A stretch of DNA of 64,000 bases from an uncultured Gemmatimonadota bacterium (lineage in GTDB: Bacteria > JAAXHH01). The stretch lies in assembly GCA_951812955.1 (NCBI GenBank), contig OX638340.1, positions 1,216,001-1,280,000 of the forward strand, given 5' to 3'. Position numbers and translations under genes: made by a program. Under the pieces are notes generated by a model. The model had not been told where the DNA came from, ran no database searches, and saw only the letters and a list, made by a program, of their open reading frames with translations. This document shows positions 1-64,000 of this stretch, piece by piece. The first letter of the stretch is position 1, and every line of letters begins with the position of its first letter.

Positions 1-84
1 TAGATCCCACCAGCCTGCGCTACAAGCTGATAAAACCGACTAACGCAGCGCAGCTACTTTCGCAACCGCAAATCCCGTACAATC

Positions 85-2088
85 ATGTCCCATCTCACCA
101 TAGGCACGGCAGGTCACGTCGACCACGGCAAGAGCGCCCTGGTCGAGGCACTCACAGGTGTTCATCCCGACAGCCTCAAAGAAGAGAAGGACCGGGGCAT
201 GACGATCGACCTTGGGTTCACCTTCTTGCAGATGAGCGATGGCCGGGAGGTTCCCATCGTGGACGTGCCGGGCCACGAGCGGTTCCTCAAGACCATGGTC
301 GCGGGCGTGAGCGGCATACATCTCGTGCTCTTCGTCGTGGCCGCCGACGAGGGCGTGATGCCACAGACGGTGGAACATCTCGGTACGGTTAAATACATGG
401 GGGTCGGCGAGGGCATCGTCGTCCTGACGAAATGCGACCTGGTCGACGAGGAATGGCTGATGCTCGTCGAAGAAGATGTGAACTCGCTCGTATCCGGCTC
501 GTTCCTGGAGAGCGCGCCTGTCGTCCGGGTGTCCTCGATCGAGGGCACGGGGATCGACAGGCTGAAGGAGACCGTCGAGGCGAAGTTGAACGGGATTGCG
601 GTCGACGACGACGCGGGCTACTTCCGATTGCCCGTCGACCGCGTATTCTCCATGAAGGGCTTCGGAACGGTCATAGCCGGCACCGTCCTTTCGGGCAGCC
701 TGGAAGCGGATGGGGACACCGAACTGCTCCCTGCCGGGACGCCGCTGAGGGTCCGGGGCATGCAGAGTCACAATGACTCGGTCGATCGTGCCGAGAAAGG
801 ACAACGGGTAGCGCTGAACGTCTCGAATATCAAAACGAGCGACATACAGCGTGGCGATGAACTCGGCACACCCGGATACCTGCTTCCGACATCAATGACC
901 GATGCACAGTTGCAGTGCCTGGAATCTCTTGAAGAACCCCTCAAGAATCGGCAGCGCGTACGTCTGCACAAGGGTACCAGCGAAACGATCGGCAGATTGA
1001 TCCTCCTCGACAGGGACGAACTGGCCCCCGGCGAAACGGGATTCGTGCAGCTTCGCTTGGAGAGACCCATCGTGGCGGAACGGAACGAACGCTTCATCAT
1101 CCGCGGGTTTTCTTCCATGCGGCTGCTCGGCGGCGGACGATTCTTGGAAGTGTATCCTCAAAAGAACCGCCGTTTCCGCCAGACCGTCCTGGACTACCTG
1201 GAAGCGGTGACCGACGCGGAGCCGGATGTCCTGGTAGAACGGGTCATGCGGCACGCCTACGGTGAACATCGGCTCAAATCCATGCAGGACCTCGTTCGAT
1301 CCACGAACTTGAGCGGCGACGTGTTGCAACGGTCCGTGACCCGTTTGGAAGAAGAAGGTGTACTCGTACGGTTCCAGGACCGGCGGTTTCTGCACAATCA
1401 CTGGTACGCCGCCTTGAAGGACGAACTGGTCGTTGCGCTCGACAAGATGCACCGTGACCAGCGACTAAAGGACACCTTGCCCAAGGACGCCCCGAAGCTA
1501 CAGCTATCCTGGGAAGCGCCCGATACCGTCTACGATACGCTGCTCAAGGATCTCGACGAGGAATCCAGGATCGTACTGTCCGGTCGGTCGATCCGCCTGT
1601 CCACGCACGACGTTACATTGACGAGTCAGGAGAAGCGCGTTCTCGAGGCGTTCGAGGAGTTGGCCGAGGCCGATCCACCGGCCGTATTTTCGATGAACGA
1701 AATCACCCAGGTTATGGAAGATCGATCAATCGTCCCAGGGGATTTACCGGTTGATCTGAAGTCAAGCCAAGATATGATTAGGAGTATGGCGGCCTACGCG
1801 CTAGAGCTTGGAATCTTCGTCGAGTTCGCGGAGCGCCAGATCATGCATCACCAGGGGCTAGATGGGGTCAGGGAAAGCCTGGTGAACTATCTGAAAAACC
1901 ATGGAACGGTCCGGGCTTCCGAGTTCCGCGGCCACCTGGGTATCTCCCGCGCGGACGCCACCGCGTTGTTGGACTACTTCTGCGACCTGGGCGTGACCAA
2001 CCGGGAATCGGGGACGCATCGGCTGGCTGGCGAGGACGGGGACGGTGGACAGGACGGGGACGGTGGCCAGGAGGAAGATCGCGGATAA
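85..2088 (+). CDS. selB: Selenocysteine-specific translation elongation factor SelB
   Basis: 667-aa ORF. The N-terminal GTPase has motifs GTAGHVDHGKS (G1), DVPGHERF and TKCDL (NKxD-like). The long C-terminal extension of ~300 aa is typical of the SelB winged-helix mRNA/SECIS-binding domains. It lies immediately upstream of tRNA-Sec. Confidence 0.9.
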   Translation: MSHLTIGTAGHVDHGKSALVEALTGVHPDSLKEEKDRGMTIDLGFTFLQMSDGREVPIVDVPGHERFLKTMVAGVSGIHLVLFVVAADEGVMPQTVEHLGTVKYMGVGEGIVVLTKCDLVDEEWLMLVEEDVNSLVSGSFLESAPVVRVSSIEGTGIDRLKETVEAKLNGIAVDDDAGYFRLPVDRVFSMKGFGTVIAGTVLSGSLEADGDTELLPAGTPLRVRGMQSHNDSVDRAEKGQRVALNVSNIKTSDIQRGDELGTPGYLLPTSMTDAQLQCLESLEEPLKNRQRVRLHKGTSETIGRLILLDRDELAPGETGFVQLRLERPIVAERNERFIIRGFSSMRLLGGGRFLEVYPQKNRRFRQTVLDYLEAVTDAEPDVLVERVMRHAYGEHRLKSMQDLVRSTNLSGDVLQRSVTRLEEEGVLVRFQDRRFLHNHWYAALKDELVVALDKMHRDQRLKDTLPKDAPKLQLSWEAPDTVYDTLLKDLDEESRIVLSGRSIRLSTHDVTLTSQEKRVLEAFEELAEADPPAVFSMNEITQVMEDRSIVPGDLPVDLKSSQDMIRSMAAYALELGIFVEFAERQIMHHQGLDGVRESLVNYLKNHGTVRASEFRGHLGISRADATALLDYFCDLGVTNRESGTHRLAGEDGDGGQDGDGGQEEDRG

Positions 2089-2160
2089 GAAGTGGGCGAT
2101 TGGGAGAGGTTACCCATTTGGCTATTCCGACATATCTGCAAGCTGAAGTACAATCATTCA

Positions 2161-2259
2161 GGGGAGTGTATGGGTTGCTGGTGCGCCTCACGGACTTCAA
2201 ATCCGATGGCGGGCCCTAAACAGGTCCGTGGTGGGTTCGATTCCCACACGCTCCCCCCA
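2161..2259 (+). tRNA. selC: tRNA-Sec (anticodon UCA), selC
   Basis: 99 nt, beginning GGGGAGTG and ending CACGCTCCCC(C)CA. It has an 8-bp acceptor stem with one G-U pair and a long variable arm. The anticodon stem-loop GGACTTCAAATCC is identical to E. coli selC, with anticodon TCA reading UGA. It sits 72 bp downstream of selB. Confidence 0.9.
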
Positions 2260-2477
2260 GTGTATTTCCCATACCAATTAGTACGTAATCTAACTTCATA
2301 ATATCATCGTTCCTGATTTTATAAAGGAGAACTGCAGGCATATAATACACCGAGTGTGGTTATACCTCTGTCGTGGGGGTCGTGCAATATCCGGTCGCCA
2401 AACCCAACAGATTTCCGGCTATTCAATTTACAAACTGCAGTTTATTTGCCGTGGACTTATCTGATTAAGGAATTACG

Positions 2478-2990
2478 TCAATGGGGATGATTCTCAGGAC
2501 GTATCTTTAACCATTCGATTTTCTTTAATACACCAATTACCGCTTCTGTGTAGATTTCCTTCGTCGGCCAACTCTGTTTTTTGTTAATATATGCTTCTAT
2601 AAATGGTCGGTTAGTTTTAAGAAAGTGGTAAATAGACTCTTTCATATCAAAGCTTAATTCGGACGAATGATGAGATAAAGCGATATCAAGTTGCAACAAC
2701 ATGTGTTGGTAACTTCTATATCGCGCTTCATCCAGTTCACTACCACTTATTGGTCTGCGTTTACCGATTTCCCCGACTTCCGTAGACCTTATGGTAAATG
2801 ATTCCGGATTCAATATCTTAGAAATTTGGGTTACTATGATACCCCGAATTTGTTTTGCCTGTTGAGAGCGTCTATATCGACGGGAAAAAAATGTTTTTGT
2901 TGCCAAAACTGCTGCGACAATTATACCTATCAATATCCCATTCTGTATTTCTGTTAAACTGTTGTAATTCATAGATATACAATCTCCCAC
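2478..2990 (-). CDS. Hypothetical protein with N-terminal transmembrane helix, encoded in the AT-rich islet
   Basis: 170-aa ORF (GTG at 2990, or ATG at 2972 giving MNYNSL...). It has the hydrophobic segment GILIGIIVAAVLA, low-GC codon usage unlike the host genes, and no recognisable family. Confidence 0.4.
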   Translation of the reverse strand: MGDCISMNYNSLTEIQNGILIGIIVAAVLATKTFFSRRYRRSQQAKQIRGIIVTQISKILNPESFTIRSTEVGEIGKRRPISGSELDEARYRSYQHMLLQLDIALSHHSSELSFDMKESIYHFLKTNRPFIEAYINKKQSWPTKEIYTEAVIGVLKKIEWLKIRPENHPH

Positions 2991-3074
2991 ACTGGTAATT
3001 CGGCCTTTACTCTCTCGATTAGTTCACGGACCTGGGACTGAAAGTAGCTTATATTAAAAGTTACAATCAGGTTT

Positions 3075-3097
3075 TTCGATTCCCACACGCTCCCCCA
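3075..3097. repeat. attR-like direct repeat of the tRNA-Sec 3' end
   Basis: TTCGATTCCCACACGCTCCCCCA matches 2238-2259 of tRNA-Sec, with one C fewer in the C-run. Confidence 0.7.
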
Positions 3098-3115
3098 ACC
3101 AAAAAGGAATAACCC

Positions 3116-3724
3116 TTGACCCGAAAGGCCGGTCAACCCGCGACAAAACCTGTCGAACCTGATACACAGCCCGGCATGCCCATGGAAATCCTGGGCATGT
3201 ACCTCTTCATCGCCAGCGAACTGATCATCTTCATCACGCTGCTCTTCATCCTGTTCTGGCTGAGGTCGGGTCTCGTAGCGGAATGGCCTCCACCGGACCA
3301 GCCCCGGCTACCCATCGGGATCACGGGTATAAACACCCTGTTTCTACTGGTAAGCGGCTACACCATGCACCGGGCATACCAGGCCGTGAAGCGGAATGCC
3401 TCCCGCCAGCTGACCCGGTGGCTGATGATAACGTGCGTACTGGGCGTGGTCTTCCTCACGGTCCAGGGCTTCGAATGGATCCGGCTGATTCGCTTCGGGC
3501 TGAGTATGACCTCGAGTCTGTACGGCGCCATGTTCTATTCGATCATCGGACTCCACGCGGTCCACGTACTCGCCACCGTGCTCGTCCTGCTCTACCTCTG
3601 GGTTCGGTCCTCCACCGGCGTCTATACCGCTGATAAACACATGGGCGTCGTACTGGGCTACATGTTCTGGCTCTTCGTCGTCCTCATCTGGCCCATCCTC
3701 TACATCCTGGTCTACCTGGTATAA
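3116..3724 (+). CDS. Cytochrome c oxidase subunit III-like (heme-copper oxidase subunit III family) membrane protein
   Basis: 202 aa with about five hydrophobic helices. Sequence resembles small CoxIII/CyoC-type subunits (FEWIRL, GLHAVHVLATVLVL). It is GC-rich like the host. Starts at TTG 3116, with an alternative ATG at 3176. Confidence 0.5.
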   Translation: MTRKAGQPATKPVEPDTQPGMPMEILGMYLFIASELIIFITLLFILFWLRSGLVAEWPPPDQPRLPIGITGINTLFLLVSGYTMHRAYQAVKRNASRQLTRWLMITCVLGVVFLTVQGFEWIRLIRFGLSMTSSLYGAMFYSIIGLHAVHVLATVLVLLYLWVRSSTGVYTADKHMGVVLGYMFWLFVVLIWPILYILVYLV

Positions 3725-3882
3725 ACCGACTAACCTGAACACAACGATGGATAGAAACCAAAAAGCTGTGCTATCTATACAACGTGCAAAACCCCCTCAG
3801 AGTATAGGTTTGTTTTCTACACTACACAAATTGGGACAGGTCTGCATTGCGGGGTTAATATGATCACATCCATGCAGAAAAC

Positions 3883-4566
3883 TCAATATGCCAGAACTCC
3901 AGTTTTATCGACAATCCAGTCGATCATGCAGCGGAAGCATGGACACTGTTCGCCACCTCTCTCGTCAAACAAAACTTCTGATAAGTCTGCTTTGTTTAGA
4001 ATGGTGTGGCAGTCCGATATTTCTCGGTAGGATCGTTTAAGTTTGGTACGAAACAACTGCTCAACAATCCTTTTGGGGGGATTGTCTTGGTTTTGTTCTT
4101 CGGGAGGTAGTCGCCAACCCTGAGGTTTGGTGCTCATCTTGAGTTGCGACTGCAGGTGATTCGGTGTTGCGAGAAGCAACATTTCCAAGTCGTGTTTCAA
4201 TGCACTAGGGTAAAATCGAGATAAACAACTTTGAACCTCATTCGGTCTAGCCCGTGCAGGCAATTCCCTCTTCACCAACATTCTCTGTAAGTCTTTAAGT
4301 TCTCGAAGGTTTCTGTGCCTAAACTCTGTATTCTCATAATAACGATTGGGGTAAAGATCGGGTAACCCTACGACAAGATCATTCTCATCATTCAACAGCT
4401 TTTCGGCTCCTCTAGGTCCAATTTTACGGAAAAACTTTGATTTGTTTTCGAGTGAAATCGTCTGTATACCCCATCCATTTACTCTAAGTATTGATATCCA
4501 GTCTCCCCACAGCGCAGATAGCGCTTTACAGTCCGACTTACCTTCCAAGTAGACCCACACCTTCAC
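3883..4566 (-). CDS. Small partner protein of the ATPase (possible Toprim-like/DUF4276-like effector), hypothetical
   Basis: 227 aa. Its GTG start overlaps the TGA of the upstream reading frame (GTGA). The N-terminus VWVYLEGKSDCKAL is an acidic E-G-x-S-D motif reminiscent of the Toprim-like small partners of OLD/AAA_21 ATPases. It has two C-terminal Cys pairs (CPCFRC). Composition is low-GC. Confidence 0.5.
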   Translation of the reverse strand: MKVWVYLEGKSDCKALSALWGDWISILRVNGWGIQTISLENKSKFFRKIGPRGAEKLLNDENDLVVGLPDLYPNRYYENTEFRHRNLRELKDLQRMLVKRELPARARPNEVQSCLSRFYPSALKHDLEMLLLATPNHLQSQLKMSTKPQGWRLPPEEQNQDNPPKRIVEQLFRTKLKRSYREISDCHTILNKADLSEVLFDERGGEQCPCFRCMIDWIVDKTGVLAY

Positions 4567-4717
4567 GCACCTGCCTCCAGTTCGCCAGATCTATGAAGGT
4601 CGCCTAAGGTTTCGCCGGAGACGTCTTCAAGCATTTGCATCAGTGCGCTGCGACTCGAGGGGCGATACCACCTGACTTTCGAGTCGTCCAACGTGCGAGT
4701 CATAACGGCTACATCAT

Positions 4718-5863
4718 CTATACCAATATACCAAAGCAGTCGAGCAGGTCTGGGCTATGGGTTGTCACGAGCACCTGTGCACGCTCTGCAGCAGACTTGA
4801 TCATTTCCGCCACTATCGGCAACAGGCCGGGATGAAGTCCCAACTCCGGTTCGTCTATAGCTATCAGTGGAGGAGGAACTGGATTCAATAGCGCAGTCGC
4901 CAGACACAGGAACCGCAACATACCGTCAGAGAGTTCCCACAGGTACATGGAACGGGAGATTCCTTTTTCTCGTATCCCGACCAGAGCTTGCGGAGGAGTT
5001 CCGTAGGTAGTTTCGCAATGGATATCCTCGAATGTGGGATACGACACGCGCAGGTATTCGTGTAAGTCCTCTGCAGTCGAACGATAGTCGTATCGTGTCA
5101 GAATTTCGTGTAGCACTGTACCCAAATTGTCACCCACTGACGTCAACATCGTATCCCGTTTTATATCCGCTGGTTTTGATCTAAGCGCAGAAGACCAGGT
5201 GACGTCAAAGCCCGGGTAAAATGCCATACCTGCCAACAAAAACCTAGCGACAGCGGGAATTGGAAACTCATTAAAGAACCTTATCTGGGAAAGTAATAGA
5301 GCCATTTCTTGTTGTGCGGCTATTCCGCGTTCCTGATTCTTTTCTGCCGAACTGGATTCCTGCACCGCAGAAGGTTCGGGCTGCGCAACATCAAAAGGAA
5401 TCAAACGGTGTTTTTCTCTGTCAAATACTTGCCTTCTATACTGTGTTGCCTCCAGAAACTTTAGTGATTCATCATGGCCTGTATACGGATTCAGATTCCT
5501 GAGAACTTCATACTCAGGTTGCATCTGTCCATCCACATTCACTTTCAAAACAACTTCGTACTTTAGTGGGTTATCATTCTGTAGTGGTAGATCATTCCAT
5601 CGAGGAGTCCTTGGTCTACAAAAATCAATCTTCCAACTCAATCGATCAGTGCTGTTGCCCGCCGTAAGCATAGATTGAGCGCCTCGATGCCAACTAAGAG
5701 CAGTTTCTATCGGAAAGTCACAACATTCTCTTATTAACCTTAGGCAATCGATCAGCGAACTCTTGCCGCTAGCATTCGCACCGATTACCACCGTCAAAGG
5801 CTTAAGGTCAGCCTTAAAATCGCTGAGGAGCCGGTAGCCACTTACCTCGATATTCATGATCAT
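4718..5863 (-). CDS. ABC-type ATPase of the AAA_21/OLD-like family (possible 3' frameshift; see findings)
   Basis: 381 aa. It has Walker A VVIGANASGKSS, Walker B/D-loop LIAIDEPELGLHP and the H-loop TTHSPDLL typical of AAA_21/OLD N-terminal ATPases. Low-GC island gene. Confidence 0.8.
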   Translation of the reverse strand: MIMNIEVSGYRLLSDFKADLKPLTVVIGANASGKSSLIDCLRLIRECCDFPIETALSWHRGAQSMLTAGNSTDRLSWKIDFCRPRTPRWNDLPLQNDNPLKYEVVLKVNVDGQMQPEYEVLRNLNPYTGHDESLKFLEATQYRRQVFDREKHRLIPFDVAQPEPSAVQESSSAEKNQERGIAAQQEMALLLSQIRFFNEFPIPAVARFLLAGMAFYPGFDVTWSSALRSKPADIKRDTMLTSVGDNLGTVLHEILTRYDYRSTAEDLHEYLRVSYPTFEDIHCETTYGTPPQALVGIREKGISRSMYLWELSDGMLRFLCLATALLNPVPPPLIAIDEPELGLHPGLLPIVAEMIKSAAERAQVLVTTHSPDLLDCFGILV

Positions 5864-6182
5864 GATCTACCACCTTAAGCTTACTCTCGAAGGTCCATAG
5901 ATCTTCTACTGAGTTAGAATACGATGCACTCCGCCAGAAGGTATCAAAATCTAGATTCAAATATACATAGTCATTCTTTCAATTACAATCTCGTTGACAG
6001 TGTTGAATCTTGGTACGTCAGAAAGGTCATGAAGACACATGAGAAGATGACTCGGTTGAACCTACAAGTTTACCATTTATTTATTGTTGTAGTTCAGGCT
6101 AATTTCAATCTGTGTTATGGGCATAAAGGAAGATCCAAAAACAGTGGAAGATGAACAAAGCTCACTGAGACATGAAGGTTCT

Positions 6183-7013
6183 TCACCTGAAATCCGCGAT
6201 GGATGAAAGATATTCGTAGCTCTGGCGGGCGGCGTCTTCGGGTTCCATGAGCTCGGCAAAGGCCTGGTGCACGGTGACGTAACCGTCGTATTCCAACTCC
6301 TCAAGCGTCCGCATGATGACGGGGAAATCGATCCCGCCCGTTTCCTGGAGTGGAACCGGATCGTGGGGCGCGGGTCCTCGTACCCAGGTGTTCAGGGTCA
6401 TGGATCCATCGGGATTCAGGCGGTGGTTCTGCAGGTAGACGTTGAAGAGCCAGGGCTCGAAACGCTTTATGGTTTCCGGACCGTAATCCTGGCCGCACAG
6501 ATCCAGGTTCGCCGGTTCGTAGATGATGCCGAAATTCTCGCGACCGACCTGTTTCAGCACCGAAACCGACTCCTCCACGGTTTCAAACAGGCTGCGGGTA
6601 TGAGACTGGTGGGCCAGCCGGATGTCCCGTTCGGCCGCCTCGTCCGAAGCCCACCGCACCCAGGCGATATCTTCTTCCGTCTTCATGCCGATCCGGATCA
6701 GGTCGGCGTCCAGCAATTCTGCCAGGTCCAGGTAGGGCGTGATGTTCCGCAAGGCGTCCGGGGCGTGTTCGTCATTTGCGGGAATGGGGATGTCTCCCGT
6801 AACCATTGAAACGGGGAGATCCCGATCATCGAGGATCTTCCGTACGGCTGTGATCTGTTCCAGCGGCGACTTGATGCCGGCCTGGGAAGCCCGCATGCAC
6901 ATGGCGGAGTATCCGATCTCCAGCGCCAGGTCGGCCAGGTGTTCCATGGATCGGTTGGCTTCTTCCTTGTTCAGAACGGATTCGGCGACGCGTACGGACA
7001 ACGAGAGCTCCAT
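6183..7013 (-). CDS. Sugar phosphate isomerase/epimerase (xylose-isomerase-like TIM barrel) family protein
   Basis: 276 aa. Overall similarity to the AP-endonuclease-2/xylose-isomerase-like TIM barrel family. Confidence 0.55.
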   Translation of the reverse strand: MELSLSVRVAESVLNKEEANRSMEHLADLALEIGYSAMCMRASQAGIKSPLEQITAVRKILDDRDLPVSMVTGDIPIPANDEHAPDALRNITPYLDLAELLDADLIRIGMKTEEDIAWVRWASDEAAERDIRLAHQSHTRSLFETVEESVSVLKQVGRENFGIIYEPANLDLCGQDYGPETIKRFEPWLFNVYLQNHRLNPDGSMTLNTWVRGPAPHDPVPLQETGGIDFPVIMRTLEELEYDGYVTVHQAFAELMEPEDAARQSYEYLSSIADFR

Positions 7014-7093
7014 AGACTCAAACCTCTACTTTTTCAGGGTAACATGGCTATAAGGTAACATGGCAATAAGGATGACGAGGCAACACCAACGGC

Positions 7094-7720
7094 CTAACGC
7101 AACTGTACTTCTGATCCACCCGGCAACTGGTGACCGACACAGGCAAGAACCTGGGCGGCAAAGCGATACGTGAGGCCCCAGAGCACGGGCCCTTCACCGT
7201 CCAGGAGATCGATGGCGCATACTTCCCGTTCTCCCCATTCGCCCACGACTGGGGTAGTCACGTACCGGTTCTGATCCATTAGACCAGCAAGCGGGAACCA
7301 GAATGCGTCCTGGACCTCGTGGTTAAGTGATAACTCGAACCCATGCGTAAGACAAAACACGAAAGCGGCGACGTGCACCTTGCTGAGATGTGTAGCCTGG
7401 TCGTCGAGCCGGCAGACGTAGTCCGCCCCGGTAAGGTCGAGACCGGTTTCCTCCCGCGTTTCACGTATGGCGGTTTGCCGGGGATCGACATCGGTAGCGT
7501 CGATCTTCCCGCCGGGAAAACCGATATGGCCGGACCATGGATCGCCGTCGCGCCGCGCACGCACCAGGAAGAGCAATTCCATTCCCCCAACCGCCTCGCG
7601 CAGAAGGACGGCAACGGACGCCGTGAGCGCGCCGGCGGCGGGGTCCAGCAACCTGGCGCGCCTGACGCGCAGCTTTTCAATCAGTGCTCTTTCTTGAATC
7701 ATCGCACCGCTGCTCTCCAT
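7094..7720 (-). CDS. NUDIX hydrolase (CoA pyrophosphatase-like)
   Basis: Nudix box GGKIDATDVDPRQTAIRETREETGL. The start is trimmed to ATG 7720 (MESSGAM...) because the longer ORF overlaps the upstream PhyH gene. Confidence 0.75.
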   Translation of the reverse strand: MESSGAMIQERALIEKLRVRRARLLDPAAGALTASVAVLLREAVGGMELLFLVRARRDGDPWSGHIGFPGGKIDATDVDPRQTAIRETREETGLDLTGADYVCRLDDQATHLSKVHVAAFVFCLTHGFELSLNHEVQDAFWFPLAGLMDQNRYVTTPVVGEWGEREVCAIDLLDGEGPVLWGLTYRFAAQVLACVGHQLPGGSEVQLR

Positions 7721-7772
7721 AGGCAGAACATTTCCACTCGCGACCTGTTTTTCGTGTGCGGCTCCCGACGAT

Positions 7773-8630
7773 TCATGACCGTGCGAACACGACCTGGTTT
7801 CGGGGATGGTCGGCGCGCTGGCCCGGACGCCTGTTGCCCAGGTTGGCATCGATGACCGGCCGGTTTTCCTCGCTGCACGCCGAATCGTCGATACAGAGGC
7901 CGTCCTCATAGAACGTGATCCCAATTGCTTCGCGGATGCGGCACGACGTGTTGGCCCGGGCGCCGTGCACGACCCAGTGGCTGTGCAGGGTGGCGTCGCC
8001 AGCGGGAATCTCCTCTTCCACCACGGGGTTCCGCCTAGTGCGGATGTGGCCTTCGAAGTAGGATTCCGATTTGCGGTGGATCCCCCTGGGGCCCAAGACT
8101 CTTGACCTGTGGGTACCGCTGGCGAATCGCGGCGGCCCCATGTCGATAGCGGTGTCCACGAGGGGTATCCACATGGTGAGCACGTTGTCCGAATGAAGGG
8201 GCCAATGCGGACCGTCCTGGTGCCATGGCGTGAGCCAGCTACCGGGTTCCTTGAACATCGCCTTGTCGTAGTAGATGCGCACCGCGTCCACGCCCATCAG
8301 GTCGGCCGCGATCTTCCCGAAACGGGGCGACTGGATGAACCGCGCCGCACGCTCGTCGGCTTCCCTCAGGTTGAAGGTCTGCATGAATACGCGGGAGAAA
8401 TCATCCTCCGGCCGGTCGCTCATCTTTTTCGCCCCGGCAAACCGATTGGCCGTGACCGACTTCAACACTTCGCGGTACACGTCGATCTCTTCCCTTGAAC
8501 AAACGCCACCCAGATGGACGTGGCCGTTCTCGCGGTATTGGCGTACGTGGTCTGCGGTCAGGGAGTATTCCGACGAAAGATCCGGTCTGAGGGTCGGTTC
8601 GCACGTCGTCATGGATAGAAATCCTTCCAC
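7773..8630 (-). CDS. Phytanoyl-CoA dioxygenase (PhyH) family Fe(II)/2-oxoglutarate oxygenase
   Basis: 285 aa. N-terminal LTADHVRQYRENGHVHL and WHQDGPHWP (the iron-binding HxD context) are typical of PhyH. Confidence 0.65.
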   Translation of the reverse strand: MEGFLSMTTCEPTLRPDLSSEYSLTADHVRQYRENGHVHLGGVCSREEIDVYREVLKSVTANRFAGAKKMSDRPEDDFSRVFMQTFNLREADERAARFIQSPRFGKIAADLMGVDAVRIYYDKAMFKEPGSWLTPWHQDGPHWPLHSDNVLTMWIPLVDTAIDMGPPRFASGTHRSRVLGPRGIHRKSESYFEGHIRTRRNPVVEEEIPAGDATLHSHWVVHGARANTSCRIREAIGITFYEDGLCIDDSACSEENRPVIDANLGNRRPGQRADHPRNQVVFARS

Positions 8631-8823
8631 CCGGCGGATAAAGTCGCCGGTTAGTCTGGGACTGGATCGCAGGTAACGGCAACTAACCTTTTCGCCCTGG
8701 GAAGGTCAAGGAGTTTGCCCCGCTGACGGGAGACCGGCGAACTGAACATTGCAGGGCTCTCCGGAAACGGTTTTACAGGCATCCGCACTTGAAAGTTGAC
8801 AGACCGAATCCGTCCACCAGCCC

Positions 8824-8852
8824 CCCACACTTGACAGGTCGCATCGGTTCGT
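8824..8852 (+). promoter_or_regulatory. Candidate sigma70-type promoter upstream of accA
   Basis: TTGACA (8824-8829), a 17-nt spacer, then TTTATT (8847-8852). A second TTGACA lies about 30 bp upstream. Confidence 0.3.
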
Positions 8853-8948
8853 CTTTATTTGAGGAAACGCGGCGAGACGATCTTGCAGCACACGAGTCCG
8901 CCGCGATTGCAGTTTATGAAACCCGGACGGCAAAGCCCGGAGCATACC

Positions 8949-9950
8949 ATGGAAGAAAACGGCCCGATACTCGAATTCGAAAAGCCGATTTACGAGCTCG
9001 AAAAACGCATCGAGGAAATGAGAAACTATGCGGTGACCGAAAACCTCGATGCCCTGGCCGATGAGATCCAGCGCCTGGAAGAGGAAGTGGTCCGTCAGCG
9101 GCAGAAGACCTATGCCAACCTAACCCGGTGGCAGCGCGTGCTCATCGCCCGCCATCCGAACCGCCCCCACACGCTCGATTATATAAACGGGATGATGACG
9201 GATTTCGTCGAGCTGCACGGTGACCGGTCTTTCGGGGATGACAAAGCCATGGTCACCGGACTGGCGAAAATGGACGGACGGCCCATCGCCGTCGTGGGCC
9301 ACCAGAAGGGAAAGAACACCAAGGAAAACGTGATGCGCAATTTCGGCATGGCGGGTCCCGAGGGATACCGCAAGGCCCTGCGCATCATGAGGCTGGCCGA
9401 GAAGTTCGACATGCCGGTCCTGTCCCTCGTCGACACCCCTGGAGCCTATCCCGGCGCGGGTGCCGAGGAACGGGGCCAGGCGGAAGCCATCGCACGGAAC
9501 ATTTATGAGATGGGACGCCTACGTGTACCGATCATCGTCATGGTCATCGGCGAAGGCGCCAGCGGCGGCGCCCTGGGCATCGGCGTGGGCGACCGGGTCA
9601 TCATGATGGAGAACGCCTGGTATTCGGTGATCAGCCCCGAACCCTGTTCCACCATCCTCTGGAAAGACCAGGAGAAGGCCGCGGCCCGCAAGGCGGACTG
9701 CGCGGAAGCCCTCCGCCTTTCTGCCACCGACCTGCTACAGTTCGGCGTCATCGACGAAATCGTCCCCGAGCCCTTCGGAGGCGCGCACCGCGACCACGAA
9801 ACATCCATTGCCAATGTCAGAAAATCCATCCTCAAGGCGTTGCACGAGGCGGGCGAACAGTCCGTCGAGGAGCGCCTAGAAGCCCGGCTGGAAAAGTACA
9901 GCAGCATGGGCGCATACGATGTAGTACCCACCGCGGACGACCAATCGTAA
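8949..9950 (+). CDS. accA: Acetyl-CoA carboxylase carboxyltransferase subunit alpha
   Basis: Begins [24 protein letters not shown]... It has the carboxyltransferase alpha signature ([49 protein letters not shown]). The 363-aa ORF's upstream extension is unlikely. Confidence 0.9.
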
Positions 9951-9973
9951 ATCGGAATCCGGGAGCGGGATTC

Positions 9974-11161
9974 TTGTTAAAAGCCATCCAGGGCGGCTCG
10001 ATCATTAACGGTAAGGGTGAAATCCCGATTCCCAATGGGATGATCCTGTTGGACGGCAATCGGATAGAAGCCGTCGGTTCCCGCGATAGCCTTCCCATTC
10101 CCCGCGACGCGGAAGTCATCGACCTGGGTACGGCCACCCTCCTCCCCGGTCTCATCGATACCCACGTGCATCTCGTCATGAACGCGAAGGAGGACTGTGT
10201 AACCTCCCTGGCGCGCAAGAACGCAGTGGAGTCGGTGGTCGAGGCCGCCGGCAACGCCCGCCGCGCTCTGCGGGGCGGCGTGACGACCGTGCGGGACTGT
10301 GCCGACGTGTTCGGCGTAACGCTGACGTTGAAGCGAGCCATCGACGCGGGTGAGCTCGAAGGTCCGCGCATTCTCGCCTGCGGACTGCCCATCACCACGA
10401 CGGCGGGACACCTTCACTACATGGGGATCAGCGCGGACAGCAAGGAGGAGGTGCTGAAGGCCGTGCGCACGGTGGTCACCATGGGGGTGGACTGGGTCAA
10501 GGTGTGCGCGACCGGCGGAGGTCTGACCCCCGACAGCAACGTCCGTCGCGCCCAGTATTCGGCGGAGACGTTGTCGGCCCTCGTCCGGGACGCCCATCGT
10601 CTCGGAAGGAAGGTCGCCGCCCACGCCCACGGGACCGAAGGCATTTTGAACTGTGCCATCGCCGGCACCGACAGCATCGAGCACTGTTCGTGGATGGGAG
10701 AGGAAGAAGGACACCGCTACGATGAAAATGCCGTCGATCTGATTCGGAAGAAAGGACTCTACGTCAGCCACACCATCACCGGACCGAGGACGGCTTCGCC
10801 GGAAGAGGTGGAAGAACTGCTGAACAGCGAACTAGGCGAGCGGTTCGCCTTGCAGCGGCGTACGCTGGAAGAAGGCGTGCGCATGGTCATATCCAGCGAT
10901 GCGGGGGTCATCGACACCCGATTCGAGGATTTCACCGGAGGCCTCGTCATCGCCGTCCAGTGCTGCGGCTTCTCACCAATGGGCGCCATCATCGCCTCCA
11001 CGAGCCGTGCGGCCGAAATGCTGGGCATGGAAAACCGGATCGGCTCCCTGGAACCCGGTAAAAGCGCCGATATCCTGGCGGTCGACGGAGATCCGCTTCA
11101 GGATATCAGCGCGATCCGGCGGATCGTCGGCGTGTTCAAGGACGGCGAGCGATACGTGTAA
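9974..11161 (+). CDS. Amidohydrolase family protein (imidazolonepropionase/Xaa-Pro-dipeptidase-like metal-dependent hydrolase)
   Basis: 395 aa. It has the PGLIDTHVHL metal-binding HxH motif and typical amidohydrolase C-terminal motifs (AAHAHG..., DAGV). TTG start. Confidence 0.75.
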   Translation: MLKAIQGGSIINGKGEIPIPNGMILLDGNRIEAVGSRDSLPIPRDAEVIDLGTATLLPGLIDTHVHLVMNAKEDCVTSLARKNAVESVVEAAGNARRALRGGVTTVRDCADVFGVTLTLKRAIDAGELEGPRILACGLPITTTAGHLHYMGISADSKEEVLKAVRTVVTMGVDWVKVCATGGGLTPDSNVRRAQYSAETLSALVRDAHRLGRKVAAHAHGTEGILNCAIAGTDSIEHCSWMGEEEGHRYDENAVDLIRKKGLYVSHTITGPRTASPEEVEELLNSELGERFALQRRTLEEGVRMVISSDAGVIDTRFEDFTGGLVIAVQCCGFSPMGAIIASTSRAAEMLGMENRIGSLEPGKSADILAVDGDPLQDISAIRRIVGVFKDGERYV

Positions 11162-11327
11162 TCCGCAGGAACCCTTCCGTATTTCTCGACAACTGCTCCC
11201 TGCGTTCGCGACCTCCGCACAGTATACCGCGACATCCACGCTGTATATACATTGTATCTACTGAAACTACCTCGCAGAAACCTAGTAACCATACGTGTTT
11301 CAGCACGCCTGGATGGCGCCATGAGGG

Positions 11328-12500
11328 CTAGGCTATCGTACGGGGTTTCAGTTCGCCTGGACGGGTGAATCGAGCGAGCGCGAAGAGGCTAGTGTCGACT
11401 GGCGGCGTTTCGTCGTACAGTTTGGCGGCCAGGATCTCGCCCAGTACCGGGCCGAACTTGAACCCGTGCCCCGAAAACCCCGCGGCTACGACTACGTGGC
11501 TGTAATCGGGATGGCGATCCAGGATGAAGTGGTAGTCCGCAGAATTGGTGTAGAGACAGTGTTTCACCGTGACGGGATTGCGGAAAAGGTGGGGACATCT
11601 TCGGCCGACGAATGCCTGCACCGCGGCGAGATTGACGCGATCCACGTCTTCGGGGTCATCGGCATCGACGATACGGCCGGTTCTATGGCAGCCGGCTTTC
11701 ACCCCAGGCACCTGTACCTGGGGCACGCAGTAAAAGGGATCGGCGGTGTGATAATCGATCACGTTGGGCATGGCACCCGCCTCATGCGAGACCGGCCCGG
11801 CCTGCGGAAAGTAGGCCAGCAGTTCGCGCGTGATCACCAACTTGGCTTTGATCCCCAGTGCGTCAAGCCACCGGCCCGTCCATCCACCCGCTGCCAGCAC
11901 CAGGCTGGCAGCCGACCAGGAGCGCCCGTCGGACGCTGTTACCTCGACACGGTCTTCGCGCGGATCAATCGCAGCGACTTCCGTTTCCGTCAGGGCGTCC
12001 ACGCCATCTTCCCGGACGCAGTCCCACATACTCCGAACCAATACGTCCGCGAAAAGTACCGCGCTGTCGGGCTGGTGGATCGCTTCGCTTGTCCGTGGCA
12101 GGTTCAATTGAGGGAAACGGCGGGAAAAGGCAACGCCGGCCAGCCGCTCGTAGGGTAGTCCGCATTCCCGCAACCGGGTTTCAAGGATACCCAGTACCTC
12201 CGCGTCTGCTGGCGCCAGGTTGCAGATCCCGGTCTGTCTGAACAGCGGCCTGCCCAGGCGTTTCGCGAGGTCTTCCCAGAACCGGAACGCCCGCGACGCC
12301 ATTTCGACGTACACGTTCTCTTCGTAATCGAAACGAAACATCCGGCTGTCGCCGTGCGAACTGCCGTGTTGGTGTGCGGGCGCGTATCTTTCTAGCAGAA
12401 GTACGCGTTTTCCGCGCCCGGCCAGGACATAGGCAGACGAGACGCCGACGACCCCTCCGCCGACCACGATGACATCGTACTGGTTCTCCCGCCGGCTCAC
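11328..12500 (-). CDS. FAD-dependent oxidoreductase, monomeric sarcosine oxidase / N-methyltryptophan oxidase (MSOX/MTOX) family
   Basis: The Rossmann motif DVIVVGGGVVG is present. HGSSHGDSRMF and the C-terminal GFSGHGFKFGPVLGEILA closely match MSOX-family signatures. Confidence 0.8.
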   Translation of the reverse strand: MSRRENQYDVIVVGGGVVGVSSAYVLAGRGKRVLLLERYAPAHQHGSSHGDSRMFRFDYEENVYVEMASRAFRFWEDLAKRLGRPLFRQTGICNLAPADAEVLGILETRLRECGLPYERLAGVAFSRRFPQLNLPRTSEAIHQPDSAVLFADVLVRSMWDCVREDGVDALTETEVAAIDPREDRVEVTASDGRSWSAASLVLAAGGWTGRWLDALGIKAKLVITRELLAYFPQAGPVSHEAGAMPNVIDYHTADPFYCVPQVQVPGVKAGCHRTGRIVDADDPEDVDRVNLAAVQAFVGRRCPHLFRNPVTVKHCLYTNSADYHFILDRHPDYSHVVVAAGFSGHGFKFGPVLGEILAAKLYDETPPVDTSLFALARFTRPGELKPRTIA

Positions 12501-13492
12501 GGCAGGCCCCGTGTCGCGCGGAGCAAGGTCTCCTGCACGAGCAGTTCGTGGGACGGGGGACGGTCCGGCGGCTGATCCCCGGATATGGTTTTCAGGAACG
12601 ACTCCAGCTCGAGGTCGTACAGCTCCTGGCGGCTTCGGCCCTCCACGGGCACCCGGGATTCTCCAGCTGAATATCCGTCCCGGTCGCCGGTCAGGACCAG
12701 CCGGATCTCCGTGCCCGGTTCGAAGGGTTCGATGAGTATGGCGCTTCCCTCTGTGCCGTACACCTCGAAACGGCGCGCGGCCGGCGAAGGTTCCATGGCG
12801 GCGATGTCCACGGTGGCCATGGCGTGATCGTATTCGAATACACCCAGACCGTTATCGGTGAAGGCGGTGACTTCCCCGGTCTCGTTTCTCAGGAACGCGG
12901 TTACCTTTGACGGACGGCCGAGGATCCAGACCACCTGGTCGAGCATGTGGCCGGCCAGGTCGTAGAATATGCCGCCTTGGTGTGTACCGATTACCTCTCT
13001 GGAAGTGGCTGGAACGTTTGTCGACATGTGCGCCCGTATGGAAAAAACGTTGCCCAGCATGCCGGACCTTGCCCAGTCCGCAATTTTGACGAACCCGTCG
13101 TGATACCGGAACATGTACCCCATCTGCACCTGCAGGTTCGCCTTTTCCGCCAAAGCGGCCACCCGCTGCCAGGCGGGCCAGTCGTCCCCGGCAGGCTTGT
13201 CATACCAGGCATGTTTGCCGGCGCGGATGATCTCTTCGGTCTGGGCCAGGCTTTCGTCGTTGCGGCCTTCCGATGCAACGGCGACGACAGCCGGGTCACC
13301 GAGCATATCCTCCGCGCATTCGAACCAGCGGACGTCGGCGTACGGACCGTCGACGTGTTCCAGGGCGGCCCTCCTCTCCGCATTGGGCTCGAACACCCCG
13401 ACGCACTCGACGTCTGGGTTGGTCAACATGGACTGAAGTTTGCCGGCGGCATGCCCGTGACCGGTGCCGTATTGCGCCATGTGAATCGACAT
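12497..13492 (-). CDS. Gfo/Idh/MocA family NAD(P)-dependent oxidoreductase
   Basis: Start trimmed to ATG 13492 (MSIHMAQYGTGHGHAAGK..., a Rossmann-like N-terminus). The rest shows Gfo/Idh/MocA fold similarity. There is a 4-nt overlap with the downstream gene. Confidence 0.65.
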   Translation of the reverse strand: MSIHMAQYGTGHGHAAGKLQSMLTNPDVECVGVFEPNAERRAALEHVDGPYADVRWFECAEDMLGDPAVVAVASEGRNDESLAQTEEIIRAGKHAWYDKPAGDDWPAWQRVAALAEKANLQVQMGYMFRYHDGFVKIADWARSGMLGNVFSIRAHMSTNVPATSREVIGTHQGGIFYDLAGHMLDQVVWILGRPSKVTAFLRNETGEVTAFTDNGLGVFEYDHAMATVDIAAMEPSPAARRFEVYGTEGSAILIEPFEPGTEIRLVLTGDRDGYSAGESRVPVEGRSRQELYDLELESFLKTISGDQPPDRPPSHELLVQETLLRATRGLP

Positions 13493-13680
13493 TTTACGGT
13501 TCCTCTGTGTGCAATGACTGAGACTGTTTCGGGTTACCGGGAAGTAAATGCCGGACGTGGTATCGTCAAGCGAATTCGGGTGGATATGACGCTTGACATC
13601 CGGTCCCGTTTCCGCTACGTTCGCACCAATCTTTCCATGATCCATTAGCTCAAAACCTATTACAGACCAGGAGTTGCAAG

Positions 13681-14529
13681 GTGTCCCTTTCCCAGGCGCA
13701 GATCGACCGATTCAGAGAGGTCGGTTTCCTTAACGTGGGCCGCGTTTACAGCGATAATGAGGCCGACGCATTGCGGGACCGCCTGATGACCGTAATCGCG
13801 GGCACGTCCCGCGGGAGGGCCGAGGCGGTTCGTAACCTGCGCGGCGAGGAGCTCGAGGCGGAAAGAGACGTGGTGATCCAGGTGGTCAATACCTGGCAGG
13901 CGGATGACGGGTTCCGGATCCATCTCTATCACCCCGGGATATGCCGGATGGCCTGCGAACTGATGGGGACCGACGTACTGCGGGTGTGGCACGACCAGAT
14001 CCAGTATAAACCGCCGCGGCGAGGCGGGGCGACGGACTGGCACCAGGACCATCCGTACTGGCCGATCATCCAGCCAGCCGATCTGGTTAGCGCCTGGGTG
14101 GCTCTGGACGATGCAACTGTCGAAAACGGCTGCATGCGTATGGTGCCGCGCAGCCACCAATGGGGACCCCATAAGGGCGGTACGATTGGGACGAACGAAG
14201 ACGGTTTCACGCCGGATCCTGATCTTTCCCTCTTACCGGATGACGAAGATGTCGAAATAGTGCCCTGTGAAGTCAAGAAAGGCGAGTGCATGTTCCACCA
14301 CTGCCTTACGTGGCACGGCAGTCCGCCCAATCCATCCGAATACGGCCGGCCGGCCATCGCGGTGCACTACATGCCCGGATGGACGCGTTACGAACCGACC
14401 AGGACGCATATCATGGAACGAAGGGTAGACGTGGAACCCGGAGAACTCCTGACCGGCCATTACTTCCCCACCGTGTGGGATCACGGCCCCGTCAAACCGC
14501 CGGAGCACTGGTCCGAGGAGCAGGCATGA
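13681..14529 (+). CDS. Phytanoyl-CoA dioxygenase (PhyH) family oxygenase
   Basis: 282 aa. IDRFREVGFLNVGRVYSD and WHQDHPYWP are PhyH signatures. GTG start. Confidence 0.65.
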   Translation: MSLSQAQIDRFREVGFLNVGRVYSDNEADALRDRLMTVIAGTSRGRAEAVRNLRGEELEAERDVVIQVVNTWQADDGFRIHLYHPGICRMACELMGTDVLRVWHDQIQYKPPRRGGATDWHQDHPYWPIIQPADLVSAWVALDDATVENGCMRMVPRSHQWGPHKGGTIGTNEDGFTPDPDLSLLPDDEDVEIVPCEVKKGECMFHHCLTWHGSPPNPSEYGRPAIAVHYMPGWTRYEPTRTHIMERRVDVEPGELLTGHYFPTVWDHGPVKPPEHWSEEQA

Positions 14530-15773
14530 GCGTTGAGGCCAACGTCAACACCGCCTCCCGGCCCGGCGAACTGCGTATCACCGACATGCGCACGGTCACG
14601 ATCGGCGCGTCAACGATTATCAGGCTCGATACCAACCAGGACATTCACGGCCTGGGCGAGGTGCGGGACGGCGCGAGCAAGACCTATGCCCTGGGCCTCA
14701 AGTCGCGCATCCTGGGCGAGAACCCCTGCGAAGTCGACAGGATATTCCGGAAGATCCGCCAGTTCGGGCACCACGCCAGGCAGGCCGGCGGTGTCTGCGC
14801 TATCGAGATGGCCCTGATGGATCTGGCGGGCAAGGTCTACGGCGTGCCCGCCTATCAACTTGCAGGCGGTAAATTCAGGGATTCGGTGCGCATATACTGC
14901 GATACGACCACGTCCCCGGACGCAGAAGAGATGGGGCGTCGCCTCAAGGAACGCGTGGAACGGGGGTTCACCTTTCTGAAGATGGACGTGGGTATCGGCC
15001 TGCTGAAGGCCATACCCGGAACCCTGTCGGCCCCTGCAGGGATGCTGGACACGCTGCACATCATGCATCCATTCACGGGGATTCGGCTGACGGACAAAGG
15101 CATCGGCGTATTGTCGGATTACGTGGCGGGTGTCCGCGACATAGTCGGTTACGAAATCCCGCTCGCCGTCGACCACTTCGGGCACATCGGCGTGGAGGAT
15201 TGCATCCGCCTGGGCAAGGCGCTGGACCGGTACAACCTGGCCTGGTACGAGGATATGGTCCCGTGGCAGTTCACGGAGCAGTACATTCGCTTGCGGGACG
15301 CCTGCGACACGCCGATCTGCACGGGGGAGGACATCTACCTCAAAGATGGGTTCATGGACCTCTTCGAAAACCGGGCCATCTCCGTGTGTCATCCCGACCT
15401 GGCCACGTCGGGCGGCATCCTGGAAACCAAGAAGATCGGCGATTCGGCCCAGGAACACGGCATCTCCATGGCGCTGCACATGTCCGCCATGCCGGTCGCC
15501 CAGATGGCCAGCGTACACTGTGCCGCGGCCACCGAGAACTTCATCGCCCTGGAACACCACCACGTGGACGTGCCGTGGTGGGACGACCTGGTAACCGGCC
15601 TGCCGGATCCAGCGGTACAGGACGGTTTCATGGCGGTGCCCGAAGCGCCCGGTCTGGGAATCGAATTGAATGAAGAGGCGATTCGGGAGCACATCAGCGA
15701 CAAGGATCCGGGATACTTCGAACCCACAGACGAGTGGAATGACCTGCGTTCGCACGATCGCCTATGGAGTTAG
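14526..15773 (+). CDS. Enolase-superfamily enzyme (mandelate racemase/muconate lactonizing enzyme family; sugar-acid dehydratase-like)
   Basis: Its ATG overlaps the stop of the upstream PhyH gene (ATGA). It has the capping domain, the GFTFLKMDVG KxK motif, and DHFGH...WYED...TGED metal-ligand motifs. Confidence 0.75.
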   Translation: MSVEANVNTASRPGELRITDMRTVTIGASTIIRLDTNQDIHGLGEVRDGASKTYALGLKSRILGENPCEVDRIFRKIRQFGHHARQAGGVCAIEMALMDLAGKVYGVPAYQLAGGKFRDSVRIYCDTTTSPDAEEMGRRLKERVERGFTFLKMDVGIGLLKAIPGTLSAPAGMLDTLHIMHPFTGIRLTDKGIGVLSDYVAGVRDIVGYEIPLAVDHFGHIGVEDCIRLGKALDRYNLAWYEDMVPWQFTEQYIRLRDACDTPICTGEDIYLKDGFMDLFENRAISVCHPDLATSGGILETKKIGDSAQEHGISMALHMSAMPVAQMASVHCAAATENFIALEHHHVDVPWWDDLVTGLPDPAVQDGFMAVPEAPGLGIELNEEAIREHISDKDPGYFEPTDEWNDLRSHDRLWS

Positions 15774-15845
15774 TAAAACGGAAGAGCACCAGGAGGTCCA
15801 CGCCCACGTTCGTCTTTGGAGCGGGGCATCTGAAGGAGCGTATCC

Positions 15846-16868
15846 ATGACTATTCCCGTTGCCCAGGGTCCGCCGTTACCGTTTGAGCCCAGCCCCTACA
15901 TCGCGCTTACTGAAACGCAACAGAGCCGGTTCGACGAAGACGGCTTTATCCTGATTGAGGATGCCCTCTCGCCGAGCCACGTCGAACGGCTGCTCAAGGT
16001 CGTCGACACGCTCTACGACAATTTCCACAGGACCCACGGTACCCCGCCCGACGCGCCTTACCAGATTCGCAACGCCCTGATTCACCACGAGGAGCTTTTC
16101 GCGTTGATCGAATACCGGAAGATCCTGTCGCTGGTCGTGGACGTCATGGGGGTAAACATACAGATCCGCACTTCCCACGTGGACGTCCGTCCTCCCATGA
16201 AAGATCACATGGGTGGAGAACTGGGGGCCAAGGGCAGCTTTTTCCCATGGCATTCGGACGCACCCAATTACGGCTATCCCATTACCAACGGCCGGATTCC
16301 CTTTTTAGAAGTGAAAGTCGGGTACTACCTCACCGATCTCACCGAGCACAACAGCGGCGCCATATGCGTGGTGCGGGGCAGTCACAAGCTTTCGCCGGAA
16401 CTGATCCACGATCCGGATTACCAGATCGACCCGATGGACATCGTGGAAGTGCGTGTCAGGCCGGGTACCGCCATGGTCTGGCGCACGGCGCTCTGGCACT
16501 GCCTGGCCCCCAATCTCTCCGGGCGAACCCGCAAGTGCCTCTACTACGGTTACAACCACCGCTGGGCACGACCCGGGGACTACGACCGCCAGGACTCCGA
16601 CCTGTTGGCCCGTTGCACACCCGTTCAGCGCCAGCTGCTGGGTTCCAACACCACGGAGGACGGAGTGGTTTACCAGGACGGCGATCCGGCCCATCCGGCT
16701 TCCAGGTACTGGCGGCCCGAAACCGCGGACGTACCCCTGGAAGCATGGGCTGATAGTCAATATCGGAAAAAACACCGCAGGGAACGGAAGCTATGGGAGA
16801 AACGGAATAGGCTGCCCCCCGGCGCCGTGGGCGCGCCAATAGAGCAGGAGGAAAGCCTCCTGGATTAG
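15846..16868 (+). CDS. PhyH family Fe(II)/2OG oxygenase
   Basis: 340 aa. PWHSDAPNYGYP carries the HxD motif, and the overall architecture is PhyH-like. Confidence 0.6.
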   Translation: MTIPVAQGPPLPFEPSPYIALTETQQSRFDEDGFILIEDALSPSHVERLLKVVDTLYDNFHRTHGTPPDAPYQIRNALIHHEELFALIEYRKILSLVVDVMGVNIQIRTSHVDVRPPMKDHMGGELGAKGSFFPWHSDAPNYGYPITNGRIPFLEVKVGYYLTDLTEHNSGAICVVRGSHKLSPELIHDPDYQIDPMDIVEVRVRPGTAMVWRTALWHCLAPNLSGRTRKCLYYGYNHRWARPGDYDRQDSDLLARCTPVQRQLLGSNTTEDGVVYQDGDPAHPASRYWRPETADVPLEAWADSQYRKKHRRERKLWEKRNRLPPGAVGAPIEQEESLLD

Positions 16869-16947
16869 AGCCGAGACGGGGACCGGAAGGAAACCCTCAA
16901 ACCGCAAGTCATCCGCGAATAAGGGTGTATTTACATCAGAGGAAACC

Positions 16948-17679
16948 ATGACCGAAGCCGAAATCTTCGAATTCGACCTCAATGGCTATATCATGTACCG
17001 GAACGTTCTAACCCGGGACCAGGTCGACCACATGAACGGGGTGCTCGACGAACACCTTACAGAAGAATCCTTCAATTTCCCATTTCTTCACCTGGACCCG
17101 ATGTTCATGGAAGTCATGGCCCTGCCCCGGACGCTGAACATACTCGGGACGATGATCGGGGACTGGATGCGCCTGGACCATGCCTACGGGCTCCAGATGG
17201 ATACGCTCTCCGAGGAACGGGGCGATACAAGACCAAACCTCCACGGCGGACCGCTGGAGGACAACGGCGAGCACCATTACCAGTGGTTCAATGGAAAGAT
17301 GTACAACGGCCTGACCGTCGTCATGTATGCTCTCGAAGACGTGAACCCCGGTGACGGCGGCTTCATCTGCGTACCGGGAAGCCACAAGGCCAACATGGAC
17401 TTCAAACCCGCGGTGAATTCGCATATCGTCGTCAATCCTGCCTTCAGGTCCGGCGATATGCTCATCTTCACGGAAGCGCTGGTCCATGGGACGAACACGT
17501 GGACCTCGTCGAACAAGCGGCGATCCCTGCTATACAAGTACTCCCCGGGACATTCCACGTGGGCGATCCCGGAAAATTGGGAAAAGCTGCGGGCCCTGGC
17601 GGCCAACGATCTGCAGCGCGACCTGCTCAGGGCGCCCAGCATCGAGGGCCGGACGCCCGTTGAGATACCGAAAGCGTGA
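16948..17679 (+). CDS. PhyH-like Fe(II)/2OG oxygenase, tandem paralog A
   Basis: 243 aa. It is about 65-70% identical to the next gene: MTEAEIFEFDLNGYI..., GDGGFICVPGSHKAN. Confidence 0.6.
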   Translation: MTEAEIFEFDLNGYIMYRNVLTRDQVDHMNGVLDEHLTEESFNFPFLHLDPMFMEVMALPRTLNILGTMIGDWMRLDHAYGLQMDTLSEERGDTRPNLHGGPLEDNGEHHYQWFNGKMYNGLTVVMYALEDVNPGDGGFICVPGSHKANMDFKPAVNSHIVVNPAFRSGDMLIFTEALVHGTNTWTSSNKRRSLLYKYSPGHSTWAIPENWEKLRALAANDLQRDLLRAPSIEGRTPVEIPKA

Positions 17680-17774
17680 GGGCGTAGAGCATCTGGCGGG
17701 GGCCGCTCCTTCGAACGCTTCCCGCGACTGAAAACACCCGATGTTGCGCGACGCGGGGCATTCCGGAGGAACCC

Positions 17775-18506
17775 ATGACCGAAGCCGAAATCTTCGAATT
17801 CGACCTCAACGGATACATCATCTACAAGGACATGCTGTCCCGGGACCAGGTGGATCACATGAACGGAATCCTGGACGGGCACCTCGCCGACGATGCCCAC
17901 GGCTTCCAGTTCCTTACACTCGATCCGGTATTCATGGAACTCATGGCCCATCCACGCACGCTGCGGATCATCCGCACGATGATCGGTGAATGGATGCGTC
18001 TGGACCATGCGTACGGTATGCAGATGGACAGACAGTCCGTCGAACGGGGCCATGTGAAACCGAATCTTCACGGCGGCCTGCGCCACGACCACGGAGAACA
18101 CCAGTACCAGTGGCACGATGGAAGGATGTACAATGGACTCATCGTGGTCATGTACGCACTCAAGGACGTCCACCCTGGCGACGGCGGCTTGATCTGCGTC
18201 CCGGGAAGTCACAAGGCCAACATGAATTTCCGGCCACCGGTGGATTCCCACCTAGTGGTGAATCCCTCCTTCATGGCGGGCGACATGCTCATCTTCACCG
18301 AAGCGCTGGTCCACGGCACCACCACGTGGACTTCCGACCAGCGGCGGCGCTCCTTGCTCTATAAGTATTCGCCCGGGTACTCCGCCTGGGCCTCGGCCGA
18401 CGGGCTGGACGACGCCCGTGCCCTGGCAACTGACGATGTCCAGCGCGACCTGCTGAGGCCGCCCAGCGTCGGAAGACGGACGCCCGTGGAGATCCCGGAT
18501 GAGTGA
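17775..18506 (+). CDS. PhyH-like Fe(II)/2OG oxygenase, tandem paralog B
   Basis: 243 aa. Same length and N-terminus (MTEAEIFEFDLNGYI) as the gene at 16948. Confidence 0.6.
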   Translation: MTEAEIFEFDLNGYIIYKDMLSRDQVDHMNGILDGHLADDAHGFQFLTLDPVFMELMAHPRTLRIIRTMIGEWMRLDHAYGMQMDRQSVERGHVKPNLHGGLRHDHGEHQYQWHDGRMYNGLIVVMYALKDVHPGDGGLICVPGSHKANMNFRPPVDSHLVVNPSFMAGDMLIFTEALVHGTTTWTSDQRRRSLLYKYSPGYSAWASADGLDDARALATDDVQRDLLRPPSVGRRTPVEIPDE

Positions 18507-18654
18507 AGGTTACTCCGGCGACGGGCAGAAGCTAGACTCGGAGATGAGCACGAGGAGGCACTGAGCACAATGACGGATGGCACGGCAGGATAAGTGAGCA
18601 AGGTCCGATGCAGATATACGGATGGCCCGGCACGGTAAATGAGGAGATACAGTA

Positions 18655-19470
18655 ATGAACGTGCGCGACGAATTCCGTTACAACCGGTTGACCTGGGAGG
18701 ATATGAACGAGGCGATCGCCATGCAGAAGGTGGTGGTCCTTCCCACGGGTTCAACCGAGCAGCATGGCAAGCACCTTCCGCTGGACACGGACGCGTTCCT
18801 CGTCGAATCGGTCTGTCACGAACTGGGGCGGCGGATCCCCGACCGCGTACTCGTTCTGCCGACGGTCTCCTACGGACTCAACCTGCACCACATAGACTTT
18901 CCCGGTACGATCCACATCGAACCCGAAGTGTTCATCGCCTTCTGCCTGAACATCACCAAAAGCGTCGCCTACCACGGTTTCGAGAAGATCCTGCTCGTTA
19001 ACGGACATGGTTCGAATGCCCCCATGATCGATCTGGTCGCCCGGAAGACGGTGCTGGCCACGGAGTCGCTTTGTTTCGCGGCCAATTACTTCACTTTCCT
19101 GGTGGACGCCTTCAACGAGGTGAAGGAATCAGAGGTGATGGCACACGCAGACGAACTGGAGACCTCATTGTACCTCCACCTCGCCGCCGATCGCGTTAAG
19201 ATGGACAAGGCCGCGCCGGATAACGATCGGGTGGGGAAGTACTGCTCATCGGACAGCACCGGTACCGTGCGCTTCAACGATTTCTGGGGAAGATGGACGG
19301 GCCTCGGGGTCCACGGCGACCCCACGCCGGCGACGGCGGAAAAAGGCGAGATCATCTTCAACGCGTCCGTGGAGGGCCTCGTCGAATTGATCGACGACAT
19401 TCACAAATGGCCGATCGAAAAGCGGCGCGATCAGCACACGGGGCCGGTTCAGAAGGGGATAAGGTGGTAA
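18655..19470 (+). CDS. Creatininase (creatinine amidohydrolase) family protein
   Basis: LPTGSTEQHGKHLPLDTD and LLVNGHGSN are family signatures. Confidence 0.8.
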   Translation: MNVRDEFRYNRLTWEDMNEAIAMQKVVVLPTGSTEQHGKHLPLDTDAFLVESVCHELGRRIPDRVLVLPTVSYGLNLHHIDFPGTIHIEPEVFIAFCLNITKSVAYHGFEKILLVNGHGSNAPMIDLVARKTVLATESLCFAANYFTFLVDAFNEVKESEVMAHADELETSLYLHLAADRVKMDKAAPDNDRVGKYCSSDSTGTVRFNDFWGRWTGLGVHGDPTPATAEKGEIIFNASVEGLVELIDDIHKWPIEKRRDQHTGPVQKGIRW

Positions 19471-19512
19471 GGTTCTGCCTGGCCGTGCGCAGTGACGCAG
19501 GGAGACGCCACC

Positions 19513-19620
19513 CTGTTCGGCTCGCATAAAACCGGCGGCAAGCCGACTTCGCGTTCGACAGAAACCGGCGGCGAGCAGACAGTGCTTTCGCTTGAAACTG
19601 GCGGTGAGATTAAAGCATTC
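19513..19620. repeat. Three imperfect ~33-bp direct repeats (AAACCGGCGGCRAGC-type) between convergent genes
   Basis: aaaccggcggcaagc..., gaaaccggcggcgagc... and gaaactggcggtgag... recur at about 33-bp spacing. Confidence 0.3.
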
Positions 19621-19638
19621 GATTGCGCGATTTAACAG

Positions 19639-20418
19639 CTAGTAGCCCAGGAATCCCCCGTCCACCAACCATGTCGCTCCCGTAACGAAGCCTGCATCGT
19701 CGCTGGCCAGGAACACGGCCACGCGGCCGATTTCCTCGGGCCGGCCCCGGCGGTCCAGGGGCGTATGGCGAAAGTACTTCCCCGATGCGCCTCGACTGAC
19801 GGCGTCTTCTCTCGGATTATCGCTCTGCTCGGTGTGGATATCACCCGGCGCAATACTGTTCACCCGGATCCTGTGACGGGCCAGTTCGATCGCGGCCGAC
19901 TTGGTGAGCCCATCCAGGCCCGCCTTGCTGGCACAGTAGGCGGATGCGCCTTCCTGGGCCGCAAACTGGGCCACGGACGAGATATTGATAATGGCGCCTC
20001 CCACATCCCGGTCAATCATCCGGCGGGCCGCCTCCTGCGTCCCGATGAACGCGCCGGTAAGGTTGATGTCGACGACGTTGCGCCAGTGCTCGTCCGTCTC
20101 CTCCATGAAGGGCCGCAACTCCAGTGACATTCCGGTCAGCGCGGCATTGTTGATCATCACGTCTACCGGACCCAGCAGGTGTTCCGTCCGGTCCAGCAGC
20201 GCCGCTATGTCCTCGCGGCGGCGCACGTCGCACCGTTGCGCGTGGACGGAAAAGCCCTGACTCCTGAACCGCTCGGCCTCGTGCTCGGCGATCTCGACCC
20301 GACGCTGCGCAATCATCACCGCGGCCCCTGCTTCGGCACAACAGCGGGCAATACCGAGACCGATGCCGGTGCCGCCGCCGGTGACGACTACGGTTCTTCC
20401 CTTCAACCGGTCATTCAT
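19639..20418 (-). CDS. SDR family NAD(P)-dependent oxidoreductase
   Basis: TGGGTGIG cofactor motif, NNAA, and the catalytic YxxxK (YCASK). Confidence 0.85.
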   Translation of the reverse strand: MNDRLKGRTVVVTGGGTGIGLGIARCCAEAGAAVMIAQRRVEIAEHEAERFRSQGFSVHAQRCDVRRREDIAALLDRTEHLLGPVDVMINNAALTGMSLELRPFMEETDEHWRNVVDINLTGAFIGTQEAARRMIDRDVGGAIINISSVAQFAAQEGASAYCASKAGLDGLTKSAAIELARHRIRVNSIAPGDIHTEQSDNPREDAVSRGASGKYFRHTPLDRRGRPEEIGRVAVFLASDDAGFVTGATWLVDGGFLGY

Positions 20419-21667
20419 CGGTTACACCTCCCGCTTCCCTTCTCGCATCGCTCTCCATCAAAGACGCGACCTCTTTGGCGACAGCTTCGATCACCGGGAA
20501 ATCCCTTTCCTCCAGTGTACGTACGTCGAGCAGAAATCGGTTCCCCGCCAACCTGCCGAACACTGGTGGCGATTGTCGTCTGAACGCCGCGGCTAGTTGC
20601 CGGTTGGTCCATCCGTCGGGACGCAGCGCGACGGCGCGGGAAGGCAGTTGCTGGACCGGCAGGGCGCCGCCTCCGATTTCGGCGAGGGATTCCTCCACGG
20701 TCACTTCGACGCGGCAACCGAAACAGGCTGCGATGCATTCCGCGAGTCTTCGCGCCTTTAAATCGAGCGCTTCCATCGTCGCTGCGATCATGCCCGTAAC
20801 GGGGTGAGAATCCGCGAGCATAGCCGGATTATGAAAGAGCTCGAGCGTAGCCTGAAGGGCGGCATAGACCATCTTGTCGGCGCGAAAGGCCCGCATCAGC
20901 GGATCCTTTTTCATCTTGTCGAGCAAATCCCTCCGGCCGACGATGATTCCGGCCTGGGATCCGCCCAGCAGTTTGTCGCCACTGAAACAAACCACGTCGA
21001 TTCCGCGGCCGAGCGCGTCCGGGACGGTATATCCAATGTCCAGGCCGTGGTCTTCAAGGCCGACGAGGGCGCCGCTTCCCTGGTCGTACACGACAGGTAT
21101 ATCCCTTTCCCGACCCAACCTGGCCAGTTCCTCGAGTGGTGTGGAGACATCGAGGCCGGCAATATCAAAGTTGCTTCGGTGTACCGCCATGATAAGCGCC
21201 GTCTTTTCGGTGAGGGCGGCCCGGTAGTCTTCCGCTACCGTGTAATTTGTCGTACCGACGCCAACCAGGTCGACCCCACCCGCGGCCATGACGTCGGGCA
21301 TGCGGAAGGACCCGCCGATCTCCACCAGTTGGCCCCGGGAGATGACGACCTCCCCGTCCAGGGCGAGCGCGTGCAGGATCAGCATCACCGCGGCGGCGTT
21401 GTTGTTCACGACGATGGCGGACTCGGCCCCGGTGAGGGAGCAAAGCAGATCGGAAACCAGGTCGTGCCGAGAACCCCGCTTGCCCGTCTCCGCATCAATC
21501 TCGAGCGTACAGAATCCTTCGATTATGTCAGCCACTGCCCGCCGCGCATGCTCGGACATGACGGCCCGTCCCAGACCGGTGTGCAGGATCACGCCCGTGG
21601 CGTTCACCGCGGGTGCCAGTGCACTGATCGAACGTCCGCCTCTGGTTGGATTGGCCCGGTCTGTCAT
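20411..21667 (-). CDS. selA: L-seryl-tRNA(Sec) selenium transferase (selenocysteine synthase) SelA
   Basis: FSGDKLLGGSQAGIIVG...RADKMVYAALQATLELF matches the SelA PLP-lysine region (E. coli FSGDKLLGGPQAGII...RADKMTLAALEATL). The N-terminal TGVILHTGLGRA and IVVNNNAAAV motifs are also present. Confidence 0.9.
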   Translation of the reverse strand: MTDRANPTRGGRSISALAPAVNATGVILHTGLGRAVMSEHARRAVADIIEGFCTLEIDAETGKRGSRHDLVSDLLCSLTGAESAIVVNNNAAAVMLILHALALDGEVVISRGQLVEIGGSFRMPDVMAAGGVDLVGVGTTNYTVAEDYRAALTEKTALIMAVHRSNFDIAGLDVSTPLEELARLGRERDIPVVYDQGSGALVGLEDHGLDIGYTVPDALGRGIDVVCFSGDKLLGGSQAGIIVGRRDLLDKMKKDPLMRAFRADKMVYAALQATLELFHNPAMLADSHPVTGMIAATMEALDLKARRLAECIAACFGCRVEVTVEESLAEIGGGALPVQQLPSRAVALRPDGWTNRQLAAAFRRQSPPVFGRLAGNRFLLDVRTLEERDFPVIEAVAKEVASLMESDARREAGGVTDE

Positions 21668-21752
21668 ATGCGGTGCCGCGAAAGTGTCATATGCGGTGCT
21701 GCGAAAGTGCCTATGCGGTGCTGTGAAAGTGTCATATGCGGTGCCGCGAAGG
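21664..21752. repeat. 4 x ~23-bp tandem repeat (TCATATGCGGTGCCGCGAAAGTG) overlapping the selA start codon and 5' region
   Basis: Units lie at 21664-21686, 21687-21709, 21710-21731 and 21732-21752 with a few substitutions. Each unit carries the palindrome CATATG, and the first supplies the selA ATG. Confidence 0.8.
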
Positions 21753-21812
21753 ATGGCAAGTTAATCAAATCTCATCTGTGACAGTTGTTTCCAGATATTG
21801 AGCATTATCCGT

Positions 21813-22406
21813 CTACCATCGGCCGGCAATCACTCCGGCCATGCTGGCCTTGAATTCCACCCAGGGAAAGGCCGGACCGGGATCGATCTTTCGATCCGGC
21901 GCGATATCGCTGTGACGTACGACGTTGTCCAACGGGATCTTGTAGCGTTCGACGAGGTGGCCGGAAAGCGAGACCACTTGCTCGACCTGACCGGCCGGAT
22001 AGGGCGTCCACCAGTCTCCCTCCGCTGCGATGGGCGACGGTCCGCCATAGGGCGTACTGAAATCCTCGGGCCAGCAGAAGAAGCTTCCGTTCTCCTTCTT
22101 CAGGCGTCCCCAGTTCACGATCTCGATGCCGAGTGACCGTCGATTGCAGCCTTCCCGTCCCCGCCAGGAACTCGTCCCGCAGTGCCAGGCGCAATCTTCG
22201 TCCCGAACCATCTGCAAAAGGGTGCCGTCGAGCCCTACGATATAGTGGCAGCTGACACGCCGATCCGGGTCCCGGAAGATCGCGACGCATTCATCCAGCG
22301 ACGGACCGTCCGTGTAATGGAGCACGAGCATATCAATCTGTTCATCCTCGCGGCTCGAAGCGTACAGGGCCGGGTAAAACGGTATTGCGGCAAGAAACTC
22401 CGACAT
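21813..22406 (-). CDS. N-acetylmuramoyl-L-alanine amidase (AmpD-like, amidase_2/PGRP domain)
   Basis: VLHYTDG...SCHYIVGLDG...AWHCG resembles the AmpD zinc-amidase motifs. Confidence 0.75.
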   Translation of the reverse strand: MSEFLAAIPFYPALYASSREDEQIDMLVLHYTDGPSLDECVAIFRDPDRRVSCHYIVGLDGTLLQMVRDEDCAWHCGTSSWRGREGCNRRSLGIEIVNWGRLKKENGSFFCWPEDFSTPYGGPSPIAAEGDWWTPYPAGQVEQVVSLSGHLVERYKIPLDNVVRHSDIAPDRKIDPGPAFPWVEFKASMAGVIAGRW

Positions 22407-22627
22407 TTGGGCTTAACGCCTTTCCGAAAGGATGTTTCGATTCCCTGATTGCACTGTTAAACTATAGAAGAGACCGTTCCAAGGCAATCCGTTTCACCGC
22501 GCTCACAAGGCGTCAGGTTCAACTCCTCGCAGGTTGACACGTCCATGTCCGCCAGGTATACTATCGCCATGTTTTATACGCGTGCGATCCCAGATTTCAG
22601 GCGTCACAGGACCAGGCAGGCACTTAC

Positions 22628-25600
22628 GTGACCAACGACTCCTTCCAAGAACCATCGCTACGGGACAGATACCTCGAAGAACGGGGGACGGTCTTTCTCA
22701 CCGGCATACACGCCATCGTCCGTTTTCTCGTGGACAAGCAGCGGCGCGACCTGAATTCCGGCGGTCCCATAAGAAGCAGTTTCATATCCGGTTACGAAGG
22801 ATCGCCGCTGGGCGGGCTCGACCTCGAAATTCGCCAGCAGGCATCCCTGCTAAATGAAGCGGCGCCTTTTGTGCACCAGGCGGCGGTCAACGAGAAAACG
22901 GCGGCCGCGGCGGTACATGGCAGCCAGTTCGAAGGCGGCGTGGACGGGTTCTGGTACGGTAAAGCCCACGGCGTAAAATGGGCCCTAGACGAGTTCAGCC
23001 TGGCCAACATCGCGGGGACGGGCAGGGACAGCGGCGTGGTCCTCTTTGCCGGGGACGATCACATGGCGAAGAGCTCCGGTTACCCCGCCAGCAGCGAACA
23101 GGCCCTACGAGACGCGCGCATACCCGTATTCTACCCTTCGACGGTCTCCGAGGTCGTCAGCTACGGACATCACGCACTCGCACTGAGCCGGTACGCCGGC
23201 GTCCTCTGCGGACTTAAACTCGTCACCCCCATCTGCGACGGTGCGGAGACGGTGGATATCGATCCGGACCTTCCTGCGGTTCTGCTTCCCCCGGTCGGCC
23301 CGGTCGGCCAGGTCGGCACGGACGGACACCTTTTCGAGAAACACTTTCACCGGGTGGTCATTTCTACCCAGTCTGTCCCCTTCGAAGAAGAGCTTGCCAC
23401 GGTGCGCCTGGATATCGCCGGCGAGTACGCACGGCTGAACGGGATCGACACGGTCGATAATTCGGAATCGGACAGTTCTCTCGGTATTGTAGCGACTGGA
23501 AAGAGTTACGCGGATATCAAGCAGGCGCTAAGACTGGTGCGCCTCGAGGACCGTATACCGATCCTGAAACTGGGCGTGATCTACCCGGTAAACCGGCAGA
23601 CCATCCGGGATTTCGCCCACGGATTCCAAAACGTGCTGGTCGTCGAGGAAAAAGGGCCCTTCGTGGAAGAAGCGGTAGCCCAGGCCCTCGTAGGCACCGG
23701 CGTATCCAACGTATACGGAAAACGCGGACCAGACGGGCAGCACCTCGTGCCCGCCTACGGAGAACTGAATCCCGATCTGCTCACCCTGCGCCTTGGTCCG
23801 ATACTGCAGGGGATCTTCCCGACGGCTCCCATTTACGACCGCCTGGAAGAACTGAAAACCATCGAGGAAAGGGATCCCGGCACCTTCCTGCGCCGAACCG
23901 CCCATTACTGTCCGGGTTGTCCGCACAGCGTATCGGCCCGGGCGCCTTCCGGGGAAGTCGCTGGCGGCGAGATCGGCTGCTCCTCTCTGGACGCTTACAT
24001 CGAGGCGGACGGCAGAGGCGTCCGGTACATCCCCACCATGGGGCTGGGCGGCGCCATCTACAACGGGATGTTCCCCTTCAACGGGAACGAACACCTGTTT
24101 CAGAATATCGGTGACGGCACCGTGCTGCACAGTGGATTGATCACGCTATTCAGTTCCATATCCCACGGAGCCAACATCACCTACAAGATCCTCTGGAACC
24201 ACGTCGTGGCCATGACCGGCGGGCAGGGCATCACGGGACAGCCGACGCTGGACGATTTCACGCTCATACTCCTGGGCATGGGCGTGAGAGACGTCACGGT
24301 CGTCAGCAAATTCCCGGAGCGGGTGTCGCTCAAGCGCGCCCGGGCCGCGGTGAATACGGATCAGCGTCTCCTGCTCGAACCACGGGACCGGCTCCAGTCC
24401 GCCCAGGAAAGCCTTTCCCGGAAGCCGGGCGTAAAGGTGCTGATCTACGACCAGGAATGCGCCACGGAGTACCGCAGACGCCGCAAGCGTGAAGACCTTG
24501 CCCCGGACCGGTACGTTTACATCCACGAAAGGGTGTGCGAAGGGTGCGGAGACTGCGGTCAGCAGTCCATGTGTCTTGCGCTCGAGCCCAGGCAGACCGA
24601 GTTCGGACCCAAGACCGCCATACTCCAGTCGGCGTGCAACCAGGACCTCTCCTGCCTCAAGGGCGATTGTCCCTCATTTATCTCAGTCGAACCGGTCGGG
24701 GACAGCAGGCCCGTGAAAAAGGAATGCCCGGTTCTCGGCGAAACCGACCTGGATGAGCCTGCACGCAAAGCGGCCATAGCGGGCGAATACGCCATACACC
24801 TCATTGGGATCGGGGGCACCGGTGTCGTGACCGCGGCCCACCTGCTCGCCTTCGCAGCACTTTTTGACGGGAAGAAGGTGAGTGAGATGAACCGCACCGG
24901 ACTGGCGCAGAAGGGTGGTCCGGTGGAATCGCCCATCGTGCTGGGGGACAGGGAAATTCCTCCGTCCAGTTACATCGCGGCCGGCCGGTGCGACCTCTAC
25001 CTGGCGGCGGACATCGCCGGTGCGGTGAATCCCCTTAATCTGCAGGTCGCCTCCTCGGACAGAACCGTCGCCGTGGTAAGCCGTTCCGGCGTCCCGACCG
25101 CACAGATGGTATACGATCCCCAGGTGCCCGGCGCTGACGTCCCGGCCATGGAAGCGCTTATCGACCGCCATACCCGGTCGAAGAACAATGTCTACATCGA
25201 TGCGCAGGACTACGCGATGAAGCTCTTCGGCAACCACATCGTGGCGAACGTGTTTCTCCTGGGCGCAGCCTACCAGGCCGGATACATCCCCCTGCGGGGC
25301 GGGAGTATCGAACGCGCCATCCGTTTGAACGGACAGGCGGTCGACGCCAATCTCCAGGCGTTCCGATGGGGACGCATGGCCGTACTCGACCCGGCCCGGC
25401 TGGACGAAGCCGTGGCGGTGCCAGAACCCGATTCGGACACCCTGATTCAGCGTTACGAGCGCCAACTCGGCCACAAACTGTCACGAATCTACAAGGCGCT
25501 GATCGACCGGATACCCGTTGCCGAGGAATCCTTCCGAAAGTCATGGGTGACTCGCGTGGCCGAACTGATCGCATACCAGGACACGACACTCGCCGAACGG

Positions 25601-26185
25601 TTCGTCGACAGGATTGAACGGATCTTCGATGCCGACAAACGGACAGGGGGATCGGACCGCGGATACCTGCTCACTTCGCACGCGGTGTTCATGCTGCACA
25701 AGCTCATGGCCTACAAGGACGAGTACGAGGTGGCCCGGCTGCTGACGGACCCGACCGAAACCGGCGTCGCAGACCGTTTCGACGGTCCGGTCAAGGTGTC
25801 TTACCATCTTCACCCGCCGCTGTTGCGAGCCTGGGGACTCGATCGTAAACTCCGGCTGGGGCCATGGTTCAGGCCGATGCTTCGGATCATGGCACCTTTC
25901 AAGCGGCTGCGGGGAACCCGATTCGATCCCTTTGGATATACCGCGGCCCGGCGTGAGGAACGTGAACTCGTGACCTGGTATGAATCGTTGTTGTCCCAGG
26001 CCTTCGACTCACTCACCGCGGAGAACTACCCCGAAGTCTCCGAACTGCTGCGGCTGCCCGACGAGATCCGCGGCTACGAACAGGTCAAGCGCCGCTCTGT
26101 GATCAGGGTGAAGAAGAAGGCGGATGAAATACTCGCCGGCCTCCTTCGCCGGGACGAGAGCCTGAAAGCAGAAAGCCGGCCCTGA
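22628..26185 (+). CDS. Indolepyruvate:ferredoxin oxidoreductase family protein (fused IorA-IorB, 2-oxoacid:ferredoxin oxidoreductase)
   Basis: 1185 aa. It has a TPP-binding N-terminal region, a CPGCPH Cys cluster, a 4Fe-4S-like CEGCGDCGQQS motif, and a C-terminal IorB-like domain. GTG start. Confidence 0.85.
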   Translation: MTNDSFQEPSLRDRYLEERGTVFLTGIHAIVRFLVDKQRRDLNSGGPIRSSFISGYEGSPLGGLDLEIRQQASLLNEAAPFVHQAAVNEKTAAAAVHGSQFEGGVDGFWYGKAHGVKWALDEFSLANIAGTGRDSGVVLFAGDDHMAKSSGYPASSEQALRDARIPVFYPSTVSEVVSYGHHALALSRYAGVLCGLKLVTPICDGAETVDIDPDLPAVLLPPVGPVGQVGTDGHLFEKHFHRVVISTQSVPFEEELATVRLDIAGEYARLNGIDTVDNSESDSSLGIVATGKSYADIKQALRLVRLEDRIPILKLGVIYPVNRQTIRDFAHGFQNVLVVEEKGPFVEEAVAQALVGTGVSNVYGKRGPDGQHLVPAYGELNPDLLTLRLGPILQGIFPTAPIYDRLEELKTIEERDPGTFLRRTAHYCPGCPHSVSARAPSGEVAGGEIGCSSLDAYIEADGRGVRYIPTMGLGGAIYNGMFPFNGNEHLFQNIGDGTVLHSGLITLFSSISHGANITYKILWNHVVAMTGGQGITGQPTLDDFTLILLGMGVRDVTVVSKFPERVSLKRARAAVNTDQRLLLEPRDRLQSAQESLSRKPGVKVLIYDQECATEYRRRRKREDLAPDRYVYIHERVCEGCGDCGQQSMCLALEPRQTEFGPKTAILQSACNQDLSCLKGDCPSFISVEPVGDSRPVKKECPVLGETDLDEPARKAAIAGEYAIHLIGIGGTGVVTAAHLLAFAALFDGKKVSEMNRTGLAQKGGPVESPIVLGDREIPPSSYIAAGRCDLYLAADIAGAVNPLNLQVASSDRTVAVVSRSGVPTAQMVYDPQVPGADVPAMEALIDRHTRSKNNVYIDAQDYAMKLFGNHIVANVFLLGAAYQAGYIPLRGGSIERAIRLNGQAVDANLQAFRWGRMAVLDPARLDEAVAVPEPDSDTLIQRYERQLGHKLSRIYKALIDRIPVAEESFRKSWVTRVAELIAYQDTTLAERFVDRIERIFDADKRTGGSDRGYLLTSHAVFMLHKLMAYKDEYEVARLLTDPTETGVADRFDGPVKVSYHLHPPLLRAWGLDRKLRLGPWFRPMLRIMAPFKRLRGTRFDPFGYTAARREERELVTWYESLLSQAFDSLTAENYPEVSELLRLPDEIRGYEQVKRRSVIRVKKKADEILAGLLRRDESLKAESRP

Positions 26186-26269
26186 AAAGGACCGGCTCCC
26201 TACCTTAATACTGTCACACTTCAGTTTCGGTTCAGTGCGAGAGGCTTCGCGGCCTCCTGGCTCTGCTTC

Positions 26270-27484
26270 TCAGCTGCTCACCAGCACCTTCTTGAGTGCG
26301 GCGATGAAGGCCTCGTTTTCCGCCTGCAGGCCGGAGGTGACTCGCAGCCAGTTATTCATCCGCCAGCGCCGCTTGCCGTTGCCGACGAGTACGTTGTACT
26401 CTTCGAATAGTTTGCGGGTAACCTCGTCCGCGTCCTTGCGTACGTTGACGAGCATGAAACTGGACTGGCTGGGCACGTACTCGAGTCCCATCTCATCGAA
26501 CTGGCTCATGAGATAGTCATGACCGTCCCATGCGGCCTTCCGTGCACGGTCCTGGTAATCTCCATCCTCTATACAGGCCTCTGCGGCGACCACCGAGAGC
26601 GAACTGACCCGGCCGCCCTTGTTGTCCTCGAGCTTTTCGATAACATGGGGCCGCGCCAGGCCGTAGCCGATACGCAGGCCGGCCATACCCATGATCTTGG
26701 AAAAAGTACGGGTCACAATGACGTTTTCATGGTCAAGGATCAGCGGTGCCGCGCCGATGCGGTCCTGGGGATTTCGGGCGAACTCGATATAGGCCTCGTC
26801 CACGAAGACCATGACGTCGGAGGGTATCCCGCTCACAAACTTCTTGAGGTCTTCGAAAGGCGCGATGATCCCTGTCGGATTTCCCGGAGAGGTTACGACC
26901 ACGACTCGCGTATTCTCGGTGACGGCCGCCTTCATGGCATCGAGGTCCTGGTGGAAATCCCGGGTTGTGCGTACCAGGCGTGCACTGGCGCCGTAATTCC
27001 GGGCCGTACGTACCACGCCGCCGTAACCGGGCGCGGCCTCGATCATCTGTCCGCCGTCACGCAGGTAGGCCGACGCGATGGCAAAGAGTACCTCGGACGA
27101 TCCGCATCCGAGGGTGACCCACGGTTCCGGCCCTTCAGAGGAGTTGTTGGAAGGAATGACGACCGGCAGTCCGTGCCGTTCCGCGATCTGGCCGTAGAGA
27201 CCCCGGCCCCGGTAGTACCGGTTGAACTTGTAGACGTACTGCATTATGGCCTCGACGGCGCGGGGCGACGGACCGATCGGGTTCTCGTTGCTGCTCAGCC
27301 GGACTAATCCCTCGGGTACACCCCAACCGCGGACGGGCCGCGCACGCGGGCCCGCCACCATCTGGGCCACGGCTTCGTAACTTCCCAGGGAAGCCGCACC
27401 GGCCCCGATCGCAAGCCCCCTGAGAAACTTCCTTCTCGTGAACCCGGATGCTCCCAGATTCACCGCCTTTATCATATTCGACAT
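26270..27484 (-). CDS. PLP-dependent aminotransferase (HisC-like class I/II) with twin-arginine (Tat) signal peptide
   Basis: The N-terminus has TRRKFLRGLAIGAGAASLGSYEAVA, a Tat motif S/T-R-R-x-F-L. The aminotransferase body has TFSKIMGMAGLRIGY (the PLP lysine) and NPTG. Confidence 0.8.
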   Translation of the reverse strand: MSNMIKAVNLGASGFTRRKFLRGLAIGAGAASLGSYEAVAQMVAGPRARPVRGWGVPEGLVRLSSNENPIGPSPRAVEAIMQYVYKFNRYYRGRGLYGQIAERHGLPVVIPSNNSSEGPEPWVTLGCGSSEVLFAIASAYLRDGGQMIEAAPGYGGVVRTARNYGASARLVRTTRDFHQDLDAMKAAVTENTRVVVVTSPGNPTGIIAPFEDLKKFVSGIPSDVMVFVDEAYIEFARNPQDRIGAAPLILDHENVIVTRTFSKIMGMAGLRIGYGLARPHVIEKLEDNKGGRVSSLSVVAAEACIEDGDYQDRARKAAWDGHDYLMSQFDEMGLEYVPSQSSFMLVNVRKDADEVTRKLFEEYNVLVGNGKRRWRMNNWLRVTSGLQAENEAFIAALKKVLVSS

Positions 27485-27528
27485 AACGCCATCCTTTGAT
27501 CAGATGCTCGATACGGTCCCGCGAACGA

Positions 27529-28743
27529 TCAGCTGCTTACCAGCACCTTCTTGAGTGCCGCCATGAAGGCCTCGTTCTCCTCCTGCAGGCCGGACGTCAC
27601 CCTGAGCCAGGTGTCCATTTCCCAGCGGCGCTTCCCGTTGCCGACCATCACGTTGTACTCTTCCCGAAGCTTGCGGACGACTTCGTCCGCGTCCTTGTGC
27701 ACGTTTATGAGCATGAAGCTGGACTGGCTGGGGACGTAGTCGATCCCCATCTCGTCGAACTGGCTGGAGAAGTACTCCTGTCCGTCCCACGTCACCTTTC
27801 GCGCCCGGTCCTGGTAGTCGTGATCTTCCATTCCCGCAGCCGCGGCGTTGGTCGACAACATACTGGGCCGGCCGCCCTTGTTCTGGTTCAGCTTTTCGAT
27901 GACCTCGGGACGCGCCAGGCCGTAGCCGACACCCAACCCCGCCATGCCCATGATCTTGGAAAATGTACGGGCAACGATCACGTTCGGGTGGTCCAGAATC
28001 AGCGGCGCAGCGCCAATCCGATCGGCGGGATTCTTCGAGAACTCGATATAGGCCTCGTCGACGAATACGATCACGTCCGAGGGAACCTCCTGGACGAACT
28101 TCTTCACGGCGTCCGAGGGAACGAGCACGCCGGTCGGGTTGCCAGGATTCGTTATGACCACCACCCTGGTGTTCTCGGTAATGGCGGACTTCATCGCATC
28201 GAGGTCCTGCTGGAAGCCGCTTGCCAGCGGAACCCACTTCACCGTACCGCCGTTCGGCTCCGCGACACGGAAGACGCCGGCGTAACCGGGCGTCGCCTCC
28301 ACCACCTCGGCCCCGTCTCGCAGATAGGCGGATGCGACGGCATAAAGCACTTCCGACGATCCGCAGCCCAGGGTGACCCAGGCGCCGGCCGGCGTGAAGG
28401 CATTGGGAGCCCACTCCACCACGGGCAGTCCGTGCCGCTCGGCGATCCTGGCATAGATGTCCCTGTTCCGGTTGTATCGATTGAACGAATACACGTTTTC
28501 CAGTACGGCTTCCACCGCCCGCGGCGACGGTCCGATTGGCATTTCGTTGCCGCTCAGTCGGACGAGTCCTTCGGGTACGCCCCAGCCACGCACGGGCCGT
28601 GCATTGGGACCGGAGATCATCTGCGCCACCGCCTCGTAACTTCCCAGCGAAACGGCGCCCGCGCCTGCCATAATGCCTTTGATGAAGCCTCGCCGCGAAA
28701 ATCCGGAAGGGGCCTCCATCGTAGTTTCAGCCCTGTCTGCCAT
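27529..28743 (-). CDS. PLP-dependent aminotransferase (HisC-like) with Tat signal peptide, tandem paralog
   Basis: Start trimmed to ATG 28743, preceded by AAGGAG. The N-terminus has SRRGFIKGIMAGAGAVSLGSYEAVA. It is about 70% identical to the gene at 26270 and has TFSKIMGMAGLGVGY. Confidence 0.75.
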   Translation of the reverse strand: MADRAETTMEAPSGFSRRGFIKGIMAGAGAVSLGSYEAVAQMISGPNARPVRGWGVPEGLVRLSGNEMPIGPSPRAVEAVLENVYSFNRYNRNRDIYARIAERHGLPVVEWAPNAFTPAGAWVTLGCGSSEVLYAVASAYLRDGAEVVEATPGYAGVFRVAEPNGGTVKWVPLASGFQQDLDAMKSAITENTRVVVITNPGNPTGVLVPSDAVKKFVQEVPSDVIVFVDEAYIEFSKNPADRIGAAPLILDHPNVIVARTFSKIMGMAGLGVGYGLARPEVIEKLNQNKGGRPSMLSTNAAAAGMEDHDYQDRARKVTWDGQEYFSSQFDEMGIDYVPSQSSFMLINVHKDADEVVRKLREEYNVMVGNGKRRWEMDTWLRVTSGLQEENEAFMAALKKVLVSS

Positions 28744-28954
28744 GATAAACTCCTTGATGGATTGAGTGTGCAGGCTGCGGTGAAGTTCCCGGAATGCAGA
28801 ACAAACCATGAGCCTTCGCGGCCTGTAATAGTAATATACCGGGAATTCGATCCTGTAATTCAATCAATTTAATGCGCCGGAGGCAACATGACAATATAAT
28901 CGTAAGCGCAATGGATCGAGCCGGTTGACGGGACTTGCCAGGCTACTGCTCAAT

Positions 28955-29977
28955 TTACGCCGCGCACAGGTAGTCGTCCACTTCGGCCAGTCCCATGCCT
29001 TGGAGCGCCTGGCGTATCAGCTTCCGCGCGCCCCTGGAGGAAACGGCGACGACGAGCATTGGACGACTATGGCGGGACCAGGCGTCCATCAGTCCACCGG
29101 GACCGATCACCGGCGCTCCCCGCAGTATGCCGCCGATCTTACGGGGAGAAATATCGACAAAGGCATCGACCGTGCGGCCCATGCGGACAAGGTGCTTCGA
29201 CAGCCTGCGGCCGGTCTGGCCCGCGCCCCACACGATCAGACCGTCCCGGCCGTCGAGAGGGCCGTCGATGAGAAACCGGGCCTTGACGCGGAGGAAGTTC
29301 TCCACGGAGTACCTGGAGTCCGTTCTCGTCAACCGCCCGTCGTGCTCCCGCCAGTATAACAGGACCTCCGGTACCTTGGCGAACCGCAGGCCCGCTGCGT
29401 GGCAGCGAAGCCACAGGTCGTAATCCTCCGGCCAGCCGAGATCCCGGTATCCTCCGAGCTTCACGAAATCATCACGGCGCACCATGGCCGACGGGTGGGC
29501 GACAGGGCTTTCTATGTATATCTCGCGGGCGATGTCTTCGGGCTCGACAAGGCTGTTCAACCAGGCTTCGTAGATCTTCATGCCCTCACCAACCGACCCG
29601 TCGGCGAAGGTTTCCACGAGCGACCCGGCAACGCTGATATCCGGTCTGGATTCCAGCAACTCCGCCTGCCTGGCAAGTCGACTTGGATGCATGCGGTCAT
29701 CGGCGTCCATGCGGGCGACATACGTTCCTTCGCATACCGATAATCCGCGGTTCAAGGCCTCGACCAGCCCAACGCGGCCGGCGTTGACCGGCTTGATTCT
29801 CCGGTCCCCACGCCGCCAGGCCTCCAGGATCATCCCGCTGTCGTCGTCCGAACCGTCGTCGACCGCGATGACCTCGAAATCGGCCAGCGTCTGCCCGGTG
29901 ATGCTTTTCAATGCATCGGGAAGCGTTCCGGCGGCATTGTATACAGGCATCAGGATGGATACACGAGGTGGGGACAT
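28955..29977 (-). CDS. Glycosyltransferase family 2 protein
   Basis: ILMPVYNAAGTLPDALKSITGQTLADFEVIAVDDGSDD is the GT-A DxD region. Confidence 0.8.
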   Translation of the reverse strand: MSPPRVSILMPVYNAAGTLPDALKSITGQTLADFEVIAVDDGSDDDSGMILEAWRRGDRRIKPVNAGRVGLVEALNRGLSVCEGTYVARMDADDRMHPSRLARQAELLESRPDISVAGSLVETFADGSVGEGMKIYEAWLNSLVEPEDIAREIYIESPVAHPSAMVRRDDFVKLGGYRDLGWPEDYDLWLRCHAAGLRFAKVPEVLLYWREHDGRLTRTDSRYSVENFLRVKARFLIDGPLDGRDGLIVWGAGQTGRRLSKHLVRMGRTVDAFVDISPRKIGGILRGAPVIGPGGLMDAWSRHSRPMLVVAVSSRGARKLIRQALQGMGLAEVDDYLCAA

Positions 29978-30043
29978 GGCGTAGTTACGAGGAATGGTAA
30001 AGGTGCGGGTACGGCCGTTGGTGAGCGCACCCTCCGGACGGAC

Positions 30044-32488
30044 CTACCCCTTGACCACGATATTGAGCAGCTTGTCCGGCACGAAGATGTTCCGGATCGA
30101 TTCCTTGCCGTCCGTCCAATGACGCACGCGTTCGCTGGCGAAGGCGGCCTGCTCGATTTCCTCGCGGGACCTCCCGGGCGGCAATTCGAGCCTGTCGCGT
30201 ACCCGGCCGTTGATCTGGATGACGTATTCGATCGTGGCCGATACGATCAGGGACGGATCAAATTCCGGCCAGGGCGCGACGCAGATCATGCCCTCGCGGT
30301 CCATGCGTGACCACAGTTCCTGGGTGATAAACGGCGCGAAAGGCGCGGCCAACTGGAGCAGCGTGCAGACGGCGTCGCGATGATGTACCTGCGCGTTCTG
30401 CAGGCCGTTGAGCAGCTCCATGAGGCGCGCGATGGCCGTGTTGTACTGGAACGTCTTCATGTCCTCTGTGACATCGCGGGTCCTGCCGTGCAGCAACGCG
30501 AGCAGTTCGGGGTCTGCCACCGGGGCTGCGCTGAAATCGGTACCTGTGACGTAACGCCACAGACGGTCATAAAACCTGCGCACGCCGTTGATGCCCGCGT
30601 CCTGGAAATCGCCGCCCACCTGGAAAGGTCCCAGGAACATGAGGTAGGTGCGGAAGGTATCGGCCCCGTAATCGTCCAGGTATTCGTCGGGATTGATGAC
30701 GTTGCCCTTGGACTTGCTCATCTTCGCGCCGTTCCGGATGATGGTCCCGTGGGCCCGGAACTTCTTGAAAGGCTCGGAGAAGGAAATGAGTCCGATGTCA
30801 TGCAGCGCCATGGTGATGAACCGGGTGTACATGAGGTGCAGCACAGCGTGCTCGTTGCCCCCGATATACATGTCAACGGGCAGCCATCGCTCGGTGGTCT
30901 CCGGGTCGAAAACCACGTCCTCCCGTTCCGTACTGGGATAGCGGAAGAAGTACCACGCCGAATCGAGGAAGTTGTCGTTTACGTCGGTTTCCCGGGTCGC
31001 GGGGCCGCCGCACTCGGGACAGGTGGTATTCAAAAAGGACGGATCGCGCGCAAGCGGACTGCGGCCCGTACCGTCCGGCTTGAAATCCTCCTCGTGGGGC
31101 AGTACGACGGGTAACTGGTCTTCCGGAACGGGCACCACGCCGCAGTCGCCGCAGTGTATCATGGGAATGGGCGGTCCCCAGTAACGCTGGCGGCTGATGC
31201 ACCAGTCTCGCAGCCGGTAGTTGACCTGGCGCCTGCCAATACCGCTATCTTCCAGCCAGTCGGTGACCGTACGCACGCCCACGGTGCTGTGTGTCCCGTC
31301 GAAGGGCCCGCTGTTGATCATGGTCCCTTCGCCGGCATAGGCCTCCTCCAGGCCGGTGGCGCCGTCGTGTCCATTCGTCCTGTCTTCCGTTCCGCTGATC
31401 ACCTGGACGATCGGCAGATCGAAAGCCCTGGCGAACTCGAAGTCACGGCTGTCATGGGCCGGCACGGCCATGATGGCGCCCGTCCCGTACGTCATCAGCA
31501 CGTAATCGGAAATCCAGATCGGTATTCTGGCGTCGTTCACCGGGTTGACCGCGTAGCCGCCCGTGAACACACCGGTCTTTTCGCGGGTGACGTCCTCGCG
31601 TTCGATAGCCGTCTTTCGACCACTCTCCCTGACGTATTCCTTGACGTCCACACGCTGTTTTTCCGTGGTTACGGCGTCAACCAGCGGGTGTTCCGGCGCG
31701 AGGACCATATAGGTGGCGCCCCAGAGCGTGTCCGGCCGCGTGGTGAATACGCTGAGCTGCTCGTCGTGGTCCGCCAGGCGGAAATCCACCTCGGCCCCTT
31801 CGCTTCGGCCGATCCACCTGCGCTGCGCGGTCTTGGTCGTCTCGGACCAGTCGATCGTCTCCAGGTTCTCGAGGAGTTGTTTGGCGTATGCCGTAATCCG
31901 GAAGAACCACTGGCGCATGTTTCGTTGTTCGACCAATGCACCGCATCGTTCGCATGCTCCGCCCTCGGCCTGTTCCGCCGCCAGCACCGTGTTACAGGAT
32001 GGACACCACGTGACAGGCGCTTCTTTCTGGTAGGCCAGGCCGGCCTTGAATAGCTGAATGAATATCCACTGGGTCCACCGGTAGTAGTCCGGATCGGTGG
32101 TCTGCACCTCGTGACGCCAGTCGAACATGGCACCCAGGCGCTTGAACTGGTTAGTGAAGTTGACGATGTTGTCCGGGATCAGCCGGCCGGGATGGGTGTT
32201 GATCTTGAGGGCGAAGTTTTCGGAATGAATCCCGAAGGCGTCGAAACCCATGGGTTCGAACACGTCATATCCCCTGGCGCGTATGTACCTGCCATGGATA
32301 TCCGCTCCCGTGTAGGCGAACACGTTGCCCACGTGCATGCCCTCGGCGGAGGGATAGGGGAACATCATCAGGTTGTAGTAGGGATTCCGGGCTGCTTCCA
32401 GGTCGACCTCGTAGGTCCCTTCCGAATCCCAGCGCTCGATCCAACGCGCCTCTACCGCTCCGTGATCGTATTTTTCGCCTTTCATCAA
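30044..32488 (-). CDS. leuS: Leucine--tRNA ligase
   Basis: 814 aa. It has the HVGNVFAYT (HIGH-type) motif, the CP1 editing domain, the zinc-binding CPSCNT...CERCG motif and KMSKSKGN. Confidence 0.95.
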   Translation of the reverse strand: MMKGEKYDHGAVEARWIERWDSEGTYEVDLEAARNPYYNLMMFPYPSAEGMHVGNVFAYTGADIHGRYIRARGYDVFEPMGFDAFGIHSENFALKINTHPGRLIPDNIVNFTNQFKRLGAMFDWRHEVQTTDPDYYRWTQWIFIQLFKAGLAYQKEAPVTWCPSCNTVLAAEQAEGGACERCGALVEQRNMRQWFFRITAYAKQLLENLETIDWSETTKTAQRRWIGRSEGAEVDFRLADHDEQLSVFTTRPDTLWGATYMVLAPEHPLVDAVTTEKQRVDVKEYVRESGRKTAIEREDVTREKTGVFTGGYAVNPVNDARIPIWISDYVLMTYGTGAIMAVPAHDSRDFEFARAFDLPIVQVISGTEDRTNGHDGATGLEEAYAGEGTMINSGPFDGTHSTVGVRTVTDWLEDSGIGRRQVNYRLRDWCISRQRYWGPPIPMIHCGDCGVVPVPEDQLPVVLPHEEDFKPDGTGRSPLARDPSFLNTTCPECGGPATRETDVNDNFLDSAWYFFRYPSTEREDVVFDPETTERWLPVDMYIGGNEHAVLHLMYTRFITMALHDIGLISFSEPFKKFRAHGTIIRNGAKMSKSKGNVINPDEYLDDYGADTFRTYLMFLGPFQVGGDFQDAGINGVRRFYDRLWRYVTGTDFSAAPVADPELLALLHGRTRDVTEDMKTFQYNTAIARLMELLNGLQNAQVHHRDAVCTLLQLAAPFAPFITQELWSRMDREGMICVAPWPEFDPSLIVSATIEYVIQINGRVRDRLELPPGRSREEIEQAAFASERVRHWTDGKESIRNIFVPDKLLNIVVKG

Positions 32489-32695
32489 TTCCCCTGAACT
32501 GGTTTTTCGTTGCTGAACGGTTTTTACATTACTTTACTGGATATTCGTGTCCTGTTTCCGGTCCCCTGACTACGGGTAGTTTACCGGTTCTGCGCCTTAC
32601 ATTCGGCGTCCCGTAATTTACCCATCTTGACGTGGTAAATCAAGTTACTACTTTATAGGTAACCGAATACCGAATTTGATTCCGAAGGGTCCGTC

Positions 32696-34147
32696 ATGAC
32701 TCCCCACAACGCCCATCTACTCACAGTCGATGATATCCACCGCTTCATCACGGACGGGTACGTCCAGGTGAATGCCGGTCTTCCCGCGGAGTTCCACCGG
32801 GACCTGTACGAAAAAATCGAGACCGTGCTCGAGGAAGAAGGCAACCCGGGAAACAATATTCTGCCCCGGATCCCCGAGATCCGGAGGGTCTTCGATCAAC
32901 CCTCCGTACGGGGCGCGTTGACCAGTCTGCTCGGACCCGGTTACCTGATGCATCCCCACAGATACTGCCACCTGAACAAGCCGGGTAGCCCCGGCCAGCA
33001 GTGGCACAAGGACGATTACGTCTTCGACCACAACGTACGGCACGCGCGATGTCGCTGGGTCATGGCCTTCTACTATCCCCAGGACGTGAGCGAGGACATG
33101 GGACCCACGGGCATCCTGCCCGGCAGGCAGCACTACAATCGCATCTCAGACTGCGATGCGGCCCGGTCCACCGAGTCCGCATTGGGACTGACCGGCCCCG
33201 CGGGAACGGTCTCCATCGTCAATTTCGATTCCTGGCACCGGGCCACGGCAAATGCCAGCGACAAGAAAAGGTACATGCTGAAGTTCCAGTTTACCCGTAC
33301 GCGGGAACCGGGTGGACCCTCCTGGGGAGGCCGGAAGGCAGAATGGAATCCTTCGAACGGTAACGCCCATCCCGCGGTTTCGGAGATCGTGTGGAACTGG
33401 ATGTCAGGGTTGGAGCCAGCCAGTGTTAAACCCAACGGCGCGTCCATCGACCGGTACCTGTCCGCCCTGGACGGCCCGGACGAGGGAGCACGGCTTCAGG
33501 CCGCATACGAATTAGGGCGGCGAGGAGATAGTGCGGTAGAACCTCTGGTAGAACGACTGTGCGCGACCCAGGTAGAGGATGCGCTGGCGAGCGTGCCCAA
33601 AAACCCGGCGAATCCCACGGGAGGGAATCCATCGGAATTGACGTCCGCATATGCCCTTTCAGCTATGGGGCGCCCCGCGGTCAGCCGACTGGAGGAACTG
33701 TTGGAAGACGACAAGTGGTGGGTCCGGGCCGCCGCCGCGGACGTGCTGGGCGACATCGGCCTGCCGGCGTCTACCTCCCGGCCCGCGCTGTTGCGTTCCC
33801 TCGGCGAGGATGAAAACGCATGGGTGAGGCGAAACGCGTCTGAATCCCTGGCGGTCCTGGGCGATTTCGTCCCGGGTGACGTCCCGGTCCTTCGAAGCGC
33901 GCTCGCGGATGAAGACGAACGGGTACGGCGAAACATCGCCTTCGCCCTGGCAAGGCACCCTTTGCGGGACGCAAGCCTGGTCGACGACCTTGCGGTGCGT
34001 TCTGTGGAAGACGAAGGGCGCTATGTCCGGTACTACGCCCAGGCAGCCGCGGCCAGGATGGCGGGGAATGCGGGTAACGAGTCCCTGTGGGAGGCGATGC
34101 TCGCGACGCGATGGTGTCCGCTGACGACACCGAAGAGCGCGTTCTGA
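32696..34147 (+). CDS. PhyH-family dioxygenase domain fused to C-terminal HEAT/armadillo-like repeats
   Basis: The N-terminal ~230 aa are PhyH-like (QQWHKDD). The C-terminal ~200 aa contain repeated ...VRRNA/VRAAAADVLGDIG... helical repeats of the HEAT (PBS lyase-like) type. Confidence 0.6.
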   Translation: MTPHNAHLLTVDDIHRFITDGYVQVNAGLPAEFHRDLYEKIETVLEEEGNPGNNILPRIPEIRRVFDQPSVRGALTSLLGPGYLMHPHRYCHLNKPGSPGQQWHKDDYVFDHNVRHARCRWVMAFYYPQDVSEDMGPTGILPGRQHYNRISDCDAARSTESALGLTGPAGTVSIVNFDSWHRATANASDKKRYMLKFQFTRTREPGGPSWGGRKAEWNPSNGNAHPAVSEIVWNWMSGLEPASVKPNGASIDRYLSALDGPDEGARLQAAYELGRRGDSAVEPLVERLCATQVEDALASVPKNPANPTGGNPSELTSAYALSAMGRPAVSRLEELLEDDKWWVRAAAADVLGDIGLPASTSRPALLRSLGEDENAWVRRNASESLAVLGDFVPGDVPVLRSALADEDERVRRNIAFALARHPLRDASLVDDLAVRSVEDEGRYVRYYAQAAAARMAGNAGNESLWEAMLATRWCPLTTPKSAF

Positions 34148-34206
34148 TTTAGGGTCGGGGATAATCTCGCCATTGGTGGTGTGCATTCTCCGGACCAGGA
34201 TTTCCT

Positions 34207-34308
34207 CGAGGTTCCTACCCCGTTACCTTCCGATCCGCCTCGAGGTTCCTACCCCGTTACCTTCCGATCCGCCTCGAGGTTCCTACCCCGTTTCCTTCCG
34301 ATCCGCCT
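34207..34308. repeat. 3 x 34-bp perfect/near-perfect tandem repeat (CGAGGTTCCTACCCCGTTACCTTCCGATCCGCCT)
   Basis: Copies lie at 34207-34240, 34241-34274 and 34275-34308 (one substitution). It sits between convergent genes, and the last copy overlaps the permease's C-terminal codons. Confidence 0.85.
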
Positions 34309-35638
34309 CCCGATTGATCCTGCGAAACAGCAGGTACAGGGGATAACTCAGGACGACCACGACGAGCGCCGTCAGGCTGACTCCCGTGCCGCCCATGATA
34401 TTGCCTGCCAGAAACGCCAGGGCGGCGGCGAGTGTCAGTGCCGTGGTCCACGGATATCCCCAGGCACGATAAGGCCGGGGAAGGTCCGGTTCCTTTCGTC
34501 TGAGGATAAAAACGGAAAGGAACAGGATGGCGTAGTTGACCACGGTAAAGAACGCCAGGGCCTCCACCAGCCGCACGAAACTCCCGCTGAACAGCAGGAA
34601 GATGATCGTAGCCGCCAGGCTGGCCAGGAGCGCCACTGTAGGCGTGCCGCCCTTGTTAACGCGGCGGCACTGCCAAAAGAAGAGTCCATCGGTGCTCATG
34701 GCGTAAATCACACGGGCCGCAAACATGTACCCCAGGTTGATCCCCACGATCATGAACCCGGTCACAAAGGCTGTGATGAGTGTCTCCGCGAGTGGCCCGA
34801 AAACGGCTTCCACGGCCCGGCCCACGGCCAGTTCGGCCCCCACGATTTCCGACATGGGCAGCATGCGTAGAACGGCTATGTTGATGAGCAGATACACCGC
34901 GATGACGATCCCGACGCCCATGAACATCGACCGGGGAATCGTCCTGCCGGGGTCTTCCATCTCCTCCGAAAAGTAAGCGGTGAATACCCAGCCATCATAC
35001 GCGTAAAGCACCCCTCTCAGCGCCACGATGAAGGCAACGACCACGGTCCATCCCGTGGGCATGGACGGAGAAGCGGCCGCCTCGACCTCCGAACCTTCAC
35101 TACCCGTCAGCAGGAAGCAGGCGATGATGAGCACGGCGAAGATGACCGCCTTGATCATGCTGGCGACGTTGTGCACGCCGGTTCCCCATTTCACGCCCCT
35201 CCACTGAATCACGGCGAAAGAAACCGCGATTCCCAGGCAAAGCGATAGGCTGAACTGGGGTATGCCTGCGTTGAGGAGATGTAGATACTCGTTGATCACG
35301 ATGATGGTCATGGCTGTCGCGCCGCACCAGTTCAACCAGTCGGTCCAACCGCTGACGAACCCGACGAAGGGTCCGAGGGTCCGGTGTGCGTAGACGTAGT
35401 AGGCGCCGGCGCGCGGCAGTGCTGTGGCCAACTCGGCGGCGGAAGCCGTGCTGAATATCACGAACACACCCGCCGCTATCCAGGTGGCCATGTACCACCA
35501 CGGATCGGGCAGCTGGGCCGCCACTTCACCCGGCGCTCTGAGAATGCCGAGGCTGACGATGCCGCCGAAGGTGATGGCCAGTCCCGTGATCAGGCCGAGG
35601 ACGCGCAGCAGCCCGCCAGGGGAAGACGAGGAAGACAT
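34283..35638 (-). CDS. Amino acid permease (APC superfamily transporter)
   Basis: 451 aa with about 12 TM segments and APC-type N-terminal motifs (GAGIF-like: ITFGGIVSLGIL...). Confidence 0.8.
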   Translation of the reverse strand: MSSSSSPGGLLRVLGLITGLAITFGGIVSLGILRAPGEVAAQLPDPWWYMATWIAAGVFVIFSTASAAELATALPRAGAYYVYAHRTLGPFVGFVSGWTDWLNWCGATAMTIIVINEYLHLLNAGIPQFSLSLCLGIAVSFAVIQWRGVKWGTGVHNVASMIKAVIFAVLIIACFLLTGSEGSEVEAAASPSMPTGWTVVVAFIVALRGVLYAYDGWVFTAYFSEEMEDPGRTIPRSMFMGVGIVIAVYLLINIAVLRMLPMSEIVGAELAVGRAVEAVFGPLAETLITAFVTGFMIVGINLGYMFAARVIYAMSTDGLFFWQCRRVNKGGTPTVALLASLAATIIFLLFSGSFVRLVEALAFFTVVNYAILFLSVFILRRKEPDLPRPYRAWGYPWTTALTLAAALAFLAGNIMGGTGVSLTALVVVVLSYPLYLLFRRINREADRKETG

Positions 35639-35971
35639 AGTAGAAGCCTTAATTCAGAAGAAGGATCGGTCGGAGTCTTTGATAGTTGAATCGTTACGTA
35701 CCCTGGGATTCAAAGCGCTCCGTCAATATGGTTCGACGGAAATCATGAAACAAGGGTTTACCCGTTGGCGATAGATCGCGTCAGGTCAGCATCGCTCAAT
35801 CCTGTGGTGACAAACTTAATTACAGCTTCCGGTGCACCTGCTCCGATTCTGTTTTACCACGTCGGGCAAGAGGGTTTGCTAGCCAAGGCGATGCGGTTTA
35901 TATTGACCGCGCGCGGGATATCGCAGATTGATTGTCCTGCCTGCACAGAATGAACTTATTCTAATGTTTTT

Positions 35972-37207
35972 GTGGGTGCGTCCACGCTCCTGAACCTGAT
36001 GAGTTTAACCCTTAAAAGCTGGACACAGGGCATTGGAATTATGGATCTGCCACTGAAATACGGACTCAATCCCCATCAGCATCCCGCCCGGGTGACCCTG
36101 CCTCCCTCATCACCGCTGCGCGTGCTAAACGGCACACCAGGCTATGTCAATATCATCGACGCCATGGGCGCCTGGCAACTGGCACGGGAATTGAAACAGG
36201 CGACCGGAGTGCCGGGTGCGGCATCCTTCAAACACGCGAGTCCAGCCGGAGCGGCGATTGCCGGCGAACTTAGTGATACCTATCTTTCGTCCCAGTTTCT
36301 GGCCGGTAAGGCGTACTCACCGGGTGCTGCCGCCTATATCCGTGCCCGAGGCGGCGACCGCATGTGTTCCTTCGGGGACGCCGCGGCCGTGAGCGAGGTG
36401 GTGGACCGGACCCTGGCCAACTTGTTAAGGCGGGAAGTGTCCGACCTGATCATCGCGCCGGGATACGATAGGGACGCGTTGGAGATCCTCAGTGCAAAGA
36501 AGGGCGGAGGCTACCTCGTGCTGGAGATCGATCCGGACTACGAGCCGCCCGAGATAGAGCAGAGAACGCTGTTCGGTCTTCAACTGGAACAACCCCGCAA
36601 CGATGCAGCCATCAACCGGGATACTTTTTCCAATATCGTTACCGGCAATCGGGACATTCCGGATTCCGCCCTCGACACGCTCGTCGTGGCGACGATCGCG
36701 CTCAAATACACGCAGTCGAATTCCGTCTGCGTGGCCTACGACGGCCAGGTGATCGGCATGGGCGCGGGCCAGCAATCCCGGATTCACTGCACCCGGCTGG
36801 CCTGCGACAAGGCCGACAAGTGGTTCCTGCAACAGCATCCCCGGACACTGGATCTCCCCTTCCGCGAGGGACTCAAACGCACGAAAAAGACGAACCTCGT
36901 CGACCAGTACCTCCTGTGGGACCAACTTTCCACCACGGAGGAGAACCACAAGCTGGACGGCCTTTCGGCACGTCCGGCACCCATCTCTTCAGAAGAACGC
37001 CGGGAATACCTTGCCCGATTCGACGGAATCTGCCTGTCATCGGACGCCTACATACCCTTTCGCGACAACATCGACCGGGCCAGCCGGAGCAACGTGCAAT
37101 TCGTGGCGCAGACCGGCGGGTCGGCGGCGGATAAGGGCGTGACGGAAGCGGCCGATGAATACGGCATGGCGATGGTCCATACCGGGCTACGGCTGTTTTT
37201 GCACTAG
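35972..37207 (+). CDS. AICAR-transformylase-domain protein (PurH-like C-terminal domain only, lacking the MGS/IMP-cyclohydrolase domain)
   Basis: SFKHASPAGAAIA, GMGAGQQSRIH, SSDAYIPFRDNID and the C-terminal VAQTGGSAADKGVTEAADEYGMAMVHTGLRLFLH align with PurH AICARFT-domain motifs. There is no N-terminal MGS-like domain. The true start is possibly at 36044 (MDLPLKYGLNPHQ). Confidence 0.65.
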   Translation: MGASTLLNLMSLTLKSWTQGIGIMDLPLKYGLNPHQHPARVTLPPSSPLRVLNGTPGYVNIIDAMGAWQLARELKQATGVPGAASFKHASPAGAAIAGELSDTYLSSQFLAGKAYSPGAAAYIRARGGDRMCSFGDAAAVSEVVDRTLANLLRREVSDLIIAPGYDRDALEILSAKKGGGYLVLEIDPDYEPPEIEQRTLFGLQLEQPRNDAAINRDTFSNIVTGNRDIPDSALDTLVVATIALKYTQSNSVCVAYDGQVIGMGAGQQSRIHCTRLACDKADKWFLQQHPRTLDLPFREGLKRTKKTNLVDQYLLWDQLSTTEENHKLDGLSARPAPISSEERREYLARFDGICLSSDAYIPFRDNIDRASRSNVQFVAQTGGSAADKGVTEAADEYGMAMVHTGLRLFLH

Positions 37208-37240
37208 CGACGGCCGTGGTGGCTTCTACTGTGACATTTC

Positions 37241-38764
37241 TTGCAGGACCACTTTCAATCGCACTGGAAAATCCGTCAGGATCCTTTCAACCCCCTTCTC
37301 GATGAAAGCCCGCAAGCTTCAGCGGTGTCCGCGAAGAAAACACGGACGGTAGTGAAAGGGCTTCGAGTGACACGCAAGCCGAATATCATCTATCTGCTGG
37401 CGGACGACTGGGGATACGGGGATGTAAGCTGTCTCAATCCCGATTCCAAAATCCCGACGCTGCATACCGATCGGCTCGCAGGCGAAGGGATGGTGTTTAC
37501 GGATGCCCACAGCAATTCCGCGGTATGCACGCCCACGCGATACGGCGTGCTGACGGGACGTTACTGCTGGCGATCGCGGCTGAAGCGCGGGGTCTTGAAC
37601 GGCTATTCCGAACCGTTGATCGAGGAGGGACGCATGACGGTCCCTACGCTGCTTCGCGACCAGGGATATACGACGGCCTGCGTGGGCAAGTGGCACCTGG
37701 GACTGGGCTGGCAGACCTCCGGAGGAGTGGAGACGGTAAATAAGGAGACGGTGCGTTTCTCCGCTCCTTTGTCCCATGGTCCCCATACGGTGGGATTCGA
37801 CCATTCATACATCATCCCGGCGTCCCTCGATATGGAGCCCTACTGCTATATCGAAGATGGGGAGGTCGTGGAGCTTTCGGTCGAAGAGATAGCGGACTCG
37901 CCTCGGCCGGCCTTTTGGCGTGGAGGGGCCTGCGCGCCGGGGTTTTCCCATGAGACCTGCCTGCTGGAACTGACGATGCGGGCCGAGGGATTTATCCATC
38001 GGCACGCGAAAGAACATGGCGATCGGCCATTCTTTCTTTACTTCCCCGCACCTTCTCCCCATACGCCTCATTTTTCGCGAGACCGATTTGCCGGCCGGAG
38101 CCAGGCGGGCGTGTATGGAGATTACGTGACGGAGCACGACTGGAGTATCGGGCGAATCCTGGAGGCGGTGAAGCGCAATGGCCTGGAGGAGAATACGCTG
38201 ATTATCGTGACGAGTGACAATGGCTGCCACGCAGAGCCTATCGGGTTGAAGGAAAAGTATGATCACCTTGGAAATTACGTTTTCCGGGGTCAGAAGTCAG
38301 ATGCCTGGGACGGCGGTCACCGCATCCCGTTTATCGCGTCGTGGCCGGGCGTGATCGAACCAGGGTCACGATGTGAAAAGACGGTTTGTCTGACGGATCT
38401 GCTTGCGACCGTTGCCGGGATCTGCGAAGTGGACCTGCCGGTAGACGCCGGCGAAGACAGCTGCAATATCCTGCCCTATCTGCGGGGCGAACAGGCAGAG
38501 ACGATCCGTGAAGCGACGGTGCATCACTCGATCAGCGGGGAATTCGCCATACGGAAGGACAGGTGGAAGCTGGTAGAATGCCGCGGTTCGGGTGGGTGGA
38601 CCCTGAAAGAATCGGATGTGCCCGGGGATGCGCCGCCGATGCAACTCTACGATATGGTTTCCGATCCGGGAGAACGGTTAAACCTGTTTAGCAAAAAGCC
38701 CGGTGTGGTCGAGGATTTGCTCGACACGCTGAATCGGTACCGGACCGGCGGCCGGAGCACGTGA
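37241..38764 (+). CDS. Arylsulfatase (formylglycine-dependent sulfatase family)
   Basis: IIYLLADDWGYGD, the CTPTR FGly motif and GKWHLG are present. No obvious signal peptide. The start may be the internal GTG near 37352. Confidence 0.85.
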   Translation: MQDHFQSHWKIRQDPFNPLLDESPQASAVSAKKTRTVVKGLRVTRKPNIIYLLADDWGYGDVSCLNPDSKIPTLHTDRLAGEGMVFTDAHSNSAVCTPTRYGVLTGRYCWRSRLKRGVLNGYSEPLIEEGRMTVPTLLRDQGYTTACVGKWHLGLGWQTSGGVETVNKETVRFSAPLSHGPHTVGFDHSYIIPASLDMEPYCYIEDGEVVELSVEEIADSPRPAFWRGGACAPGFSHETCLLELTMRAEGFIHRHAKEHGDRPFFLYFPAPSPHTPHFSRDRFAGRSQAGVYGDYVTEHDWSIGRILEAVKRNGLEENTLIIVTSDNGCHAEPIGLKEKYDHLGNYVFRGQKSDAWDGGHRIPFIASWPGVIEPGSRCEKTVCLTDLLATVAGICEVDLPVDAGEDSCNILPYLRGEQAETIREATVHHSISGEFAIRKDRWKLVECRGSGGWTLKESDVPGDAPPMQLYDMVSDPGERLNLFSKKPGVVEDLLDTLNRYRTGGRST

Positions 38765-38869
38765 AACCGCGAGGTAGGTGAGACCTTCGAATCAGGTAAG
38801 GCCGCGAGGTACTTGAGACCGCGAGGCAGGGTAGGCCGCGAGGTACGTGAGCAAAGGAGTGTGGATGCG

Positions 38870-40714
38870 ATGAACGGCAAGAGACCCAACGTCATACTGG
38901 TTATCACTGACGACCAGGGATACGGGGACCTGGGTTGTACGGGCCACCCCTGGTTGAGGACGCCAAGTATCGATGCATTTCACCGCGACGCGGTCCGCCT
39001 TGCGGATTTCCACGTTTCGCCTCTGTGTACGCCGACGCGCGGAGCCTTGATGACGGGACGGCGACCCGTACGAAACGGCGCATGGGCGACCTGCTGGGGA
39101 CGGTCCATCCTACGGAAGTCCGAGACGACCATGGCGGACGTTTTCAGCGAGGCCGGGTACCGAACCGCCATGTTCGGAAAGTGGCACCTGGGCGACAACT
39201 ATCCCTATCGTCCCCAGGACCGGGGATTCCGGCACGTGGTGGCCCACAAGGGCGGGGGCGTGGGACAGACGCCCGATTTCTGGGGCAACAATTACTTCGA
39301 CGACACCTATTTCCAAAACGGGGAGCCCGTGGAACACGCCGGATACTGCACGGACGTGTGGTTCGACGAGGCGATCCGTTTCATCGAGGGGTGCGCGGCC
39401 GGCCGGTCCGCCGGTTCGTCGCCAGCGCAGAGGCAGCGCCAGGAAGCATCCCCGGCCAGTCCGAACGGAGCGGACAGAGCGGACAGTCCGAACGGAGCGG
39501 ACGGAGCGGACGAGCCGTTCTTCGTTTATCTGGCAACCAACGCACCGCACACCCCTTATCTCGTGTCCGAGGAATACGCCCATCCGTACCAGGGTATTCA
39601 AGATATACCGGAACCCGAGTTCTGCGGAATGATCGCGAACATCGACGAGAATTTCGGCCGACTGCGGCGTACGCTGGCACAACTGGGTCTGGAAGAAAAC
39701 ACCATCCTGGTCTTCATGACCGACAACGGGAGCTCCGGTGGCAGTGAACTCGATGAAAACCAGCACGCGGTGCGAGGTTACAACGCGGGGATGCGGGGCA
39801 AGAAGGGCTCCTACTACGACGGCGGTCATCGCGTGCCCTTCTTCCTTCGCTGGCCTGGAGGCGGTCTCGGGGGAGGACGTGACGTGGACGAGATGACCCT
39901 CCACGTAGACATCCTGCCGACACTCGTCGCGTTGTGCGGGTTGGACGAACCCGATGTGGACTTCGACGGGGTCAGTGTGGCGCCGCTACTTCGTGGTGAG
40001 CGGTCGGGCCTGCCCGGCGACCGGGTGCACTTTCTTCAGTACCGGCAGGATACCGTGCCTCCGGAGAAATGGACCAGCGCGGTCATGACCCGACGTTGGC
40101 GGCTGGTGCGGGGAAAGGAACTGTACGATATCAAGGCCGATCCGGGACAGTGGTGTGATGTCGCCCGGGAGCATCCCGACGTGGTGGACCGGCTGCGATG
40201 TAATCACGACGCCTGGTGGGACGAGATATCACCCGGTCTCGATGTGTATTGCCCCATCGAACTGGGAAGCCCCGCCGAGAATCCCACCCGCCTCTGCGCC
40301 ATGGACGTCCTTGGCGACGTGGCCTGGCACCAGACCCATATTGCCCGGGCACAGGAGAGCAGCGGGACCTGGGCCGTCGAGATCGAAAGGCCGGCCCGCT
40401 ACCGGTTCAATCTTCGCCGGTGGCCCGCCGAACGCGAGCTTGCGATCGACGGCGTGATACCGCCGGACGAGGCGCGCCGCCTTATCTATGCGCCTGAAGA
40501 TGCGGGCGCGCTGGCCATTCAGCCCGTCGAAGCACGCCTGTCCCTGTTCGGTCAAACACACCGCATGACAGTGAGTAAAGGCGATACGGCCGTCGAATTC
40601 ACCCTCGAAATCACACATACGGGTGTGACGAACCTGGAAGCCTCCTTCGTCGACGTGACCGGAGATGCCAGGGGAGCGTTCTATGTGGATGTCGAGCGGC
40701 TGGATGAGGTTTAG
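38870..40714 (+). CDS. Arylsulfatase (formylglycine-dependent sulfatase family) with low-complexity insertion
   Basis: VILVITDDQGYGD, CTPTRGALMTGR and GKWHLG are present. No signal peptide. It contains an in-frame 2 x 27-bp duplication encoding SPNGADRAD SPNGADGAD. Confidence 0.85.
   Translation: MNGKRPNVILVITDDQGYGDLGCTGHPWLRTPSIDAFHRDAVRLADFHVSPLCTPTRGALMTGRRPVRNGAWATCWGRSILRKSETTMADVFSEAGYRTAMFGKWHLGDNYPYRPQDRGFRHVVAHKGGGVGQTPDFWGNNYFDDTYFQNGEPVEHAGYCTDVWFDEAIRFIEGCAAGRSAGSSPAQRQRQEASPASPNGADRADSPNGADGADEPFFVYLATNAPHTPYLVSEEYAHPYQGIQDIPEPEFCGMIANIDENFGRLRRTLAQLGLEENTILVFMTDNGSSGGSELDENQHAVRGYNAGMRGKKGSYYDGGHRVPFFLRWPGGGLGGGRDVDEMTLHVDILPTLVALCGLDEPDVDFDGVSVAPLLRGERSGLPGDRVHFLQYRQDTVPPEKWTSAVMTRRWRLVRGKELYDIKADPGQWCDVAREHPDVVDRLRCNHDAWWDEISPGLDVYCPIELGSPAENPTRLCAMDVLGDVAWHQTHIARAQESSGTWAVEIERPARYRFNLRRWPAERELAIDGVIPPDEARRLIYAPEDAGALAIQPVEARLSLFGQTHRMTVSKGDTAVEFTLEITHTGVTNLEASFVDVTGDARGAFYVDVERLDEV
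39458..39511 (+). repeat. In-frame 2 x 27-bp tandem duplication inside the sulfatase gene
   Basis: agtccgaacggagcggacagagcggac is followed by agtccgaacggagcggacggagcggac. Confidence 0.8.
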
Positions 40715-40774
40715 AGCCGGCCTGCTGTTCGACTATCTGTGGCTCGGATCGAATGTGAAACCGAAGCGTAAGAC

Positions 40775-41713
40775 CTAAGCCGTCACCCCGTGACGGATGC
40801 CAAGCGCCCCGGAGAACCTTTCGATGGAAGTCGCCAGCCCGTCGATCAGTCCCTCGTCAAAGGCTGTCAACCTGGCGTCCGTAGATCGGCAGCGCGTGGT
40901 GATGGGCAATCCGACGCGTTGCAGGTACCGCTTGCAGGTCACGAGGTACTTGTTGTTCACGACCGGCGCCAGGGCAGTCATCATCCGTTGTACCTCCTCC
41001 GCCGTTTCCGGCTGTCCGTCATATTCCGCGCACAGCCAGGAGAACAGTTCGGGAAACACGTTGGCGGCAACGGGCGAAATGCCCGCGGCGCCGTGGCGCA
41101 GCCCCTCGAGACCGGTTTCGAAATGGGCGTTGTAGACACCGAGCCGCGTAGACCTTACAGCGTCGATCTTCCGCCTTAGTATATCGATATTGCAGGCGGT
41201 ATCCTTGTGATATAGGAACCTGTCTGTGCTGCCGAAATGACCGAAGAGACCGGGCGAAATGAGCCGGTGATAGGGCGTTGGACATTCGTAGAGACCCAGC
41301 GGGACAGGGTCGGTCAGTTCGAGCAACCGCTCCATATTCCGTTTAAGCACTTCCTCGCTCTCGTCCCGGCCGGCCAGCAGGCAAACGATGACGACTACCG
41401 CGTCCACGCCCGTACCGGCCATGCGCCGGACGAAATCGGCCTGGCCGTCGACCGGACCGCCGAAGGTGCCAGTCGCGACCACCGGTACCCGTCCGCCGGC
41501 CCGCTGTACGACGCGGCGGGTCACCTCCAGGCGTTCGTCATCGTCCAGGTGAAACATCTCGCTTGAACCACAGCAGGCAAAGAGTCCGGCCGATCCTCTT
41601 TCGATGTACCAGTCGGTCAGGGCATCCACGCCCCGCCAGTCGATGGATCCGTCTTCGTGAAAGGCGTTGAGCATCACCGGCCAGAGGCCGCGTGGCAGTT
41701 TATTCATAGACAT
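40775..41713 (-). CDS. Dihydrodipicolinate synthase/N-acetylneuraminate lyase (DapA-like class I aldolase) family protein
   Basis: Start trimmed to ATG 41713 (MSMNKLPRGLWPVMLNAF...). It has the DHDPS-family TIM-barrel pattern with a conserved Lys region, but an atypical GTTGE-equivalent motif (CCGSSE). Confidence 0.55.
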   Translation of the reverse strand: MSMNKLPRGLWPVMLNAFHEDGSIDWRGVDALTDWYIERGSAGLFACCGSSEMFHLDDDERLEVTRRVVQRAGGRVPVVATGTFGGPVDGQADFVRRMAGTGVDAVVVIVCLLAGRDESEEVLKRNMERLLELTDPVPLGLYECPTPYHRLISPGLFGHFGSTDRFLYHKDTACNIDILRRKIDAVRSTRLGVYNAHFETGLEGLRHGAAGISPVAANVFPELFSWLCAEYDGQPETAEEVQRMMTALAPVVNNKYLVTCKRYLQRVGLPITTRCRSTDARLTAFDEGLIDGLATSIERFSGALGIRHGVTA

Positions 41714-41996
41714 GGCGTGGCGTCCTGAGTGGACAGGGCATGGTTCGATTGACTGGAATGAGTTCGCGGTCCAGGGATCATATCCTTTAATCGTCCTCGG
41801 TGTCAAGAATAACCGTACCGAAACAAACGGCCGGACGAACGCCGGTTTTGATTGGCCAGGCACGCGGCGTAGTCCTTTACACCCAACGGCGTCGAAGGTA
41901 TATTTTCGGGTAGCGATCCTGGTATCGCATGGGCGTTTCCAACCCCATTCACAATGACGAATCCGCCATATTTCCGTTCAAAATCGAAAGAAAGCC

Positions 41997-43289
41997 ATGT
42001 CCGTTCTCGGCCTTACCTGTACCCGTTGCGATGCCCAGTATCCACTGGGACCCATGTTCTTCGGTTGTCCCGCTTGCGCTGACGGCCCGGATCGCGGCAC
42101 TGACGACCCCGGTCATGGCGCGGTCGACCTCGGTCGCGGCGCGGCTGCCTTGACCGTGACCTATGACTACCAGGCGATCGCCGCCGAACTGAACGTGGAG
42201 AACTGGAACCGGGCGGGGCACGGCATCTGGCGGTTCGATGCCCTCCTTCCAATTCGGGATCCGTCTGTTCAGATTTCTCTTGGCGAGGGGAACACGGCCC
42301 TTGTGCGGCCCAGGAAAGTCTGCGAAGCGACCGGGTTGTCGAATCTGTTCATAAAGAACGAAACGACCAATCCCACCTGGGCCTTCAAGGACCGCTTCCA
42401 CGCTTCCTCGGTCTCCATGGCGAAGTCCCTGGGCTTCTCCCGGATTACGGCCAGCACCACGGGCAATCACGGCGCTTCGGCCGCGGCCTATGCCGCTGCC
42501 GCGGAGATGGATTCATGCATCATCCTGTGCCACCCGGAATCATCCATGCTCCAGCGGGACATGATCGCCCTGTACGGTGGTCACGCCTTCGTGCTGGAGA
42601 ACCGGTTCAAGTACCTGGACACGCTGATCCGGGATCATGGCTACTATCCCTCCACGACCATGACGCCGATGCCCACCGGTACGCCCTACGGTATCGAGGG
42701 CTACAAGACCATTGCGTTCGAGATCTTCGTACAGCTCGGTGGCCACGTTCCCGACCGTATGTTCTGTCCGATCGCCGCCGGTGATGCGCTTTTCGGTCCG
42801 TGGAAGGGGTTCAACGAGATGCGCCTGCTCGATCTGTCTGATCGGAATCCGGTCATGCACGGTGTCCAGCCGGCGGGATGCAATCCCTACGTACAGTCGT
42901 TCCAGCAGAGACGCAGGGACGTGATCGTCCATCCGGATCCGAGTTCCATCGCCCTTTCCATTCGCGACGACACCGGCGGCCCCTCGGCGCTGCGGGCCAT
43001 ATACGATTCAGGTGGCGACGCGACCGACGTTACCGAAGACGAGATCATCGAGGCGGTGCGCCTGCTCGCGCACAGCGGGTACCTGGTAGAACCCTCCTCG
43101 GCGGCGTCCGTTGCTGGAGCGATCAAGGCGGCCCGGGCGGGTCGACTCGCCCCGGATGAGACCGTCGTCTGCCTGGTCACCGGATCGGGCGCCAAGTGGC
43201 CGGAGGTCATGGCCGAACTCTCCAGTCGAGAAGCGCTCGTCGAGCCCACGTGGGATGAGATCAAGGCGCGGGCAGGCCTCGACGGCTGA
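41997..43289 (+). CDS. Threonine synthase-like PLP enzyme (fold-type II) with N-terminal zinc-ribbon
   Basis: N-terminal CTRCDAQY...CPAC. FKDR supplies the PLP lysine, and GNHGAS and the glycine-rich GSGAK loop are present. Confidence 0.65.
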   Translation: MSVLGLTCTRCDAQYPLGPMFFGCPACADGPDRGTDDPGHGAVDLGRGAAALTVTYDYQAIAAELNVENWNRAGHGIWRFDALLPIRDPSVQISLGEGNTALVRPRKVCEATGLSNLFIKNETTNPTWAFKDRFHASSVSMAKSLGFSRITASTTGNHGASAAAYAAAAEMDSCIILCHPESSMLQRDMIALYGGHAFVLENRFKYLDTLIRDHGYYPSTTMTPMPTGTPYGIEGYKTIAFEIFVQLGGHVPDRMFCPIAAGDALFGPWKGFNEMRLLDLSDRNPVMHGVQPAGCNPYVQSFQQRRRDVIVHPDPSSIALSIRDDTGGPSALRAIYDSGGDATDVTEDEIIEAVRLLAHSGYLVEPSSAASVAGAIKAARAGRLAPDETVVCLVTGSGAKWPEVMAELSSREALVEPTWDEIKARAGLDG

Positions 43290-43302
43290 CCACTGCAATA
43301 GC

Positions 43303-45816
43303 ATGGCAATGACCACAACCCTTTATATGCTCGCCGACGACCTCGCCGGCGCTCACGACGTGGCGGTTCCCTTCGCGAAGCGCAACTTCGCCGTGGCCGT
43401 ACTGTCCGATCCGAACCGCCTGGATCGATTCGATTCCGCCGACCTGGTTGTGCTGAACACGAACACCCGTTCCTGCAGCGAGTCGGAAGCCGCGGAACGA
43501 GTCGGCGCGGCCTGCGAAGCGGTACGGGTGCGTAACGGTTCGATTATCTACAAGAAGATCGACTCGACCCTGAGGGGGCATGTCGGCCTCGAAATCGACC
43601 TGGTGAGCGAAATGATGGACTTCAATCTGGCCGTATGCGCACCGGCTTTCCCGGAACTCGGAAGGACCACGGTGGGCGGTTATCAACTGCTCCGCGGCAT
43701 GCCCGTCAGCGGCGCGGACATGGCGGGACCCGACATTCCACCGCAACATGCTTTCATTCCGGATCTACTGCATACCGGCTCCGGCAGGAAGACCGTCCTC
43801 GTCGACTTGAAGACCGTCCAGGAAGGCGCGACGGCCATTCGTGAAGCAGTCGCCTGTTTCAGGGCGGTGCCGGGGACCAGGATAGTGGTGGACATGGCAG
43901 ATCCAACGTGCTGGAACGGGCTGCTGGACGCGGTCCTTGAAAACAGCGTGGTGTCGGCCAGGAGTGGATCTCCAGCGGCCGCCACGGCCACTACGCTGCT
44001 CTGCGGCTCAGGTGGAATGGCCGCCGCGCTCGCCGACAGGTTCGCATCCGCACGGGGTCAGCGGGCGTCGTCAACGACCCTGAAGCCGCGCTTCGATAGC
44101 GTTTCCCCGGAATCCAAAAGCCATCCTGTCCTAGTCTTCGCCTGCAGCCTGCACGCCACGACCGCTCGCCAGGTCGAGCAGGTCAGCGGCCGGGACTCGG
44201 TGGTGACCTGCCCCTTCGATCCCCTGTTGATTGTGGACGAAGGGTCCCGGAACGACGAGGTGGATCGACTGGCAGCACGCGTCGCTGAGGTCCTTGCGAA
44301 TGGACGGAACGCCGTCGTAACACCTGTTCGCCCCGGGCGCGGGGGGCGGCGGGCGTGGCTTGAGAGGTTGTCGGCGGCAACAGCCGGCCGCGATCCCGCG
44401 TCTGCAGTCATCGAGAACCTGGGAGAAGTCGCACGCAGACTGTTAACGAGCGTTCGCCCGGAGGGTCTCATACTCACGGGAGGGGAAACCGCCTGCAGCG
44501 TATTTCACGAACTGAACGCGGATGGCGCCTGGGTCCTCGAAGAGATGGATACCGGCGTTGGCCTGGCCGCTGTCGCGGGTGGTCCCCACGATGGAATGGG
44601 TCTGGTCATTAAGCCCGGATCCTTCGGCGACGAGCGGACGCTGGTGCGGGCCATGGAACGGCTCAATTCGCGTTCCAGCGGCTCGCAGGCAGGCGGCGTC
44701 CGTGCCCGTACCGGCGAAAACAGCAGTGGTGCGGATGATCGGCCGGTTGTCGGGATCACCATGGGCGATCCGAACGGCGTGGGACCGGAAGTCATCGTAA
44801 AGATCCTGTCGCAGGAATGGGTCTACGAACTGTGCCGGCCGCTCGTCATCGGGCATGATGAAGTAATCCGCCGGGTCCTCCCGTTGGCACGGACGGGCTC
44901 CTCCAACGGCTGCGATGGCCGTGATACCGGTCCATGCCTCGGAATCCGCCGGGTCGACCGTCCAGGAAACGGCCGGTACCGCCATGGCAAGGTGGACGTC
45001 ATGAACGCCTGGGAGGTGGAAATCGATAAACTTACTCCAGGCCAAGTACAATCCGAAGCCGGTCGTCTAGCCGTGGAATCCGTCAAGCTGGCCGCCCGCA
45101 TGGCGATGGAGGATGAAATCGACGCCGTGGTCACCGCGCCGATGAATAAGGAAGCCATGGGACTTGCCGGCTATGCCTTCGCCGGTCACACCGAATTGCT
45201 TGCCGAAGCCACCGGATCGGCGAAATTCCGGCTTTCGCTGGCCTTCGACGGGATCCTGGTCTCCCACGCGACGACCCACGTATCCCTGAGAGACGCCATC
45301 GACCGTCTTTCCGAGGAGGAAATCCTCGTCACCGTGGACCTGGTCGGCAACGCGCTGGTCGGCATGGGCGTGACCGCGCCCCGGATCGCCGTCTGCGGTC
45401 TGAATCCCCATGCGGGGGAGGGCGGTCTCTTTGGAGACGAGGAAATTCGGATCATCGAACCTGCGCTCGAAAAGGCACGCGAGAGAGCCGTCAACCGTGG
45501 TTGGCAAATTGTCGGCCCATTGCCGCCCGACACCGTGTTCATGCGGGCTCGAAAGGGCGATTTCGACGGGATCGTCGGCATGTACCACGACCAGGGCCAC
45601 ATTCCGGTCAAGGCCATCGCCTTCGACCGCGCGGTCAACGTGACGCTGGGCCTGCCTATCGTCCGCACTTCCGTGGACCACGGCACCGCATTTGATATCG
45701 CGGGCAGGGGCGTAGCCGACGCGGGCAACCTGGGCGAAGCGCTCAGGATGGCCGTGAAGCTGATCGGCGAACAGTGGTCCGTGGGAAACAGAACAGGAGG
45801 GGGTTCCGCGTCATGA
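43303..45816 (+). CDS. Fusion protein: four-carbon acid sugar kinase (DUF1537/OtnK family) N-terminal + PdxA-family 4-hydroxythreonine-4-phosphate dehydrogenase (PdxA2-like) C-terminal
   Basis: The N-terminus YMLADDLAGAHDVAV is a DUF1537 signature. The C-terminal half has VGITMGDPNGVGPEVI, PMNKEAMGLAGYAFAGHTELL and HGTAFDIAGRGVADAGNLGEAL, which are PdxA motifs. It is a single uninterrupted frame. The start was moved to ATG 43303 to avoid overlap with the upstream gene. Confidence 0.75.
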   Translation: MAMTTTLYMLADDLAGAHDVAVPFAKRNFAVAVLSDPNRLDRFDSADLVVLNTNTRSCSESEAAERVGAACEAVRVRNGSIIYKKIDSTLRGHVGLEIDLVSEMMDFNLAVCAPAFPELGRTTVGGYQLLRGMPVSGADMAGPDIPPQHAFIPDLLHTGSGRKTVLVDLKTVQEGATAIREAVACFRAVPGTRIVVDMADPTCWNGLLDAVLENSVVSARSGSPAAATATTLLCGSGGMAAALADRFASARGQRASSTTLKPRFDSVSPESKSHPVLVFACSLHATTARQVEQVSGRDSVVTCPFDPLLIVDEGSRNDEVDRLAARVAEVLANGRNAVVTPVRPGRGGRRAWLERLSAATAGRDPASAVIENLGEVARRLLTSVRPEGLILTGGETACSVFHELNADGAWVLEEMDTGVGLAAVAGGPHDGMGLVIKPGSFGDERTLVRAMERLNSRSSGSQAGGVRARTGENSSGADDRPVVGITMGDPNGVGPEVIVKILSQEWVYELCRPLVIGHDEVIRRVLPLARTGSSNGCDGRDTGPCLGIRRVDRPGNGRYRHGKVDVMNAWEVEIDKLTPGQVQSEAGRLAVESVKLAARMAMEDEIDAVVTAPMNKEAMGLAGYAFAGHTELLAEATGSAKFRLSLAFDGILVSHATTHVSLRDAIDRLSEEEILVTVDLVGNALVGMGVTAPRIAVCGLNPHAGEGGLFGDEEIRIIEPALEKARERAVNRGWQIVGPLPPDTVFMRARKGDFDGIVGMYHDQGHIPVKAIAFDRAVNVTLGLPIVRTSVDHGTAFDIAGRGVADAGNLGEALRMAVKLIGEQWSVGNRTGGGSAS

Positions 45817-47615
45817 AGTCCAAACACCTGGGCCGTGACGGACGGTCCAAGGACTCCGGCCCGAAGGACGCCGCCGGAAGCCATATTTTTTTGCCGAAAA
45901 AGTCTCCTGCCGCCGGCCTACGCCGTTCGTCCATCTCCGGCCGGTGGTATCCGGCTATCCTTGCGGCTGCCTTCCTGGGATGCGCGGGCGTGCTGGTCGC
46001 CCGAACCTTGCCGATGATCCCGCAGGGCGACGCCCCGGTCTTCAACTCCATCGGCAAGCAGTTGCCGCCCGATGCTGCGCCGCTCGAATTCCAGACCTAC
46101 CGGTTCATGCGCGACGAGCCCCGAAGCCTGGACGTCAGCGTCAATCTCTACGTGGGGCAGTGGAACGAGTTCCTCTTCGAGACCCTGGTCGCGAAGGACG
46201 AAAACGGCGACCTCATCCCGGCCGCGGCGGATCGCTGGGAGATCTCGCCCGACGGAAAAACCTGGACCTTCTTCCTGCGGAAAACGGGACGGTGGAGCGA
46301 CGGAAGGCCCGTCACGGCCCACGATTTCGTTTACACTTTCCGCCGTTCCCTGTCCTACGAGACGGCCAATCCATACGCCGCCTTCTACAGCGACATCGTG
46401 GGCGCAAAAACCTACAGCCAGACCCCTAACGCCGATCCCTCCATGCTGGGCGTCAGGGCGATCGACGACCATACGCTGACGGTCGAAACCACCCACCCGG
46501 CGCCCTACCTCGGCCTCATCCTTTCCGTCCCCACTTCCATGCCAGTGCCCCGGTGGCAGGTGGAAAAGCATGGTCCCAGATGGACCGAGGAAGGGAATTG
46601 CGTATCCAACTCGAGCTATCGATTGACGGAGTGGAAACATGGCAGCCACATGGATTTCGAACTCAATCCCCACTACGACGGTCCCATCAAGGGCTATGTG
46701 GAAAAAATAAACCGGGTATTCCGTCATCCGTCTACGGCCAACCTGCTCCCTTATGAAAACGACGAGGTGGGTTTTGCCGAGGTGCAGGCCAACGAATTGA
46801 TTCGCGTGCAGCGCGACCCCGGATTGCATGCGGAACTGATCTCGAATCCGACGGACGGCACGTGGTACATCTTCTTTAATACACGGCAACCGCCCTTCAG
46901 CGATGCCAGGGTCCGGCGCGCCATCGCCCGGGCCATCGATCGCGAGACGATCTGCCGCGTAGTGCTGCACGGCGCCGCGGTTCCCGCCTATTCCATGCTG
47001 CCGGTCACGTTCGACGCCCACGGCGACTACAGGGAGTTCCAGGAGTTCGATCCGTCAAAGGCGCGGGAACTCCTGGCCGATGCGGGGTATCCCGGCGGCC
47101 GTGGATTCCCCAGGATGGAGATGTGGCTCCGGCAGCCGAGGCCGGATATCAGGATGGTCGCGGAAGTGATCCAGGGCATGCTGAATGAGCACCTGGGCGT
47201 CGATATCACGTTCCGAAGCGCGGATTACCCGGTTTTCACCAATTACATGTTCAACTGGAACATCGATCTTGGACTGGTGCCCTTCTTCGGGGATTACCGC
47301 GATCCCAAGAACATGCTGGACATGATCTGGCGCCCCGGAACCCGCGGGCGCAGCCGACACGATTTCGAGCACACGGAATTCGAGGCGTTGCTGGACGCCG
47401 CGGATCAGGAAATAGATCCGGATAAACGGACCGGGATCTTCCGCCGGGCAGAGCGCATCCTGGTAGAGGAATCGGGAGCCGCTTTCGTCTTCCACCCCAT
47501 GGCCAATTCCCTGTTCAAGCCATGGCTCAGGGGACTCAAAACCAACCGATTCGGCGGAAAAACCGTGATCTTCACAGATTTATATATCGGCGAGGATTTT
47601 TCCGGGGCGAGGTAG
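45813..47615 (+). CDS. ABC transporter substrate-binding protein, family 5 (peptide/nickel/opine type), probable lipoprotein
   Basis: Its ATG overlaps the stop of the upstream gene (ATGA). The signal peptide has an AAAFLGC lipobox-like site. SBP_bac_5-like body. Confidence 0.75.
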   Translation: MKSKHLGRDGRSKDSGPKDAAGSHIFLPKKSPAAGLRRSSISGRWYPAILAAAFLGCAGVLVARTLPMIPQGDAPVFNSIGKQLPPDAAPLEFQTYRFMRDEPRSLDVSVNLYVGQWNEFLFETLVAKDENGDLIPAAADRWEISPDGKTWTFFLRKTGRWSDGRPVTAHDFVYTFRRSLSYETANPYAAFYSDIVGAKTYSQTPNADPSMLGVRAIDDHTLTVETTHPAPYLGLILSVPTSMPVPRWQVEKHGPRWTEEGNCVSNSSYRLTEWKHGSHMDFELNPHYDGPIKGYVEKINRVFRHPSTANLLPYENDEVGFAEVQANELIRVQRDPGLHAELISNPTDGTWYIFFNTRQPPFSDARVRRAIARAIDRETICRVVLHGAAVPAYSMLPVTFDAHGDYREFQEFDPSKARELLADAGYPGGRGFPRMEMWLRQPRPDIRMVAEVIQGMLNEHLGVDITFRSADYPVFTNYMFNWNIDLGLVPFFGDYRDPKNMLDMIWRPGTRGRSRHDFEHTEFEALLDAADQEIDPDKRTGIFRRAERILVEESGAAFVFHPMANSLFKPWLRGLKTNRFGGKTVIFTDLYIGEDFSGAR

Positions 47616-47687
47616 GACTTCGGGGCAGGGCGATGCAAGGCGAGCGAAGCGTCCCGAGGGGGACACTCGCCGCCATCAGGCCGCCGA

Positions 47688-47787
47688 TTACTTCTTCTTA
47701 TGCCTGTCGGCCCGCAAGCGTTTCTTGCGCTTATGGGTAGCGATCTTCGACCGCTTACGCTTCTTACCACTGGGCACGTCTGTCTCC
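47688..47787 (-). CDS. Small highly basic peptide (32 aa, VPSGKKRKRSKIATHKRKKRLRADRHKKK), possible bS22/THX-class ribosomal protein
   Basis: A GTG start is preceded by AAGGGAG seven nt upstream. It lies 8 bp downstream of the HU-family gene on the same strand and is extremely K/R-rich. Confidence 0.3.
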
Positions 47788-47794
47788 CTTTGTG

Positions 47795-48076
47795 TTAGTT
47801 TTCCTTCTGTACACGGTTTTTAAGATGATCTGACGGTTTGAAAACAGGCACCACGCACGGCGGGATCCTGATCCCCGTACCGGTCTTCGGATTGCGGGCG
47901 ACGCGCGCCTTCCTTTCCTTCACCTTGAATATACCGAATCCACGCAGTTCAATCTTCTCGCCCCTGCCTAGTGCCGACGAGATGGAATCCAGCAACGCGT
48001 TCAACACTTCAGCTGTGTCCACCTTGGTCATCCCCGTGGACTGCGCTATTCGTGCCACGATATCGGCCTTAGTCAT
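47795..48076 (-). CDS. HU-family DNA-binding protein (HU/IHF-like)
   Basis: 93 aa. GFGIFKVKERKARVARNPKTG is the characteristic HU beta-arm motif. Confidence 0.85.
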   Translation of the reverse strand: MTKADIVARIAQSTGMTKVDTAEVLNALLDSISSALGRGEKIELRGFGIFKVKERKARVARNPKTGTGIRIPPCVVPVFKPSDHLKNRVQKEN

Positions 48077-48106
48077 ACCATTCTCCTTGATCGTTGGTGT
48101 TGCCGT

Positions 48107-49000
48107 TCAGCGATACCGGTATTCGACGATTCCCGGTGAATACAGACTTGTCACCGAATCCATGTTATCCATCAGCAATTCGAAAAAGGATTTGGGGCGT
48201 TGCCGGACCACGTTGGGTTTGCCCGGAAGACCGGCCATCCTGCCGGCCATGGCGATCGCGTCCTGGTAGGTTCCCAGGCGGTCCACGAGCCGCAGGGGAA
48301 GTGCCTGATTGCCCGTGTATATCCGCCCGTCGGCCAGTTCAACGACTTCTTCCCGCGAAAGCGGCCTGAATTGCGTGACCGCTTCGACGAACTGATCGTA
48401 GACATCGTCCACAACCGACTGGAGCAGTCCAACCTCCGTATCCGTCATGCCCCGGGCAACCGAACCGATATCCTTGTGCCTTCCGCTCTTTACGACCTGC
48501 CAGTCGATACCCACCTTTTCCAGCAGGCCTTCGGCTTGCGGTACCACCATGATCACGCCGATACTGCCCGTTAGCGTACCCGGATTGGCCATGATGGAAT
48601 CCGCCGCGCAGGCAATATAGTAACCGCCCGACGCAGCCACGCTTCCCATGGACGCCACGATGACCTTTCCCGCTTCACGGGTCTTCCGCAGTTCATCGAA
48701 GATCTCCTGCGTGGGGGCCACGGCGCCGCCGGGACTCTCGACGCGTAGCACTACGGCCCGCACGGAATCGTCCTCGCGATACTTGATGATCTGGCTGACC
48801 GTGTCGTCGGACCGGGTGATCGGACCCCTGACTTCGACCAGTGCGACCCGGCCATCGCCCATGCCGGAAAAGGACTTTTCACTGCTCAACATGGGACCGA
48901 CGATCAGCAGCACCATGACGATGGCGATAACCAGTACCCCGCCGCCGAGCATTCCGCCGATAATCCAGTCTGATTTTCGAGCCATTACAATGCTCCGCAA
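48107..49000 (-). CDS. sppA: Signal peptide peptidase SppA (36K type)
   Basis: It has an N-terminal TM anchor, the GSVAASGGYYIA serine nucleophile region and a conserved Lys (VVKSGRHKD). Confidence 0.8.
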   Translation of the reverse strand: MRSIVMARKSDWIIGGMLGGGVLVIAIVMVLLIVGPMLSSEKSFSGMGDGRVALVEVRGPITRSDDTVSQIIKYREDDSVRAVVLRVESPGGAVAPTQEIFDELRKTREAGKVIVASMGSVAASGGYYIACAADSIMANPGTLTGSIGVIMVVPQAEGLLEKVGIDWQVVKSGRHKDIGSVARGMTDTEVGLLQSVVDDVYDQFVEAVTQFRPLSREEVVELADGRIYTGNQALPLRLVDRLGTYQDAIAMAGRMAGLPGKPNVVRQRPKSFFELLMDNMDSVTSLYSPGIVEYRYR

Positions 49001-49098
49001 TCCCGCGTCGCGTACAAATTCCAGTACAGTCCAGGATCATTTTGGACGTGATATTCCGTGATCAAAATATCACGTTAGTTTAAGTATGTCAATGACTT

Positions 49099-50922
49099 TT
49101 AGGAATCGGACGGATCGATGTGGAGCCGGTCGCCGGGGTGTATGGCGCTGCGCCGGCCCAGTCCGTTCGTCCTGCGCAGTGCGCTCACGGTCACGTTGTG
49201 GGCCCGCGCGATTTCCCAGAGGGTGTCGCCGGGTTTTACGGTGTAGATGATGGTGCCGGGCGCCGATGCGCTGCCCGCGCCGCGATTCGTTCCGTCTCCC
49301 GTACCGGACGTTCGAGTCGAGGACGAAGCGCCTCCGTCCGCGGCGCCGCGCGGCCGCGGGACATAGATGGTCAGGCTGCGGCCGGCAATGATATCACCCG
49401 GATTGTTCAGCTTGTTCCAGTCCTGCAGGTTTGCCATGGAAACGCTGTATCTTCTTCCGATACGTGCCAGCGTATCGCCCCGCCTGATCCGGTAGGATAT
49501 GGCTCGATGGGTCGCTGGATCGGGCGGTGCTACGTCCCTGGGCCGCCGATTTGAAATGGATCGATTCGACGAACGGATCGACGAGCCGAATAGCGGTATG
49601 GCGAGCACCTGGCCGATCCGCAGCCGGTTAGGACGGCGTATGCTGTTTTCGACGACGATATCCCTCGTACTTACTCCGAAACGGCGGGAAATACGCCCCA
49701 GGGTGTCTCCTCTCCGGACTTTGTAAAACGCCATGTCGGATGGATCCGGTCCGGGCGGTTCGATGCCGGCCCACGTGGTGTAGGACCGCTTCGTTCCCAG
49801 CGGAACGTTGAGGTCGAACCCCGGCACAGCCTTCCAGCGGCGCAGTTCCGGGTTCAGTTCACGCAGTTTCTCGACCTGGATCTTCATGCCCTCGGCCACT
49901 TCTTCCAATACCATGGCCCGCTGCACCGGAACGGATTCGTGTATCAGCGGCAGGCCTCCCAGGGGATCGAATCCATATTCCTCCGGCGTCTTTGCGATGA
50001 CGGCCGACGCCATGACGAAGGCAACGAAGTGAATCGAACGGCCGGGCAGTCTCATGTTCCAGAGACTCAGGCCTTGCGCTGTTCGCACCGGCTCGGATCC
50101 GGCATGGTGCGCCGCCATTACGAGATCCCAACTGCCCAGTTCCAGATAGAGATCCTTGAACCTGGCCACCGCCGCGCGCGTGGACTTCTCAGGATCGTAA
50201 CGCTCGTCGACCTCGTCGCTTCGGGCCAGGCCGTAACGGTCCGCGTCTTCCAGAGAAAGTTGCCACAAACCCGCCCTGCCATCTCCGGAGCGCGCCCTGG
50301 GGTCGAAGCCGCTTTCGACCATGGCGACGTAGACCAGGTCGTCCGGAAGACCGGATCTGGAAAGAATCGACTGGATCATGGCCCGGTACCGGTTCGTCCG
50401 GCTCAGCCACCCTGTGAAAATGCCGGAAGCATCGTTCCGCAGGACTTGAATCGCCCTTTTCACCCGGTCGTCGTAGCTTATGGGAACGTCGAACCGGCCG
50501 AAATCGGGCCATGGTGGTTCAACCGCTGGAACGCGGTCAAATCCATCCACGTAGGATGCGAGGAGTGAAAAACCTTCGGCGCCGGACCTTTCTTCGAGGT
50601 AAGTGTCCGTCGTCGAACCCGCATCCGCCGTGACGGAATCGGTTGCAGGATGGCGCTCCCTCGCGTCGGAATCCGCGGTGATTCCCTGATTTCCTTCAAA
50701 GGCCGTAGTCGCGCTAGTATCGGGTAAATGGAAAGGAGCATACAAAAATACCGACGCTGAAATCGAAGTAGCGTCGGTTGGCGAGTCCACGGCGGCGGGG
50801 GAGGCCGCATGGAGGACGGCGTGAGACGGGCACAGGAAAGCCAGGCAGATCGTCAGCCGCCACAGGGTGCGTAAACGGCTGGCCGGTATACTGCGATTTA
50901 CCGTGCAGATGGTACTGAGCAT
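49099..50922 (-). CDS. Membrane-bound lytic murein transglycosylase D-like protein (SLT domain + 3 C-terminal LysM domains)
   Basis: The SLT catalytic motif is AMVESGFDPRARSGDGRAGLWQL. Three LysM repeats are present (YKVRRGDTLGRIS..., YRIRRGDTLARIG..., YTVKPGDTLWEIA...). Start trimmed to M40 (a signal peptide follows). Confidence 0.8.
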   Translation of the reverse strand: MLSTICTVNRSIPASRLRTLWRLTICLAFLCPSHAVLHAASPAAVDSPTDATSISASVFLYAPFHLPDTSATTAFEGNQGITADSDARERHPATDSVTADAGSTTDTYLEERSGAEGFSLLASYVDGFDRVPAVEPPWPDFGRFDVPISYDDRVKRAIQVLRNDASGIFTGWLSRTNRYRAMIQSILSRSGLPDDLVYVAMVESGFDPRARSGDGRAGLWQLSLEDADRYGLARSDEVDERYDPEKSTRAAVARFKDLYLELGSWDLVMAAHHAGSEPVRTAQGLSLWNMRLPGRSIHFVAFVMASAVIAKTPEEYGFDPLGGLPLIHESVPVQRAMVLEEVAEGMKIQVEKLRELNPELRRWKAVPGFDLNVPLGTKRSYTTWAGIEPPGPDPSDMAFYKVRRGDTLGRISRRFGVSTRDIVVENSIRRPNRLRIGQVLAIPLFGSSIRSSNRSISNRRPRDVAPPDPATHRAISYRIRRGDTLARIGRRYSVSMANLQDWNKLNNPGDIIAGRSLTIYVPRPRGAADGGASSSTRTSGTGDGTNRGAGSASAPGTIIYTVKPGDTLWEIARAHNVTVSALRRTNGLGRRSAIHPGDRLHIDPSDS

Positions 50923-51046
50923 AGTGAGCGCTGTATACGAAAATCCGACTGCGTTCGATGGATCTTTACAGGCCGATGGGTCGGCCGGAACCTCGGTCAG
51001 TCCAACAGGCACTGACATTCGGGATGAGGTCGCCACCATCGGGTAG

Positions 51047-51119
51047 TGGAGCTGAGCGGGATCGAACCGCTGACCTCATGAATGCCATTCATGCGCTCTC
51101 CCAGCTGAGCTACAGCCCC
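51047..51119 (-). tRNA. tRNA-Ala (anticodon GGC)
   Basis: The reverse complement reads GGGGCTGTAGCTCAGCTGGGAGAGCGCATGAATGGCATTCATGAGGTCAGCGGTTCGATCCCGCTCAGCTCCA. It has a G3:U70 identity pair and a 5-bp anticodon stem with loop ATGGCAT. CCA is not encoded. Confidence 0.9.
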
Positions 51120-51472
51120 TGACGCCGCTAAAAATATGAACAGGACAGGAGACTGTCAAGTGAAAACCTCGCGCGGATGCAGTCGCTGAAAGTGCAGGAT
51201 GCCGCCGTGGATAAAGCGCGGGCGACACCTCGGAACTAACGCGGATGCCGCCGCAAATGGATACGTTTGCAACCCAGATCGAAATCAAGATTACCGCTTG
51301 ATGTCGACGGAGTTCCTGATTAACGTCGAGGTACCGGGCACGCCTTCAGTCCGCGCGGCGGATCGACGCCGGAATCCTGTGTATTCACGTTGGCAATTGC
51401 AGTCATCGACGAATCGGGGGCGTGCCGGAATAGCGGTCGGTACCCCTATGTTCATCGAAAGGCCATAGATTC

Positions 51473-52948
51473 ATGTCCATAGTCAAGACCAGCGTAAGCC
51501 ATCCAATCCGCGTCGATGCAGTACGTCCGAGGGACGGTTTCGGCCAGATCGGCGTCACCCTGTGTCCCGGCAAAAAGTATCCCTGGGGAATTGCGGGGAA
51601 CTGGGAACGCGACCTGTGCCTGGACCTCGAAAGGATCAGAAAGTGGGGCGCGACGGCGGTAGTCAGCCTGATCACCGAGGAGGAAATACGGGACCTGCAA
51701 GTTCAGGACATCTCAAGGGCGGTTGCGGACCGCCATATGGAGTGGTGGCACCTGCCCATCCCGGACGGGCAGCCACCCGGACCAGACTTCGAAAAAGCCT
51801 GGGTTCATGCGGGAGCGGCCATCCGGGACCGCCTGCGACTCGGATTCGACGTGCTCGTCCATTGTAAGGGCGGCCTGGGCCGCGCGGGTACGGTCGCCGC
51901 GCGGTTGCTCGTTGAGTTCGGCGAAAATCCGGACGAAGCGATACGGCGCGTTCGAGCGGCACGCTCGCAAAACGCCCTCGAAACGCGCGACCAGGAACGC
52001 CACGTAAAGCAATGCGCGCGGGCAGCGCCCACTCGACCCGTCACGACAGAAGAAAGCATCCGGGACCGCGCGATCGGCGCCTTCCTGGGTCTCGCGGTAG
52101 GGGACGCGGTCGGCACGACGCTCGAGTTCCGGGGCCGCGACGCGCAGGAGCGGGTGGACGATATGGTAGGCGGTGGTCCGTTCAATCTGTCAGCCGGCGA
52201 ATGGACCGACGACACCACCATGGCGCTGGCCCTGGCCGACAGTCTCGCCGAATGCGGGACGCTCGATTGCCGGGACCTGATGGACCGGTTCGTCCGATGG
52301 TGGAAGAAAGGCGAATACTCATGCACCGGGAGTTGCTTCGACATCGGGAATACCACGAGCGCGGCGCTTTCACGCTATGTGCGGACAGACGATCCGATCG
52401 CTGGTTCCACCGAATCCCGCGCCGCGGGAAACGGTTCGCTGATGCGGCTCGCCCCGGTCGCACTGCGCTACTGGGACGACCGCGCCTTGCTCGACGCCAC
52501 GGCGGCAGAACAGTCCCGGACCACCCACGGGTCCGAGGAGGCGGTGGACGCCTGCCGGGCCTTCGCGGAACTGCTTGCGGACGCCATCGCGGGCAAAGCA
52601 CGGGTGGAAGTCCTCGCCCCGAGGTCCTTCGATGGAGCACCGGCCGTCGCCCGGATTCTTGGTGGTAGCTGGCGCGGCCTTGCCCGGAGAAAGATCAGTT
52701 CGAGCGGATATGTGATAGACACCATGGAAGCCGCGTTATGGTCCGTCGCCCGCACCTCCGATTTCCGGGGCGCCGTGCTGCTCGCGGCCAACCTGGCTGA
52801 TGACGCCGACACGGTCGCCGCGGTGACGGGGCAGCTCGCCGGAGCGCTCTACGGCCTGAGCGGCATTCCCGGCGACTGGCTTGATCAGGTCGCGTGGAAG
52901 GATCGACTCCTGGACGTGGCGGGCCGATTGACGAGCAGAACCATCTGA
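51473..52948 (+). CDS. Fusion protein: protein-tyrosine/dual-specificity phosphatase-like domain + ADP-ribosylglycohydrolase (ARH/DraG family) domain
   Basis: The N-terminal ~180 aa have the PTP signature VHCKGGLGRAGT (Cx5R). The C-terminal ~300 aa have ARH motifs GAFLGLAVGDAVG, GEWTDDTTMALA, GNGSLMRLAPV and TVAAVTGQLAGALYG. Confidence 0.75.
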   Translation: MSIVKTSVSHPIRVDAVRPRDGFGQIGVTLCPGKKYPWGIAGNWERDLCLDLERIRKWGATAVVSLITEEEIRDLQVQDISRAVADRHMEWWHLPIPDGQPPGPDFEKAWVHAGAAIRDRLRLGFDVLVHCKGGLGRAGTVAARLLVEFGENPDEAIRRVRAARSQNALETRDQERHVKQCARAAPTRPVTTEESIRDRAIGAFLGLAVGDAVGTTLEFRGRDAQERVDDMVGGGPFNLSAGEWTDDTTMALALADSLAECGTLDCRDLMDRFVRWWKKGEYSCTGSCFDIGNTTSAALSRYVRTDDPIAGSTESRAAGNGSLMRLAPVALRYWDDRALLDATAAEQSRTTHGSEEAVDACRAFAELLADAIAGKARVEVLAPRSFDGAPAVARILGGSWRGLARRKISSSGYVIDTMEAALWSVARTSDFRGAVLLAANLADDADTVAAVTGQLAGALYGLSGIPGDWLDQVAWKDRLLDVAGRLTSRTI

Positions 52949-53175
52949 CCTCTGCCCCTGGACCACATTCACAGGCTCTTGTATCTGCTATACTCTGACC
53001 GATTGACGAGCAGGACGAATTGACCTCTGTACAACCCGGGGCGCATACCGGGTTCGGCATCGATTGGCGCAAATTTCTGCTTGAATAGCGCAGGGCGCCG
53101 TGTTATAGTCCTGCATCTCGTTACAACCTTTCCGAACGCATACGATTTCAGTTCGATCGTTGAATCAGGACGCCC

Positions 53176-54441
53176 ATGGCGGAATCCCTGGCAATCGACG
53201 GCGGAACACCGGTCCGCACGCAACAGTGGCCTCCGCTCATACCCGGTGGATCGGTTTACGGGGAAGAGGAAAAACAGGCCGCCATCGAAGTCATCGAGGC
53301 CCGTTCTCCTTTCCGTTACTACGGCATAGAGTCCCTGGGCAAGGTCGACCGGTTCGAAGCGGCCTACGCCCGGTACGTCGGCACCCGCTTCGCCCTGGCA
53401 ACCCACAGCGGAAGCACAGCGCTCTCCGTGGCCCTCGCCGCCCTCGACGTGGGTCCGGGCACGGAAGTCATCATGCCGGCCTTCATGTGGATCGCCGACG
53501 TCAACGCGGTCGTGCATCTGCGTGCCGTGCCGGTCCTCGCCGACATCGACGAAACGCTGAACCTCGACCCCGGTGACATTGAACGCCGCATCACGCCCCG
53601 CACCCGGGTCATCATCGCCGTCCACATGGCCGGAACGGCCGCCGACATGCCCGCCATCCTGGAGGTGGCGGACCGGCACGGGATCCCCGTGCTCGAGGAT
53701 TGCTCCCAGGCGGCGGGCGCGCGCATCGGAGGGCGGCCCGTGGGATCCATGGGCAAGGCCGGTGCCGTCAGCCTGCAGTACAACAAAAATTTCACCACCG
53801 GCGAAGGCGGGATGATTACGACGGACGACGATGAAGTCTACCGCCGGGCGGTCTGCTTCCACGACACGGGTTTCGAACGGGATCTCGAAGGGGTTTCGAC
53901 CGGAGAGGACTCGGCGTTCGAGACCTTTGGCATGGGCGTCCGCATGGACGAACTCCGCGGCGCGGTAGGCCTGGTCCAACTGGAGAAGTTGCCCGGCATC
54001 CTGGAAGGCATGCGACGCCATCAGGACAGGTTGCGCGAGACGCTCGGCAGGACGCCCGGTATCCAGCTTCGCCGCATCGCCGATCCCGAAGGCGACAGCG
54101 GGGCCTATTTCTCCTGGATTCATGATTCGGCGGAAGCGGCCGCCCGTTTCACCGCGGCCGTCAGGGCGGAAGGCATCCCTGCTGGAGAGCCCCACGGCGG
54201 CATTCACCAGTACAGGTACATGTCCAACCTGCTGAACAAGGCGCCGGTGACGACGGCCGGATGCCCCTGGACCTGTCCATTCAACTCCGAAAGCCCTATG
54301 GAATACCGCGCCGGCATGCTGCCGCGCAGCGACGATCTGCTGGACCGGGCGCGCATCCTGCCGTTGCCCGCACAGTTGACCGAAGAAGACGTGGACGACG
54401 TGATCCGGGCGTTCCGCAAGGTAGCGCGGGCCGTCCTGTAG
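53176..54441 (+). CDS. DegT/DnrJ/EryC1/StrS family PLP-dependent (sugar) aminotransferase
   Basis: Typical family organisation, with the lysine region SLQYNKNFTTGEGGMI. Confidence 0.8.
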   Translation: MAESLAIDGGTPVRTQQWPPLIPGGSVYGEEEKQAAIEVIEARSPFRYYGIESLGKVDRFEAAYARYVGTRFALATHSGSTALSVALAALDVGPGTEVIMPAFMWIADVNAVVHLRAVPVLADIDETLNLDPGDIERRITPRTRVIIAVHMAGTAADMPAILEVADRHGIPVLEDCSQAAGARIGGRPVGSMGKAGAVSLQYNKNFTTGEGGMITTDDDEVYRRAVCFHDTGFERDLEGVSTGEDSAFETFGMGVRMDELRGAVGLVQLEKLPGILEGMRRHQDRLRETLGRTPGIQLRRIADPEGDSGAYFSWIHDSAEAAARFTAAVRAEGIPAGEPHGGIHQYRYMSNLLNKAPVTTAGCPWTCPFNSESPMEYRAGMLPRSDDLLDRARILPLPAQLTEEDVDDVIRAFRKVARAVL

Positions 54442-54503
54442 CGTGATCGAATCCGTAGTGCAACTTTATCAGGGCGTTCCGCAAGGTAGCGCGGGCCGTC
54501 CTG
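54407..54503. repeat. 32-bp perfect direct repeat (GGGCGTTCCGCAAGGTAGCGCGGGCCGTCCTG) duplicating the last codons of the DegT gene 33 bp downstream
   Basis: Copy 1 is at 54407-54438 (the gene's 3' end). Copy 2 is at 54472-54503 (intergenic). Confidence 0.85.
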
Positions 54504-54544
54504 AAAGCTTGCCCTTTAACTGAACCAGCCACGGGAGAACCCGC

Positions 54545-55732
54545 ATGAGCGATGTTACGAGCCCGGTCCGGACAGACAACCTCCCCCCACCGGACGACGC
54601 ATTCTGGAAAGGAATCCGCCGCGACCAGTTCTACCTGGAACCCGATATCGCCTTTCTCCAGGGCGGCTCCGTCGGACCGTCACCCAAGCCGGTCGTGGAT
54701 CGCGTGACCGAGGCCATCCGGGCCTTCGACAGCGACCCTTTGAAGCACCAGCAGCAATACTGGCCTATTGTCGAGGAAGCGAGAGAAAAGCTGGCGAAAT
54801 ACGTTGGCACGCGGCCGGAGCGCATCGCGCTGGTCCAGAACACCACCATGGCGCTCAGCGTCTTCGCCCAGGGCGTGACCTGGAAGGTAGGCGGAGAAAT
54901 CCTGATGACGGACCAGGAATACGGCGCGGTAAACGCCTGCTTCGACTACGTGGCCGAACGGCACGGCATGACCGTCCGCAGGGTGCATCTGCCCATGGAG
55001 ATCACCGACAAGCAGCAGATTATCGATGTATTCAAAAGTGGAATAAACGAGCGTACGGCGGCCCTGGTCTTCGGGCACGTGTATTGGTCGACGGGCATGG
55101 TGACGCCAGTGAAGGAACTGACGGAAATCGGCCGTGAGCATGGCATCTGGGTCGTGGTGGACGGCGCTCACGCCGTGAGCATGGTCCCCCTGCATCTGGA
55201 CGAATGGAATCCCCATTTCTACGCGTCCAGCCTCCACAAGTGGACCCTGTCCCCCAAAGGCACGGGCATGCTCTTCGTATCGGACGACGCCCATGACCGG
55301 GTCGAGCCGCTCATCCTGGGTTCCAGCGCCCATCCCAATCCGAACGCGAGCCGGTTCGACATGATGGGCACCCGGGACCAGACGCCATTCATTGGGCTGG
55401 GAACGGCGCTCGATTTCCAGCAGGAGATCGGATGGGATCACATACGGACGTATTGTCGGGGCCTGGTGAATTACATGCGCGAACGCCTAGGCCGCATCCG
55501 GGGTGTACGCTTCCTGACGCCGCGCGACCCCGAGATGTCCGGGTTCATCACGACCTTCACTATCGAAGGCGCCGATCTCCAGAAAATCCGGCAGGAACTG
55601 TGGGACGACGAAAAGATCGAGACCGTGGCCTTCCACATCAACGACGTGCCCGTCTTCCGCATTTCCACTCATTTTTATAACAGCCGGGAGGAAATCGACC
55701 GCATGGTGCGGGCCATCGAGCGGCGGCTGTAG
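54545..55732 (+). CDS. Aminotransferase class V-fold PLP-dependent enzyme (isopenicillin-N-epimerase/cysteine-desulfurase-like)
   Basis: 395 aa. The SLHKW lysine motif is present with class V fold similarity. Confidence 0.7.
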   Translation: MSDVTSPVRTDNLPPPDDAFWKGIRRDQFYLEPDIAFLQGGSVGPSPKPVVDRVTEAIRAFDSDPLKHQQQYWPIVEEAREKLAKYVGTRPERIALVQNTTMALSVFAQGVTWKVGGEILMTDQEYGAVNACFDYVAERHGMTVRRVHLPMEITDKQQIIDVFKSGINERTAALVFGHVYWSTGMVTPVKELTEIGREHGIWVVVDGAHAVSMVPLHLDEWNPHFYASSLHKWTLSPKGTGMLFVSDDAHDRVEPLILGSSAHPNPNASRFDMMGTRDQTPFIGLGTALDFQQEIGWDHIRTYCRGLVNYMRERLGRIRGVRFLTPRDPEMSGFITTFTIEGADLQKIRQELWDDEKIETVAFHINDVPVFRISTHFYNSREEIDRMVRAIERRL

Positions 55733-55747
55733 GGAAAGGAAATTGAA

Positions 55748-56803
55748 ATGAACGATGAACATGGGTTCATAACGCGCACCATCCACGAGGGCGAGGCGGG
55801 GAATTCGTCGGCGACGCCGATCTACCAGTCGACCACGGTGGACGGTGCATATCTTCGGGGAAGCAATCCGACTTTCACGGCATTCGAGGAGAAGATGTGC
55901 GCACTCGAGGGCGGCGGACGCAGTATCGCGACCGCCTGCGGCATGGCGTCGGTCACCCAGGCCGTGATGACGCTCATTCGCGCGGGCTCCAGAATCGTGT
56001 GTCACCAAACCGGCTACGTCTGGACCCGGCATTTCATGTCCGAAGAGCTGCCCCGGCTCGGTTTCGATACCGAACTGATCGACATGCGGGATCCGAAACA
56101 GCTCGACGCGGCCCTTGAGAAGCCCACGGACGTGGTTTACTTCGAACCCTTGTCCAATCCCACGCTGGACATCATCGATGCGCCCGGTGTCATTCAAAAG
56201 GCCCACCAGGCCGGCGCGAAGGTCGTAATCGATAATACGTTTCTCTCCCCCTATCTCTTCCGTCCCATGGACCACGGGGCAGACGTCGTGCTGCACAGTG
56301 CAACCAAGTATCTCTGCGGTCACGGAGACGCCCTGGCCGGCATCATCACGACCCGCGATCCCGATCTGGGTGAACAGGTCCTTCGATCCCGGAACACCTA
56401 TGGCGGCATCTTGAGCCCTATGAACGCCTTTCTCCTGCTCCGGGGGATAAAGACCCTCTCCATCCGCATGGACCGGCACAACCTGAACGCCCGCGCCGTG
56501 GCGGACTTCCTGGAATCCCATCCCCGGGTAAAAAGGACCTACTATCCCGGTCTTCCCTCCACGCCCGGACACGAAATCGCACGGTCCCAGTGGAACGGAT
56601 ATGGCGGGATGGTGAGTTTCGAAATCGCCGAGGAGACCGTCGTCGGATTCCTCGACCGCGTGCGCCTGTGCAAGCCCTGGGTGAGCCTGGGCGACGTCGG
56701 CTCCCTCGTCACCGGCGACCCGGAGGGGCAACGCGTAAGGATGTCCGTGGGTCTCGAAGACACCGATGACATTATCAAGGATCTCGAGCAGGCGCTGGGT
56801 TGA
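55748..56803 (+). CDS. Cys/Met-metabolism PLP-dependent enzyme (cystathionine gamma-synthase/gamma-lyase family)
   Basis: SATKYLCGHGDALAG carries the PLP lysine, consistent with the trans-sulfuration family. Confidence 0.85.
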   Translation: MNDEHGFITRTIHEGEAGNSSATPIYQSTTVDGAYLRGSNPTFTAFEEKMCALEGGGRSIATACGMASVTQAVMTLIRAGSRIVCHQTGYVWTRHFMSEELPRLGFDTELIDMRDPKQLDAALEKPTDVVYFEPLSNPTLDIIDAPGVIQKAHQAGAKVVIDNTFLSPYLFRPMDHGADVVLHSATKYLCGHGDALAGIITTRDPDLGEQVLRSRNTYGGILSPMNAFLLLRGIKTLSIRMDRHNLNARAVADFLESHPRVKRTYYPGLPSTPGHEIARSQWNGYGGMVSFEIAEETVVGFLDRVRLCKPWVSLGDVGSLVTGDPEGQRVRMSVGLEDTDDIIKDLEQALG

Positions 56804-56891
56804 GGGATTGACGGAAATTCGCACACGCAACCGCTCGCGTACCTGATGCATGAAGTCTGGGTCACAAAGCACGTCGTCTCGAGCCGTGTCG

Positions 56892-57047
56892 TTATGAGCC
56901 GCGTCGATCAATGGACACGTAAGCGCAAGCTGCGGAGTCATGAGCCGCGTTGATCAATGGACACGTATGCGCAAGCTGCGGAGTCATGAGCCGCGTTGAT
57001 CAATGGACACGTATGCGCAAGCTACGGAGTCATGAGCCGCGTTGATC
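56892..57047. repeat. ~3.4 x 46-bp tandem repeat (TCATGAGCCGCGTTGATCAATGGACACGTATGCGCAAGCTGCGGAG)
   Basis: Units lie at 56892-56937, 56938-56983 and 56984-57029, with a partial unit to about 57047 and degenerate copies on either side. It is intergenic. Confidence 0.85.
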
Positions 57048-57489
57048 TCAGACTGCGCGTCATGAGCAGCGTCGAGTAGCAATAGTTCCCACCCGGCATG
57101 ACGCAAGGTTCCCGCTTTCTACCACAGGCTCTCGCAACCACTTCACACAACCTGCCACCTGCTTCCTGCACCCATCACTACGATTTGATTCAGCGTAAAT
57201 GGCGCGCAACGAGAACGGACAGAAAGTGAGTCGTGTCCAGCGGGTCGGAGCGGTAACAGCTTGTCTGGTGCGTGAGCCGAATGGAATAACTGGTAGGGAA
57301 CCGACAGGATACGGCACGCGTTCAATGGAGCAATGGACAGGGAAGCCGACAGTACGCGGCACACGATCACCATCATCAGCAGGCTGGGAGCGAACTGCAG
57401 TTTAAGTCAATCGTAGCTGTAACAAGAGCCACACCAGTAAACAAGCCACGACAGAAAGAAGAGACCACAACATCAACAAGGAGCCGCGA

Positions 57490-58254
57490 ATGTCACGAAG
57501 GCGCGTATTCATTGGAGACCTGACACGTAAGGAGTTCCGCGAAGGGATCGAGGACGGTACAATCAAGGCCGCCATCGTGCCCACGGCGGCTACGGAACAG
57601 CACCTCGAACACCTTGAAATGATCCACGACACGGCCAGTGTCGCTTACATGGCTGAACACGCGGCCCTTGAGTTGTATCCCCAGGTCGTCGTCGCTTCTC
57701 CCATCGCCATTGGCGTATCGGAACACTGGATGGAACACAGAGGAACGCTGACGGTCCGTCCCGAGATCTTCACCGAATACGTCTACGATGTGTGCGATGC
57801 CCTGAAGCGGGGCGGGATAACCAACATCCTTATTCTGAATGGACACGGCGGCAACGTAGTCCCGATGATGAACCGGATAGAGGACTTTCGGCGACGACTC
57901 GGCGTCAACGTGCGCTTCAATTCCTACTGGGACACCTACCCCACGGATTTCGTGTATCGGTACATGGAACGCGAAGCACTCCCCGGACACGCCGACGAAT
58001 ACGAGACCTCCATGGCCATGGCCCTCTTCCCGCACCGGGTCCACCCGGACGACATGGAAATGGAAAGCACCGCCCGTTTTGGAACGAAGGAGAAGGGCGA
58101 AGCTCTCGCGCCCGTGGCGGTGAACGGCGTGGCGGACTTGCTGATCCGAATGATCGCCGGGGAGGAGATCGACCTGGAACCCCGCACGTTCCGTGCAGCC
58201 GGCGCCCAGTCGATGATCCGGGATCGGCTCATCGAGGCGAGATCTGAGCAATGA
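57490..58254 (+). CDS. Creatininase family protein (second paralog)
   Basis: VPTAATEQHLEHLEMIHD and LILNGHGGN match the family. Confidence 0.7.
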   Translation: MSRRRVFIGDLTRKEFREGIEDGTIKAAIVPTAATEQHLEHLEMIHDTASVAYMAEHAALELYPQVVVASPIAIGVSEHWMEHRGTLTVRPEIFTEYVYDVCDALKRGGITNILILNGHGGNVVPMMNRIEDFRRRLGVNVRFNSYWDTYPTDFVYRYMEREALPGHADEYETSMAMALFPHRVHPDDMEMESTARFGTKEKGEALAPVAVNGVADLLIRMIAGEEIDLEPRTFRAAGAQSMIRDRLIEARSEQ

Positions 58255-58300
58255 CGGTTGATAGGAGAGGGCCGCGACAACGGCGTCTCTGCTTGCGAAA

Positions 58301-58390
58301 AGCGCATCAAGGTGTGCAACGTATGAGAAGCGCATCAAGGTGTGCAACGTATGAGAAGCGCATCAAGGTGTGCAGCTTATGAGAAGCGTG
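58301..58390. repeat. 3 x 28-bp tandem repeat (AGCGCATCAAGGTGTGCAACGTATGAGA)
   Basis: Units lie at 58301-58328, 58329-58356 and 58357-58384 (2 substitutions), with a partial fourth. It is intergenic, upstream of the lipoprotein pair. Confidence 0.85.
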
Positions 58391-58424
58391 TACCAGTAGG
58401 TGTTACAAGAACTGGAGGTAGGGA

Positions 58425-59105
58425 TTGACAGACCGCAATGCCCATCCGTACTATACGAATCCGCGCCGGGGAGGTTCCTTTCCGGTACCTGTTTCAGCAG
58501 TGTTTGTCGTTCTGGTTGTGTTCTTCGTCGGGATTTCGGTCGCGTTACTCGCGTGTTCGGAATCGTCGCCAACGGAACCGGAAATGGGAGAGCACGGAAC
58601 GAACGGCGGGGAATCAGGTGAGGGCGGTGAAGGAGGTTCAGGTGAACATGGTGAAGGTGGCGAGGGTGGCGAGGGTTCTGGTGGCGAGGGTGGCGAAGAA
58701 TCCGGCAACGCGCTGACAAAGGATCAGACCTTTGATTCGGTGCGGAAGGGTGCTCGCCTCGTCCTGCGTTACGATTCCACCGCCGACGCCTTCGTCGGGA
58801 CTGTGTCGAATACCACCGATTCCACCCTGGTCCAGGTCCGTGTCGAAGTGCACCTGTCCAACGGCACGGAACTGGGCCCCACTACGCCGGTCGACCTCGC
58901 CCCGGGTGGGTCGGTGCCCGTCACACTGTCCGCCATGGGAGAATCGTTCGACGGCTGGACCCCTCACGCCGAAGTGGGTCCCTCCAGCGGAAGCGGCGGC
59001 GAGCATGGAAGTGGCGGAGAGTCAGGTGAGGGCGCCAGCGAGTCAGGTGAAGGCAGCGGGGGCGAACATGGTGGAAGTGGTGAAGGCGGAGGTGATGGGG
59101 GTTGA
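58425..59105 (+). CDS. Hypothetical lipoprotein with Gly/Glu/His-rich (GEGGEHG) repeat tails flanking a conserved ~90-aa core
   Basis: A TTG start is preceded by GGAGGT. The signal peptide has an LLAC|S lipobox. Acidic repeats EHGTNGGESGEGGEGGSGEHGEGGEGG occur at both ends. The core is RKGARLVLRYD...FVGTVSNTT...VRVEVHLSNGTELGPTTPVDL...GWTPHAEV. Confidence 0.5.
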   Translation: MTDRNAHPYYTNPRRGGSFPVPVSAVFVVLVVFFVGISVALLACSESSPTEPEMGEHGTNGGESGEGGEGGSGEHGEGGEGGEGSGGEGGEESGNALTKDQTFDSVRKGARLVLRYDSTADAFVGTVSNTTDSTLVQVRVEVHLSNGTELGPTTPVDLAPGGSVPVTLSAMGESFDGWTPHAEVGPSSGSGGEHGSGGESGEGASESGEGSGGEHGGSGEGGGDGG

Positions 59106-59209
59106 ATGTACAGCGCCATACCCAGCATCACCGCGACATTGATGCGGCATTGGACGAGGGAACAGTAAAGGAGGACGAATTGTCAACATCCAATATACGT
59201 TCAAACGGT

Positions 59210-59983
59210 ATGAATCCCCAGCCGGCGAATCACGCCCCGGAATCGGCTTTAACCGCGTTTGCTTTTTTGAGTGTACTCTTCGCCCTGGTTTCGGTCACGG
59301 CCTTGGCGTGTTCAAATGACGCGGGTGAAAACCAGTCCACGTCCGATACGGCACGGATGGTAGCTGTCGATGCGCAGCAGAACGGCGAAGCATCGGAGTC
59401 GCGTGGCGGAGAAAGGGCTTCCAGCGGGGAATCAGGTGAGCACGGCGGGGATGGCGAAGCGATGGAATCCGGCGGGGAATCAGGTGAGTACGGTGGGGAT
59501 GGCGGAGAAAACGAAGGCGAGGGGGGCGGTAGTGACGAAGGCGAAGAATCCGGCGCGTTGCTGGCCCTGGATGAGACCTATGATACGGTACGCAGAGGCG
59601 CCCGGCTTATCCTGAACTACGACGCCGGTACCAATTCCTTCGTCGGAACGGTGTCGAACACCACCGGTGAAACCCTTCGCCGCGTCCGGGTCGAAGTGCA
59701 CCTGTCCAACGGCACGGAACTGGGCCCCACGACTCCTGTCGATCTCACTTCGGGTGAGATGACCGAAGTTACCCTTTCTGCAACGGCAGAACCTTTTACC
59801 GGCTGGACGCCCCATGCCGAGGTAGACACGGGGGACGGTAGCGGAGGCGAGCATGGTGAAGGCGGTGAAGGCGGTGAAGGCGGTGAAGGCGGCGGTGAGC
59901 ATGGTGGACGCGGTGAAAGCAGCGAAGGTGGTGGAGAGGACGGCGAGCACGGTGAAGGTGGCGAGGGTGACGGGAGCGCGTAA
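59210..59983 (+). CDS. Hypothetical lipoprotein paralog with Gly/Glu/His-rich repeat tails
   Basis: Starts at ATG 59210, or at TTG 59180 preceded by AAGGAGG. It has an LAC|S lipobox and the same conserved core (RRGARLILNYD...FVGTVSNTT...VRVEVHLSNGTELGPTTPVDL...GWTPHAEV). The C-terminus is made of GEHGEGGEGGEGG repeats. Confidence 0.5.
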   Translation: MNPQPANHAPESALTAFAFLSVLFALVSVTALACSNDAGENQSTSDTARMVAVDAQQNGEASESRGGERASSGESGEHGGDGEAMESGGESGEYGGDGGENEGEGGGSDEGEESGALLALDETYDTVRRGARLILNYDAGTNSFVGTVSNTTGETLRRVRVEVHLSNGTELGPTTPVDLTSGEMTEVTLSATAEPFTGWTPHAEVDTGDGSGGEHGEGGEGGEGGEGGGEHGGRGESSEGGGEDGEHGEGGEGDGSA

Positions 59984-60191
59984 GGCGGTGAAAGAGGCGA
60001 AGGCGGCGGGGGGCGACGAACACGGAACAGGCGGTGAAGACCGCGGCGAACATGACGGAGGCTGAGACTGGTTCGTATGCCATGTACCAGAATCCGTGAA
60101 AAACACCGCTTGATCGTACTCCTCAATGGACCTATTGTAACAACCAGCACATCAACATTACCGCCTGATAAAGAGTGATCGGAAAAGCAAA

Positions 60192-61292
60192 GTGCAACCA
60201 ACGCCAGCCAACCCAAGCCTGAAACAAATCCCGCTCCTGACCGCGAGCCAGATCGCCCGGTTCAAGCGCGACGGCTTCCTCGTTCTTCCCGCCGCGCTAG
60301 ACCCCGAACTCTGCCGCCAGGCCAGGGACGCGATGTGGGCCGCGGTGGCAACGCACCATCCCGTCATGAAGCGCGACGATCCCTCCACCTGGGCGCCGTT
60401 CAACGATGAAGTAAGCGGCCAACTTAAAGCGAAGCAGCCCGAGATCGGCGGGGACCCCTATTTCTTCACCGAAGGCCACCGCTTCTATGTCCGAAATGGC
60501 ACCGAGCCACTCATGCTCGATCTGGCCCCCAGACCCTTGTGGCAGGTCGCCGAGCAATTACTTGGTCAGGGCACGGTGGTATGGCCCGCCGGAGCGGATG
60601 CGTCCGGCATGACGACGGGACCGTGCTTCATGTCCGACGAAGCGGTGAGCGGTCTGGCCAGCCATGGAGTCAAAGAGACCGGGCAATGGCCTGAGAAGGG
60701 ATCCTTCACCACGGAAGAAGCGCTGCGCCTGCCCAGGACCGGTCCGGTGTGGTCGACCGGACAAGGGACACGCGGTTTGTACTGCACCCTGCCCAACAGC
60801 CCGTCTCCCGGTCCGGATTACCGCCGCGCCCATTCGGACGGGGTCTGCTACGGACGCGTCCGGTTTCAGGTAACCGCTTATGTCGACGACCTGCCGGCCA
60901 ATTCCGGTGGCTTCACGGTGTGGCCAGGCAGCCACAGACGAATCTGGCGCGAGCAGTGGCAGACCTTTCTCGAAGGTGAAAAGTACACGGACGACAACCT
61001 GGCGGAACGCAAGGCCGACGGTTATAACGATCCCGTCATCCAGCGCATCAAGGCCGACACCCGACCCGTTGATTGCCACGGTCCCGCCGGCACGGTGGTC
61101 TTGTGGCACACCAAGATCCTGCATATTGCCGGACAGAATACCTCCTCAGATATCATTCGCCAGGCAACTATCTACGGTTTCATGAAAACGCCGGAATCCC
61201 TTCCCGATCCGCTTGTAACGGACCACACCAACATGGATATCTGGCGTGACTGGTCCGATGAAGTGCGGGCTGTTGATGAGCGCCAGGAATAG
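60192..61292 (+). CDS. PhyH family Fe(II)/2OG oxygenase
   Basis: 366 aa. N-terminal LTASQIARFKRDGFLVLPAAL with PhyH-like architecture. GTG start. Confidence 0.55.
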   Translation: MQPTPANPSLKQIPLLTASQIARFKRDGFLVLPAALDPELCRQARDAMWAAVATHHPVMKRDDPSTWAPFNDEVSGQLKAKQPEIGGDPYFFTEGHRFYVRNGTEPLMLDLAPRPLWQVAEQLLGQGTVVWPAGADASGMTTGPCFMSDEAVSGLASHGVKETGQWPEKGSFTTEEALRLPRTGPVWSTGQGTRGLYCTLPNSPSPGPDYRRAHSDGVCYGRVRFQVTAYVDDLPANSGGFTVWPGSHRRIWREQWQTFLEGEKYTDDNLAERKADGYNDPVIQRIKADTRPVDCHGPAGTVVLWHTKILHIAGQNTSSDIIRQATIYGFMKTPESLPDPLVTDHTNMDIWRDWSDEVRAVDERQE

Positions 61293-61398
61293 CGCCTTGC
61301 TCCCGACCCTTGCCGGTGGAATCTACTTTTTCTGTCTCGCCCGTCAATACTCCAAAAACCCACATTTGCCAGGCATTTTCCTTGCGCTCCGATTCGAT

Positions 61399-61418
61399 GT
61401 TATTACAATAGTAGTAAC
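61399..61418 (+). promoter_or_regulatory. Imperfect inverted repeat (GTTATTAC-N5-TAGTAAC) upstream of the antitoxin gene; candidate autoregulatory operator
   Basis: The 8-bp arms carry one mismatch. It sits about 15 bp upstream of the antitoxin ATG in an AT-richer promoter-like stretch. Confidence 0.3.
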
Positions 61419-61433
61419 GACAGGGGGTATTTC

Positions 61434-61661
61434 ATGGTCGAACTCAAAGTCCGAAAATTCGGCAACTCGCTCGGCGTCGTCCTGCCCAAGGAAGTCGTCA
61501 ATCGGCTGCGCACGAAGGATGGGGAGCCACTGTTCCTCACCGAAGGACCGGACGGCAGCTACAAGTTGACGCCCTACGATCCCAACTTTGCAGAAAAGAT
61601 GGAGATGGCAGAAAAGATCATCGACCGCTATCGCAACACACTCCATGTCCTGGCCAAGTGA
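61434..61661 (+). CDS. AbrB/MazE/SpoVT-family antitoxin (type II TA)
   Basis: 75 aa. VKVRKFGNSLGVVLPKEV is the swapped-hairpin AbrB-type DNA-binding motif. Its stop overlaps the toxin's GTG (GTGA). Confidence 0.7.
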   Translation: MVELKVRKFGNSLGVVLPKEVVNRLRTKDGEPLFLTEGPDGSYKLTPYDPNFAEKMEMAEKIIDRYRNTLHVLAK

Positions 61662-62053
61662 CGGAGCCGGTCTGGATAGAAACACGCGATGCACTGATGT
61701 TGCACGAGCGCCTTATTGTGCTACACGGTGGTGCGGCGGGGGTGCGCGACAAAGGCTTGCTGCAATCAGCTCTGGCCCGAGCGCGTCAAATCTACGCGTA
61801 TTCGGATACGCCAGATCTCATCGAAATGGCGACGGCCTATACAGTGAGCATCGTGCGCAACCATCCATTTGTAGATGGCAACAAGCGTACCGGCTTTGTA
61901 GTCGGAATCCTGTTTCTTGAGCTGAACGGATTTCACTTCACCGCCACTCAAGCGTGCGCGGCTCAGTCCGTTATAGAACTAGCAGGCGGGTCACTTGATG
62001 AAGCGGGCTACACGGCGTTCCTGCGCGCGAATGTCGAAACGCTGAAAGGATGA
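61658..62053 (+). CDS. Doc/Fic-family toxin (death-on-curing type)
   Basis: 131 aa. HPFVDGNKRTG is the Fic/Doc active-site motif HxFx(D/E)GNKR. Confidence 0.8.
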   Translation: MTEPVWIETRDALMLHERLIVLHGGAAGVRDKGLLQSALARARQIYAYSDTPDLIEMATAYTVSIVRNHPFVDGNKRTGFVVGILFLELNGFHFTATQACAAQSVIELAGGSLDEAGYTAFLRANVETLKG

Positions 62054-62138
62054 ACGGAACGCGGAGCGATGAAACGAAAGTGGAGCGATGAAACGAACAT
62101 AGAGCGGTGAGCGGTGAACGGAACACGGAGCGATGACA
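62050..62138. repeat. Imperfect short direct repeats (GAACGGAAC / GGAGCGATGAAACGAA family) downstream of the toxin gene
   Basis: GGAGCGATGAAACGAA occurs at 62063-62078 and 62082-62097, with a related copy at 62127-62138. GAACGGAAC occurs at 62052 and 62118. Confidence 0.4.
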
Positions 62139-62212
62139 TCACATCTGCAACGCCCAACCGCCGCCACAACAAGCCTTAAGTCAGACCCTAAATCTGGAGG
62201 AATGGAGGGAAC

Positions 62213-63145
62213 ATGTCGACCATTACCAAACCGGGCAACGAAACCGGTGCCGATTCAGCTGTCGAGCCCGCCGCCGCATTTGACGCCGACTCCACATCTG
62301 CCGCCGCCCCCGTTCCCATGACCGAGGAGCAGAAGTTCTTCTTCGACCTGAAGGGCTGGATCCTCGTGCCCTCCGTATTGTCGGAGACCGAGATCGAGGA
62401 AATGAAGGCCGAAGCGTACGCTGCGGTAAAACCGGACTATCAGGGTAAAAACAGCGACCTGCAACAGGGCTATCAGGGCATGCTGGCCAACCTGCTCGAT
62501 CATCCGGCCGTGGTGGGCATTCTGAACGAGATCCTCACCGAGCCGCCCTTTGTGGGGGACGACCATTACGGATTCCGCTGCGAGAACTCCTTCCTCATGG
62601 TGCGGGAACCCGGCTGGGAGTCGACTGTTAAGGGCACCGGGCTGCCCCATGTCGTGCGCCCTCCCCAGCAGGCCAACGCCATGCGCTACCAGGTGCAGGG
62701 CGGCAAGATCTTCGCGGGACTGACGCGCGTCGTATGGGAGTTGGAGGAAGTCCGGGCGGGGTACGGCGGCACCTCCTTTCTGAGCGGTTCGCACAAGGCT
62801 CATTTCAATTACGGCGGACCGGACCGGTACCGGCCCAACATCAGCGAATCGCCCTGGGAGGAAAGTCTATACGCCGCCATGGAGGATTACAGTTGTCCGC
62901 CGGGGTCGATGCTGGTCTTCACCGAAAGCCTCATCCACGCTGCGAACGATTGGACCAATCCGGACAACCGTCGATGCGCTGTATTCAACTGCTACAACTC
63001 GATCTGGGCGCAGTGGCACCGGCTCAATCTCGACCACGAGGTTATCGATAAGATGCCACCCAAGCGGCAGTCCCTCTTCCGCGGTGCGTGGCAACTGGGC
63101 GGCGACGGGAATCGTACGTACTCGGCGGACAATCGGTCGGTGTGA
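62213..63145 (+). CDS. PhyH-like Fe(II)/2OG oxygenase (related to the 16948/17775 pair)
   Basis: 310 aa. FFFDLKGWILVP resembles FEFDLNGYI, and GSHKAH is present. Confidence 0.55.
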   Translation: MSTITKPGNETGADSAVEPAAAFDADSTSAAAPVPMTEEQKFFFDLKGWILVPSVLSETEIEEMKAEAYAAVKPDYQGKNSDLQQGYQGMLANLLDHPAVVGILNEILTEPPFVGDDHYGFRCENSFLMVREPGWESTVKGTGLPHVVRPPQQANAMRYQVQGGKIFAGLTRVVWELEEVRAGYGGTSFLSGSHKAHFNYGGPDRYRPNISESPWEESLYAAMEDYSCPPGSMLVFTESLIHAANDWTNPDNRRCAVFNCYNSIWAQWHRLNLDHEVIDKMPPKRQSLFRGAWQLGGDGNRTYSADNRSV

Positions 63146-63284
63146 ACCGGCTCGTCTACTCGAGTCGACCAGTGGCGCGCCTCGCCGCATTACCGGTCGG
63201 TGTCGGTTCGCACCGGCGAATACGTTCACGCGCCGACCGAAAAACGCACTCGAGCGTATACCATCCACGACGAAAGATATGAGA

Positions 63285-63961
63285 TGACCGAAATACCCGG
63301 TGGCCTGGATGCCGTCCCGCCGCACCCCCCTTCCGTCCCGCGAAGTTCCGACCTGAAGATCACCGCCGTGGAGACCCTCATCCCCGATGATATCATGCCG
63401 GGGTTGGTCCTGCTTCGGATCCACACCGACACGGGCGCCGTCGGCCACGGGGAGACCTACTACGTCCCCCACGCGGTGGCCGCCGTGATCCATGACTGGA
63501 TGGCCCGCCGTCTGCTGGGCAGCGATCCATGTTCTATCGAGCACCACTGGCGGTTTTTCTATGAACGCATGAGTGCTTTCGGATCCCGCGGAGCGGAGAT
63601 GCGTGCCTTGAGCGCCGTAGACCTGGCCCTCTGGGATATCCTCGGCCAGGTGTGCGGACTACCTGTCTGGCAACTACTGGGCGGAAAGGCGCGGGAAGCC
63701 GTACGAGTCTACAACAGTTGCGGCGGTCCCACCTATGGACGACGTCCACCCGGGGCGCCTTCGGAGCAGGGCTGGCCCGGCCACGGTGACATCGGCAAAC
63801 CAGGGCCTTTGGAAGACAACTGGGCAGCACACAACGCCGCGGGCGACCTGGCCGAGGAACTTGTGGCGGAAGGCTACACGGGCATGAAGTTCTGGACCTT
63901 CGACCGGGCGTACCGGGCCCACGGAGCGAGTTACCTTCCCATGTCTACGGTCCGGGCATGA
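63285..63961 (+). CDS. Enolase-superfamily (MR/MLE) protein, N-terminal part; interrupted by an in-frame TGA at 63959-63961 with the frame continuing to the window end
   Basis: Capping-domain motifs are present (ITAVETLIP..., ALSAVDLALWDILGQ, VPVWQLLGG, GYTGMKFW). After the TGA the same frame reads VKPLEEVRKRVGD, matching the conserved ...REAVGD... barrel motif of this family. Confidence 0.55.
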
Positions 63962-64000
63962 GTCAAGCCTCTGGAGGAGGTGCGCAAACGGGTGGGCGAC

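Follow-up and report, generated by a model that had tools for sequence, protein, structure and literature searches.

The 3' end of selC, the gene for tRNA-Sec, is a familiar address for foreign DNA: in the enterobacteria it is the site of islands such as LEE, SHI-2 and PAI I of E. coli 536, which come with P4-like integrases. More generally, when tyrosine integrases target tRNA genes (tDNAs) the tRNA is restored and a displaced piece of it marks the end of the island, and the "T loop / T-acceptor junction" is one class of their attachment sites (PMC4383910). For Islander islands an integrase gene is required; they typically have several genes, and their sizes peak near 13.6 kb (PMC4383910). 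A smaller and humbler relative is the cis-mobilizable element, or CIME, a decayed remnant of an ICE or IME that has kept attL and attR while losing the genes for integration and transfer, as described in streptococci (PMC5704250).

Here, we have tried to focus on one short stretch of DNA within a 64-kb window (by which we mean the whole of the DNA analysed) from a chromosome of ~3.8 Mb: what is the AT-rich islet that stands directly behind selC in this uncultured lineage, and how did it come to be there? Our answer, which we hold with considerable confidence, is that it is the decayed, CIME-like remnant of an integrative element at selC whose integrase has been lost. The remnant is of an ordinary kind and matters little beyond annotation, and yet it can be mapped with some precision.

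The tRNA-Sec gene itself (window positions 2162-2259, plus strand) is intact, with its CCA encoded. ARAGORN calls it as a tRNA-SeC of 98 nt with anticodon TCA, it scores 70.6 bits against the Rfam tRNA-Sec model (RF01852; gathering score 47), and its sequence is identical in the closest relative, which we call L001, and in most of the related loci. A block of 22 nt from this gene, TTCGATTCCCACACGCTCCCCC, occurs at 2236-2257 and again, exactly and in the same orientation, at 3075-3096, with a start-to-start spacing of 839 bp; in 100 dinucleotide-preserving shuffles of the window the repeat found no match, and none is expected by chance. Within the tRNA, the block runs from the first base of the T loop through the 3' strand of the T stem and the 3' acceptor strand to the CCA. 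The 3' part of the gene (2236-2259) is thus the attL side, and the displaced fragment at 3075-3097 (plus strand; the 22 exact nucleotides and a final A) is attR. The two differ by a single nucleotide in a run of C (six in the tRNA copy and five downstream, before the final A), a difference that is compatible with mutation, with a mismatch in attP or with a homopolymer sequencing error, and that has no dating value. The first-pass annotation had described a 23-bp repeat around an AT-rich islet of about 840 bp; the islet and the repeat both stand, and only the length of the exact match has to be corrected, to 22 nt, the 23-mer being the downstream version of the repeat.

Between the two copies lies the islet proper (2260-3074, no strand assigned), 815 bp with a GC content of 0.382. 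It is flanked by conserved genes of normal GC. To the left is selB (85-2088, plus strand), which encodes the selenocysteine-specific elongation factor (Pfam GTP_EFTU, Beta-barrel_SelB and SelB-wing_3) and ends 73 nt before the tRNA; to the right is a gene for a COX3-like membrane protein (3116-3724, plus strand; Pfam COX3, 2.6e-24), conserved in synteny. At its 3' end, selB encodes a Gly/Asp-rich tail (GEDGDGGQDGDGGQEEDRG) by means of an 18-nt tandem repeat (2028-2063), and tblastn matches of SelB to relatives stop at residues 648-667.

A scan with SelB, limited to one genome per species, yielded 22 related genomes in which selB is syntenic, the bacteria in question being marine and uncultured, with the label Gemmatimonadota or "Candidatus Latescibacterota"; several isolate names among these relatives resemble those of what we take, from the names only, to be sponge or coral metagenome bins. 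In L001 (SelB 94% identical, ~94% nucleotide identity, four-fold-site divergence 0.13), tRNA-Sec is followed directly by AGTAAAAGGAATAACCCTTGACCC and, after a gap of 18 nt, by the COX3-like gene. This is an empty site. In the window, the same sequence, ACCAAAAAGGAATAACCCTTGACCC, comes after the second copy of the repeat, and the junctions of the islet align base for base with the empty site of L001. The site is also empty in three more distant relatives, L003, L013 and L018, the last of them much more distant (SelB 60%), and across the empty-site genomes the COX3-like gene begins 18-30 nt past tRNA-Sec. The empty sites and the aligned junctions together show that the 815-bp segment is an insertion, bounded exactly by the repeat of the tRNA 3' end. 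Most parsimoniously, the islet would have been gained in the lineage of the window, after its split from L001; conservation of the tRNA remnant is uninformative for dating the insertion, given the 13% four-fold divergence between the two.

The composition of the islet sets it apart as well: against its GC of 0.382, selB and the window as a whole both have 0.60 and the COX3-like gene has 0.58, and the islet is the lowest-GC 815-bp stretch of the window. Much of this had been anticipated. The first-pass annotation had called the islet AT-rich with a single small membrane ORF, which is what we find (one substantial ORF, on the minus strand, with a hydrophobic helix); it had proposed a search of related genomes for tRNA-Sec followed directly by the COX3-like gene, and L001, L003, L013 and L018 have just that arrangement. 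It had also named two outcomes that would speak against an insertion, namely relatives with the same segment and no repeat, and uniform composition across the region, and neither was seen.

A gap so short in the empty sites is of some interest for the flanking gene. In L001 (12144-12163, to be compared with window 3098-3118), the 18 nt between tRNA-Sec and the COX3-like gene include a Shine-Dalgarno-like motif, AAAGGAA, and the short gap and the motif suggest that tRNA-Sec and the COX3-like gene may be co-transcribed in the empty-site genomes. The islet, with its own gene running in the opposite direction, now puts 839 bp between the two.

What does the islet carry? The ORF as listed spans 2478-2990 on the minus strand and reaches a GTG at 2990; most likely, the real start is the ATG at 2972 (gene 2478-2972), because the database copy and the homologues begin there. 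The protein so predicted has 164 amino acids with an N-terminal transmembrane helix (the hydrophobic residues 12-30) and belongs to a rare, uncharacterised family. One database entry of 164 aa, P0001, is identical and represents this very protein, and a word-indexed search of 5.8 billion proteins matched the cargo protein to itself only. When HMMER was run exhaustively against 1.84 billion cluster representatives, it brought up 17 distant full-length homologues of 26-47% identity, which have in common an RRxxQ motif after the helix, RSTxPG, LDxAR, SSDLSY and a C-terminal KIKWLKL-like motif; full-length homologues with common motifs persuade us that the cargo gene is real and intact. An AlphaFold2 model built on the small alignment (pLDDT 91, pTM 0.78) combines a long helix at the N terminus with a small hairpin and a bundle of helices, and a Foldseek comparison of the model with PDB and BFVD gave no match at E <= 0.001. 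Nor did the protein match anything in Pfam or PADLOC, or the ORF anything in the phage and plasmid collections. A weak PHROG "holin" match (E about 1e-3) was set aside, as it was seen in one of 18 family members and was driven by the transmembrane segment.

Among the eight members whose genomic context was examined, six (P0002, P0003 and P0006 to P0009) stand in mobile or defence surroundings; of the other two, P0005 has metabolic neighbours and P0001 is the protein of the window itself. P0002 adjoins a Type ISP restriction-modification enzyme and P0003 an SNF2 helicase. Around P0007 there are a Type I R-M system, a HigB/HTH pair, a fragment of an integrase and a transposase of the IS3 type; P0008 has a Gp49/HTH pair and an IS1595 transposase in its vicinity; and P0009 adjoins transposase genes, a few genes downstream of which come QueC and deoxyribosyltransferase-domain genes. 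P0006 is found on L084 (ena:ERZ28763718:ctg114425), a contig that is terminally redundant, with ends 99.9% identical and a period of 9,777 bp, and that is probably a small circular element; its 9,777-bp unit also carries a 321-aa integrase, an Ltp-like lipoprotein, a DUF4760 protein and an HNH_2 protein with a DNA methylase. By hhalign, the cargo protein has no relation to that neighbouring DUF4760 protein, a kinship that we had considered. Given its membrane anchor and these neighbourhoods, our best guess is that the cargo most likely has an accessory role, of the moron type and possibly in phage exclusion. As a by-product of the analysis, then, we have a rare family of membrane-anchored proteins of ~165 aa, encoded mostly among mobile-element and defence genes, with a confidently predicted fold that has no known relative.

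The rest of the islet is quieter. Its 218-bp non-coding arm has no Rfam match, a structure z-score of -0.7 and no terminator-like site; a weak promoter-like site lies at 3038-3067 (plus strand). Neither blastn nor tblastx found a relative of the islet in 80 loci from related genomes or elsewhere in the window, an exact scan of viral and metagenome contigs for the pattern of the attR junction gave 0 matches, and the core 22-mer likewise had 0 exact matches in viral contigs. In metagenome contigs, the 22-mer turned up in eight ordinary tRNA-Sec genes and in one unrelated tRNA-like sequence. On a short metagenome contig, L095 (110-186), the same 22-mer (with five C) ends a tRNA-like sequence that ARAGORN does not call, and the remainder of that contig is full of short hairpin repeats.

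No tyrosine recombinase was detectable in the 64-kb window by tblastn, phmmer runs with three integrases against all stop-free frames of the window returned nothing, and the islet ORF has no recombinase similarity; the earlier observation that no integrase remains thus holds for the window, which covers 64 kb of a chromosome of roughly 3.8 Mb. The single weak tblastn match, of an integrase from a relative at 35.2 kb, proved to be an amino-acid permease.

That relative is L007 (OZ253560.1), and it supplies what the window lacks. Its integrase gene (12199-13416, plus strand) starts 76 nt past an identical tRNA-Sec and encodes a 405-aa tyrosine integrase of P4-type architecture (Arm-DNA-bind_3, Phage_int_M and Phage_integrase domains); the attR of the element was not found within the 10 kb fetched. 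An integrase standing beside tRNA-Sec establishes selC as a target of integrases in this clade, and the varied cargos past selC in other relatives show that the site has been used several times. In L006 and L008, tRNA-Sec and an exact 12-nt copy of its end, ACGCTCCCCCCA (L006:12948-12959 and L008:12956-12967), enclose an unrelated, integrase-less insert of ~820 bp. The 12-nt copy is followed by AGAAAGGAA and cox3; the single gene of this insert encodes a lipoprotein with a PDC-sensor domain. L004 and L009 have the same PDC-sensor gene with an eroded tRNA remnant. The insert shared by L006, L008, L009 and L004 looks vertically inherited and eroded rather than mobile, and the L006/L008 insert is a second, independent scar at selC. 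Past selC, L005 (12815-15977) holds an N6/N4 DNA methylase, an MTaX1/HNH protein and a mutator-family transposase, and L017 (9413-10465) holds a GmrSD-like protein with a GmrSD_C domain. Repeated use of one tRNA gene by different cargos is what the tDNA-integrase rule leads one to expect (PMC4383910). The ends of the islet and those of the other selC inserts, L007 included, have no significant similarity in local alignments judged against shuffles. One candidate for a shared end motif, TCC(C/A)ATACC, which occurs at the same offset past the tRNA in the window and in L009, did not rise above chance level by the same standard.

How, then, might the islet have arisen? The first-pass annotation had seen in it an integrase-type insertion scar at selC, and the empty sites, the repeat-bounded ends, the deviant GC and the integrase at the same tRNA in L007 all argue for that view. 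In the history that we consider highly probable, the attP of an integrative element would have carried a copy of the tRNA from the T loop to the CCA, and recombination with the chromosomal gene would have regenerated a full tRNA-Sec on the left (attL) while displacing the original 3' end of the tRNA 839 bp downstream (attR). Since then, the integrase would have been lost along with whatever transfer genes there were, so that attL and attR now enclose 815 bp of AT-rich DNA in which a single cargo gene has stayed intact. The insertion itself, we infer, was made by an integrase of the L007 type. That the element was formerly larger is likewise something that we only infer, because no full-length parent was found: neither a parent nor a second copy of the islet came up in the loci, the viral and metagenome contigs, or the phage and plasmid collections searched. 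Distant homologues of the cargo gene do, at least, occur on or near integrase-bearing DNA.

One might instead imagine that nothing has decayed, and that the islet was always this small: a minimal, non-autonomous cassette of one gene, captured and moved by integrases that act in trans (the P4-type one of L007, for example), with selC serving the clade as a site for the capture of single genes. There is something to be said for this idea, in that the clade has two independent, integrase-less, one-gene inserts of ~0.8 kb with a tRNA 3' remnant (in the window and in L006/L008), both att cores of the window are essentially intact, and an integrase with the right target is present. However, the islet was found once only in all of the collections searched; the two inserts have no end motifs in common beyond chance; the one carried by L006, L008, L009 and L004 appears, as noted, to have been inherited and worn down in place; and two cases could easily be coincidence, island decay being common. 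We regard the cassette as unlikely. A bolder version is unlikelier still: in this marine clade of metagenome-assembled genomes, the 3' end of selC would time and again take in single-gene cassettes bounded by att sites, which P4-type integrases would shuttle in trans, the window islet and the PDC-sensor insert of L006/L008 being examples, and the cargo of the window would be the founding member of a new family of membrane-anchored accessory proteins, possibly anti-phage, with a fold not in the PDB.

More prosaic accounts fare worse. An assembly artefact, in which a foreign low-GC fragment had been joined into the chromosome via the 22-mer, would be in keeping with three facts: the genome was assembled from a metagenome, the islet is foreign in composition and has no second copy in the collections searched, and its downstream repeat copy differs in a homopolymer run in the manner typical of read errors. 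But the repeat is exactly the segment from T loop to CCA, in the same orientation, at an integrase target proven in L007; one would not expect a chimera to reproduce both attL and attR in full and leave the ancestral right flank as it was; and in a chromosome-scale assembly of 3.8 Mb a repeat of 22 nt would be too short to mislead the assembler. We think an artefact very unlikely indeed. Barely credible, finally, is a repeat made without site-specific recombination, by the target-site duplication of a transposon or a local duplication of the tRNA end, which would account for the missing integrase but runs up against islet ends with no terminal inverted repeats, an islet with no transposase, and a duplication of 22-24 nt from T loop to CCA that is the signature of tDNA-targeting tyrosine integrases (PMC4383910). 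An insertion sequence or MITE was rejected on the same grounds, there being no terminal inverted repeats and a duplication of 22 nt that coincides with the tRNA 3' end.

The islet does not stand alone. A second low-GC island (3725-6182, GC 0.456) lies between the COX3-like gene and a gene for a xylose-isomerase-like TIM-barrel protein, and both of its genes, which encode a DUF4276 protein (3883-4566, minus strand) and an AAA_21/AAA_15 ATPase (4718-5863, minus strand; ATPase E 1.8e-49), match the PADLOC candidate defence system HEC-01. It is absent from L001 and L003, where the TIM-barrel gene follows cox3 within about 100 bp, and no convincing repeats flank it. It had been suggested that this adjacent, defence-like island may share the history of the islet, and here we part company with the earlier view: because a conserved COX3-like gene of normal GC stands between the two, no flanking repeat is found and the GC is different, the HEC-01 island, absent as it is from L001, is a second and separate acquisition in a variable region. 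In L021 (15020-21944), the match to the COX3-like gene covers the first 35 codons only and gives way to more than 6 kb of DNA with a GC of 0.38-0.5, so that cox3 seems to have been broken up in this relative by a large island of foreign DNA. A further by-product is therefore a well-delimited variable region, marked out by selC, cox3 and the TIM-barrel gene, in which relatives hold different defence-type cargos.

The probably decayed remnant at selC offers, in the end, two modest things: a clean and precisely mapped scar of a tRNA-targeted insertion, and a demonstration that selC is an integration hotspot beyond the Proteobacteria, in an uncultured marine lineage labelled Gemmatimonadota or "Latescibacterota." Among known systems, the CIMEs come closest. 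Like them, the islet is flanked by attL and attR at a tRNA 3' end (both are kept, the 22-nt block being intact on either side with one base off in the C run), it has no integrase or transfer genes and holds only cargo (a single uncharacterised ORF of 164 aa in 815 bp), and its site is one that other integrative elements occupy in related genomes. Unlike them, it has no known parent ICE or IME and no tandem accretion in the window, it measures only 815 bp, and its host belongs to an uncultured lineage labelled Gemmatimonadota or "Latescibacterota," whereas CIMEs have been described in Firmicutes. With Islander islands it has in common the way in which its endpoints are marked, by a regenerated tRNA and a displaced 3' fragment on the same strand, together with an empty site in relatives, and its identity block, from the start of the T loop to the end of the CCA, falls in the T-loop/T-acceptor junction class (PMC4383910); unlike those islands, it has one gene only and no integrase. 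Set beside LEE, SHI-2 and PAI I, it is in a different phylum, with a tiny cargo, no virulence or defence annotation and no integrase in this copy, and yet the target is the same 3' end of tRNA-Sec, and the integrase that stands at that target in L007 has the same P4-type architecture.

Follow-up and report, generated by a model that had tools for sequence, protein, structure and literature searches.

An exchangeable ABC ATPase and Toprim-like gene pair of the HEC-01 kind, with a probably inactivated ATPase, in an uncultured Gemmatimonadota bacterium

The pairing of an ABC ATPase with a Toprim protein is already recognised in PARIS, OLD, Gabija, AbiL, MADS3-4 and HEC-01: MADS3-4 and AbiL have been placed with the ABC ATPase and Toprim systems (PMC11464382), and DUF4276 has been described as a Toprim domain and a homologue of Mad4 (PMC12065111). 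The two-gene plan of HEC-01 (PADLOC-DB; Hma-embedded candidate 01), in which an ABC ATPase misnamed AAA_21 or AAA_15 is followed by a small Toprim-like protein, is shared by the locus described here. The HEC-01 system that Payne et al. assayed was not protective (bioRxiv 2024, 10.1101/2024.01.29.577857), and a representative of the type conferred on E. coli B protection from one or more of T4, T5 and T7 (PMC12881386).

The locus lies within a 64-kb stretch of contig OX638340.1, hereafter the window. The best explanation, to which we give a probability of about 0.62, is that it is a cassette encoding an ABC ATPase and a separate Toprim nuclease, belonging to a divergent HEC-01 clade and exchanged at a hot spot, of which the window carries a probably inactivated copy. 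If this is correct, little about it is conceptually new, and the worth of the locus is that it shows, cleanly and in nature, the behaviour of such cassettes in an uncultured phylum. Its features are as follows (L001 is a sister genome and L018 a near-conspecific one):

3725..6182, minus strand: the full exchangeable cassette, made up of the two genes and a spacer on either side, bounded by the stop codons of the COX3-like and AP_endonuc_2 genes
5864..6182, minus strand: 319-bp spacer ahead of the ATPase, specific to the cassette, where a promoter is presumed; 93.1% identical to L001, unalignable to L018
4718..5863, minus strand: ORF of the shortened ABC/AAA_21 ATPase (381 aa), which keeps Walker A, signature, Walker B/D-loop and H-loop
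4719..4734, minus strand: 8-bp tandem duplication, TTGGTATA twice, which frameshifts the ATPase; single copy in L001
4563..4717, minus strand: displaced remnant of the ATPase C-terminus (about residues 382-430 of the intact protein), its TGA overlapping the partner GTG
4574..4578, minus strand: GGAGG Shine-Dalgarno-like motif read from the sequence, 7 nt upstream of the partner GTG and within the ATPase 3' end
3883..4566, minus strand: seemingly intact DUF4276/OLD-like Toprim partner (227 aa)
3725..3882, minus strand: cassette-specific downstream spacer of 158 bp; 94.4% identical to L001 versus 84% in the flanks

The first gene encodes an ABC/AAA_21 ATPase (Pfam AAA_21, 8.5e-36), as a preliminary description of this DNA had stated, and the motifs quoted there (GANASGKSS, LIAIDEPELGLHP, TTHSP and VWVYLEGKSDCKAL) are all to be found. 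The ATPase motifs GANASGKSS (residues 28-36), LSDGM (311-315), LIAIDEPELGLHP (333-345) and TTHSP (367-371) follow one another in this order and are invariant across 35 homologues. The best PADLOC match is HEC-01A (eleven profiles, E-values from 1.8e-49 to 1.9e-20); other matches are to NCBIfam MAD3 (1.7e-30; 106 bits, where the cut-off is 420), PADLOC mad3 (6.6e-21), AbiLi profiles (1.2e-21) and, weakly, GajA profiles (1.9e-14). The PADLOC match labelled AriA is to a generic profile of AAA_21 length only (304 positions). The N-terminus of the ATPase matches the OLD protein of Thermus scotoductus (6p74_A, 7e-06), and a look-up of the 381-aa protein by identity returned no record.

The second gene (227 aa, placed correctly in the preliminary description) encodes a protein that had been likened to the Toprim/DUF4276-like or RloB-like partners of such ATPases; the former likeness stands, with a score of 39.5 bits for Pfam DUF4276 (PF14103; gathering cut-off 30.2), a domain matched by 39 of 40 relatives of the partner, and the latter does not, neither RloB nor AbiLii being matched. 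DUF4435 was matched by neither the partner nor the 40 relatives, even at E <= 10, and no NCBIfam model was matched by the partner. HEC-01B is matched weakly by the window protein (E = 0.0056) and by 28 of the 40 relatives (best 4e-11), and BLASTP found no similarity between the window partner and a canonical HEC-01B (L020). Sequence-profile searches of the PDB with the partner gave nothing, or one match at chance level (2aby_A, E 0.026). The structure model of the partner (pLDDT 97.3) is a three-layer alpha/beta fold with a four-stranded parallel sheet, nearest to known Toprim domains, and its top matches among solved structures are the Toprim nuclease regions of OLD, AriB and GajA, so that the structural comparison called for at the outset came out in favour of an OLD-family nuclease region.

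In the partner, the glutamate expected after strand 1 of a Toprim domain is kept, since residues E8 and G9, which follow strand 2-7, show conservation of 90% or more across 95 sequences whose identity reaches as low as 24%, but the DxD expected after strand 3 of a Toprim domain is not kept: throughout the clade the sequence is P69-D70-L71-Y72-P73, with a single invariant aspartate, where the canonical HEC-01B of L020 carries DADDD. Nuclease activity is therefore not assured. The conserved acidic residues E128 (invariant) and E156 (at least 90% conserved) might compensate for the lost DxD. The replacement of DxD by PDLYP poses a concrete biochemical question for HEC-01, a poorly validated type.

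A two-gene architecture of ATPase and nuclease-like partner had been recognised from the start as one that defines several defence families; both known and candidate defence systems do share it, and the best matches are to defence-system profiles. It had also been thought that the pair could not be assigned to a named family from sequence alone and might be a divergent or undescribed variant. The architecture is not undescribed: the HEC-01A match and the HEC-01B matches of most relatives place the pair, by sequence similarity, in the HEC-01 candidate type of PADLOC as a divergent clade, within a HEC-01/MADS3-4-like class of ABC ATPase and Toprim systems. Relatives occur mostly in metagenome-assembled genomes (MAGs) of Latescibacterota, in which the clade carrying PDLYP (340 clusters at 50% identity) is concentrated, and synteny is conserved inside three Latescibacterota groups. 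The ATPase gene lies directly upstream of the partner gene in 41 of the 43 loci of the genome-contig scan and in the sister genome L001; its frame is contiguous wherever a contig holds the gene whole, with the exception of a frameshift in L043, and the stop and start codons overlap by 4 nt in every gene-called locus. The neighbourhoods consist mostly of housekeeping genes, among which the pair is usually alone, while an Old nuclease, a canonical HEC-01 pair or a PDC-M38 pair lies next to it in a few loci; most neighbourhoods are not defence islands. Copies decay often among the relatives, and other MAG copies are frameshifted too. No relatives were found in plasmid and phage collections (tblastn of the partner) or in a scan of IMG/VR.

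The proposal that the pair was acquired horizontally is borne out by both composition and comparative genomics. The GC content of positions 3740-6180 is 45.6%, against 60.9% for the rest of the 64 kb, the lowest among all segments of 2.44 kb and about 4 SD under the mean; GC at third codon positions is 0.45-0.48 in the cassette genes versus 0.75-0.79 in neighbouring genes, so that the low-GC island first described is real. The genes around it are AP_endonuc_2, NUDIX, PhyH and COX3. Compared with L001, the window is 93-97% identical across the cassette and both spacers but 84% identical in the flanks, and dS is 0.088 for the ATPase and 0.049 for the partner versus 0.66 for the flanking AP_endonuc_2 gene. 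Compared with the near-conspecific L018 and L051, it is 94-95% identical in nucleotides up to position 6183, where identity drops to 68%; in L018, L051 and L052 the proteins of the flanks are 94-99.7% identical to those of the window and the cassette proteins only 63-67%. The allele that these near-conspecific contigs carry at this site is thus 68% identical, L053 and L054 have the site without a cassette, and, depending on the genome, the cassette lies on one or the other side of a small ORF of 86 aa. These comparisons strongly support the conclusion that the cassette is foreign to this genome of about 60% GC and has been swapped between lineages as a unit at one intergenic hot spot, for which close relatives show four states: the site is empty, carries a frameshifted copy, or carries one of two alleles that differ by about 32%.

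A promoter scan of the upstream spacer gave a single sigma-70-like match (5988-5960), and a terminator scan of the downstream spacer gave no terminator-like site; the outcome did not exceed shuffle expectation. An imperfect direct repeat of 20 nt at the borders of the cassette (16/20 identical; 3733-3752 and 6185-6204), seen in 2 of 300 shuffles, is probably due to chance because it is absent from L001, L045, L009 and L051. The preliminary description had placed the pair next to a tRNA-Sec gene and a remnant att repeat, both of which are present: tRNA-Sec (2162-2259) is the only Rfam match, and a perfect att-like repeat of 22 nt copies its 3' end (2236-2257 = 3075-3096). The repeat does not delimit the cassette, since it encloses a separate islet of 840 bp and 39% GC, and a COX3-like gene of native GC (3116-3724) stands between the two. 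A tRNA-integrated island was accordingly rejected for the cassette, which starts at 3725, past this gene and outside the repeat pair. The islet itself carries an orphan ORF of 170 aa.

The ATPase gene of the window is not intact. Positions 4719-4734 read TTGGTATA|TTGGTATA, a 16-nt stretch TTGGTATATTGGTATA, and removal of one copy in silico restores an ORF of 430 aa, which is covered at 100% by homologues of about that length (424-478 aa); in the sister genome and in over 100 homologues the protein is whole, with a length of about 430 aa. The duplication cuts the protein just past the H-loop and removes 49 highly conserved C-terminal residues, among which V384, R387, W396, R398, P399 and G418-A428, except the variable S423, are near-invariant in the 35 homologues. 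The stop codon of the shortened ORF (4718-4720) precedes the partner start by 151 nt. An overlap of TGA and GTG (GTGA, 4566-4563) had been taken to imply co-translation; the overlap is real, but its TGA belongs to a frame other than that of the 381-aa ORF, and because this overlapping frame is the displaced C-terminus of the ATPase, coupling is kept in the family but broken in the window copy. Between the window and L001, dN/dS is 0.21 for the ATPase, 0.58 for the partner and 0.61 for the tail (6 changes only), counts too low to show relaxed selection. Judged by its reading frames, the window copy has most likely been inactivated recently, leaving an undamaged nuclease gene as an orphan; given the shortened ATPase, it is an unremarkable, probably dead representative of a kind already known.

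An error of assembly or consensus, which would leave the genome with an intact and translationally coupled system, is an improbable source of the duplication. The source is apparently a metagenome-assembled chromosome (3.81 Mb), frameshifts in other MAG copies could be sequencing errors, and the frame beyond the duplication is free of secondary damage. Against this, the same 381-aa product is obtained under both the NCBI and the ENA sources. An exact tandem duplication of 8 bp outside a homopolymer is not known as a typical long-read or short-read error, which counts against an artefact.

If the intact relatives of this probably inactivated cassette act against phages, as analogy with assayed systems suggests, the ATPase would serve as sensor and scaffold, a division of labour with the effector modelled on PARIS, OLD and Gabija. 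The small Toprim protein would be held or loaded by the ATPase and, once licensed by a phage cue combined with ATP turnover, would cut nucleic acid as a nuclease and abort the infection. The C-terminal tail of the ATPase, marked by its natural truncation, is a candidate partner-docking or regulatory element. It is a rather doubtful combination of propositions that the PDLYP clade is a functionally distinct OLD-like ATPase/Toprim branch which, after loss of the DxD metal site, acts through an E8/D70/E128/E156 site or is possibly non-nucleolytic, and that its 2.5-kb cassette is delivered repeatedly and without a recombinase gene to one hot spot, where alleles more than 30% apart take each other's place in near-conspecific genomes.

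The pair might instead be chiefly a selfish addiction module resembling a toxin-antitoxin system, with the Toprim protein as toxin and the ATPase as regulator, maintained and spread by post-segregational killing and not by phage protection. Its occurrence in most genomes as a solo two-gene insert among housekeeping genes, the Pfam text on AAA_21 ('putative AbiEii toxin, Type IV TA system'), the AbiEi_4 gene adjoining the pair in L045 and the frequent decay of copies would fit this, but the lineage of the window survives although its ATPase is truncated and its partner gene, which carries a Shine-Dalgarno motif of its own, is intact, and this disfavours a simple scheme of an ATPase neutralising a nuclease. 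Related architectures that have been assayed act as phage defences, and toxin-antitoxin and abortive-infection roles can coexist; we consider an addiction module unlikely. It is very improbable that the duplication is a functional switch (ON/OFF by reversible slippage, or programmed -1 frameshifting) through which some full-length ATPase is still made: a two-copy tandem repeat is revertible by slippage and the downstream frame lacks secondary damage, but the 8-mer is present in two copies only, the repeat occurs at no other locus, the tail dN/dS, on so few changes, is not informative, and no canonical slippery heptamer precedes the TAG, so that programmed frameshifting across the duplication can be rejected. 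A housekeeping factor of DNA repair or maintenance (RecF, SMC or OLD type) is hardly to be expected, although the ATPase gives weak matches of the SMC_N and RecF type and synteny is kept in the Latescibacterota groups, in view of presence, absence and allele replacement among near-conspecific genomes, foreign composition, frequent decay and best matches to defence-system profiles.

The cassette, read as a divergent and probably inactivated HEC-01-like pair, differs in several respects from the systems that it resembles. Unlike HEC-01, it does not lie within an Hma system; the ATPases are only 28% identical, and a canonical HEC-01 partner (L020) has a DxD of the DADDD type where the window partner, in a frameshifted copy, has PDLYP. 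AbiL (an AbiLi ATPase and AbiLii, a RloB-like Toprim protein) shares its gene order and size class with the window, but its AbiLi profiles match the ATPase less well than HEC-01A does, and the partner lacks a RloB/AbiLii match. The window ATPase is related to MAD3 of the methylation-associated defence system (MADS), of which Mad4 is a DUF4276 homologue (PMC12065111); membership was rejected on the score far under the cut-off and the lack of a methyltransferase or other mad genes nearby. The fold of the partner is nearest to the Toprim or catalytic regions of class 2 and class 1 OLD proteins and GajA, in which ATPase and Toprim are fused, whereas the cassette encodes two polypeptides and does not conserve the DxD; Gabija was rejected, the proteins being separate and no GajB/UvrD helicase being present in the cassette or its flanks. 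PARIS (the ABC ATPase AriA and the DUF4435 Toprim protein AriB; PMC11464382) resembles the window pair in keeping ATPase and Toprim as separate proteins. Its AriB is a DUF4435 protein, whereas the window partner belongs to DUF4276, and membership was rejected on the absence of the AriB family. As a Toprim nuclease released by an ATPase scaffold, PARIS nevertheless provides the best mechanistic template for the cassette.

The ABC ATPase gene and the small DUF4276 gene of the cassette (window 3725-6182, minus strand) form a divergent pair of the HEC-01 type, a candidate defence type consisting of an ATPase (HEC-01A) and a Toprim-like partner (HEC-01B), and the pair is disrupted in the window. 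The locus is organized as follows:

85-2088, plus strand: SelB gene
2162-2259, plus strand: tRNA-Sec
2258-3074: islet of 39% GC with one 170-aa orphan ORF
2478-2990, minus strand: the 170-aa orphan ORF of the islet
3116-3724, plus strand: COX3-like gene, native 58% GC
3883-4566, minus strand: partner ORF, 227 aa, in the low-GC stretch
4718-5863, minus strand: ATPase ORF, 381 aa, in the low-GC stretch
6183-7013, minus strand: AP_endonuc_2 gene, encoding a xylose-isomerase-like TIM barrel
beyond AP_endonuc_2, towards higher coordinates: NUDIX, PhyH, ACCA and amidohydrolase genes

The preliminary description had placed a low-GC island carrying a candidate anti-phage module at 3740-6180, close to the computed limits of the cassette. 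Base composition bears out the island: its GC content is 45.6%, compared with 60.9% elsewhere in the window, and is the lowest among all 2.44-kb windows of the stretch (about 4 standard deviations under the mean), while the GC3 values of the two cassette genes (0.48 and 0.45) deviate from those of five neighbouring genes (0.75-0.79). Every sequence motif quoted in that description is present, and the assignment of the ATPase to the AAA_21 type agrees with its Pfam matches (AAA_21, 8.5e-36; AAA_15, 3.9e-20). Among PADLOC profiles the ATPase has its strongest matches to HEC-01A (eleven profiles, the best at 1.8e-49), followed more weakly by AbiLi, mad3, PDC-M07A, GajA and Old; a PDB sequence search gave only short, motif-level matches to OLD and PtuA.

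The TGA that overlaps the GTG start codon of the partner gene had been taken as evidence of translational coupling, but it is in a different frame from the 381-aa ORF, which stops at 4718-4720, 151 nt ahead of the GTG (4566-4564); a frameshift had been overlooked. The minus strand contains a perfect 8-bp tandem duplication (TTGGTATA TTGGTATA, 4719-4734), and removal of one TTGGTATA copy in silico fuses the two frames into a 430-aa ORF ending ...GELEAGA, the TGA of which overlaps the partner GTG. This reconstruction rests on the lengths of homologues, on the intact single-copy gene of a sister genome and on conservation of the lost tail. The best 120 homologues are approximately 430 aa long (424-478 aa) and cover 100% of the restored ATPase at 63-70% identity, with the exception of the top match, the 381-aa product of the window itself (88% coverage). 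The sister genome (L001; ENA ERZ25072076, 3.83-Mb contig) has a single TTGGTATA at the same locus and an intact 430-aa ATPase gene with a 4-nt overlap. The 49 lost residues rank among the most conserved of the family: V384, R387, W396, R398, P399, L405, L409, L417, G418, D419, L420, H421, R422, G424, E425, L426, E427 and A428 do not vary across 35 sequences. Exact 8-bp tandem duplications outside homopolymers are not typical of sequencing error, and this one is therefore treated as real rather than an artefact (probability roughly 0.8). The truncated ATPase keeps its Walker A, signature, Walker B and H-loop motifs and lacks everything past the H-loop region; since the conserved tail and the stop/start overlap are both gone, loss of function is the most likely state of the window copy. 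A GGAGG sequence is kept 7 nt upstream of the partner GTG (4578-4574), and the tolerance of an intact partner gene with its own Shine-Dalgarno sequence beside a truncated ATPase gene is mild evidence against the ATPase serving simply to neutralise the partner as a toxin.

The partner protein matches Pfam DUF4276 (39.5 bits; cut-off 30.2) and, weakly, PADLOC HEC-01B (E = 0.0056). When 40 partner relatives were scanned one by one, 39 matched DUF4276, 31 matched OLD-like_TOPRIM (PF20469, best 4e-4) and 28 matched HEC-01B (best 4e-11). With a shallow alignment, structure prediction gave a poor model (pLDDT 61.7) and an ambiguous fold search; a second model, built on a 95-sequence alignment reaching down to 24% identity, attained pLDDT 97.3 and pTM 0.92, and its best five PDB matches in Foldseek are all C-terminal regions of OLD proteins (E 2e-3 to 2e-2, probability up to 1.0, TM = 0.44-0.54 for the four best). 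The predicted fold is that of an OLD-like Toprim, so the partner is not devoid of a nuclease or Toprim fold, and the earlier suggestion of a Toprim-like partner stands. The partner clade has a conserved Glu after strand 1 (E8-G9), an invariant E128, and E156, R117 and Y180 at least 90% conserved; the DxD after strand 3, a defining Toprim feature, is absent throughout the clade, its place being taken by P-D-L-Y-P with one invariant Asp (D70). The canonical HEC-01B at a Latescibacterota locus (L020) has VEGxGD and DADDD motifs; BLASTP of the window partner against it finds no similarity, and the corresponding ATPases are 28% identical. It seems improbable that the PDLYP clade constitutes a branch of separate function whose cassette moves without a recombinase.

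The subfamily of the partner has few members: among 1.84 billion representatives, 340 clusters (50% identity) reach E <= 1e-3. A scan of one genome per species yielded 43 loci, about 30 of them in Candidatus Latescibacterota MAGs and the remainder in Planctomycetota, Syntrophia, Sumerlaeota, Ignavibacteria, Terriglobia and one Gemmatimonadetes-labelled MAG. At 41 of these 43 loci the ATPase gene directly precedes that of the partner; a single contiguous match spans it on every contig that contains the whole gene (with the exception of the frameshifted L043), and the two genes overlap by 4 nt in all gene-called loci. Decayed copies are frequent (5/43 loci: L043, L034 and L039 frameshifted, L027 truncated, L042 a remnant), some of which could be MAG sequencing errors rather than genuine decay.

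The cassette moves between lineages and varies in state at a single hot spot. Between the window and L001, the ATPase gene, the partner gene and both cassette spacers are 93-97% identical in nucleotide sequence, compared with 84% for the flanking AP_endonuc_2 and COX3 genes; dS is 0.088 (ATPase) and 0.049 (partner) versus 0.66 (AP_endonuc_2), putting the split of the genomes 7-13 times further back than that of their cassettes. Three near-conspecific contigs (L018, L051 and L052) have flanks 94.5% identical to the window over 5.9 kb (proteins 94-99.7% identical), up to the AP_endonuc_2 stop codon at 6183; past this point the spacer is unalignable and the cassette is another allele, 68% identical in nucleotides (63-67% in amino acids). 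Two further contigs (L053 and L054), with AP_endonuc_2 96% and 90% identical to that of the window, have no cassette, only a spacer of about 0.5 kb between AP_endonuc_2 and COX3. An 86-aa ORF in this spacer (L053 1960-2217; L054 3606-3863), with an N-terminal transmembrane helix and a coiled coil, is conserved among relatives (67-100% identical) and missing from the window and L001. It is downstream of the pair in L051 (4937-5194) and L045 (9810-10067) and upstream in L009 (8225-8494), which implies independent insertions or replacements. No gene for an integrase or a transposase travels with the cassette, and no repeat brackets it. One candidate border, an imperfect direct repeat of 20 nt (16/20; 3733-3752 and 6185-6204), is probably due to chance, as it is not reproduced in L001, L045, L009 or L051; an equivalent appears in 2 of 300 shuffles, and the 3' end of AP_endonuc_2 itself forms one of the copies. 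By its flanks, the window is closest to L018 (JAPOOT010000071.1), recorded as Gemmatimonadetes; the records of other genomes with synteny at this locus say Candidatus Latescibacterota or simply "bacterium", which makes the taxonomic assignment of the source organism uncertain.

Gene calls are available for five contexts, in each of which the pair stands alone, surrounded by metabolic genes (AP_endonuc_2/COX3; FGGY kinase/FGE-sulfatase; leucine and arginine biosynthesis), and 137 non-redundant neighbours belong mostly to housekeeping families. A few loci have defence-type neighbours: an Old nuclease (8.6e-75) and a second ABC ATPase in a Syntrophus MAG (L026, 4757-8556); a canonical HEC-01 pair 1.5-3.4 kb away in two Latescibacterota loci (L020 12156-13984; L021 14035-15225; HEC-01A 2e-162, HEC-01B 2e-72); a PDC-M38 A/B pair in a Planctomycetales MAG (L035, 5412-7438); and an adjoining AbiEi_4 gene in L045. 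Thus, the pair is sometimes, not usually, in a defence neighbourhood. At another locus (L049, 4796-7591), two unannotated genes (565 and 333 aa, without Pfam matches) are inserted directly ahead of the pair; they set this contig apart from two others (L048 and L050) with which it otherwise shares its gene order, and may represent more cargo accreting next to the cassette.

The att repeat that the preliminary description linked to the cassette, a 22-nt stretch of the tRNA-Sec 3' end repeated directly and without mismatch (2236-2257 = 3075-3096), instead brackets the separate 840-bp islet of low GC content. The islet contains only the membrane-anchored orphan ORF, which has no match in Pfam, PADLOC or NCBIfam; it lacks an integrase, and resembles what an element once inserted at tRNA-Sec would leave behind. 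Within 3097-3115 of the window, homology to L001 breaks off at 3099, adjacent to the second att copy; on the L001 side the break falls just 14 nt inside an MCP-like_PDC_1 gene. Between COX3 and tRNA-Sec (11457-17860), L001 has this gene, a gene for a 1147-aa SWM_repeat/Calx-beta protein, a 270-aa ORF, an HTH_21 transposase fragment and a 124-aa ORF, none of which the window has; the tRNA-Sec side of the locus is therefore a second variable region. Apart from this link and the missed frameshift, the description was largely right, including the kind of system.

P2 Old, Gabija, retron-associated systems, PARIS, AbiL and MADS3-4 have been grouped as ABC ATPase plus Toprim systems (PMC11464382), with which the pair belongs by architecture and fold. 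Its domain identities, fold and operon structure come from the loci themselves; its sensing step, nucleic-acid target and phenotype are drawn by analogy. In the best-supported model, an ATPase oligomer would sense a phage cue, upon which ATP binding or hydrolysis would release or activate the Toprim protein to cleave nucleic acid (tRNA as in PARIS, or DNA as in OLD/Gabija), aborting the infection. The experimental record of HEC-01 is thin and mixed: Payne et al. [quoted passage not shown] As an accessory cassette of the defence type, the locus is unremarkable. The pair differs from PARIS in that its partner is not DUF4435; from MADS in that the ATPase scores far under the equivalog cut-off of NCBIfam MAD3 (1.7e-30 but only 106 bits, cut-off 420) and has no companion mad genes; from Gabija and OLD in having its domains on separate proteins and no helicase; and from AbiL in lacking an RloB-type partner, whereas HEC-01 fits in ATPase and architecture, and partly in the partner protein.

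What the first reader, a model, noticed from the sequence alone, without database searches (positions are those of the whole stretch)
4564..4745. Apparent -1 frameshift at the 3' end of the ATPase gene; out-of-frame 57-codon tail ends precisely in the GTGA overlap with the partner gene
The annotated ATPase ORF stops at 4718, just after TTHSPDLLDCFGILV. A different frame on the same strand is open from 4762 down to 4564. It encodes ...LLWYIGIDDVAVMTRTLDDSKVRWYRPSSRSALMQMLEDVSGETLGDLHRSGELEAGA, and terminates with a TGA that overlaps the GTG start of the downstream partner gene.

AAA_21 ATPases normally continue 40-70 residues past the TTHSP motif. The true protein therefore probably switches into this frame. 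The cause could be a sequencing indel, a genuine inactivating frameshift (the module would then be decaying), or programmed recoding.
Basis: seen in the sequence. Interest (0 to 1): 0.5.

Follow-up and report, generated by a model that had tools for sequence, protein, structure and literature searches.

The report
Defence ATPase broken by 8-bp duplication
An 8-base tandem duplication has frameshifted the ATPase gene of a two-gene candidate anti-phage cassette, cutting off its conserved last 52 residues; this is an ordinary, recent gene-inactivating mutation, not programmed recoding.

Summary
The ATPase ORF (5863..4718, minus strand) stops after ...DCFGILV. The -1 frame continues to a TGA that overlaps the GTG start of the DUF4276 partner gene (GTGA, 4566..4563).

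The cause is an exact tandem duplication, TTGGTATA|TTGGTATA (4734..4719), inside the F-G-I codons. Deleting one copy restores a 430-aa ORF.

- All 119 other top homologs (424-478 aa) cover that ORF end to end.
- The tail alone matches residues 379-430 of a homolog at E = 3e-23.
- A sibling genome (L081) has the same cassette at 96.7% nucleotide identity. It has one TTGGTATA and an intact 430-aa gene, and the 8 bp is the only indel in 1,981 nt.
- 51 of 54 related loci have a single ORF.

Recoding is rejected. There is no slippery heptamer and no stimulatory RNA structure, and the two-frame layout is not conserved.

The cassette is PADLOC candidate HEC-01, an OLD-like ABC ATPase plus a TOPRIM/DUF4276 protein. 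The lost tail carries two predicted terminal beta-strands and the near-invariant LGDLHRSGELEA motif. The early stop also uncouples translation of the partner. No further decay is visible, so the lesion looks young.

An assembly artefact cannot be excluded without reads. Ordinary; low interest.

The parts
4718..5863 (-). Truncated HEC-01A ABC-ATPase ORF. It is 381 aa including 2 aberrant residues (L-V), with TAG at 4720..4718. It keeps Walker A (GANASGKS), the signature motif (LSDGM), Walker B (IAIDEPE) and the H-loop (TTHS).
   Evidence: Pfam AAA_21 E = 1.3e-35 over residues 23-375. PADLOC HEC-01A E = 1.9e-54. Invariant columns.
4719..4734 (-). The lesion: an exact tandem duplication of TTGGTATA (copies at 4734..4727 and 4726..4719) inside the codons for F377-G378-I379. 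There is no flanking microhomology.
   Evidence: period-8 identity runs exactly 16 nt. (sibling L081 has a single copy; window bases 4734..4727 are the only gap in a 1,981-nt alignment).
4563..4721 (-). Stranded C-terminal coding segment in the -1 frame: codons I379..A430 plus TGA (4565..4563). It encodes two predicted terminal beta-strands, a helix and the near-invariant LGDLHRSGELEAGA motif.
   Evidence: 67% identity, E = 3e-23 to residues 379-430 of P0012. (E382-387, E394-397, H402-414; moderate confidence). (profile aligns query 333-407 to Thermus OLD 6p74 residues 272-349).
3883..4566 (-). Partner gene, a DUF4276 (TOPRIM-superfamily) protein of 227 aa. It has a GTG start and is intact.
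   Evidence: Pfam DUF4276 E = 9.2e-10, 39.5 bits against a cutoff of 30.2. The sibling orthologue P0123 is also 227 aa. tblastn gives one frame, full length, 93% identity.
4563..4566 (-). GTGA stop/start overlap between the ancestral ATPase frame and the partner (translational coupling signal). A GGAGG Shine-Dalgarno sequence lies at 4578..4574, 7 nt upstream of the GTG.
   Evidence: Read directly. The [A/G]TGA overlap is present in 42 of 51 intact related loci.
3740..6182 (.). The whole low-GC cassette (about 44-50% GC against 57-64% in the flanks), inserted between COX3 (3116..3724 +) and AP_endonuc_2 (6183..7013 -). The block of about 97% identity with sibling L081 spans roughly 3650..6040.
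5960..5988 (-). Only sigma-70-like consensus match upstream of the ATPase start (TTGTAA-17-TATATT). It is weak, and such matches are not more frequent here than in shuffled sequence.
   Evidence: 2 found against 4.0 expected. A candidate only.

Best explanation
The locus is a two-gene HEC-01-type cassette. It encodes an OLD-like ABC ATPase (HEC-01A) that is translationally coupled to a DUF4276/TOPRIM protein (HEC-01B).

In this genome a recent 8-bp tandem duplication (TTGGTATA x2) inside codons F377-I379 of the ATPase shifted the reading frame. Translation now ends two codons later, at TAG 4720..4718.

Shown:
- The product lacks the last 52 residues that every relative retains.
- The ancestral frame is still open and still ends in the GTGA overlap with the partner.
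- A sibling genome has the intact allele.

Inferred:
- The truncated ATPase keeps its nucleotide-binding motifs. It loses the two terminal beta-strands of the ABC core and the invariant C-terminal LGDLHRSGELEA motif, so it is probably misfolded or unable to work with its partner.
- Ribosomes now terminate 152 nt upstream of the partner's start. Coupled translation of the TOPRIM protein is therefore lost, and only initiation on its own GGAGG site remains.
- The net effect is loss of function of the cassette, which is the usual fate of dispensable or costly defence genes.

The lesion is young. The tail and the partner show no stops, no further indels and no excess of derived substitutions.
For: Lesion and repair:
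- Exact duplication at 4734..4719; removing one copy gives a 430-aa ORF.

Homologs:
- The alignment reads CF(G/D)I(D/A)DVAVM...LGDLHRSGELEAG(A/V) in all of them.
- The tail alone scores E = 3e-23.
- PADLOC HEC-01A profiles align to residues 421-428 of 430.
- 20 of 20 distant relatives (28-32% identity) keep 58-69 residues after the H-loop.

Intact allele:
- The 90% cluster holds a 430-aa member, P0121, on a 3.83-Mb contig.
- Its syntenic locus L081 has one TTGGTATA. The 8 bp is the only indel in 1,981 nt at 96.7% identity.

Family layout:
- 51 of 54 related loci have a single ORF, and 42 have the [A/G]TGA overlap.

Local assembly quality:
- The 12 other syntenic genes all match the sibling's proteins full length, in one frame and without gaps.
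- The only other 8+8 tandem repeat in the window (35368) sits in frame inside an open 451-aa ORF.

Age of the lesion:
- Derived amino-acid changes, window against sibling: head 4 vs 3, tail 1 vs 1, partner 2 vs 4.

Structural role of the tail:
- The model puts strands at 382-387 and 394-397 and a helix at 402-414.
- The profile aligns residues 333-407 with the Thermus OLD ATPase 6p74.
- Fold neighbours are OLD, GajA, PtuA, Rad50 and AriA.

Family identity:
- The literature describes HEC-01 as an ABC ATPase plus a TOPRIM protein, and DUF4276 as a Toprim-superfamily member.
Against: - No reads are available, so the duplication has not been verified at the read level.
- No second dataset carrying the duplicated allele was found.
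- Loss of function is inferred, not measured. The truncated protein retains all catalytic ATPase motifs.
- The structure model is of moderate quality only (mean pLDDT 56.6, about 60-64 over the tail).
- dN/dS is 0.59 for the tail and 0.58 for the partner, against 0.18 for the head. These values rest on very few substitutions (2S/4N and 7S/15N) and cannot be assigned to either lineage.
- The only published test of a HEC-01 system showed no anti-phage activity, so what function is being lost is itself unproven.
Confidence: 0.8

Rival explanations
1. Assembly or consensus artefact, or a minority variant promoted to the consensus. On this reading the organism really carries a single TTGGTATA and an intact 430-aa gene.
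For: - The allele is seen in one assembly only; P0001 is on 1 contig.
- No independent copy was found in the metagenome collection.
- The tail and the partner show no decay, which is what an artefact would also give.
Against: - An exact 8-bp tandem duplication in non-repetitive, non-homopolymer sequence is not a typical error of any sequencing platform (general knowledge).
- 12 of 12 neighbouring syntenic genes are intact.
- The only other 8+8 tandem repeat in 64 kb does not disrupt its ORF, so there is no sign of a systematic duplication artefact.
Confidence: 0.12
2. Programmed -1 ribosomal frameshifting, or another form of recoding, joins the two frames to make a full-length ATPase with a 3-residue insertion (...CFG-ILV-IDD...).
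For: - The two frames overlap by 12 codons (4754..4718).
- The tail ends exactly at the conserved GTGA junction.
Against: - There is no X_XXY_YYZ heptamer in the overlap window. The only two in the gene are at 5216 and 5126, far upstream.
- RNA downstream of the site folds no better than shuffled sequence: z = +0.53, with 136 of 200 shuffles folding at least as well.
- Rfam finds nothing there.
- The two-frame layout is absent from the sibling and from 51 of 54 relatives. It is therefore a fresh lesion, not an evolved feature.
Confidence: 0.02
3. The truncated ATPase is a functional, selected variant. For example, it could be a de-regulated form, or one that frees the TOPRIM partner.
For: - All nucleotide-binding motifs and the full Pfam AAA_21 domain (residues 23-375) are retained.
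- The partner gene is intact and has its own Shine-Dalgarno sequence.
Against: - None of about 140 relatives examined is naturally truncated at this point.
- The lost motif LGDLHRSGELEA is nearly invariant down to about 46% identity.
- The other broken copies (L053, L055, L034/L082) are broken at different places, as expected for random decay.
Confidence: 0.05

Closest known systems
HEC-01 (Hma-embedded candidate 01; PADLOC-DB; Payne et al., bioRxiv 10.1101/2024.01.29.577857)
   Same: Two-gene layout with an ABC ATPase (AAA_21/AAA_15 by Pfam) followed by a TOPRIM-like protein. The repaired ATPase matches five HEC-01A profiles at E = 1.9e-54 to 3.4e-39, nearly end to end. The partner is DUF4276.
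   Different: - The ATPase here is frameshifted.
- The partner matches a PADLOC HEC-01B profile only weakly (E = 0.0056).
- The cassette lies between housekeeping genes, not inside an Hma system.
- HEC-01 itself gave no protection in the published assay, so the family's function is unproven.
OLD-family nucleases, e.g. Thermus scotoductus class 2 OLD (PDB 6p74), and Gabija GajA
   Same: ABC ATPase core combined with a TOPRIM nuclease. These are the best sequence-profile and fold matches among solved structures. The lost tail aligns with 6p74 residues about 300-349, within its ATPase region.
   Different: OLD and GajA are single polypeptides with a fused TOPRIM domain and about 11-14% identity to this protein. 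Here the two functions are on separate, translationally coupled genes.
PARIS (AriA ABC ATPase + AriB TOPRIM; PMC11464382)
   Same: Two-gene ATPase plus TOPRIM architecture within the same AAA_15/AAA_21 radiation. A PADLOC AriA model hits at E = 8.5e-35.
   Different: The partner here is DUF4276. That paper's domain list gives DUF4435 (PF14491) and DUF4276 (PF14103) as separate partner families; that AriB is the DUF4435 type is my recollection. The AriA hit is to a profile of the same length and coordinates as the generic Pfam AAA_21 match (304 positions, residues 23-375). PDB AriA aligns only over residues 314-376.
MADS Mad3/Mad4 (methylation-associated defence system)
   Same: The pairing of an AAA-type ATPase with a DUF4276 protein. 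Mad4 is a DUF4276 homologue according to PMC12065111. The NCBIfam MAD3 model hits at E = 1.7e-30.
   Different: The score of 106.5 bits is far below the equivalog cutoff of 420. No other MADS genes were seen among the immediate neighbours, which are housekeeping genes.

Membership tests
HEC-01 (PADLOC candidate system) | ATPase matched by HEC-01A profiles over its full length | tested here: met
   The repaired 430-aa sequence hits PDLC04175 at E = 1.9e-54 (residues 2-421) and PDLC04182 at E = 8.7e-49 (residues 3-428, profile positions 5-402 of 406).
HEC-01 (PADLOC candidate system) | Adjacent TOPRIM-like HEC-01B partner | tested here: inconclusive
   Pfam DUF4276 passes its gathering cutoff (39.5 against 30.2 bits), and the literature places DUF4276 in the Toprim superfamily. 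The PADLOC HEC-01B profile hit is only E = 0.0056. The partner's catalytic residues were not checked.
HEC-01 (PADLOC candidate system) | Both genes intact | tested here: not met
   The ATPase is split over two frames by the 8-bp duplication. The partner is intact.
HEC-01 (PADLOC candidate system) | Anti-phage activity | not testable with these tools
   The published test of a HEC-01 representative was negative against the phages tried.
ABC ATPase fold (OLD/Rad50/SMC-like) | Walker A, signature motif, Walker B, D-loop and H-loop in order, plus an ABC fold | tested here: met
   Invariant G28-K34-S35, S312-D313-G314, D337-E338 and H369. Top fold hits are 6p74 OLD, GajA, Rad50, PtuA and AriA at E = 1e-8 to 3e-12. 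The model is of moderate confidence.
ABC ATPase fold (OLD/Rad50/SMC-like) | Terminal strands after the H-loop complete the core sheet | tested here: not met
   In the window's 381-aa product these strands are missing. In the repaired protein they are predicted at 382-387 and 394-397 and align to 6p74.
PARIS (AriA/AriB) | DUF4435-type TOPRIM partner (AriB) | tested here: not met
   The partner hits only DUF4276 in Pfam and has no AriB hit in PADLOC.
MADS Mad3 | NCBIfam equivalog score at or above the cutoff | tested here: not met
   106.5 bits against a cutoff of 420.
Programmed -1 ribosomal frameshift | Slippery X_XXY_YYZ heptamer in the frame-overlap window | tested here: not met
   None between 4754 and 4718.
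Programmed -1 ribosomal frameshift | Stable downstream RNA structure | tested here: not met
   MFE -30.9 kcal/mol against a shuffle mean of -32.7; z = +0.53.
Programmed -1 ribosomal frameshift | Two-frame arrangement conserved in relatives | tested here: not met
   The sibling and 51 of 54 loci have one ORF. The three broken ones are broken elsewhere.

The most novel reading that the evidence does not exclude
The 8-bp tandem duplication could act as a reversible off-switch. Slippage between the two copies would delete one of them precisely and restore the intact gene. A population could then hold a costly or autotoxic ATPase-TOPRIM defence cassette in a silenced but recoverable state.

Points consistent with this, though they do not demonstrate it:
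- The tail and the partner are intact.
- The cassette was acquired recently by allele exchange.

A separate untested idea is that the 8-bp direct repeat is a footprint left by excision of a transposon that makes 8-bp target-site duplications.
Probability: 0.04. Interest if true: 0.45.

Novelty: new member of a known kind. Interest (0 to 1): 0.15.

Why it matters
Mostly for annotation.
- The 381-aa product should be flagged as a frameshifted pseudogene of a 430-aa HEC-01A ATPase.
- The cassette should not be counted as an intact defence system in surveys.

It also gives a small, clean natural example of defence-gene turnover. The same chromosomal slot holds different HEC-01 alleles in close relatives, one allele was recently exchanged between lineages, and it was then knocked out by a simple duplication.

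The intact sibling allele and the broken window allele differ by one lesion at the C-terminus. That makes them a ready-made pair for testing what the invariant C-terminal motif of this uncharacterised ATPase family does.

Tried and rejected
- **Programmed frameshifting.** Rejected: no slippery site, no structured RNA, no Rfam hit, and the layout is not conserved.
- **Looking up the 381-aa product on its own contig.** The gene-position index had no record of it, either from the window reference or as P0001.
- **Searching for independent copies of either allele in JGI metagenomes.** The exact junction pattern, which allows 0-8 inserted bases, found nothing. The protein route found only a 64% relative (L082) and a 33% fragment.
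- **Testing for relaxed selection after the frameshift.** dN/dS in the tail (0.59) and the partner (0.58) is higher than in the head (0.18), but the counts are tiny. Polarising the changes with 31-33 outgroups showed no excess in the window lineage. No decay signal can be claimed.
- **Flanking repeats or att-like sites at the cassette borders.** Only short matches at chance level were found.
- **Promoter and terminator scan.** Nothing above the shuffle expectation.
- **Treating the 8+8 repeat as significant in itself.** Rejected: 2 observed against 0.93 expected.
- **Systematic duplication artefact.** The other 8+8 repeat is in frame inside an open ORF.
- **Structure prediction.** With a shallow 24-sequence alignment it gave only mean pLDDT 56.6. 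It was used for secondary structure and fold class only.
Full report
**1. The observation**

On the minus strand an ORF runs from ATG 5863 to TAG 4720..4718. It is 381 aa long and ends ...VLVTTHSPDLLDCFGILV.

The -1 frame is open for 63 codons, from 4754 to 4566. It reads PRPARLLWYIG-IDDVAVMTRTLDDSKVRWYRPSSRSALMQMLEDVSGETLGDLHRSGELEAGA and stops at TGA 4565..4563.

That TGA overlaps the GTG (4566..4564) that starts a 227-aa ORF, 4566..3883. The description is otherwise correct.

Sixty-three open codons out of frame would occur by chance about 5% of the time. The open frame alone is therefore not strong evidence.

**2. The lesion**

The text around the stop reads GAC TGC T**TTGGTATA****TTGGTATA**G ATG. 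This is an exact tandem duplication of eight bases, at 4734..4727 and 4726..4719. The period-8 identity runs exactly 16 nt, so there is no flanking microhomology.

Deleting one copy fuses the two frames into a single 430-aa ORF, ...SPDLLDCFGIDDVAVMTRT...GELEAGA*. Its stop is the GTGA overlap.

So the "-1 frameshift" is a +8 insertion. Exact 8+8 tandem repeats are not rare in themselves: there are two in the window against 0.93 expected. The other one, at 35368, lies in frame inside an open 451-aa ORF. What singles this one out is its position at the frame switch and the comparative evidence below.

**3. What the genes are**

- The repaired protein hits Pfam AAA_21 (E = 1.3e-35, residues 23-375) and AAA_15.
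- In PADLOC it hits several HEC-01A profiles almost end to end: E = 1.9e-54, with alignments reaching residues 421-428 of 430.
- The partner passes the Pfam DUF4276 threshold (E = 9.2e-10). It hits a PADLOC HEC-01B profile only weakly (E = 0.0056).
- NCBIfam's MAD3 model scores 106 bits against a cutoff of 420, so this is not a MADS equivalog.

The literature describes HEC-01 as an ABC ATPase plus a TOPRIM protein. It was found embedded in Hma systems, and no defence was detected against the phages tested (bioRxiv 10.1101/2024.01.29.577857). DUF4276 is placed in the Toprim superfamily (PMC12065111).

**4. Do homologs continue through the tail?**

Yes, without exception.

- Of the 120 best database hits, the only 381-aa protein is the window's own product, P0001. 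The other 119 (63-70% identity) are 424-478 aa and cover 100% of the repaired query.
- In the alignment the junction reads CF(G/D)-I-(D/A)-DVAVM and the C-terminus reads LGDLHRSGELEAG(A/V). Positions 417-429 are at least 90% conserved.
- The 52-aa tail alone aligns to residues 379-430 of P0012 at 67% identity, E = 3e-23.
- Among 54 related genomic loci, 51 have one intact ORF. In 42 of these the stop overlaps the partner's start as [A/G]TGA.
- Even the relatives at 28-32% identity keep 58-69 residues after the TTHS H-loop, with an LG-[DEQK]-[LM]-x-x-x-G motif.

**5. An intact sibling allele**

The 90%-identity cluster of P0001 contains a second member, P0121. It is 430 aa long and sits on a 3,828,015-bp contig.

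Its locus, L081, is syntenic with the window. The order is PhyH, NUDIX, AP_endonuc_2, then ATPase and DUF4276, then COX3.

Over the two genes the window and L081 are 96.7% identical. The only indel in 1,981 aligned bases is the extra TTGGTATA (window 4734..4727). This establishes the single-copy state as ancestral.

**6. Real mutation or artefact?**

This cannot be settled without reads. The points bearing on it are:

- An 8-bp duplication in non-repetitive sequence is not a typical platform error (general knowledge).
- All 12 other genes shared with L081 match in one frame, full length and without gaps. Only the ATPase splits across two frames.
- No independent dataset with either allele was found in the JGI collection.

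I put a genuine mutation at about 0.8 and an artefact or minority variant at about 0.12.

**7. Recoding**

Recoding is rejected on four grounds.

- The 12-codon overlap window contains no X_XXY_YYZ heptamer.
- The RNA from 4745 to 4630 folds no better than shuffled sequence (z = +0.53).
- Rfam finds only tRNA-Sec, elsewhere in the region.
- The two-frame layout is absent from the sibling and from nearly all relatives.

**8. Consequences (inferred)**

The truncated product keeps Walker A, the signature motif, Walker B and the H-loop. It loses everything after G378.

The AlphaFold model of the repaired protein is of moderate quality: mean pLDDT 56.6, and about 60-64 over the tail. It places two beta-strands (382-387 and 394-397) and a helix (402-414) in the lost segment.

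The family profile aligns residues 333-407 with residues 272-349 of the Thermus OLD nuclease 6p74. The nearest folds are OLD, GajA, PtuA, Rad50 and AriA.

These strands correspond to the "terminal strands" of the ABC ATPase core topology cited. Losing them together with the invariant C-terminal motif should cripple folding or partner interaction.

The new stop lies 152 nt upstream of the partner's GTG. The conserved stop/start coupling is therefore broken, and only the GGAGG at 4578..4574 remains to drive partner translation.

**9. Age**

Between the window and the sibling, dN/dS is 0.18 for the head, 0.59 for the tail (2S/4N) and 0.58 for the partner (7S/15N).

Polarising the differences with 31-33 outgroups shows no excess of derived changes in the window lineage: head 4 vs 3, tail 1 vs 1, partner 2 vs 4.

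There are no further stops or indels. The lesion is recent.

**10. Context**

The cassette is a low-GC island in a fixed slot between AP_endonuc_2 and COX3. The same slot is occupied in L081, L009, L003, L006 and L033.

The genome closest to the window by its flanks is L009, at 94.6% nucleotide identity over 5.7 kb with flank proteins 96-98% identical. Its cassette is only 68% identical to the window's.

L081 is more distant by its flanks (79-86% nucleotide identity, pS 0.41-0.44). It carries the near-identical cassette (pS 0.05-0.09).

The cassette allele was therefore exchanged between lineages recently, and the duplication came after that.

Other copies of the family are also decaying, at different points. 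The ATPase is broken in L053, L055 and L034/L082, and the partner is broken in L055 and L052.

**11. Verdict**

This is a frameshifted, probably recently inactivated member of a known candidate defence family.

The cause is an 8-bp tandem duplication, an intact allele exists in a sibling genome, and recoding is excluded.

The finding is ordinary, with low interest.

Noticed in passing
window 3650..6183; L009, L081, L003, L006, L033: The HEC-01 cassette occupies one fixed slot between AP_endonuc_2 and COX3 in several related genomes, but its alleles do not follow the flanks. L009 has flanks 94.6% identical to the window and a cassette only 68% identical. L081 has flanks 79-86% identical and a cassette 96.7% identical. 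The identity break against L009 falls exactly at 6183, the stop of AP_endonuc_2. This points to recent exchange of the cassette between lineages.
   Followed up: partly
L053 6001-7294; L055 6001-8184; L034 and L082 (ATPase 3' end); L052 partner start: Other members of this ATPase family are also broken, each at a different place. L053 has a frameshift near residue 300. L055 has frameshifts in both the ATPase and the partner. In L034 and L082 the ATPase stop is lost and translation reads on into ...WRFGSLLKEGQTFPHLTLCTAVGSKN. The L052 partner has an in-frame stop (VTIWV*VEG). About 6-8% of loci look decayed.
   Followed up: partly
window 4566..4610: The near-invariant C-terminal peptide LGDLHRSGELEAGA is encoded by the same bases that carry the partner's Shine-Dalgarno sequence (GGAGG, 4578..4574) and its start codon. 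Part of the conservation may therefore reflect a double constraint, on the protein and on translation initiation.
   Followed up: no
window 2162..2259 (+) and 2260..3115; L081 12746..19209: A tRNA-Sec gene lies just downstream of selB (85..2088), according to both ARAGORN and Rfam. The stretch between it and COX3 is variable. The window has a low-GC (37-43%) 170-aa orphan ORF (2478..2990, minus strand) with no family hit and no match in any related locus. The sibling instead has about 6 kb there, with an MCP-like sensor-domain protein, a 1147-aa Calx-beta/SWM-repeat protein and an HTH_21 transposase fragment.
   Followed up: partly
window 35368..35383: This is the only other exact 8+8 tandem repeat in the window (AGGGTCCG x2). 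It lies inside an open 451-aa ORF (34283..35638, minus strand) and does not interrupt it.
   Followed up: yes
window 2034..2070: Period-6 tandem repeats at the 3' end of selB encode a GDGGQ-DGDGGQ acidic, glycine-rich C-terminal extension. The sibling's SelB is 651 aa against 667 aa in the window, and the tblastn match covers only residues 1-648.
   Followed up: no

Follow-up and report, generated by a model that had tools for sequence, protein, structure and literature searches.

Eight PhyH-family oxygenase genes of seven anciently diverged subfamilies within 64 kb of DNA from an uncultured sponge/coral-associated marine bacterium

PhyH genes in the window

The stretch of DNA analysed here (64,000 nucleotides, hereafter the window) comes from an uncultured marine bacterium associated with sponges or corals, whose lineage is represented by MAG records labelled Latescibacterota or Gemmatimonadetes. 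Eight of its approximately 52 genes encode members of the PhyH family. The initial annotation had assigned these genes to PhyH at the same positions, and the Pfam search, which could have pointed to unrelated folds, placed all eight in PF05721 above its gathering score of 22 bits. Furthermore, an HMM built from the eight proteins recovered exactly the same set (E <= 9e-72) among the 586 six-frame ORFs of the window; no ninth PhyH was found among them, the next match having E = 0.95.

PhyH genes make up <0.05% of the genes of ordinary genomes and >1.9% of those of Poribacteria (PMC3909097). The binomial probability of finding at least eight among 52 genes is 3e-18 at the ordinary frequency of <0.05%, 9e-6 at 2%, as in the PhyH-rich Poribacteria, and 1.5e-4 at 3%. 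Against these reference frequencies the density is far beyond chance, and the term "local hot spot" is used here relative to these published values and not to the genome-wide PhyH count of this organism. The expansion as such is real but unsurprising, since it is already documented in sponge-associated Poribacteria, which also offer the precedent for the earlier remark that marine bacteria possess expanded oxidative families.

Organization of the locus

The first PhyH gene, PhyH_A (7773..8630, minus strand; Pfam 92.3 bits), has a canonical active site (H137-Q-D139, H222, R233), and its product is called with 279 aa in relatives; it is kept in the lineage at 77-91% identity and its nearest solved structure is SnoK (E=3e-14). 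Farther along are a flavoenzyme gene (11328..12500, minus strand; Pfam DAO), whose product is an FAD amine oxidase similar in type to monomeric sarcosine oxidase / N-methyl-Trp oxidase and reaches 306.9 bits with NCBIfam NF008425 (cut-off 257), and a Gfo/Idh/MocA oxidoreductase gene (12497..13645, minus strand). The latter, identified by Pfam, has a weak likeness to inositol or sugar dehydrogenases (NCBIfam iolG-like, 70.8 bits, under the cut-off). The DAO-type gene is divergent from an operon of PhyH genes, and the synteny of the Gfo/Idh/MocA gene with this operon is kept.

The operon lies on the plus strand, with a 4-nt overlap between its first two genes and gaps of 72-148 nt between the others. 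It begins with PhyH_B (13681..14529; Pfam 141.7 bits; H121-Q-D123, H212, R223), matched in the PDB by SnoK (E=3.3e-23) and MysH (3.9e-17), and absent or truncated (0.34-0.40 coverage) in five relatives. Eno1 (14526..15773), an enolase-superfamily enzyme of 415 aa, matches Pfam MR_MLE_C/N and resembles acid-sugar dehydratases, with a galactonate-dehydratase-like score of 173.8 bits versus a cut-off of 311; in the PDB it lies nearest to MR/MLE proteins that are uncharacterised and to ManD/GalD. PhyH_C (15846..16868; Pfam 64.7 bits; canonical H136-S-D138, H218, R229) is found in every related locus and has weak PDB matches throughout (leucine hydroxylase, 4.9e-5). The tandem genes PhyH_D1 (16948..17679; Pfam 43.9 bits) and PhyH_D2 (17775..18506; Pfam 47.6 bits) precede the last gene, Creat1 (18655..19470), a creatininase-family hydrolase (Pfam 229 bits) matched in the PDB by creatinine amidohydrolases (4e-19). 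The NCBIfam scores of Creat1, by which it does not count as a bona fide creatininase, are 116.8 bits for creatininase versus a cut-off of 235 and 131.9 versus 172 for MftE-like proteins.

PhyH_E (32696..34147, plus strand) carries its PhyH domain at the N-terminus (Pfam 36.3 bits; H104-K-D106, H181, R192) and HEAT repeats at the C-terminus. This two-domain architecture of about 480 aa is retained in 120/120 best clusters, down to 48% identity, and a Tara relative still shows the backbone synteny that links the gene with LeuRS and a permease. The following 26 kb (34-60 kb) are devoid of any PhyH gene.

In the right part, all on the plus strand, Creat2 (57490..58254) is 26% identical to Creat1 and scores 60.2 with the creatininase equivalog (cut-off 235). 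An ORF without any match in Pfam and NCBIfam scans (59102..59983) lies between it and PhyH_F; it corresponds to a 261-aa gene of the relative L069 (phmmer score 162), in which the order of the three genes is retained. PhyH_F (60192..61292) has a long N-terminal/insert region, its Pfam match (55.0 bits) covering residues 197-324 (H214-S-D216, H311, R323). Its family is small (out of 1.84 billion, E<=1e-3 is reached by 653 representatives and <=1e-30 by 55) and the PDB search returned no credible match. PhyH_G (62213..63145; Pfam 34.6 bits), which probably begins in fact with M36 (62318), has homologues of 70-75% identity in distant genomes. The window ends within Eno2 (63200..64000), a second enolase-superfamily gene present with its N-terminal part only (MR_MLE_N, 68.9 bits). 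In L069, a 95% relative, PhyH_G is followed by a 427-aa MR_MLE gene and then by a ninth PhyH gene (258 aa, 62.1 bits), just past the right edge of the window.

The neighbours with which the PhyH genes had been described as interleaved were all found: two enolase-superfamily and two creatininase-family genes, Gfo/Idh/MocA and SDR genes, two sulfatases and several PLP enzymes. The window also holds a threonate-kinase/PdxA fusion and an SBP.

Active sites

The distal His and an Arg located 11-12 residues later are retained in all eight proteins, and in five of them the site is of the canonical HxD…H…R form. In the other three the proximal motif is H-x-G/V and a relocated Glu precedes the distal His (E-x3-H): H99-G-G101, E176-x3-H180 and R191 in PhyH_D1, the same site in PhyH_D2, and H146-V-V148, E238-x3-H242 and R253 in PhyH_G. 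This Glu is invariant in the respective families. LPHVVRPPQQ is identical in 12/12 aligned sequences of the G family, and the positions T-E-x-L-x-H of the FTESLxH motif do not vary in any of the 16 sequences aligned.

The H-x-G…E-x3-H arrangement is that described for the metal site of HygX (PMC13374393). The D-family profile matches HygX with E=2.1e-18, and PhyH_G matches HygX with E=8.7e-8. When the AF2 model of PhyH_D2, a confident one (pLDDT 89.7), was used in Foldseek, the top 16 matches were all HygX (E=1.9e-15, TM 0.71).

Age of the paralogues

All PhyH pairs other than D1/D2 are at most 28% identical or undetectable by BLASTP. The window thus brings together seven anciently diverged subfamilies, of which one is represented by two old tandem copies, and the "expansion" originally reported is not a local burst of duplication. 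PhyH_D1 and PhyH_D2, each of 243 aa, are 71% identical (171/241), so that their equal length was correctly noted while their identity slightly exceeds the 65-70% first estimated. The claim that this duplication is recent is not borne out: within conserved codons 45 of 87 fourfold-degenerate sites differ (JC distance 0.88), silent sites being near saturation, and D1 and D2 fall into distinct clades, with orthologues of either one in at least 13 species-level genomes. Six relatives from the sponge/coral-associated lineage carry a single copy, which groups with PhyH_D2. PhyH_D1 is the younger-looking copy of the pair.

Conservation and recurrent neighbours

About 22 species-level genomes share a 17-gene block that contains five of the PhyH copies. 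Housekeeping genes (AccA, SelA, LeuRS) are interspersed in it, and therefore the block is not wholly one pathway. The core PhyH_B-Eno1-PhyH_C-PhyH_D-Creat1, usually with the Gfo/Idh/MocA and/or DAO gene upstream, is also present in five further loci (L025, L027, L029, L030, L031), which include one labelled Zixibacteria (L027) and open-ocean MAGs; in three of them (L027, L030, L031) the DAO-type gene is kept together with the operon. A second set drawn from the same families, with members 26% identical to those of the first, consists of Creat2, the unassigned ORF and PhyH_F, then PhyH_G, Eno2 and the ninth PhyH. FAH-family and UxuA genes stand beside the G module in L069, and a contig carrying a G homologue (L070, P0189; NCBI label Caldilineaceae) has Gfo/Idh/MocA, PhyH_G and MR_MLE genes together.

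Farther away, PhyH_D shares a locus labelled Gemmatimonadaceae with an enolase resembling L-rhamnonate dehydratase (292 bits) and a DHDPS gene resembling N-acetylneuraminate lyase (186 bits). Of 35 distant loci, 18 carry an ORF of the DHDPS family immediately downstream of PhyH_D; enolase and DHDPS neighbours are both missing beside PhyH_D in roughly half of the distant genomes.

The clustering might simply reflect a high PhyH density throughout the genome, as in Poribacteria with their >1.9% of genes, with no functional island. The ninth PhyH gene of L069 and the further PhyH-like ORF found within 10 kb in 16/35 distant PhyH_D loci agree with this explanation. It is nevertheless improbable: eight of 52 genes would still have a probability of 9e-6 to 1.5e-4 at 2-3% of genes, the copies form same-strand operons with an order conserved across phyla, and 26 kb of the window contain no PhyH.

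Putative function

The PhyH enzymes are tentatively proposed to act as accessory oxygenases in several parallel catabolic operons of similar design, and their substrates, in a reading held at somewhat less than even confidence, would most likely be sugar acids or sugar-derived compounds. All eight enzymes should bind Fe(II) together with 2-oxoglutarate, whose decarboxylation would yield an Fe(IV)=O species able to oxidise one C-H bond of a small molecule. In the proposed reading a carboxylate, most likely a sugar acid or a sugar-derived compound, would in this way receive a hydroxyl group, or lose an O- or N-alkyl group via an unstable hemiacetal or hemiaminal. The product may then reach central metabolism through the enolase-superfamily dehydratase, the creatininase-like hydrolase, Gfo/Idh/MocA or SDR dehydrogenases and aldolase-like enzymes. 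The galactonate-dehydratase-like enolases among the neighbours suggest a sugar-acid setting, as do the threonate-kinase/PdxA fusion, the sulfatases and the SBP of the window and the FAH-family and UxuA genes of L069. A repeated design, seen in the second gene set, in L070 and in the distant PhyH_D loci with enolase or DHDPS neighbours, also speaks for the proposal, and SAR202 offers a precedent in which expanded families of paralogues make up parallel pathways for sugar acids (PMC10444878). The substrate class leans on weak family resemblance and on neighbours, because no PhyH, enolase or creatininase-like protein reaches an NCBIfam equivalog cut-off; this fits the earlier statement that the substrates are unknown.

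The initial annotation had suggested recalcitrant or branched compounds, which found no support. If the enzymes were true phytanoyl-CoA-type hydroxylases for the alpha-oxidation of branched, phytol-derived fatty acids, as the family name and the match of PhyH_B to human phytanoyl-CoA dioxygenase (E=1.4e-11) might suggest, acyl-CoA partners would be expected. Among the neighbours, Pfam scans of the window revealed neither an acyl-CoA ligase nor a 2-hydroxyacyl-CoA lyase, nor any genes for alpha- or beta-oxidation, the conserved partners being acid-sugar-dehydratase-like, sugar-dehydrogenase-like and aldolase-like instead. Moreover, PAHX is never the best match and no equivalog cut-off is reached, so that this role is hardly credible.

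Some conserved neighbours run against sugar acids as substrates and point to nitrogen compounds, namely the sarcosine/N-methyl-amino-acid oxidase-type flavoenzyme, a Xaa-Pro-dipeptidase-like amidohydrolase (271.6 bits) and the two creatininase-family hydrolases; to these can be added peptide-type SBP_bac_5 transporters, an amino-acid permease and many aminotransferases. The operons might accordingly degrade nitrogen-containing small molecules of the host, such as creatinine- or sarcosine-like compounds, (hydroxy)proline derivatives, betaines or sugar-amino-acid conjugates, with PhyH enzymes carrying out hydroxylation or oxidative N-demethylation and enolases serving as racemases, epimerases or hydroxy-amino-acid dehydratases. 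The flavoenzyme does exceed its cut-off, the enolases weakly resemble cis-3-hydroxy-L-proline dehydratase, SBP_bac_5 and Opp-type transporters adjoin PhyH_G in L070, and creatinine has been named as a host-supplied nutrient for sponge symbionts (PMC8546597). However, the creatininase-family scores (116.8 and 60.2 versus 235) are accompanied by an equal likeness to MftE and IolN, the enolases match acid-sugar dehydratases best and not racemases, neither creatinase nor betaine-demethylase genes turned up in the window, and the cross-phylum partners of PhyH_D are rhamnonate-dehydratase-like and neuraminate-lyase-like. Nitrogen compounds are thus considered unlikely as the main substrates, although they are the most serious competitor of sugar acids.

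The closest characterised relatives (HygX, SnoK/SnoN, EvdO2, KanJ, MysH) are biosynthetic, which speaks against a catabolic role. Together with a DegT-type aminotransferase and a GT2 glycosyltransferase in the window, they would suit enzymes that tailor a natural product in a pathway of, for instance, the aminoglycoside or glycoside type. However, genes for PKS, NRPS, terpene or sugar-nucleotide biosynthesis did not turn up in Pfam scans of the window, Val stands opposite HygX Lys137 in the D family, and the GT2 gene is part of the backbone beside LeuRS that a free-living relative also has. Conservation of the D, G and E families, in turn, is 50-75% in several phyla and very many genomes, a pattern typical of primary or catabolic metabolism and not of a specialised cluster. 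Such a tailoring function appears very unlikely, and catabolism of sugar acids is still preferred.

Comparison with known systems

Poribacteria, too, are marine, uncultured and related to sponge microbiota, and they carry large numbers of highly divergent PF05721 genes (305 sequences forming 193 clusters at 60% identity) of unknown substrates (Kamke et al., 2014; PMC3909097). The lineage analysed here is different (Latescibacterota/Gemmatimonadetes labels), no report of PhyH enrichment for it was found in the literature, and the feature is a local operon-organised cluster and not a genome-wide percentage. A similar design, with divergent paralogues in parallel pathways, is known from SAR202, in which the COG4948 enolase superfamily is expanded for non-phosphorylative sugar and sugar-acid catabolism (PMC10444878). 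The word "dioxygenase" appears nowhere in the text of that paper; in the window PhyH is the expanded family and acid-sugar-dehydratase-like enolases are its conserved partners.

Ectoine hydroxylase EctD, the 2OG halogenases of the SyrB2 type and methylphosphonate hydroxylase (MPhHdxlPhnYGIM8) have the Pfam family and the general chemistry in common with the window proteins, whose scores lie far below the cut-offs of the corresponding models (31.5 versus 336.5 for EctD, 42 versus 226.3 for chlorinating enzymes, 53.6 versus 500 for NF052437). Furthermore, the HxG copies of the window have a compensating Glu, unlike halogenases. For PhyH_A and PhyH_B, which have the canonical HxD…H site, the best relatives of solved structure are SnoK/SnoN (nogalamycin), MysH, KanJ and EvdO2, members of the PhyH family whose targets are moieties derived from sugars or cyclitols, but with E values of only 1e-14 to 1e-23, low identity and no biosynthetic context in the window.

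Finally, the hygromycin B orthoester synthase HygX (PDB 4XC9, 4XCA, 4XCB, 4ZPI) shares both the fold and the unusual metal site with D1 and D2, the likeness being looser for PhyH_G. It is the best match in sequence and structure, yet identity is only ~22% and the Lys137 position differs. In contrast to HygX, the D and G families occur here without an orthosomycin or aminoglycoside gene cluster, and they are widespread and located beside genes of catabolic type.

Family membership and local frequency of the PhyH genes

Pfam scans of each plausible gene in a mechanical list of open reading frames (ORFs) assign eight ORFs of the 64 kb window to the phytanoyl-CoA dioxygenase family (PhyH, PF05721), with scores of 34.6-141.7 bits, above the gathering score of 22. 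The eight copies claimed in the initial annotation are therefore all retained, and the HMM searches that might have pointed to unrelated folds lead in each case (8/8) to PF05721. Moreover, an HMM of the eight copies, run unfiltered against the full set of 586 six-frame ORFs of the window, retrieves just these eight (next match E = 0.95), with no ninth PhyH gene in the window. The accompanying enzymes named at the outset are also present, namely two enolase-superfamily proteins, two creatininase-family proteins, a Gfo/Idh/MocA protein, an SDR, two sulfatases and many PLP enzymes.

PhyH genes account for less than 0.05% of the genes in ordinary genomes and for 2% in Poribacteria (PMC3909097), whereas locally they are 8 of about 52 genes. 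The probability of this share is 3e-18 at the former frequency and 9e-6 at the latter, so that, with respect to these references, it cannot be explained by chance; in a comparison that covers the window and 20-kb loci, a mere genome-wide PhyH density is a less likely explanation.

None of the eight paralogues reaches an NCBIfam equivalog cut-off. For ectoine hydroxylase EctD (TIGR02408, cut-off 336.5) the best scores are 31.5 for PhyH_B (13681-14529, +) and 23.4 for PhyH_C (15846-16868, +). The same two copies score 42 and 18.9 with the model of SyrB2-type halogenases (TIGR01762, cut-off 226.3), and both have an HxD motif, in contrast to the HxA/G, with no carboxylate ligand, of those halogenases. 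The methylphosphonate hydroxylase model (NF052437, MPhHdxlPhnYGIM8, cut-off 500) gives 53.6 bits for PhyH_B and 23.2 bits for PhyH_A (7773-8630, -), and no HD-domain (PhnZ-type) protein, of relevance to 2-aminoethylphosphonate use, occurs among the window genes scanned. True phytanoyl-CoA oxidation is less likely as well: the closest approach to PAHX (2a1x) is that of PhyH_B (1.4e-11), PAHX is the top match for none of the copies, and Pfam scans found no acyl-CoA or alpha-oxidation genes in the window.

Relatives and genomic setting

An exact copy of the protein encoded by PhyH_D1, the first gene of the tandem pair, occurs on seven ENA metagenome contigs, on which the gene order is also the same. 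Exact-sequence look-ups gave no match for SelB or for PhyH_G, whether as the 310-aa or as the 275-aa form. A scan of species-representative genomes yielded 63 loci. The closest, 81-92% identical, belong to metagenome-assembled genomes (MAGs) titled Candidatus Latescibacterota (Plut_88884 and others), Gemmatimonadetes (SB0665_bin_8, IRC1_bin_16 and APA_bin_41) or simply 'bacterium', and the complete chromosomes among these closest relatives measure 3.7-3.9 Mb. Latescibacteria MAGs from sponges have been reported in Aquatic Symbiosis Genomics papers; from these papers and from the MAG names we infer a sponge- or coral-associated lineage. A free-living relative is represented by a Tara Oceans contig that shares the backbone around PhyH_E at 64% identity.

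The window also carries the selenocysteine machinery, with SelB (85-2088), tRNA-Sec (2162-2259; ARAGORN, Rfam 70.6 bits) and SelA. Right after the tRNA-Sec lie an ORF without matches, a COX3-like ORF and a pair formed by a DUF4276 gene and an AAA_21 ATPase, the latter matching the PADLOC models HEC-01A and AriA (167 bits). The G+C content of this stretch (about 2300-7800) falls to 0.52-0.54 from about 0.61, and it may be a small integrated island with a defence-like gene pair. Elsewhere, at 51473-52948, a dual-specificity-phosphatase-like domain is fused to an ADP-ribosylglycohydrolase.

Divergence of the copies

With the exception of the tandem pair, the best pairs are PhyH_A and PhyH_B (27% identity, E = 3e-20) and the D copies with PhyH_G (26-28%, E from about 1e-18 to 1e-20), and most of the remaining pairs are below BLASTP detection. 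This weak or undetectable similarity implies that seven deep PhyH subfamilies coexist in the window.

PhyH_D1 (16948-17679, +) and PhyH_D2 (17775-18506, +) had been described as a recent tandem duplicate of equal length and 65-70% identity. The length (243 aa each) and the similarity stand, with 71% identity between the proteins and 74.5% between the nucleotide sequences; the recent origin does not, since the two genes differ at 45 of the 87 fourfold-degenerate sites of conserved codons (Jukes-Cantor distance 0.88) and a neighbour-joining tree places them at the heads of separate clades, each with orthologues in at least 13 species-level genomes. Later losses have affected PhyH_D1 in some relatives (L019, L021, L022, L023, L026 and L041) and PhyH_D2 in others (L017 and L030), and PhyH_B is absent or at 34-40% coverage in five (L017, L019, L023, L026 and L041). 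From these losses it follows that the copy number of the block is still changing by continuing gain and loss. At L026, PhyH_B is gone or truncated although the rest of the locus shares 91-99% identity with the window.

PhyH_E (32696-34147, +), in which a PhyH domain is fused to HEAT repeats, is embedded in a LeuRS/permease backbone common to the free-living relative. Its architecture of about 480 aa is maintained throughout the 120 best clusters, the most distant of which are 48% identical.

Predicted active sites

All eight copies have a distal His followed, 11-12 residues later, by an Arg, whose position corresponds to that of the basic residue predicted to bind the C5 carboxylate of 2-oxoglutarate. 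The canonical HxD, together with the distal His, provides the predicted metal ligands in PhyH_A (HQD), PhyH_B (HQD), PhyH_C (HSD), PhyH_E (HKD) and PhyH_F (60192-61292, +; HSD). In PhyH_D1 and PhyH_D2 the predicted metal site consists instead of H99-G-G101 and E176-x3-H180, and in PhyH_G (62213-63145, +) of H146-V-V148 and E238-x3-H242. In the D and G families the Glu that precedes the distal His by four residues (TEALVH, TESLIH) does not vary. This H-x-G…E-x3-H arrangement has been described for the hygromycin orthoester synthase HygX (PMC13374393); the D copies share it and PhyH_G has an H-V-V variant. In fact, HygX is the best PDB match both of the D-family profile (E = 2.1e-18) and of PhyH_G (E = 8.7e-8).

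The double-stranded beta-helix fold was checked by model for PhyH_D2. An AF2 model built from a 138-sequence alignment headed by this protein (pLDDT 89.7) has HygX as each of its 16 best Foldseek matches (E = 1.9e-15 and TM 0.71 at the top), and all 50 matches listed are Fe(II)/2OG-dependent oxygenases of this fold; a PhyH_D1 model from an 18-sequence alignment (pLDDT 51.6) was discarded. In view of the relocated Glu and of the HygX matches, the HxG motif of the D copies is no evidence for a halogenase, a reading rejected on the invariance of this Glu, as in HygX.

As for the other copies, the closest known enzymes to PhyH_A and PhyH_B are SnoK, MysH, KanJ and EvdO2, PhyH_C has weak PDB matches, and a PDB search with PhyH_F returned no credible match. 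The family of the latter is small, with 55 representatives at E<=1e-30 among 1.84 billion.

Operon organization

Conservation of the gene neighbourhood, which the initial annotation had proposed to inspect, extends over a block kept in about 22 species-level genomes. The block comprises NUDIX, PhyH_A, AccA, amidohydrolase, an FAD amine oxidase (DAO), a Gfo/Idh/MocA protein (GFO), PhyH_B and the enolase-superfamily gene Eno1, followed by PhyH_C, PhyH_D1, PhyH_D2, the creatininase-family gene Creat1, SDR, SelA, amidase and IOR. Both AccA and SelA (20411-21667; TIGR00474, 482 bits, a genuine match inside the PhyH block) are true housekeeping genes, probably present as bystanders; as housekeeping equivalogs they were ruled out as a pathway enzyme and as a DgaE-like sugar-acid lyase, respectively. 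The core of the block, from PhyH_B to Creat1, is an operon, with one strand throughout, a 4-nt overlap between PhyH_B and Eno1 and other gaps of 72-148 nt. The order B, Eno1, C, D, Creat1 recurs in L027 (labelled Zixibacteria), in L025 (a Tara MAG) and in the distant loci L029, L030 and L031, usually together with divergent GFO and/or DAO genes.

The right end of the window carries a second set (Creat2, an ORF without family match at 59102-59983 (+), PhyH_F, then PhyH_G and Eno2), which has the same design as the core and is made of distant paralogues, Eno1 and Eno2 being 26% identical, as are Creat1 and Creat2. The region past the right edge was read via P0121, a 95%-identical homologue. In the 95%-identical relative L069, a ninth PhyH gene (12358-13134; 258 aa, Pfam 62 bits) follows enolase 2 just past the position equivalent to 64000; it shares 18-22% identity with the other copies, and the genes after it encode Fic, an FAH-family hydrolase, a TonB-type outer-membrane protein and UxuA.

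Between creatininase 2 and PhyH_F the window is longer than L069 by about 1.1 kb (58425-59105), and this additional DNA has an ORF showing at most a weak FxLYD-domain match. A MazE-type antitoxin and Fic/Doc toxin pair (61434-62053) is inserted between PhyH_F and PhyH_G; at this junction L069 carries other small genes, one for a VapB antitoxin among them.

Partner genes and possible functions

The enolase-superfamily partners resemble galactonate, mannonate or rhamnonate dehydratases with scores below cut-offs, and are acid-sugar-dehydratase-like. At L064 (labelled Gemmatimonadaceae) PhyH_D has an L-rhamnonate-dehydratase-like gene (292 bits) on one side and, on the other, an N-acetylneuraminate-lyase-like DHDPS gene (186 bits); among 35 distant loci, 18 have a DHDPS-family ORF after PhyH_D. 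The reading of the L064 DHDPS gene as the housekeeping DapA was rejected (dapA model, 123 vs 206), the gene being closer to neuraminate lyase. Downstream of PhyH_D in L064, an AlkB-type 2OG-Fe(II) oxygenase (11692-12315; PF13532, 125 bits) comes after the DHDPS-like gene. On the contig of the PhyH_G homologue P0189 (L070; NCBI label Caldilineaceae), GFO, PhyH_G and a galactonate-dehydratase-like enolase occur together, in this order. Furthermore, the FAH-family and UxuA genes of L069 are near the PhyH_G module, and the window contains a threonate-kinase/PdxA fusion and two sulfatases.

This fusion, of 901 aa, joins a four-carbon acid-sugar kinase (D-threonate-kinase-like) to a PdxA-type dehydrogenase and is overlapped by 179 nt by a threonine-synthase-like PALP gene (41997-45816); in the free-living Tara relative (L072) one product is listed with both PALP and PdxA. 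Either a frameshift or a variable fusion may account for the arrangement. The two sulfatase genes (37241-40714) lie between AICARFT-like and DHDPS-like genes in a backbone that L072 has without them, and may be a lineage-specific insertion.

The recurrent partner genes favour, tentatively, a role in sugar-acid catabolism, in which the PhyH enzymes would contribute accessory oxidations to catabolic pathways that run in parallel and degrade sugar-acid-like substrates. The main rival, catabolism of nitrogenous host-derived compounds, is unlikely, though more probable than biosynthetic tailoring, true phytanoyl-CoA oxidation or a mere genome-wide density; it draws on a flavoenzyme of the sarcosine-oxidase type, an Xaa-Pro-dipeptidase-like hydrolase, the genes of the creatininase family and transporters of the peptide type. 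Sugar-acid catabolism also underlies a wider proposal, rather doubtful when all its parts are taken together: the D/G clade (H-x-G/V…E-x3-H) would be a large uncharacterised primary-metabolism branch of PhyH across Latescibacterota, Gemmatimonadota, Zixibacteria, Planctomycetota and Chloroflexota, associated with acid-sugar dehydratases and neuraminate-lyase-like aldolases and performing a novel oxidative step in sugar-acid catabolism, with PhyH-HEAT (PhyH_E) as a second undescribed family. Such a step might, for instance, remove an ether or alkyl group, or hydroxylate a C-H bond of deoxy sugars.

The organic matter that deep-ocean bacteria and the symbionts of sponges and corals process is a large, poorly characterised pool, and expanded oxygenase families are thought to be their route of access to it. 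The targets offered here are a six-gene cross-phylum operon, a HygX-type clade with thousands of members and the PhyH-HEAT fusion. A substrate assignment for even one of them would give a very large number of metagenomic genes an annotation and would show whether HygX-like chemistry operates beyond antibiotic biosynthesis.

Comparison with known systems

The literature search found no report of PhyH enrichment in Latescibacterota/PAUC34f and none on PhyH enzymes in polysaccharide catabolism. A massive and highly divergent PhyH expansion is documented in sponge-associated Poribacteria (PMC3909097), and the locus is a confirmed, descriptive enrichment of the kind already reported there. Beyond the initial annotation, sequence comparison points to a cross-phylum operon, a widespread HygX-type clade in a catabolic-looking setting and a conserved PhyH-HEAT fusion. 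With respect to HygX, the D family differs at Lys137, the proposed activator of the iron centre, which aligns with Val, and the same reaction is therefore not claimed. Unlike the setting of HygX, Pfam scans found no orthosomycin or aminoglycoside cluster in the window; biosynthetic tailoring is less likely. For the proposed parallel sugar-acid pathways, the enolase-paralogue pathways of SAR202 (PMC10444878) offer an analogous design.
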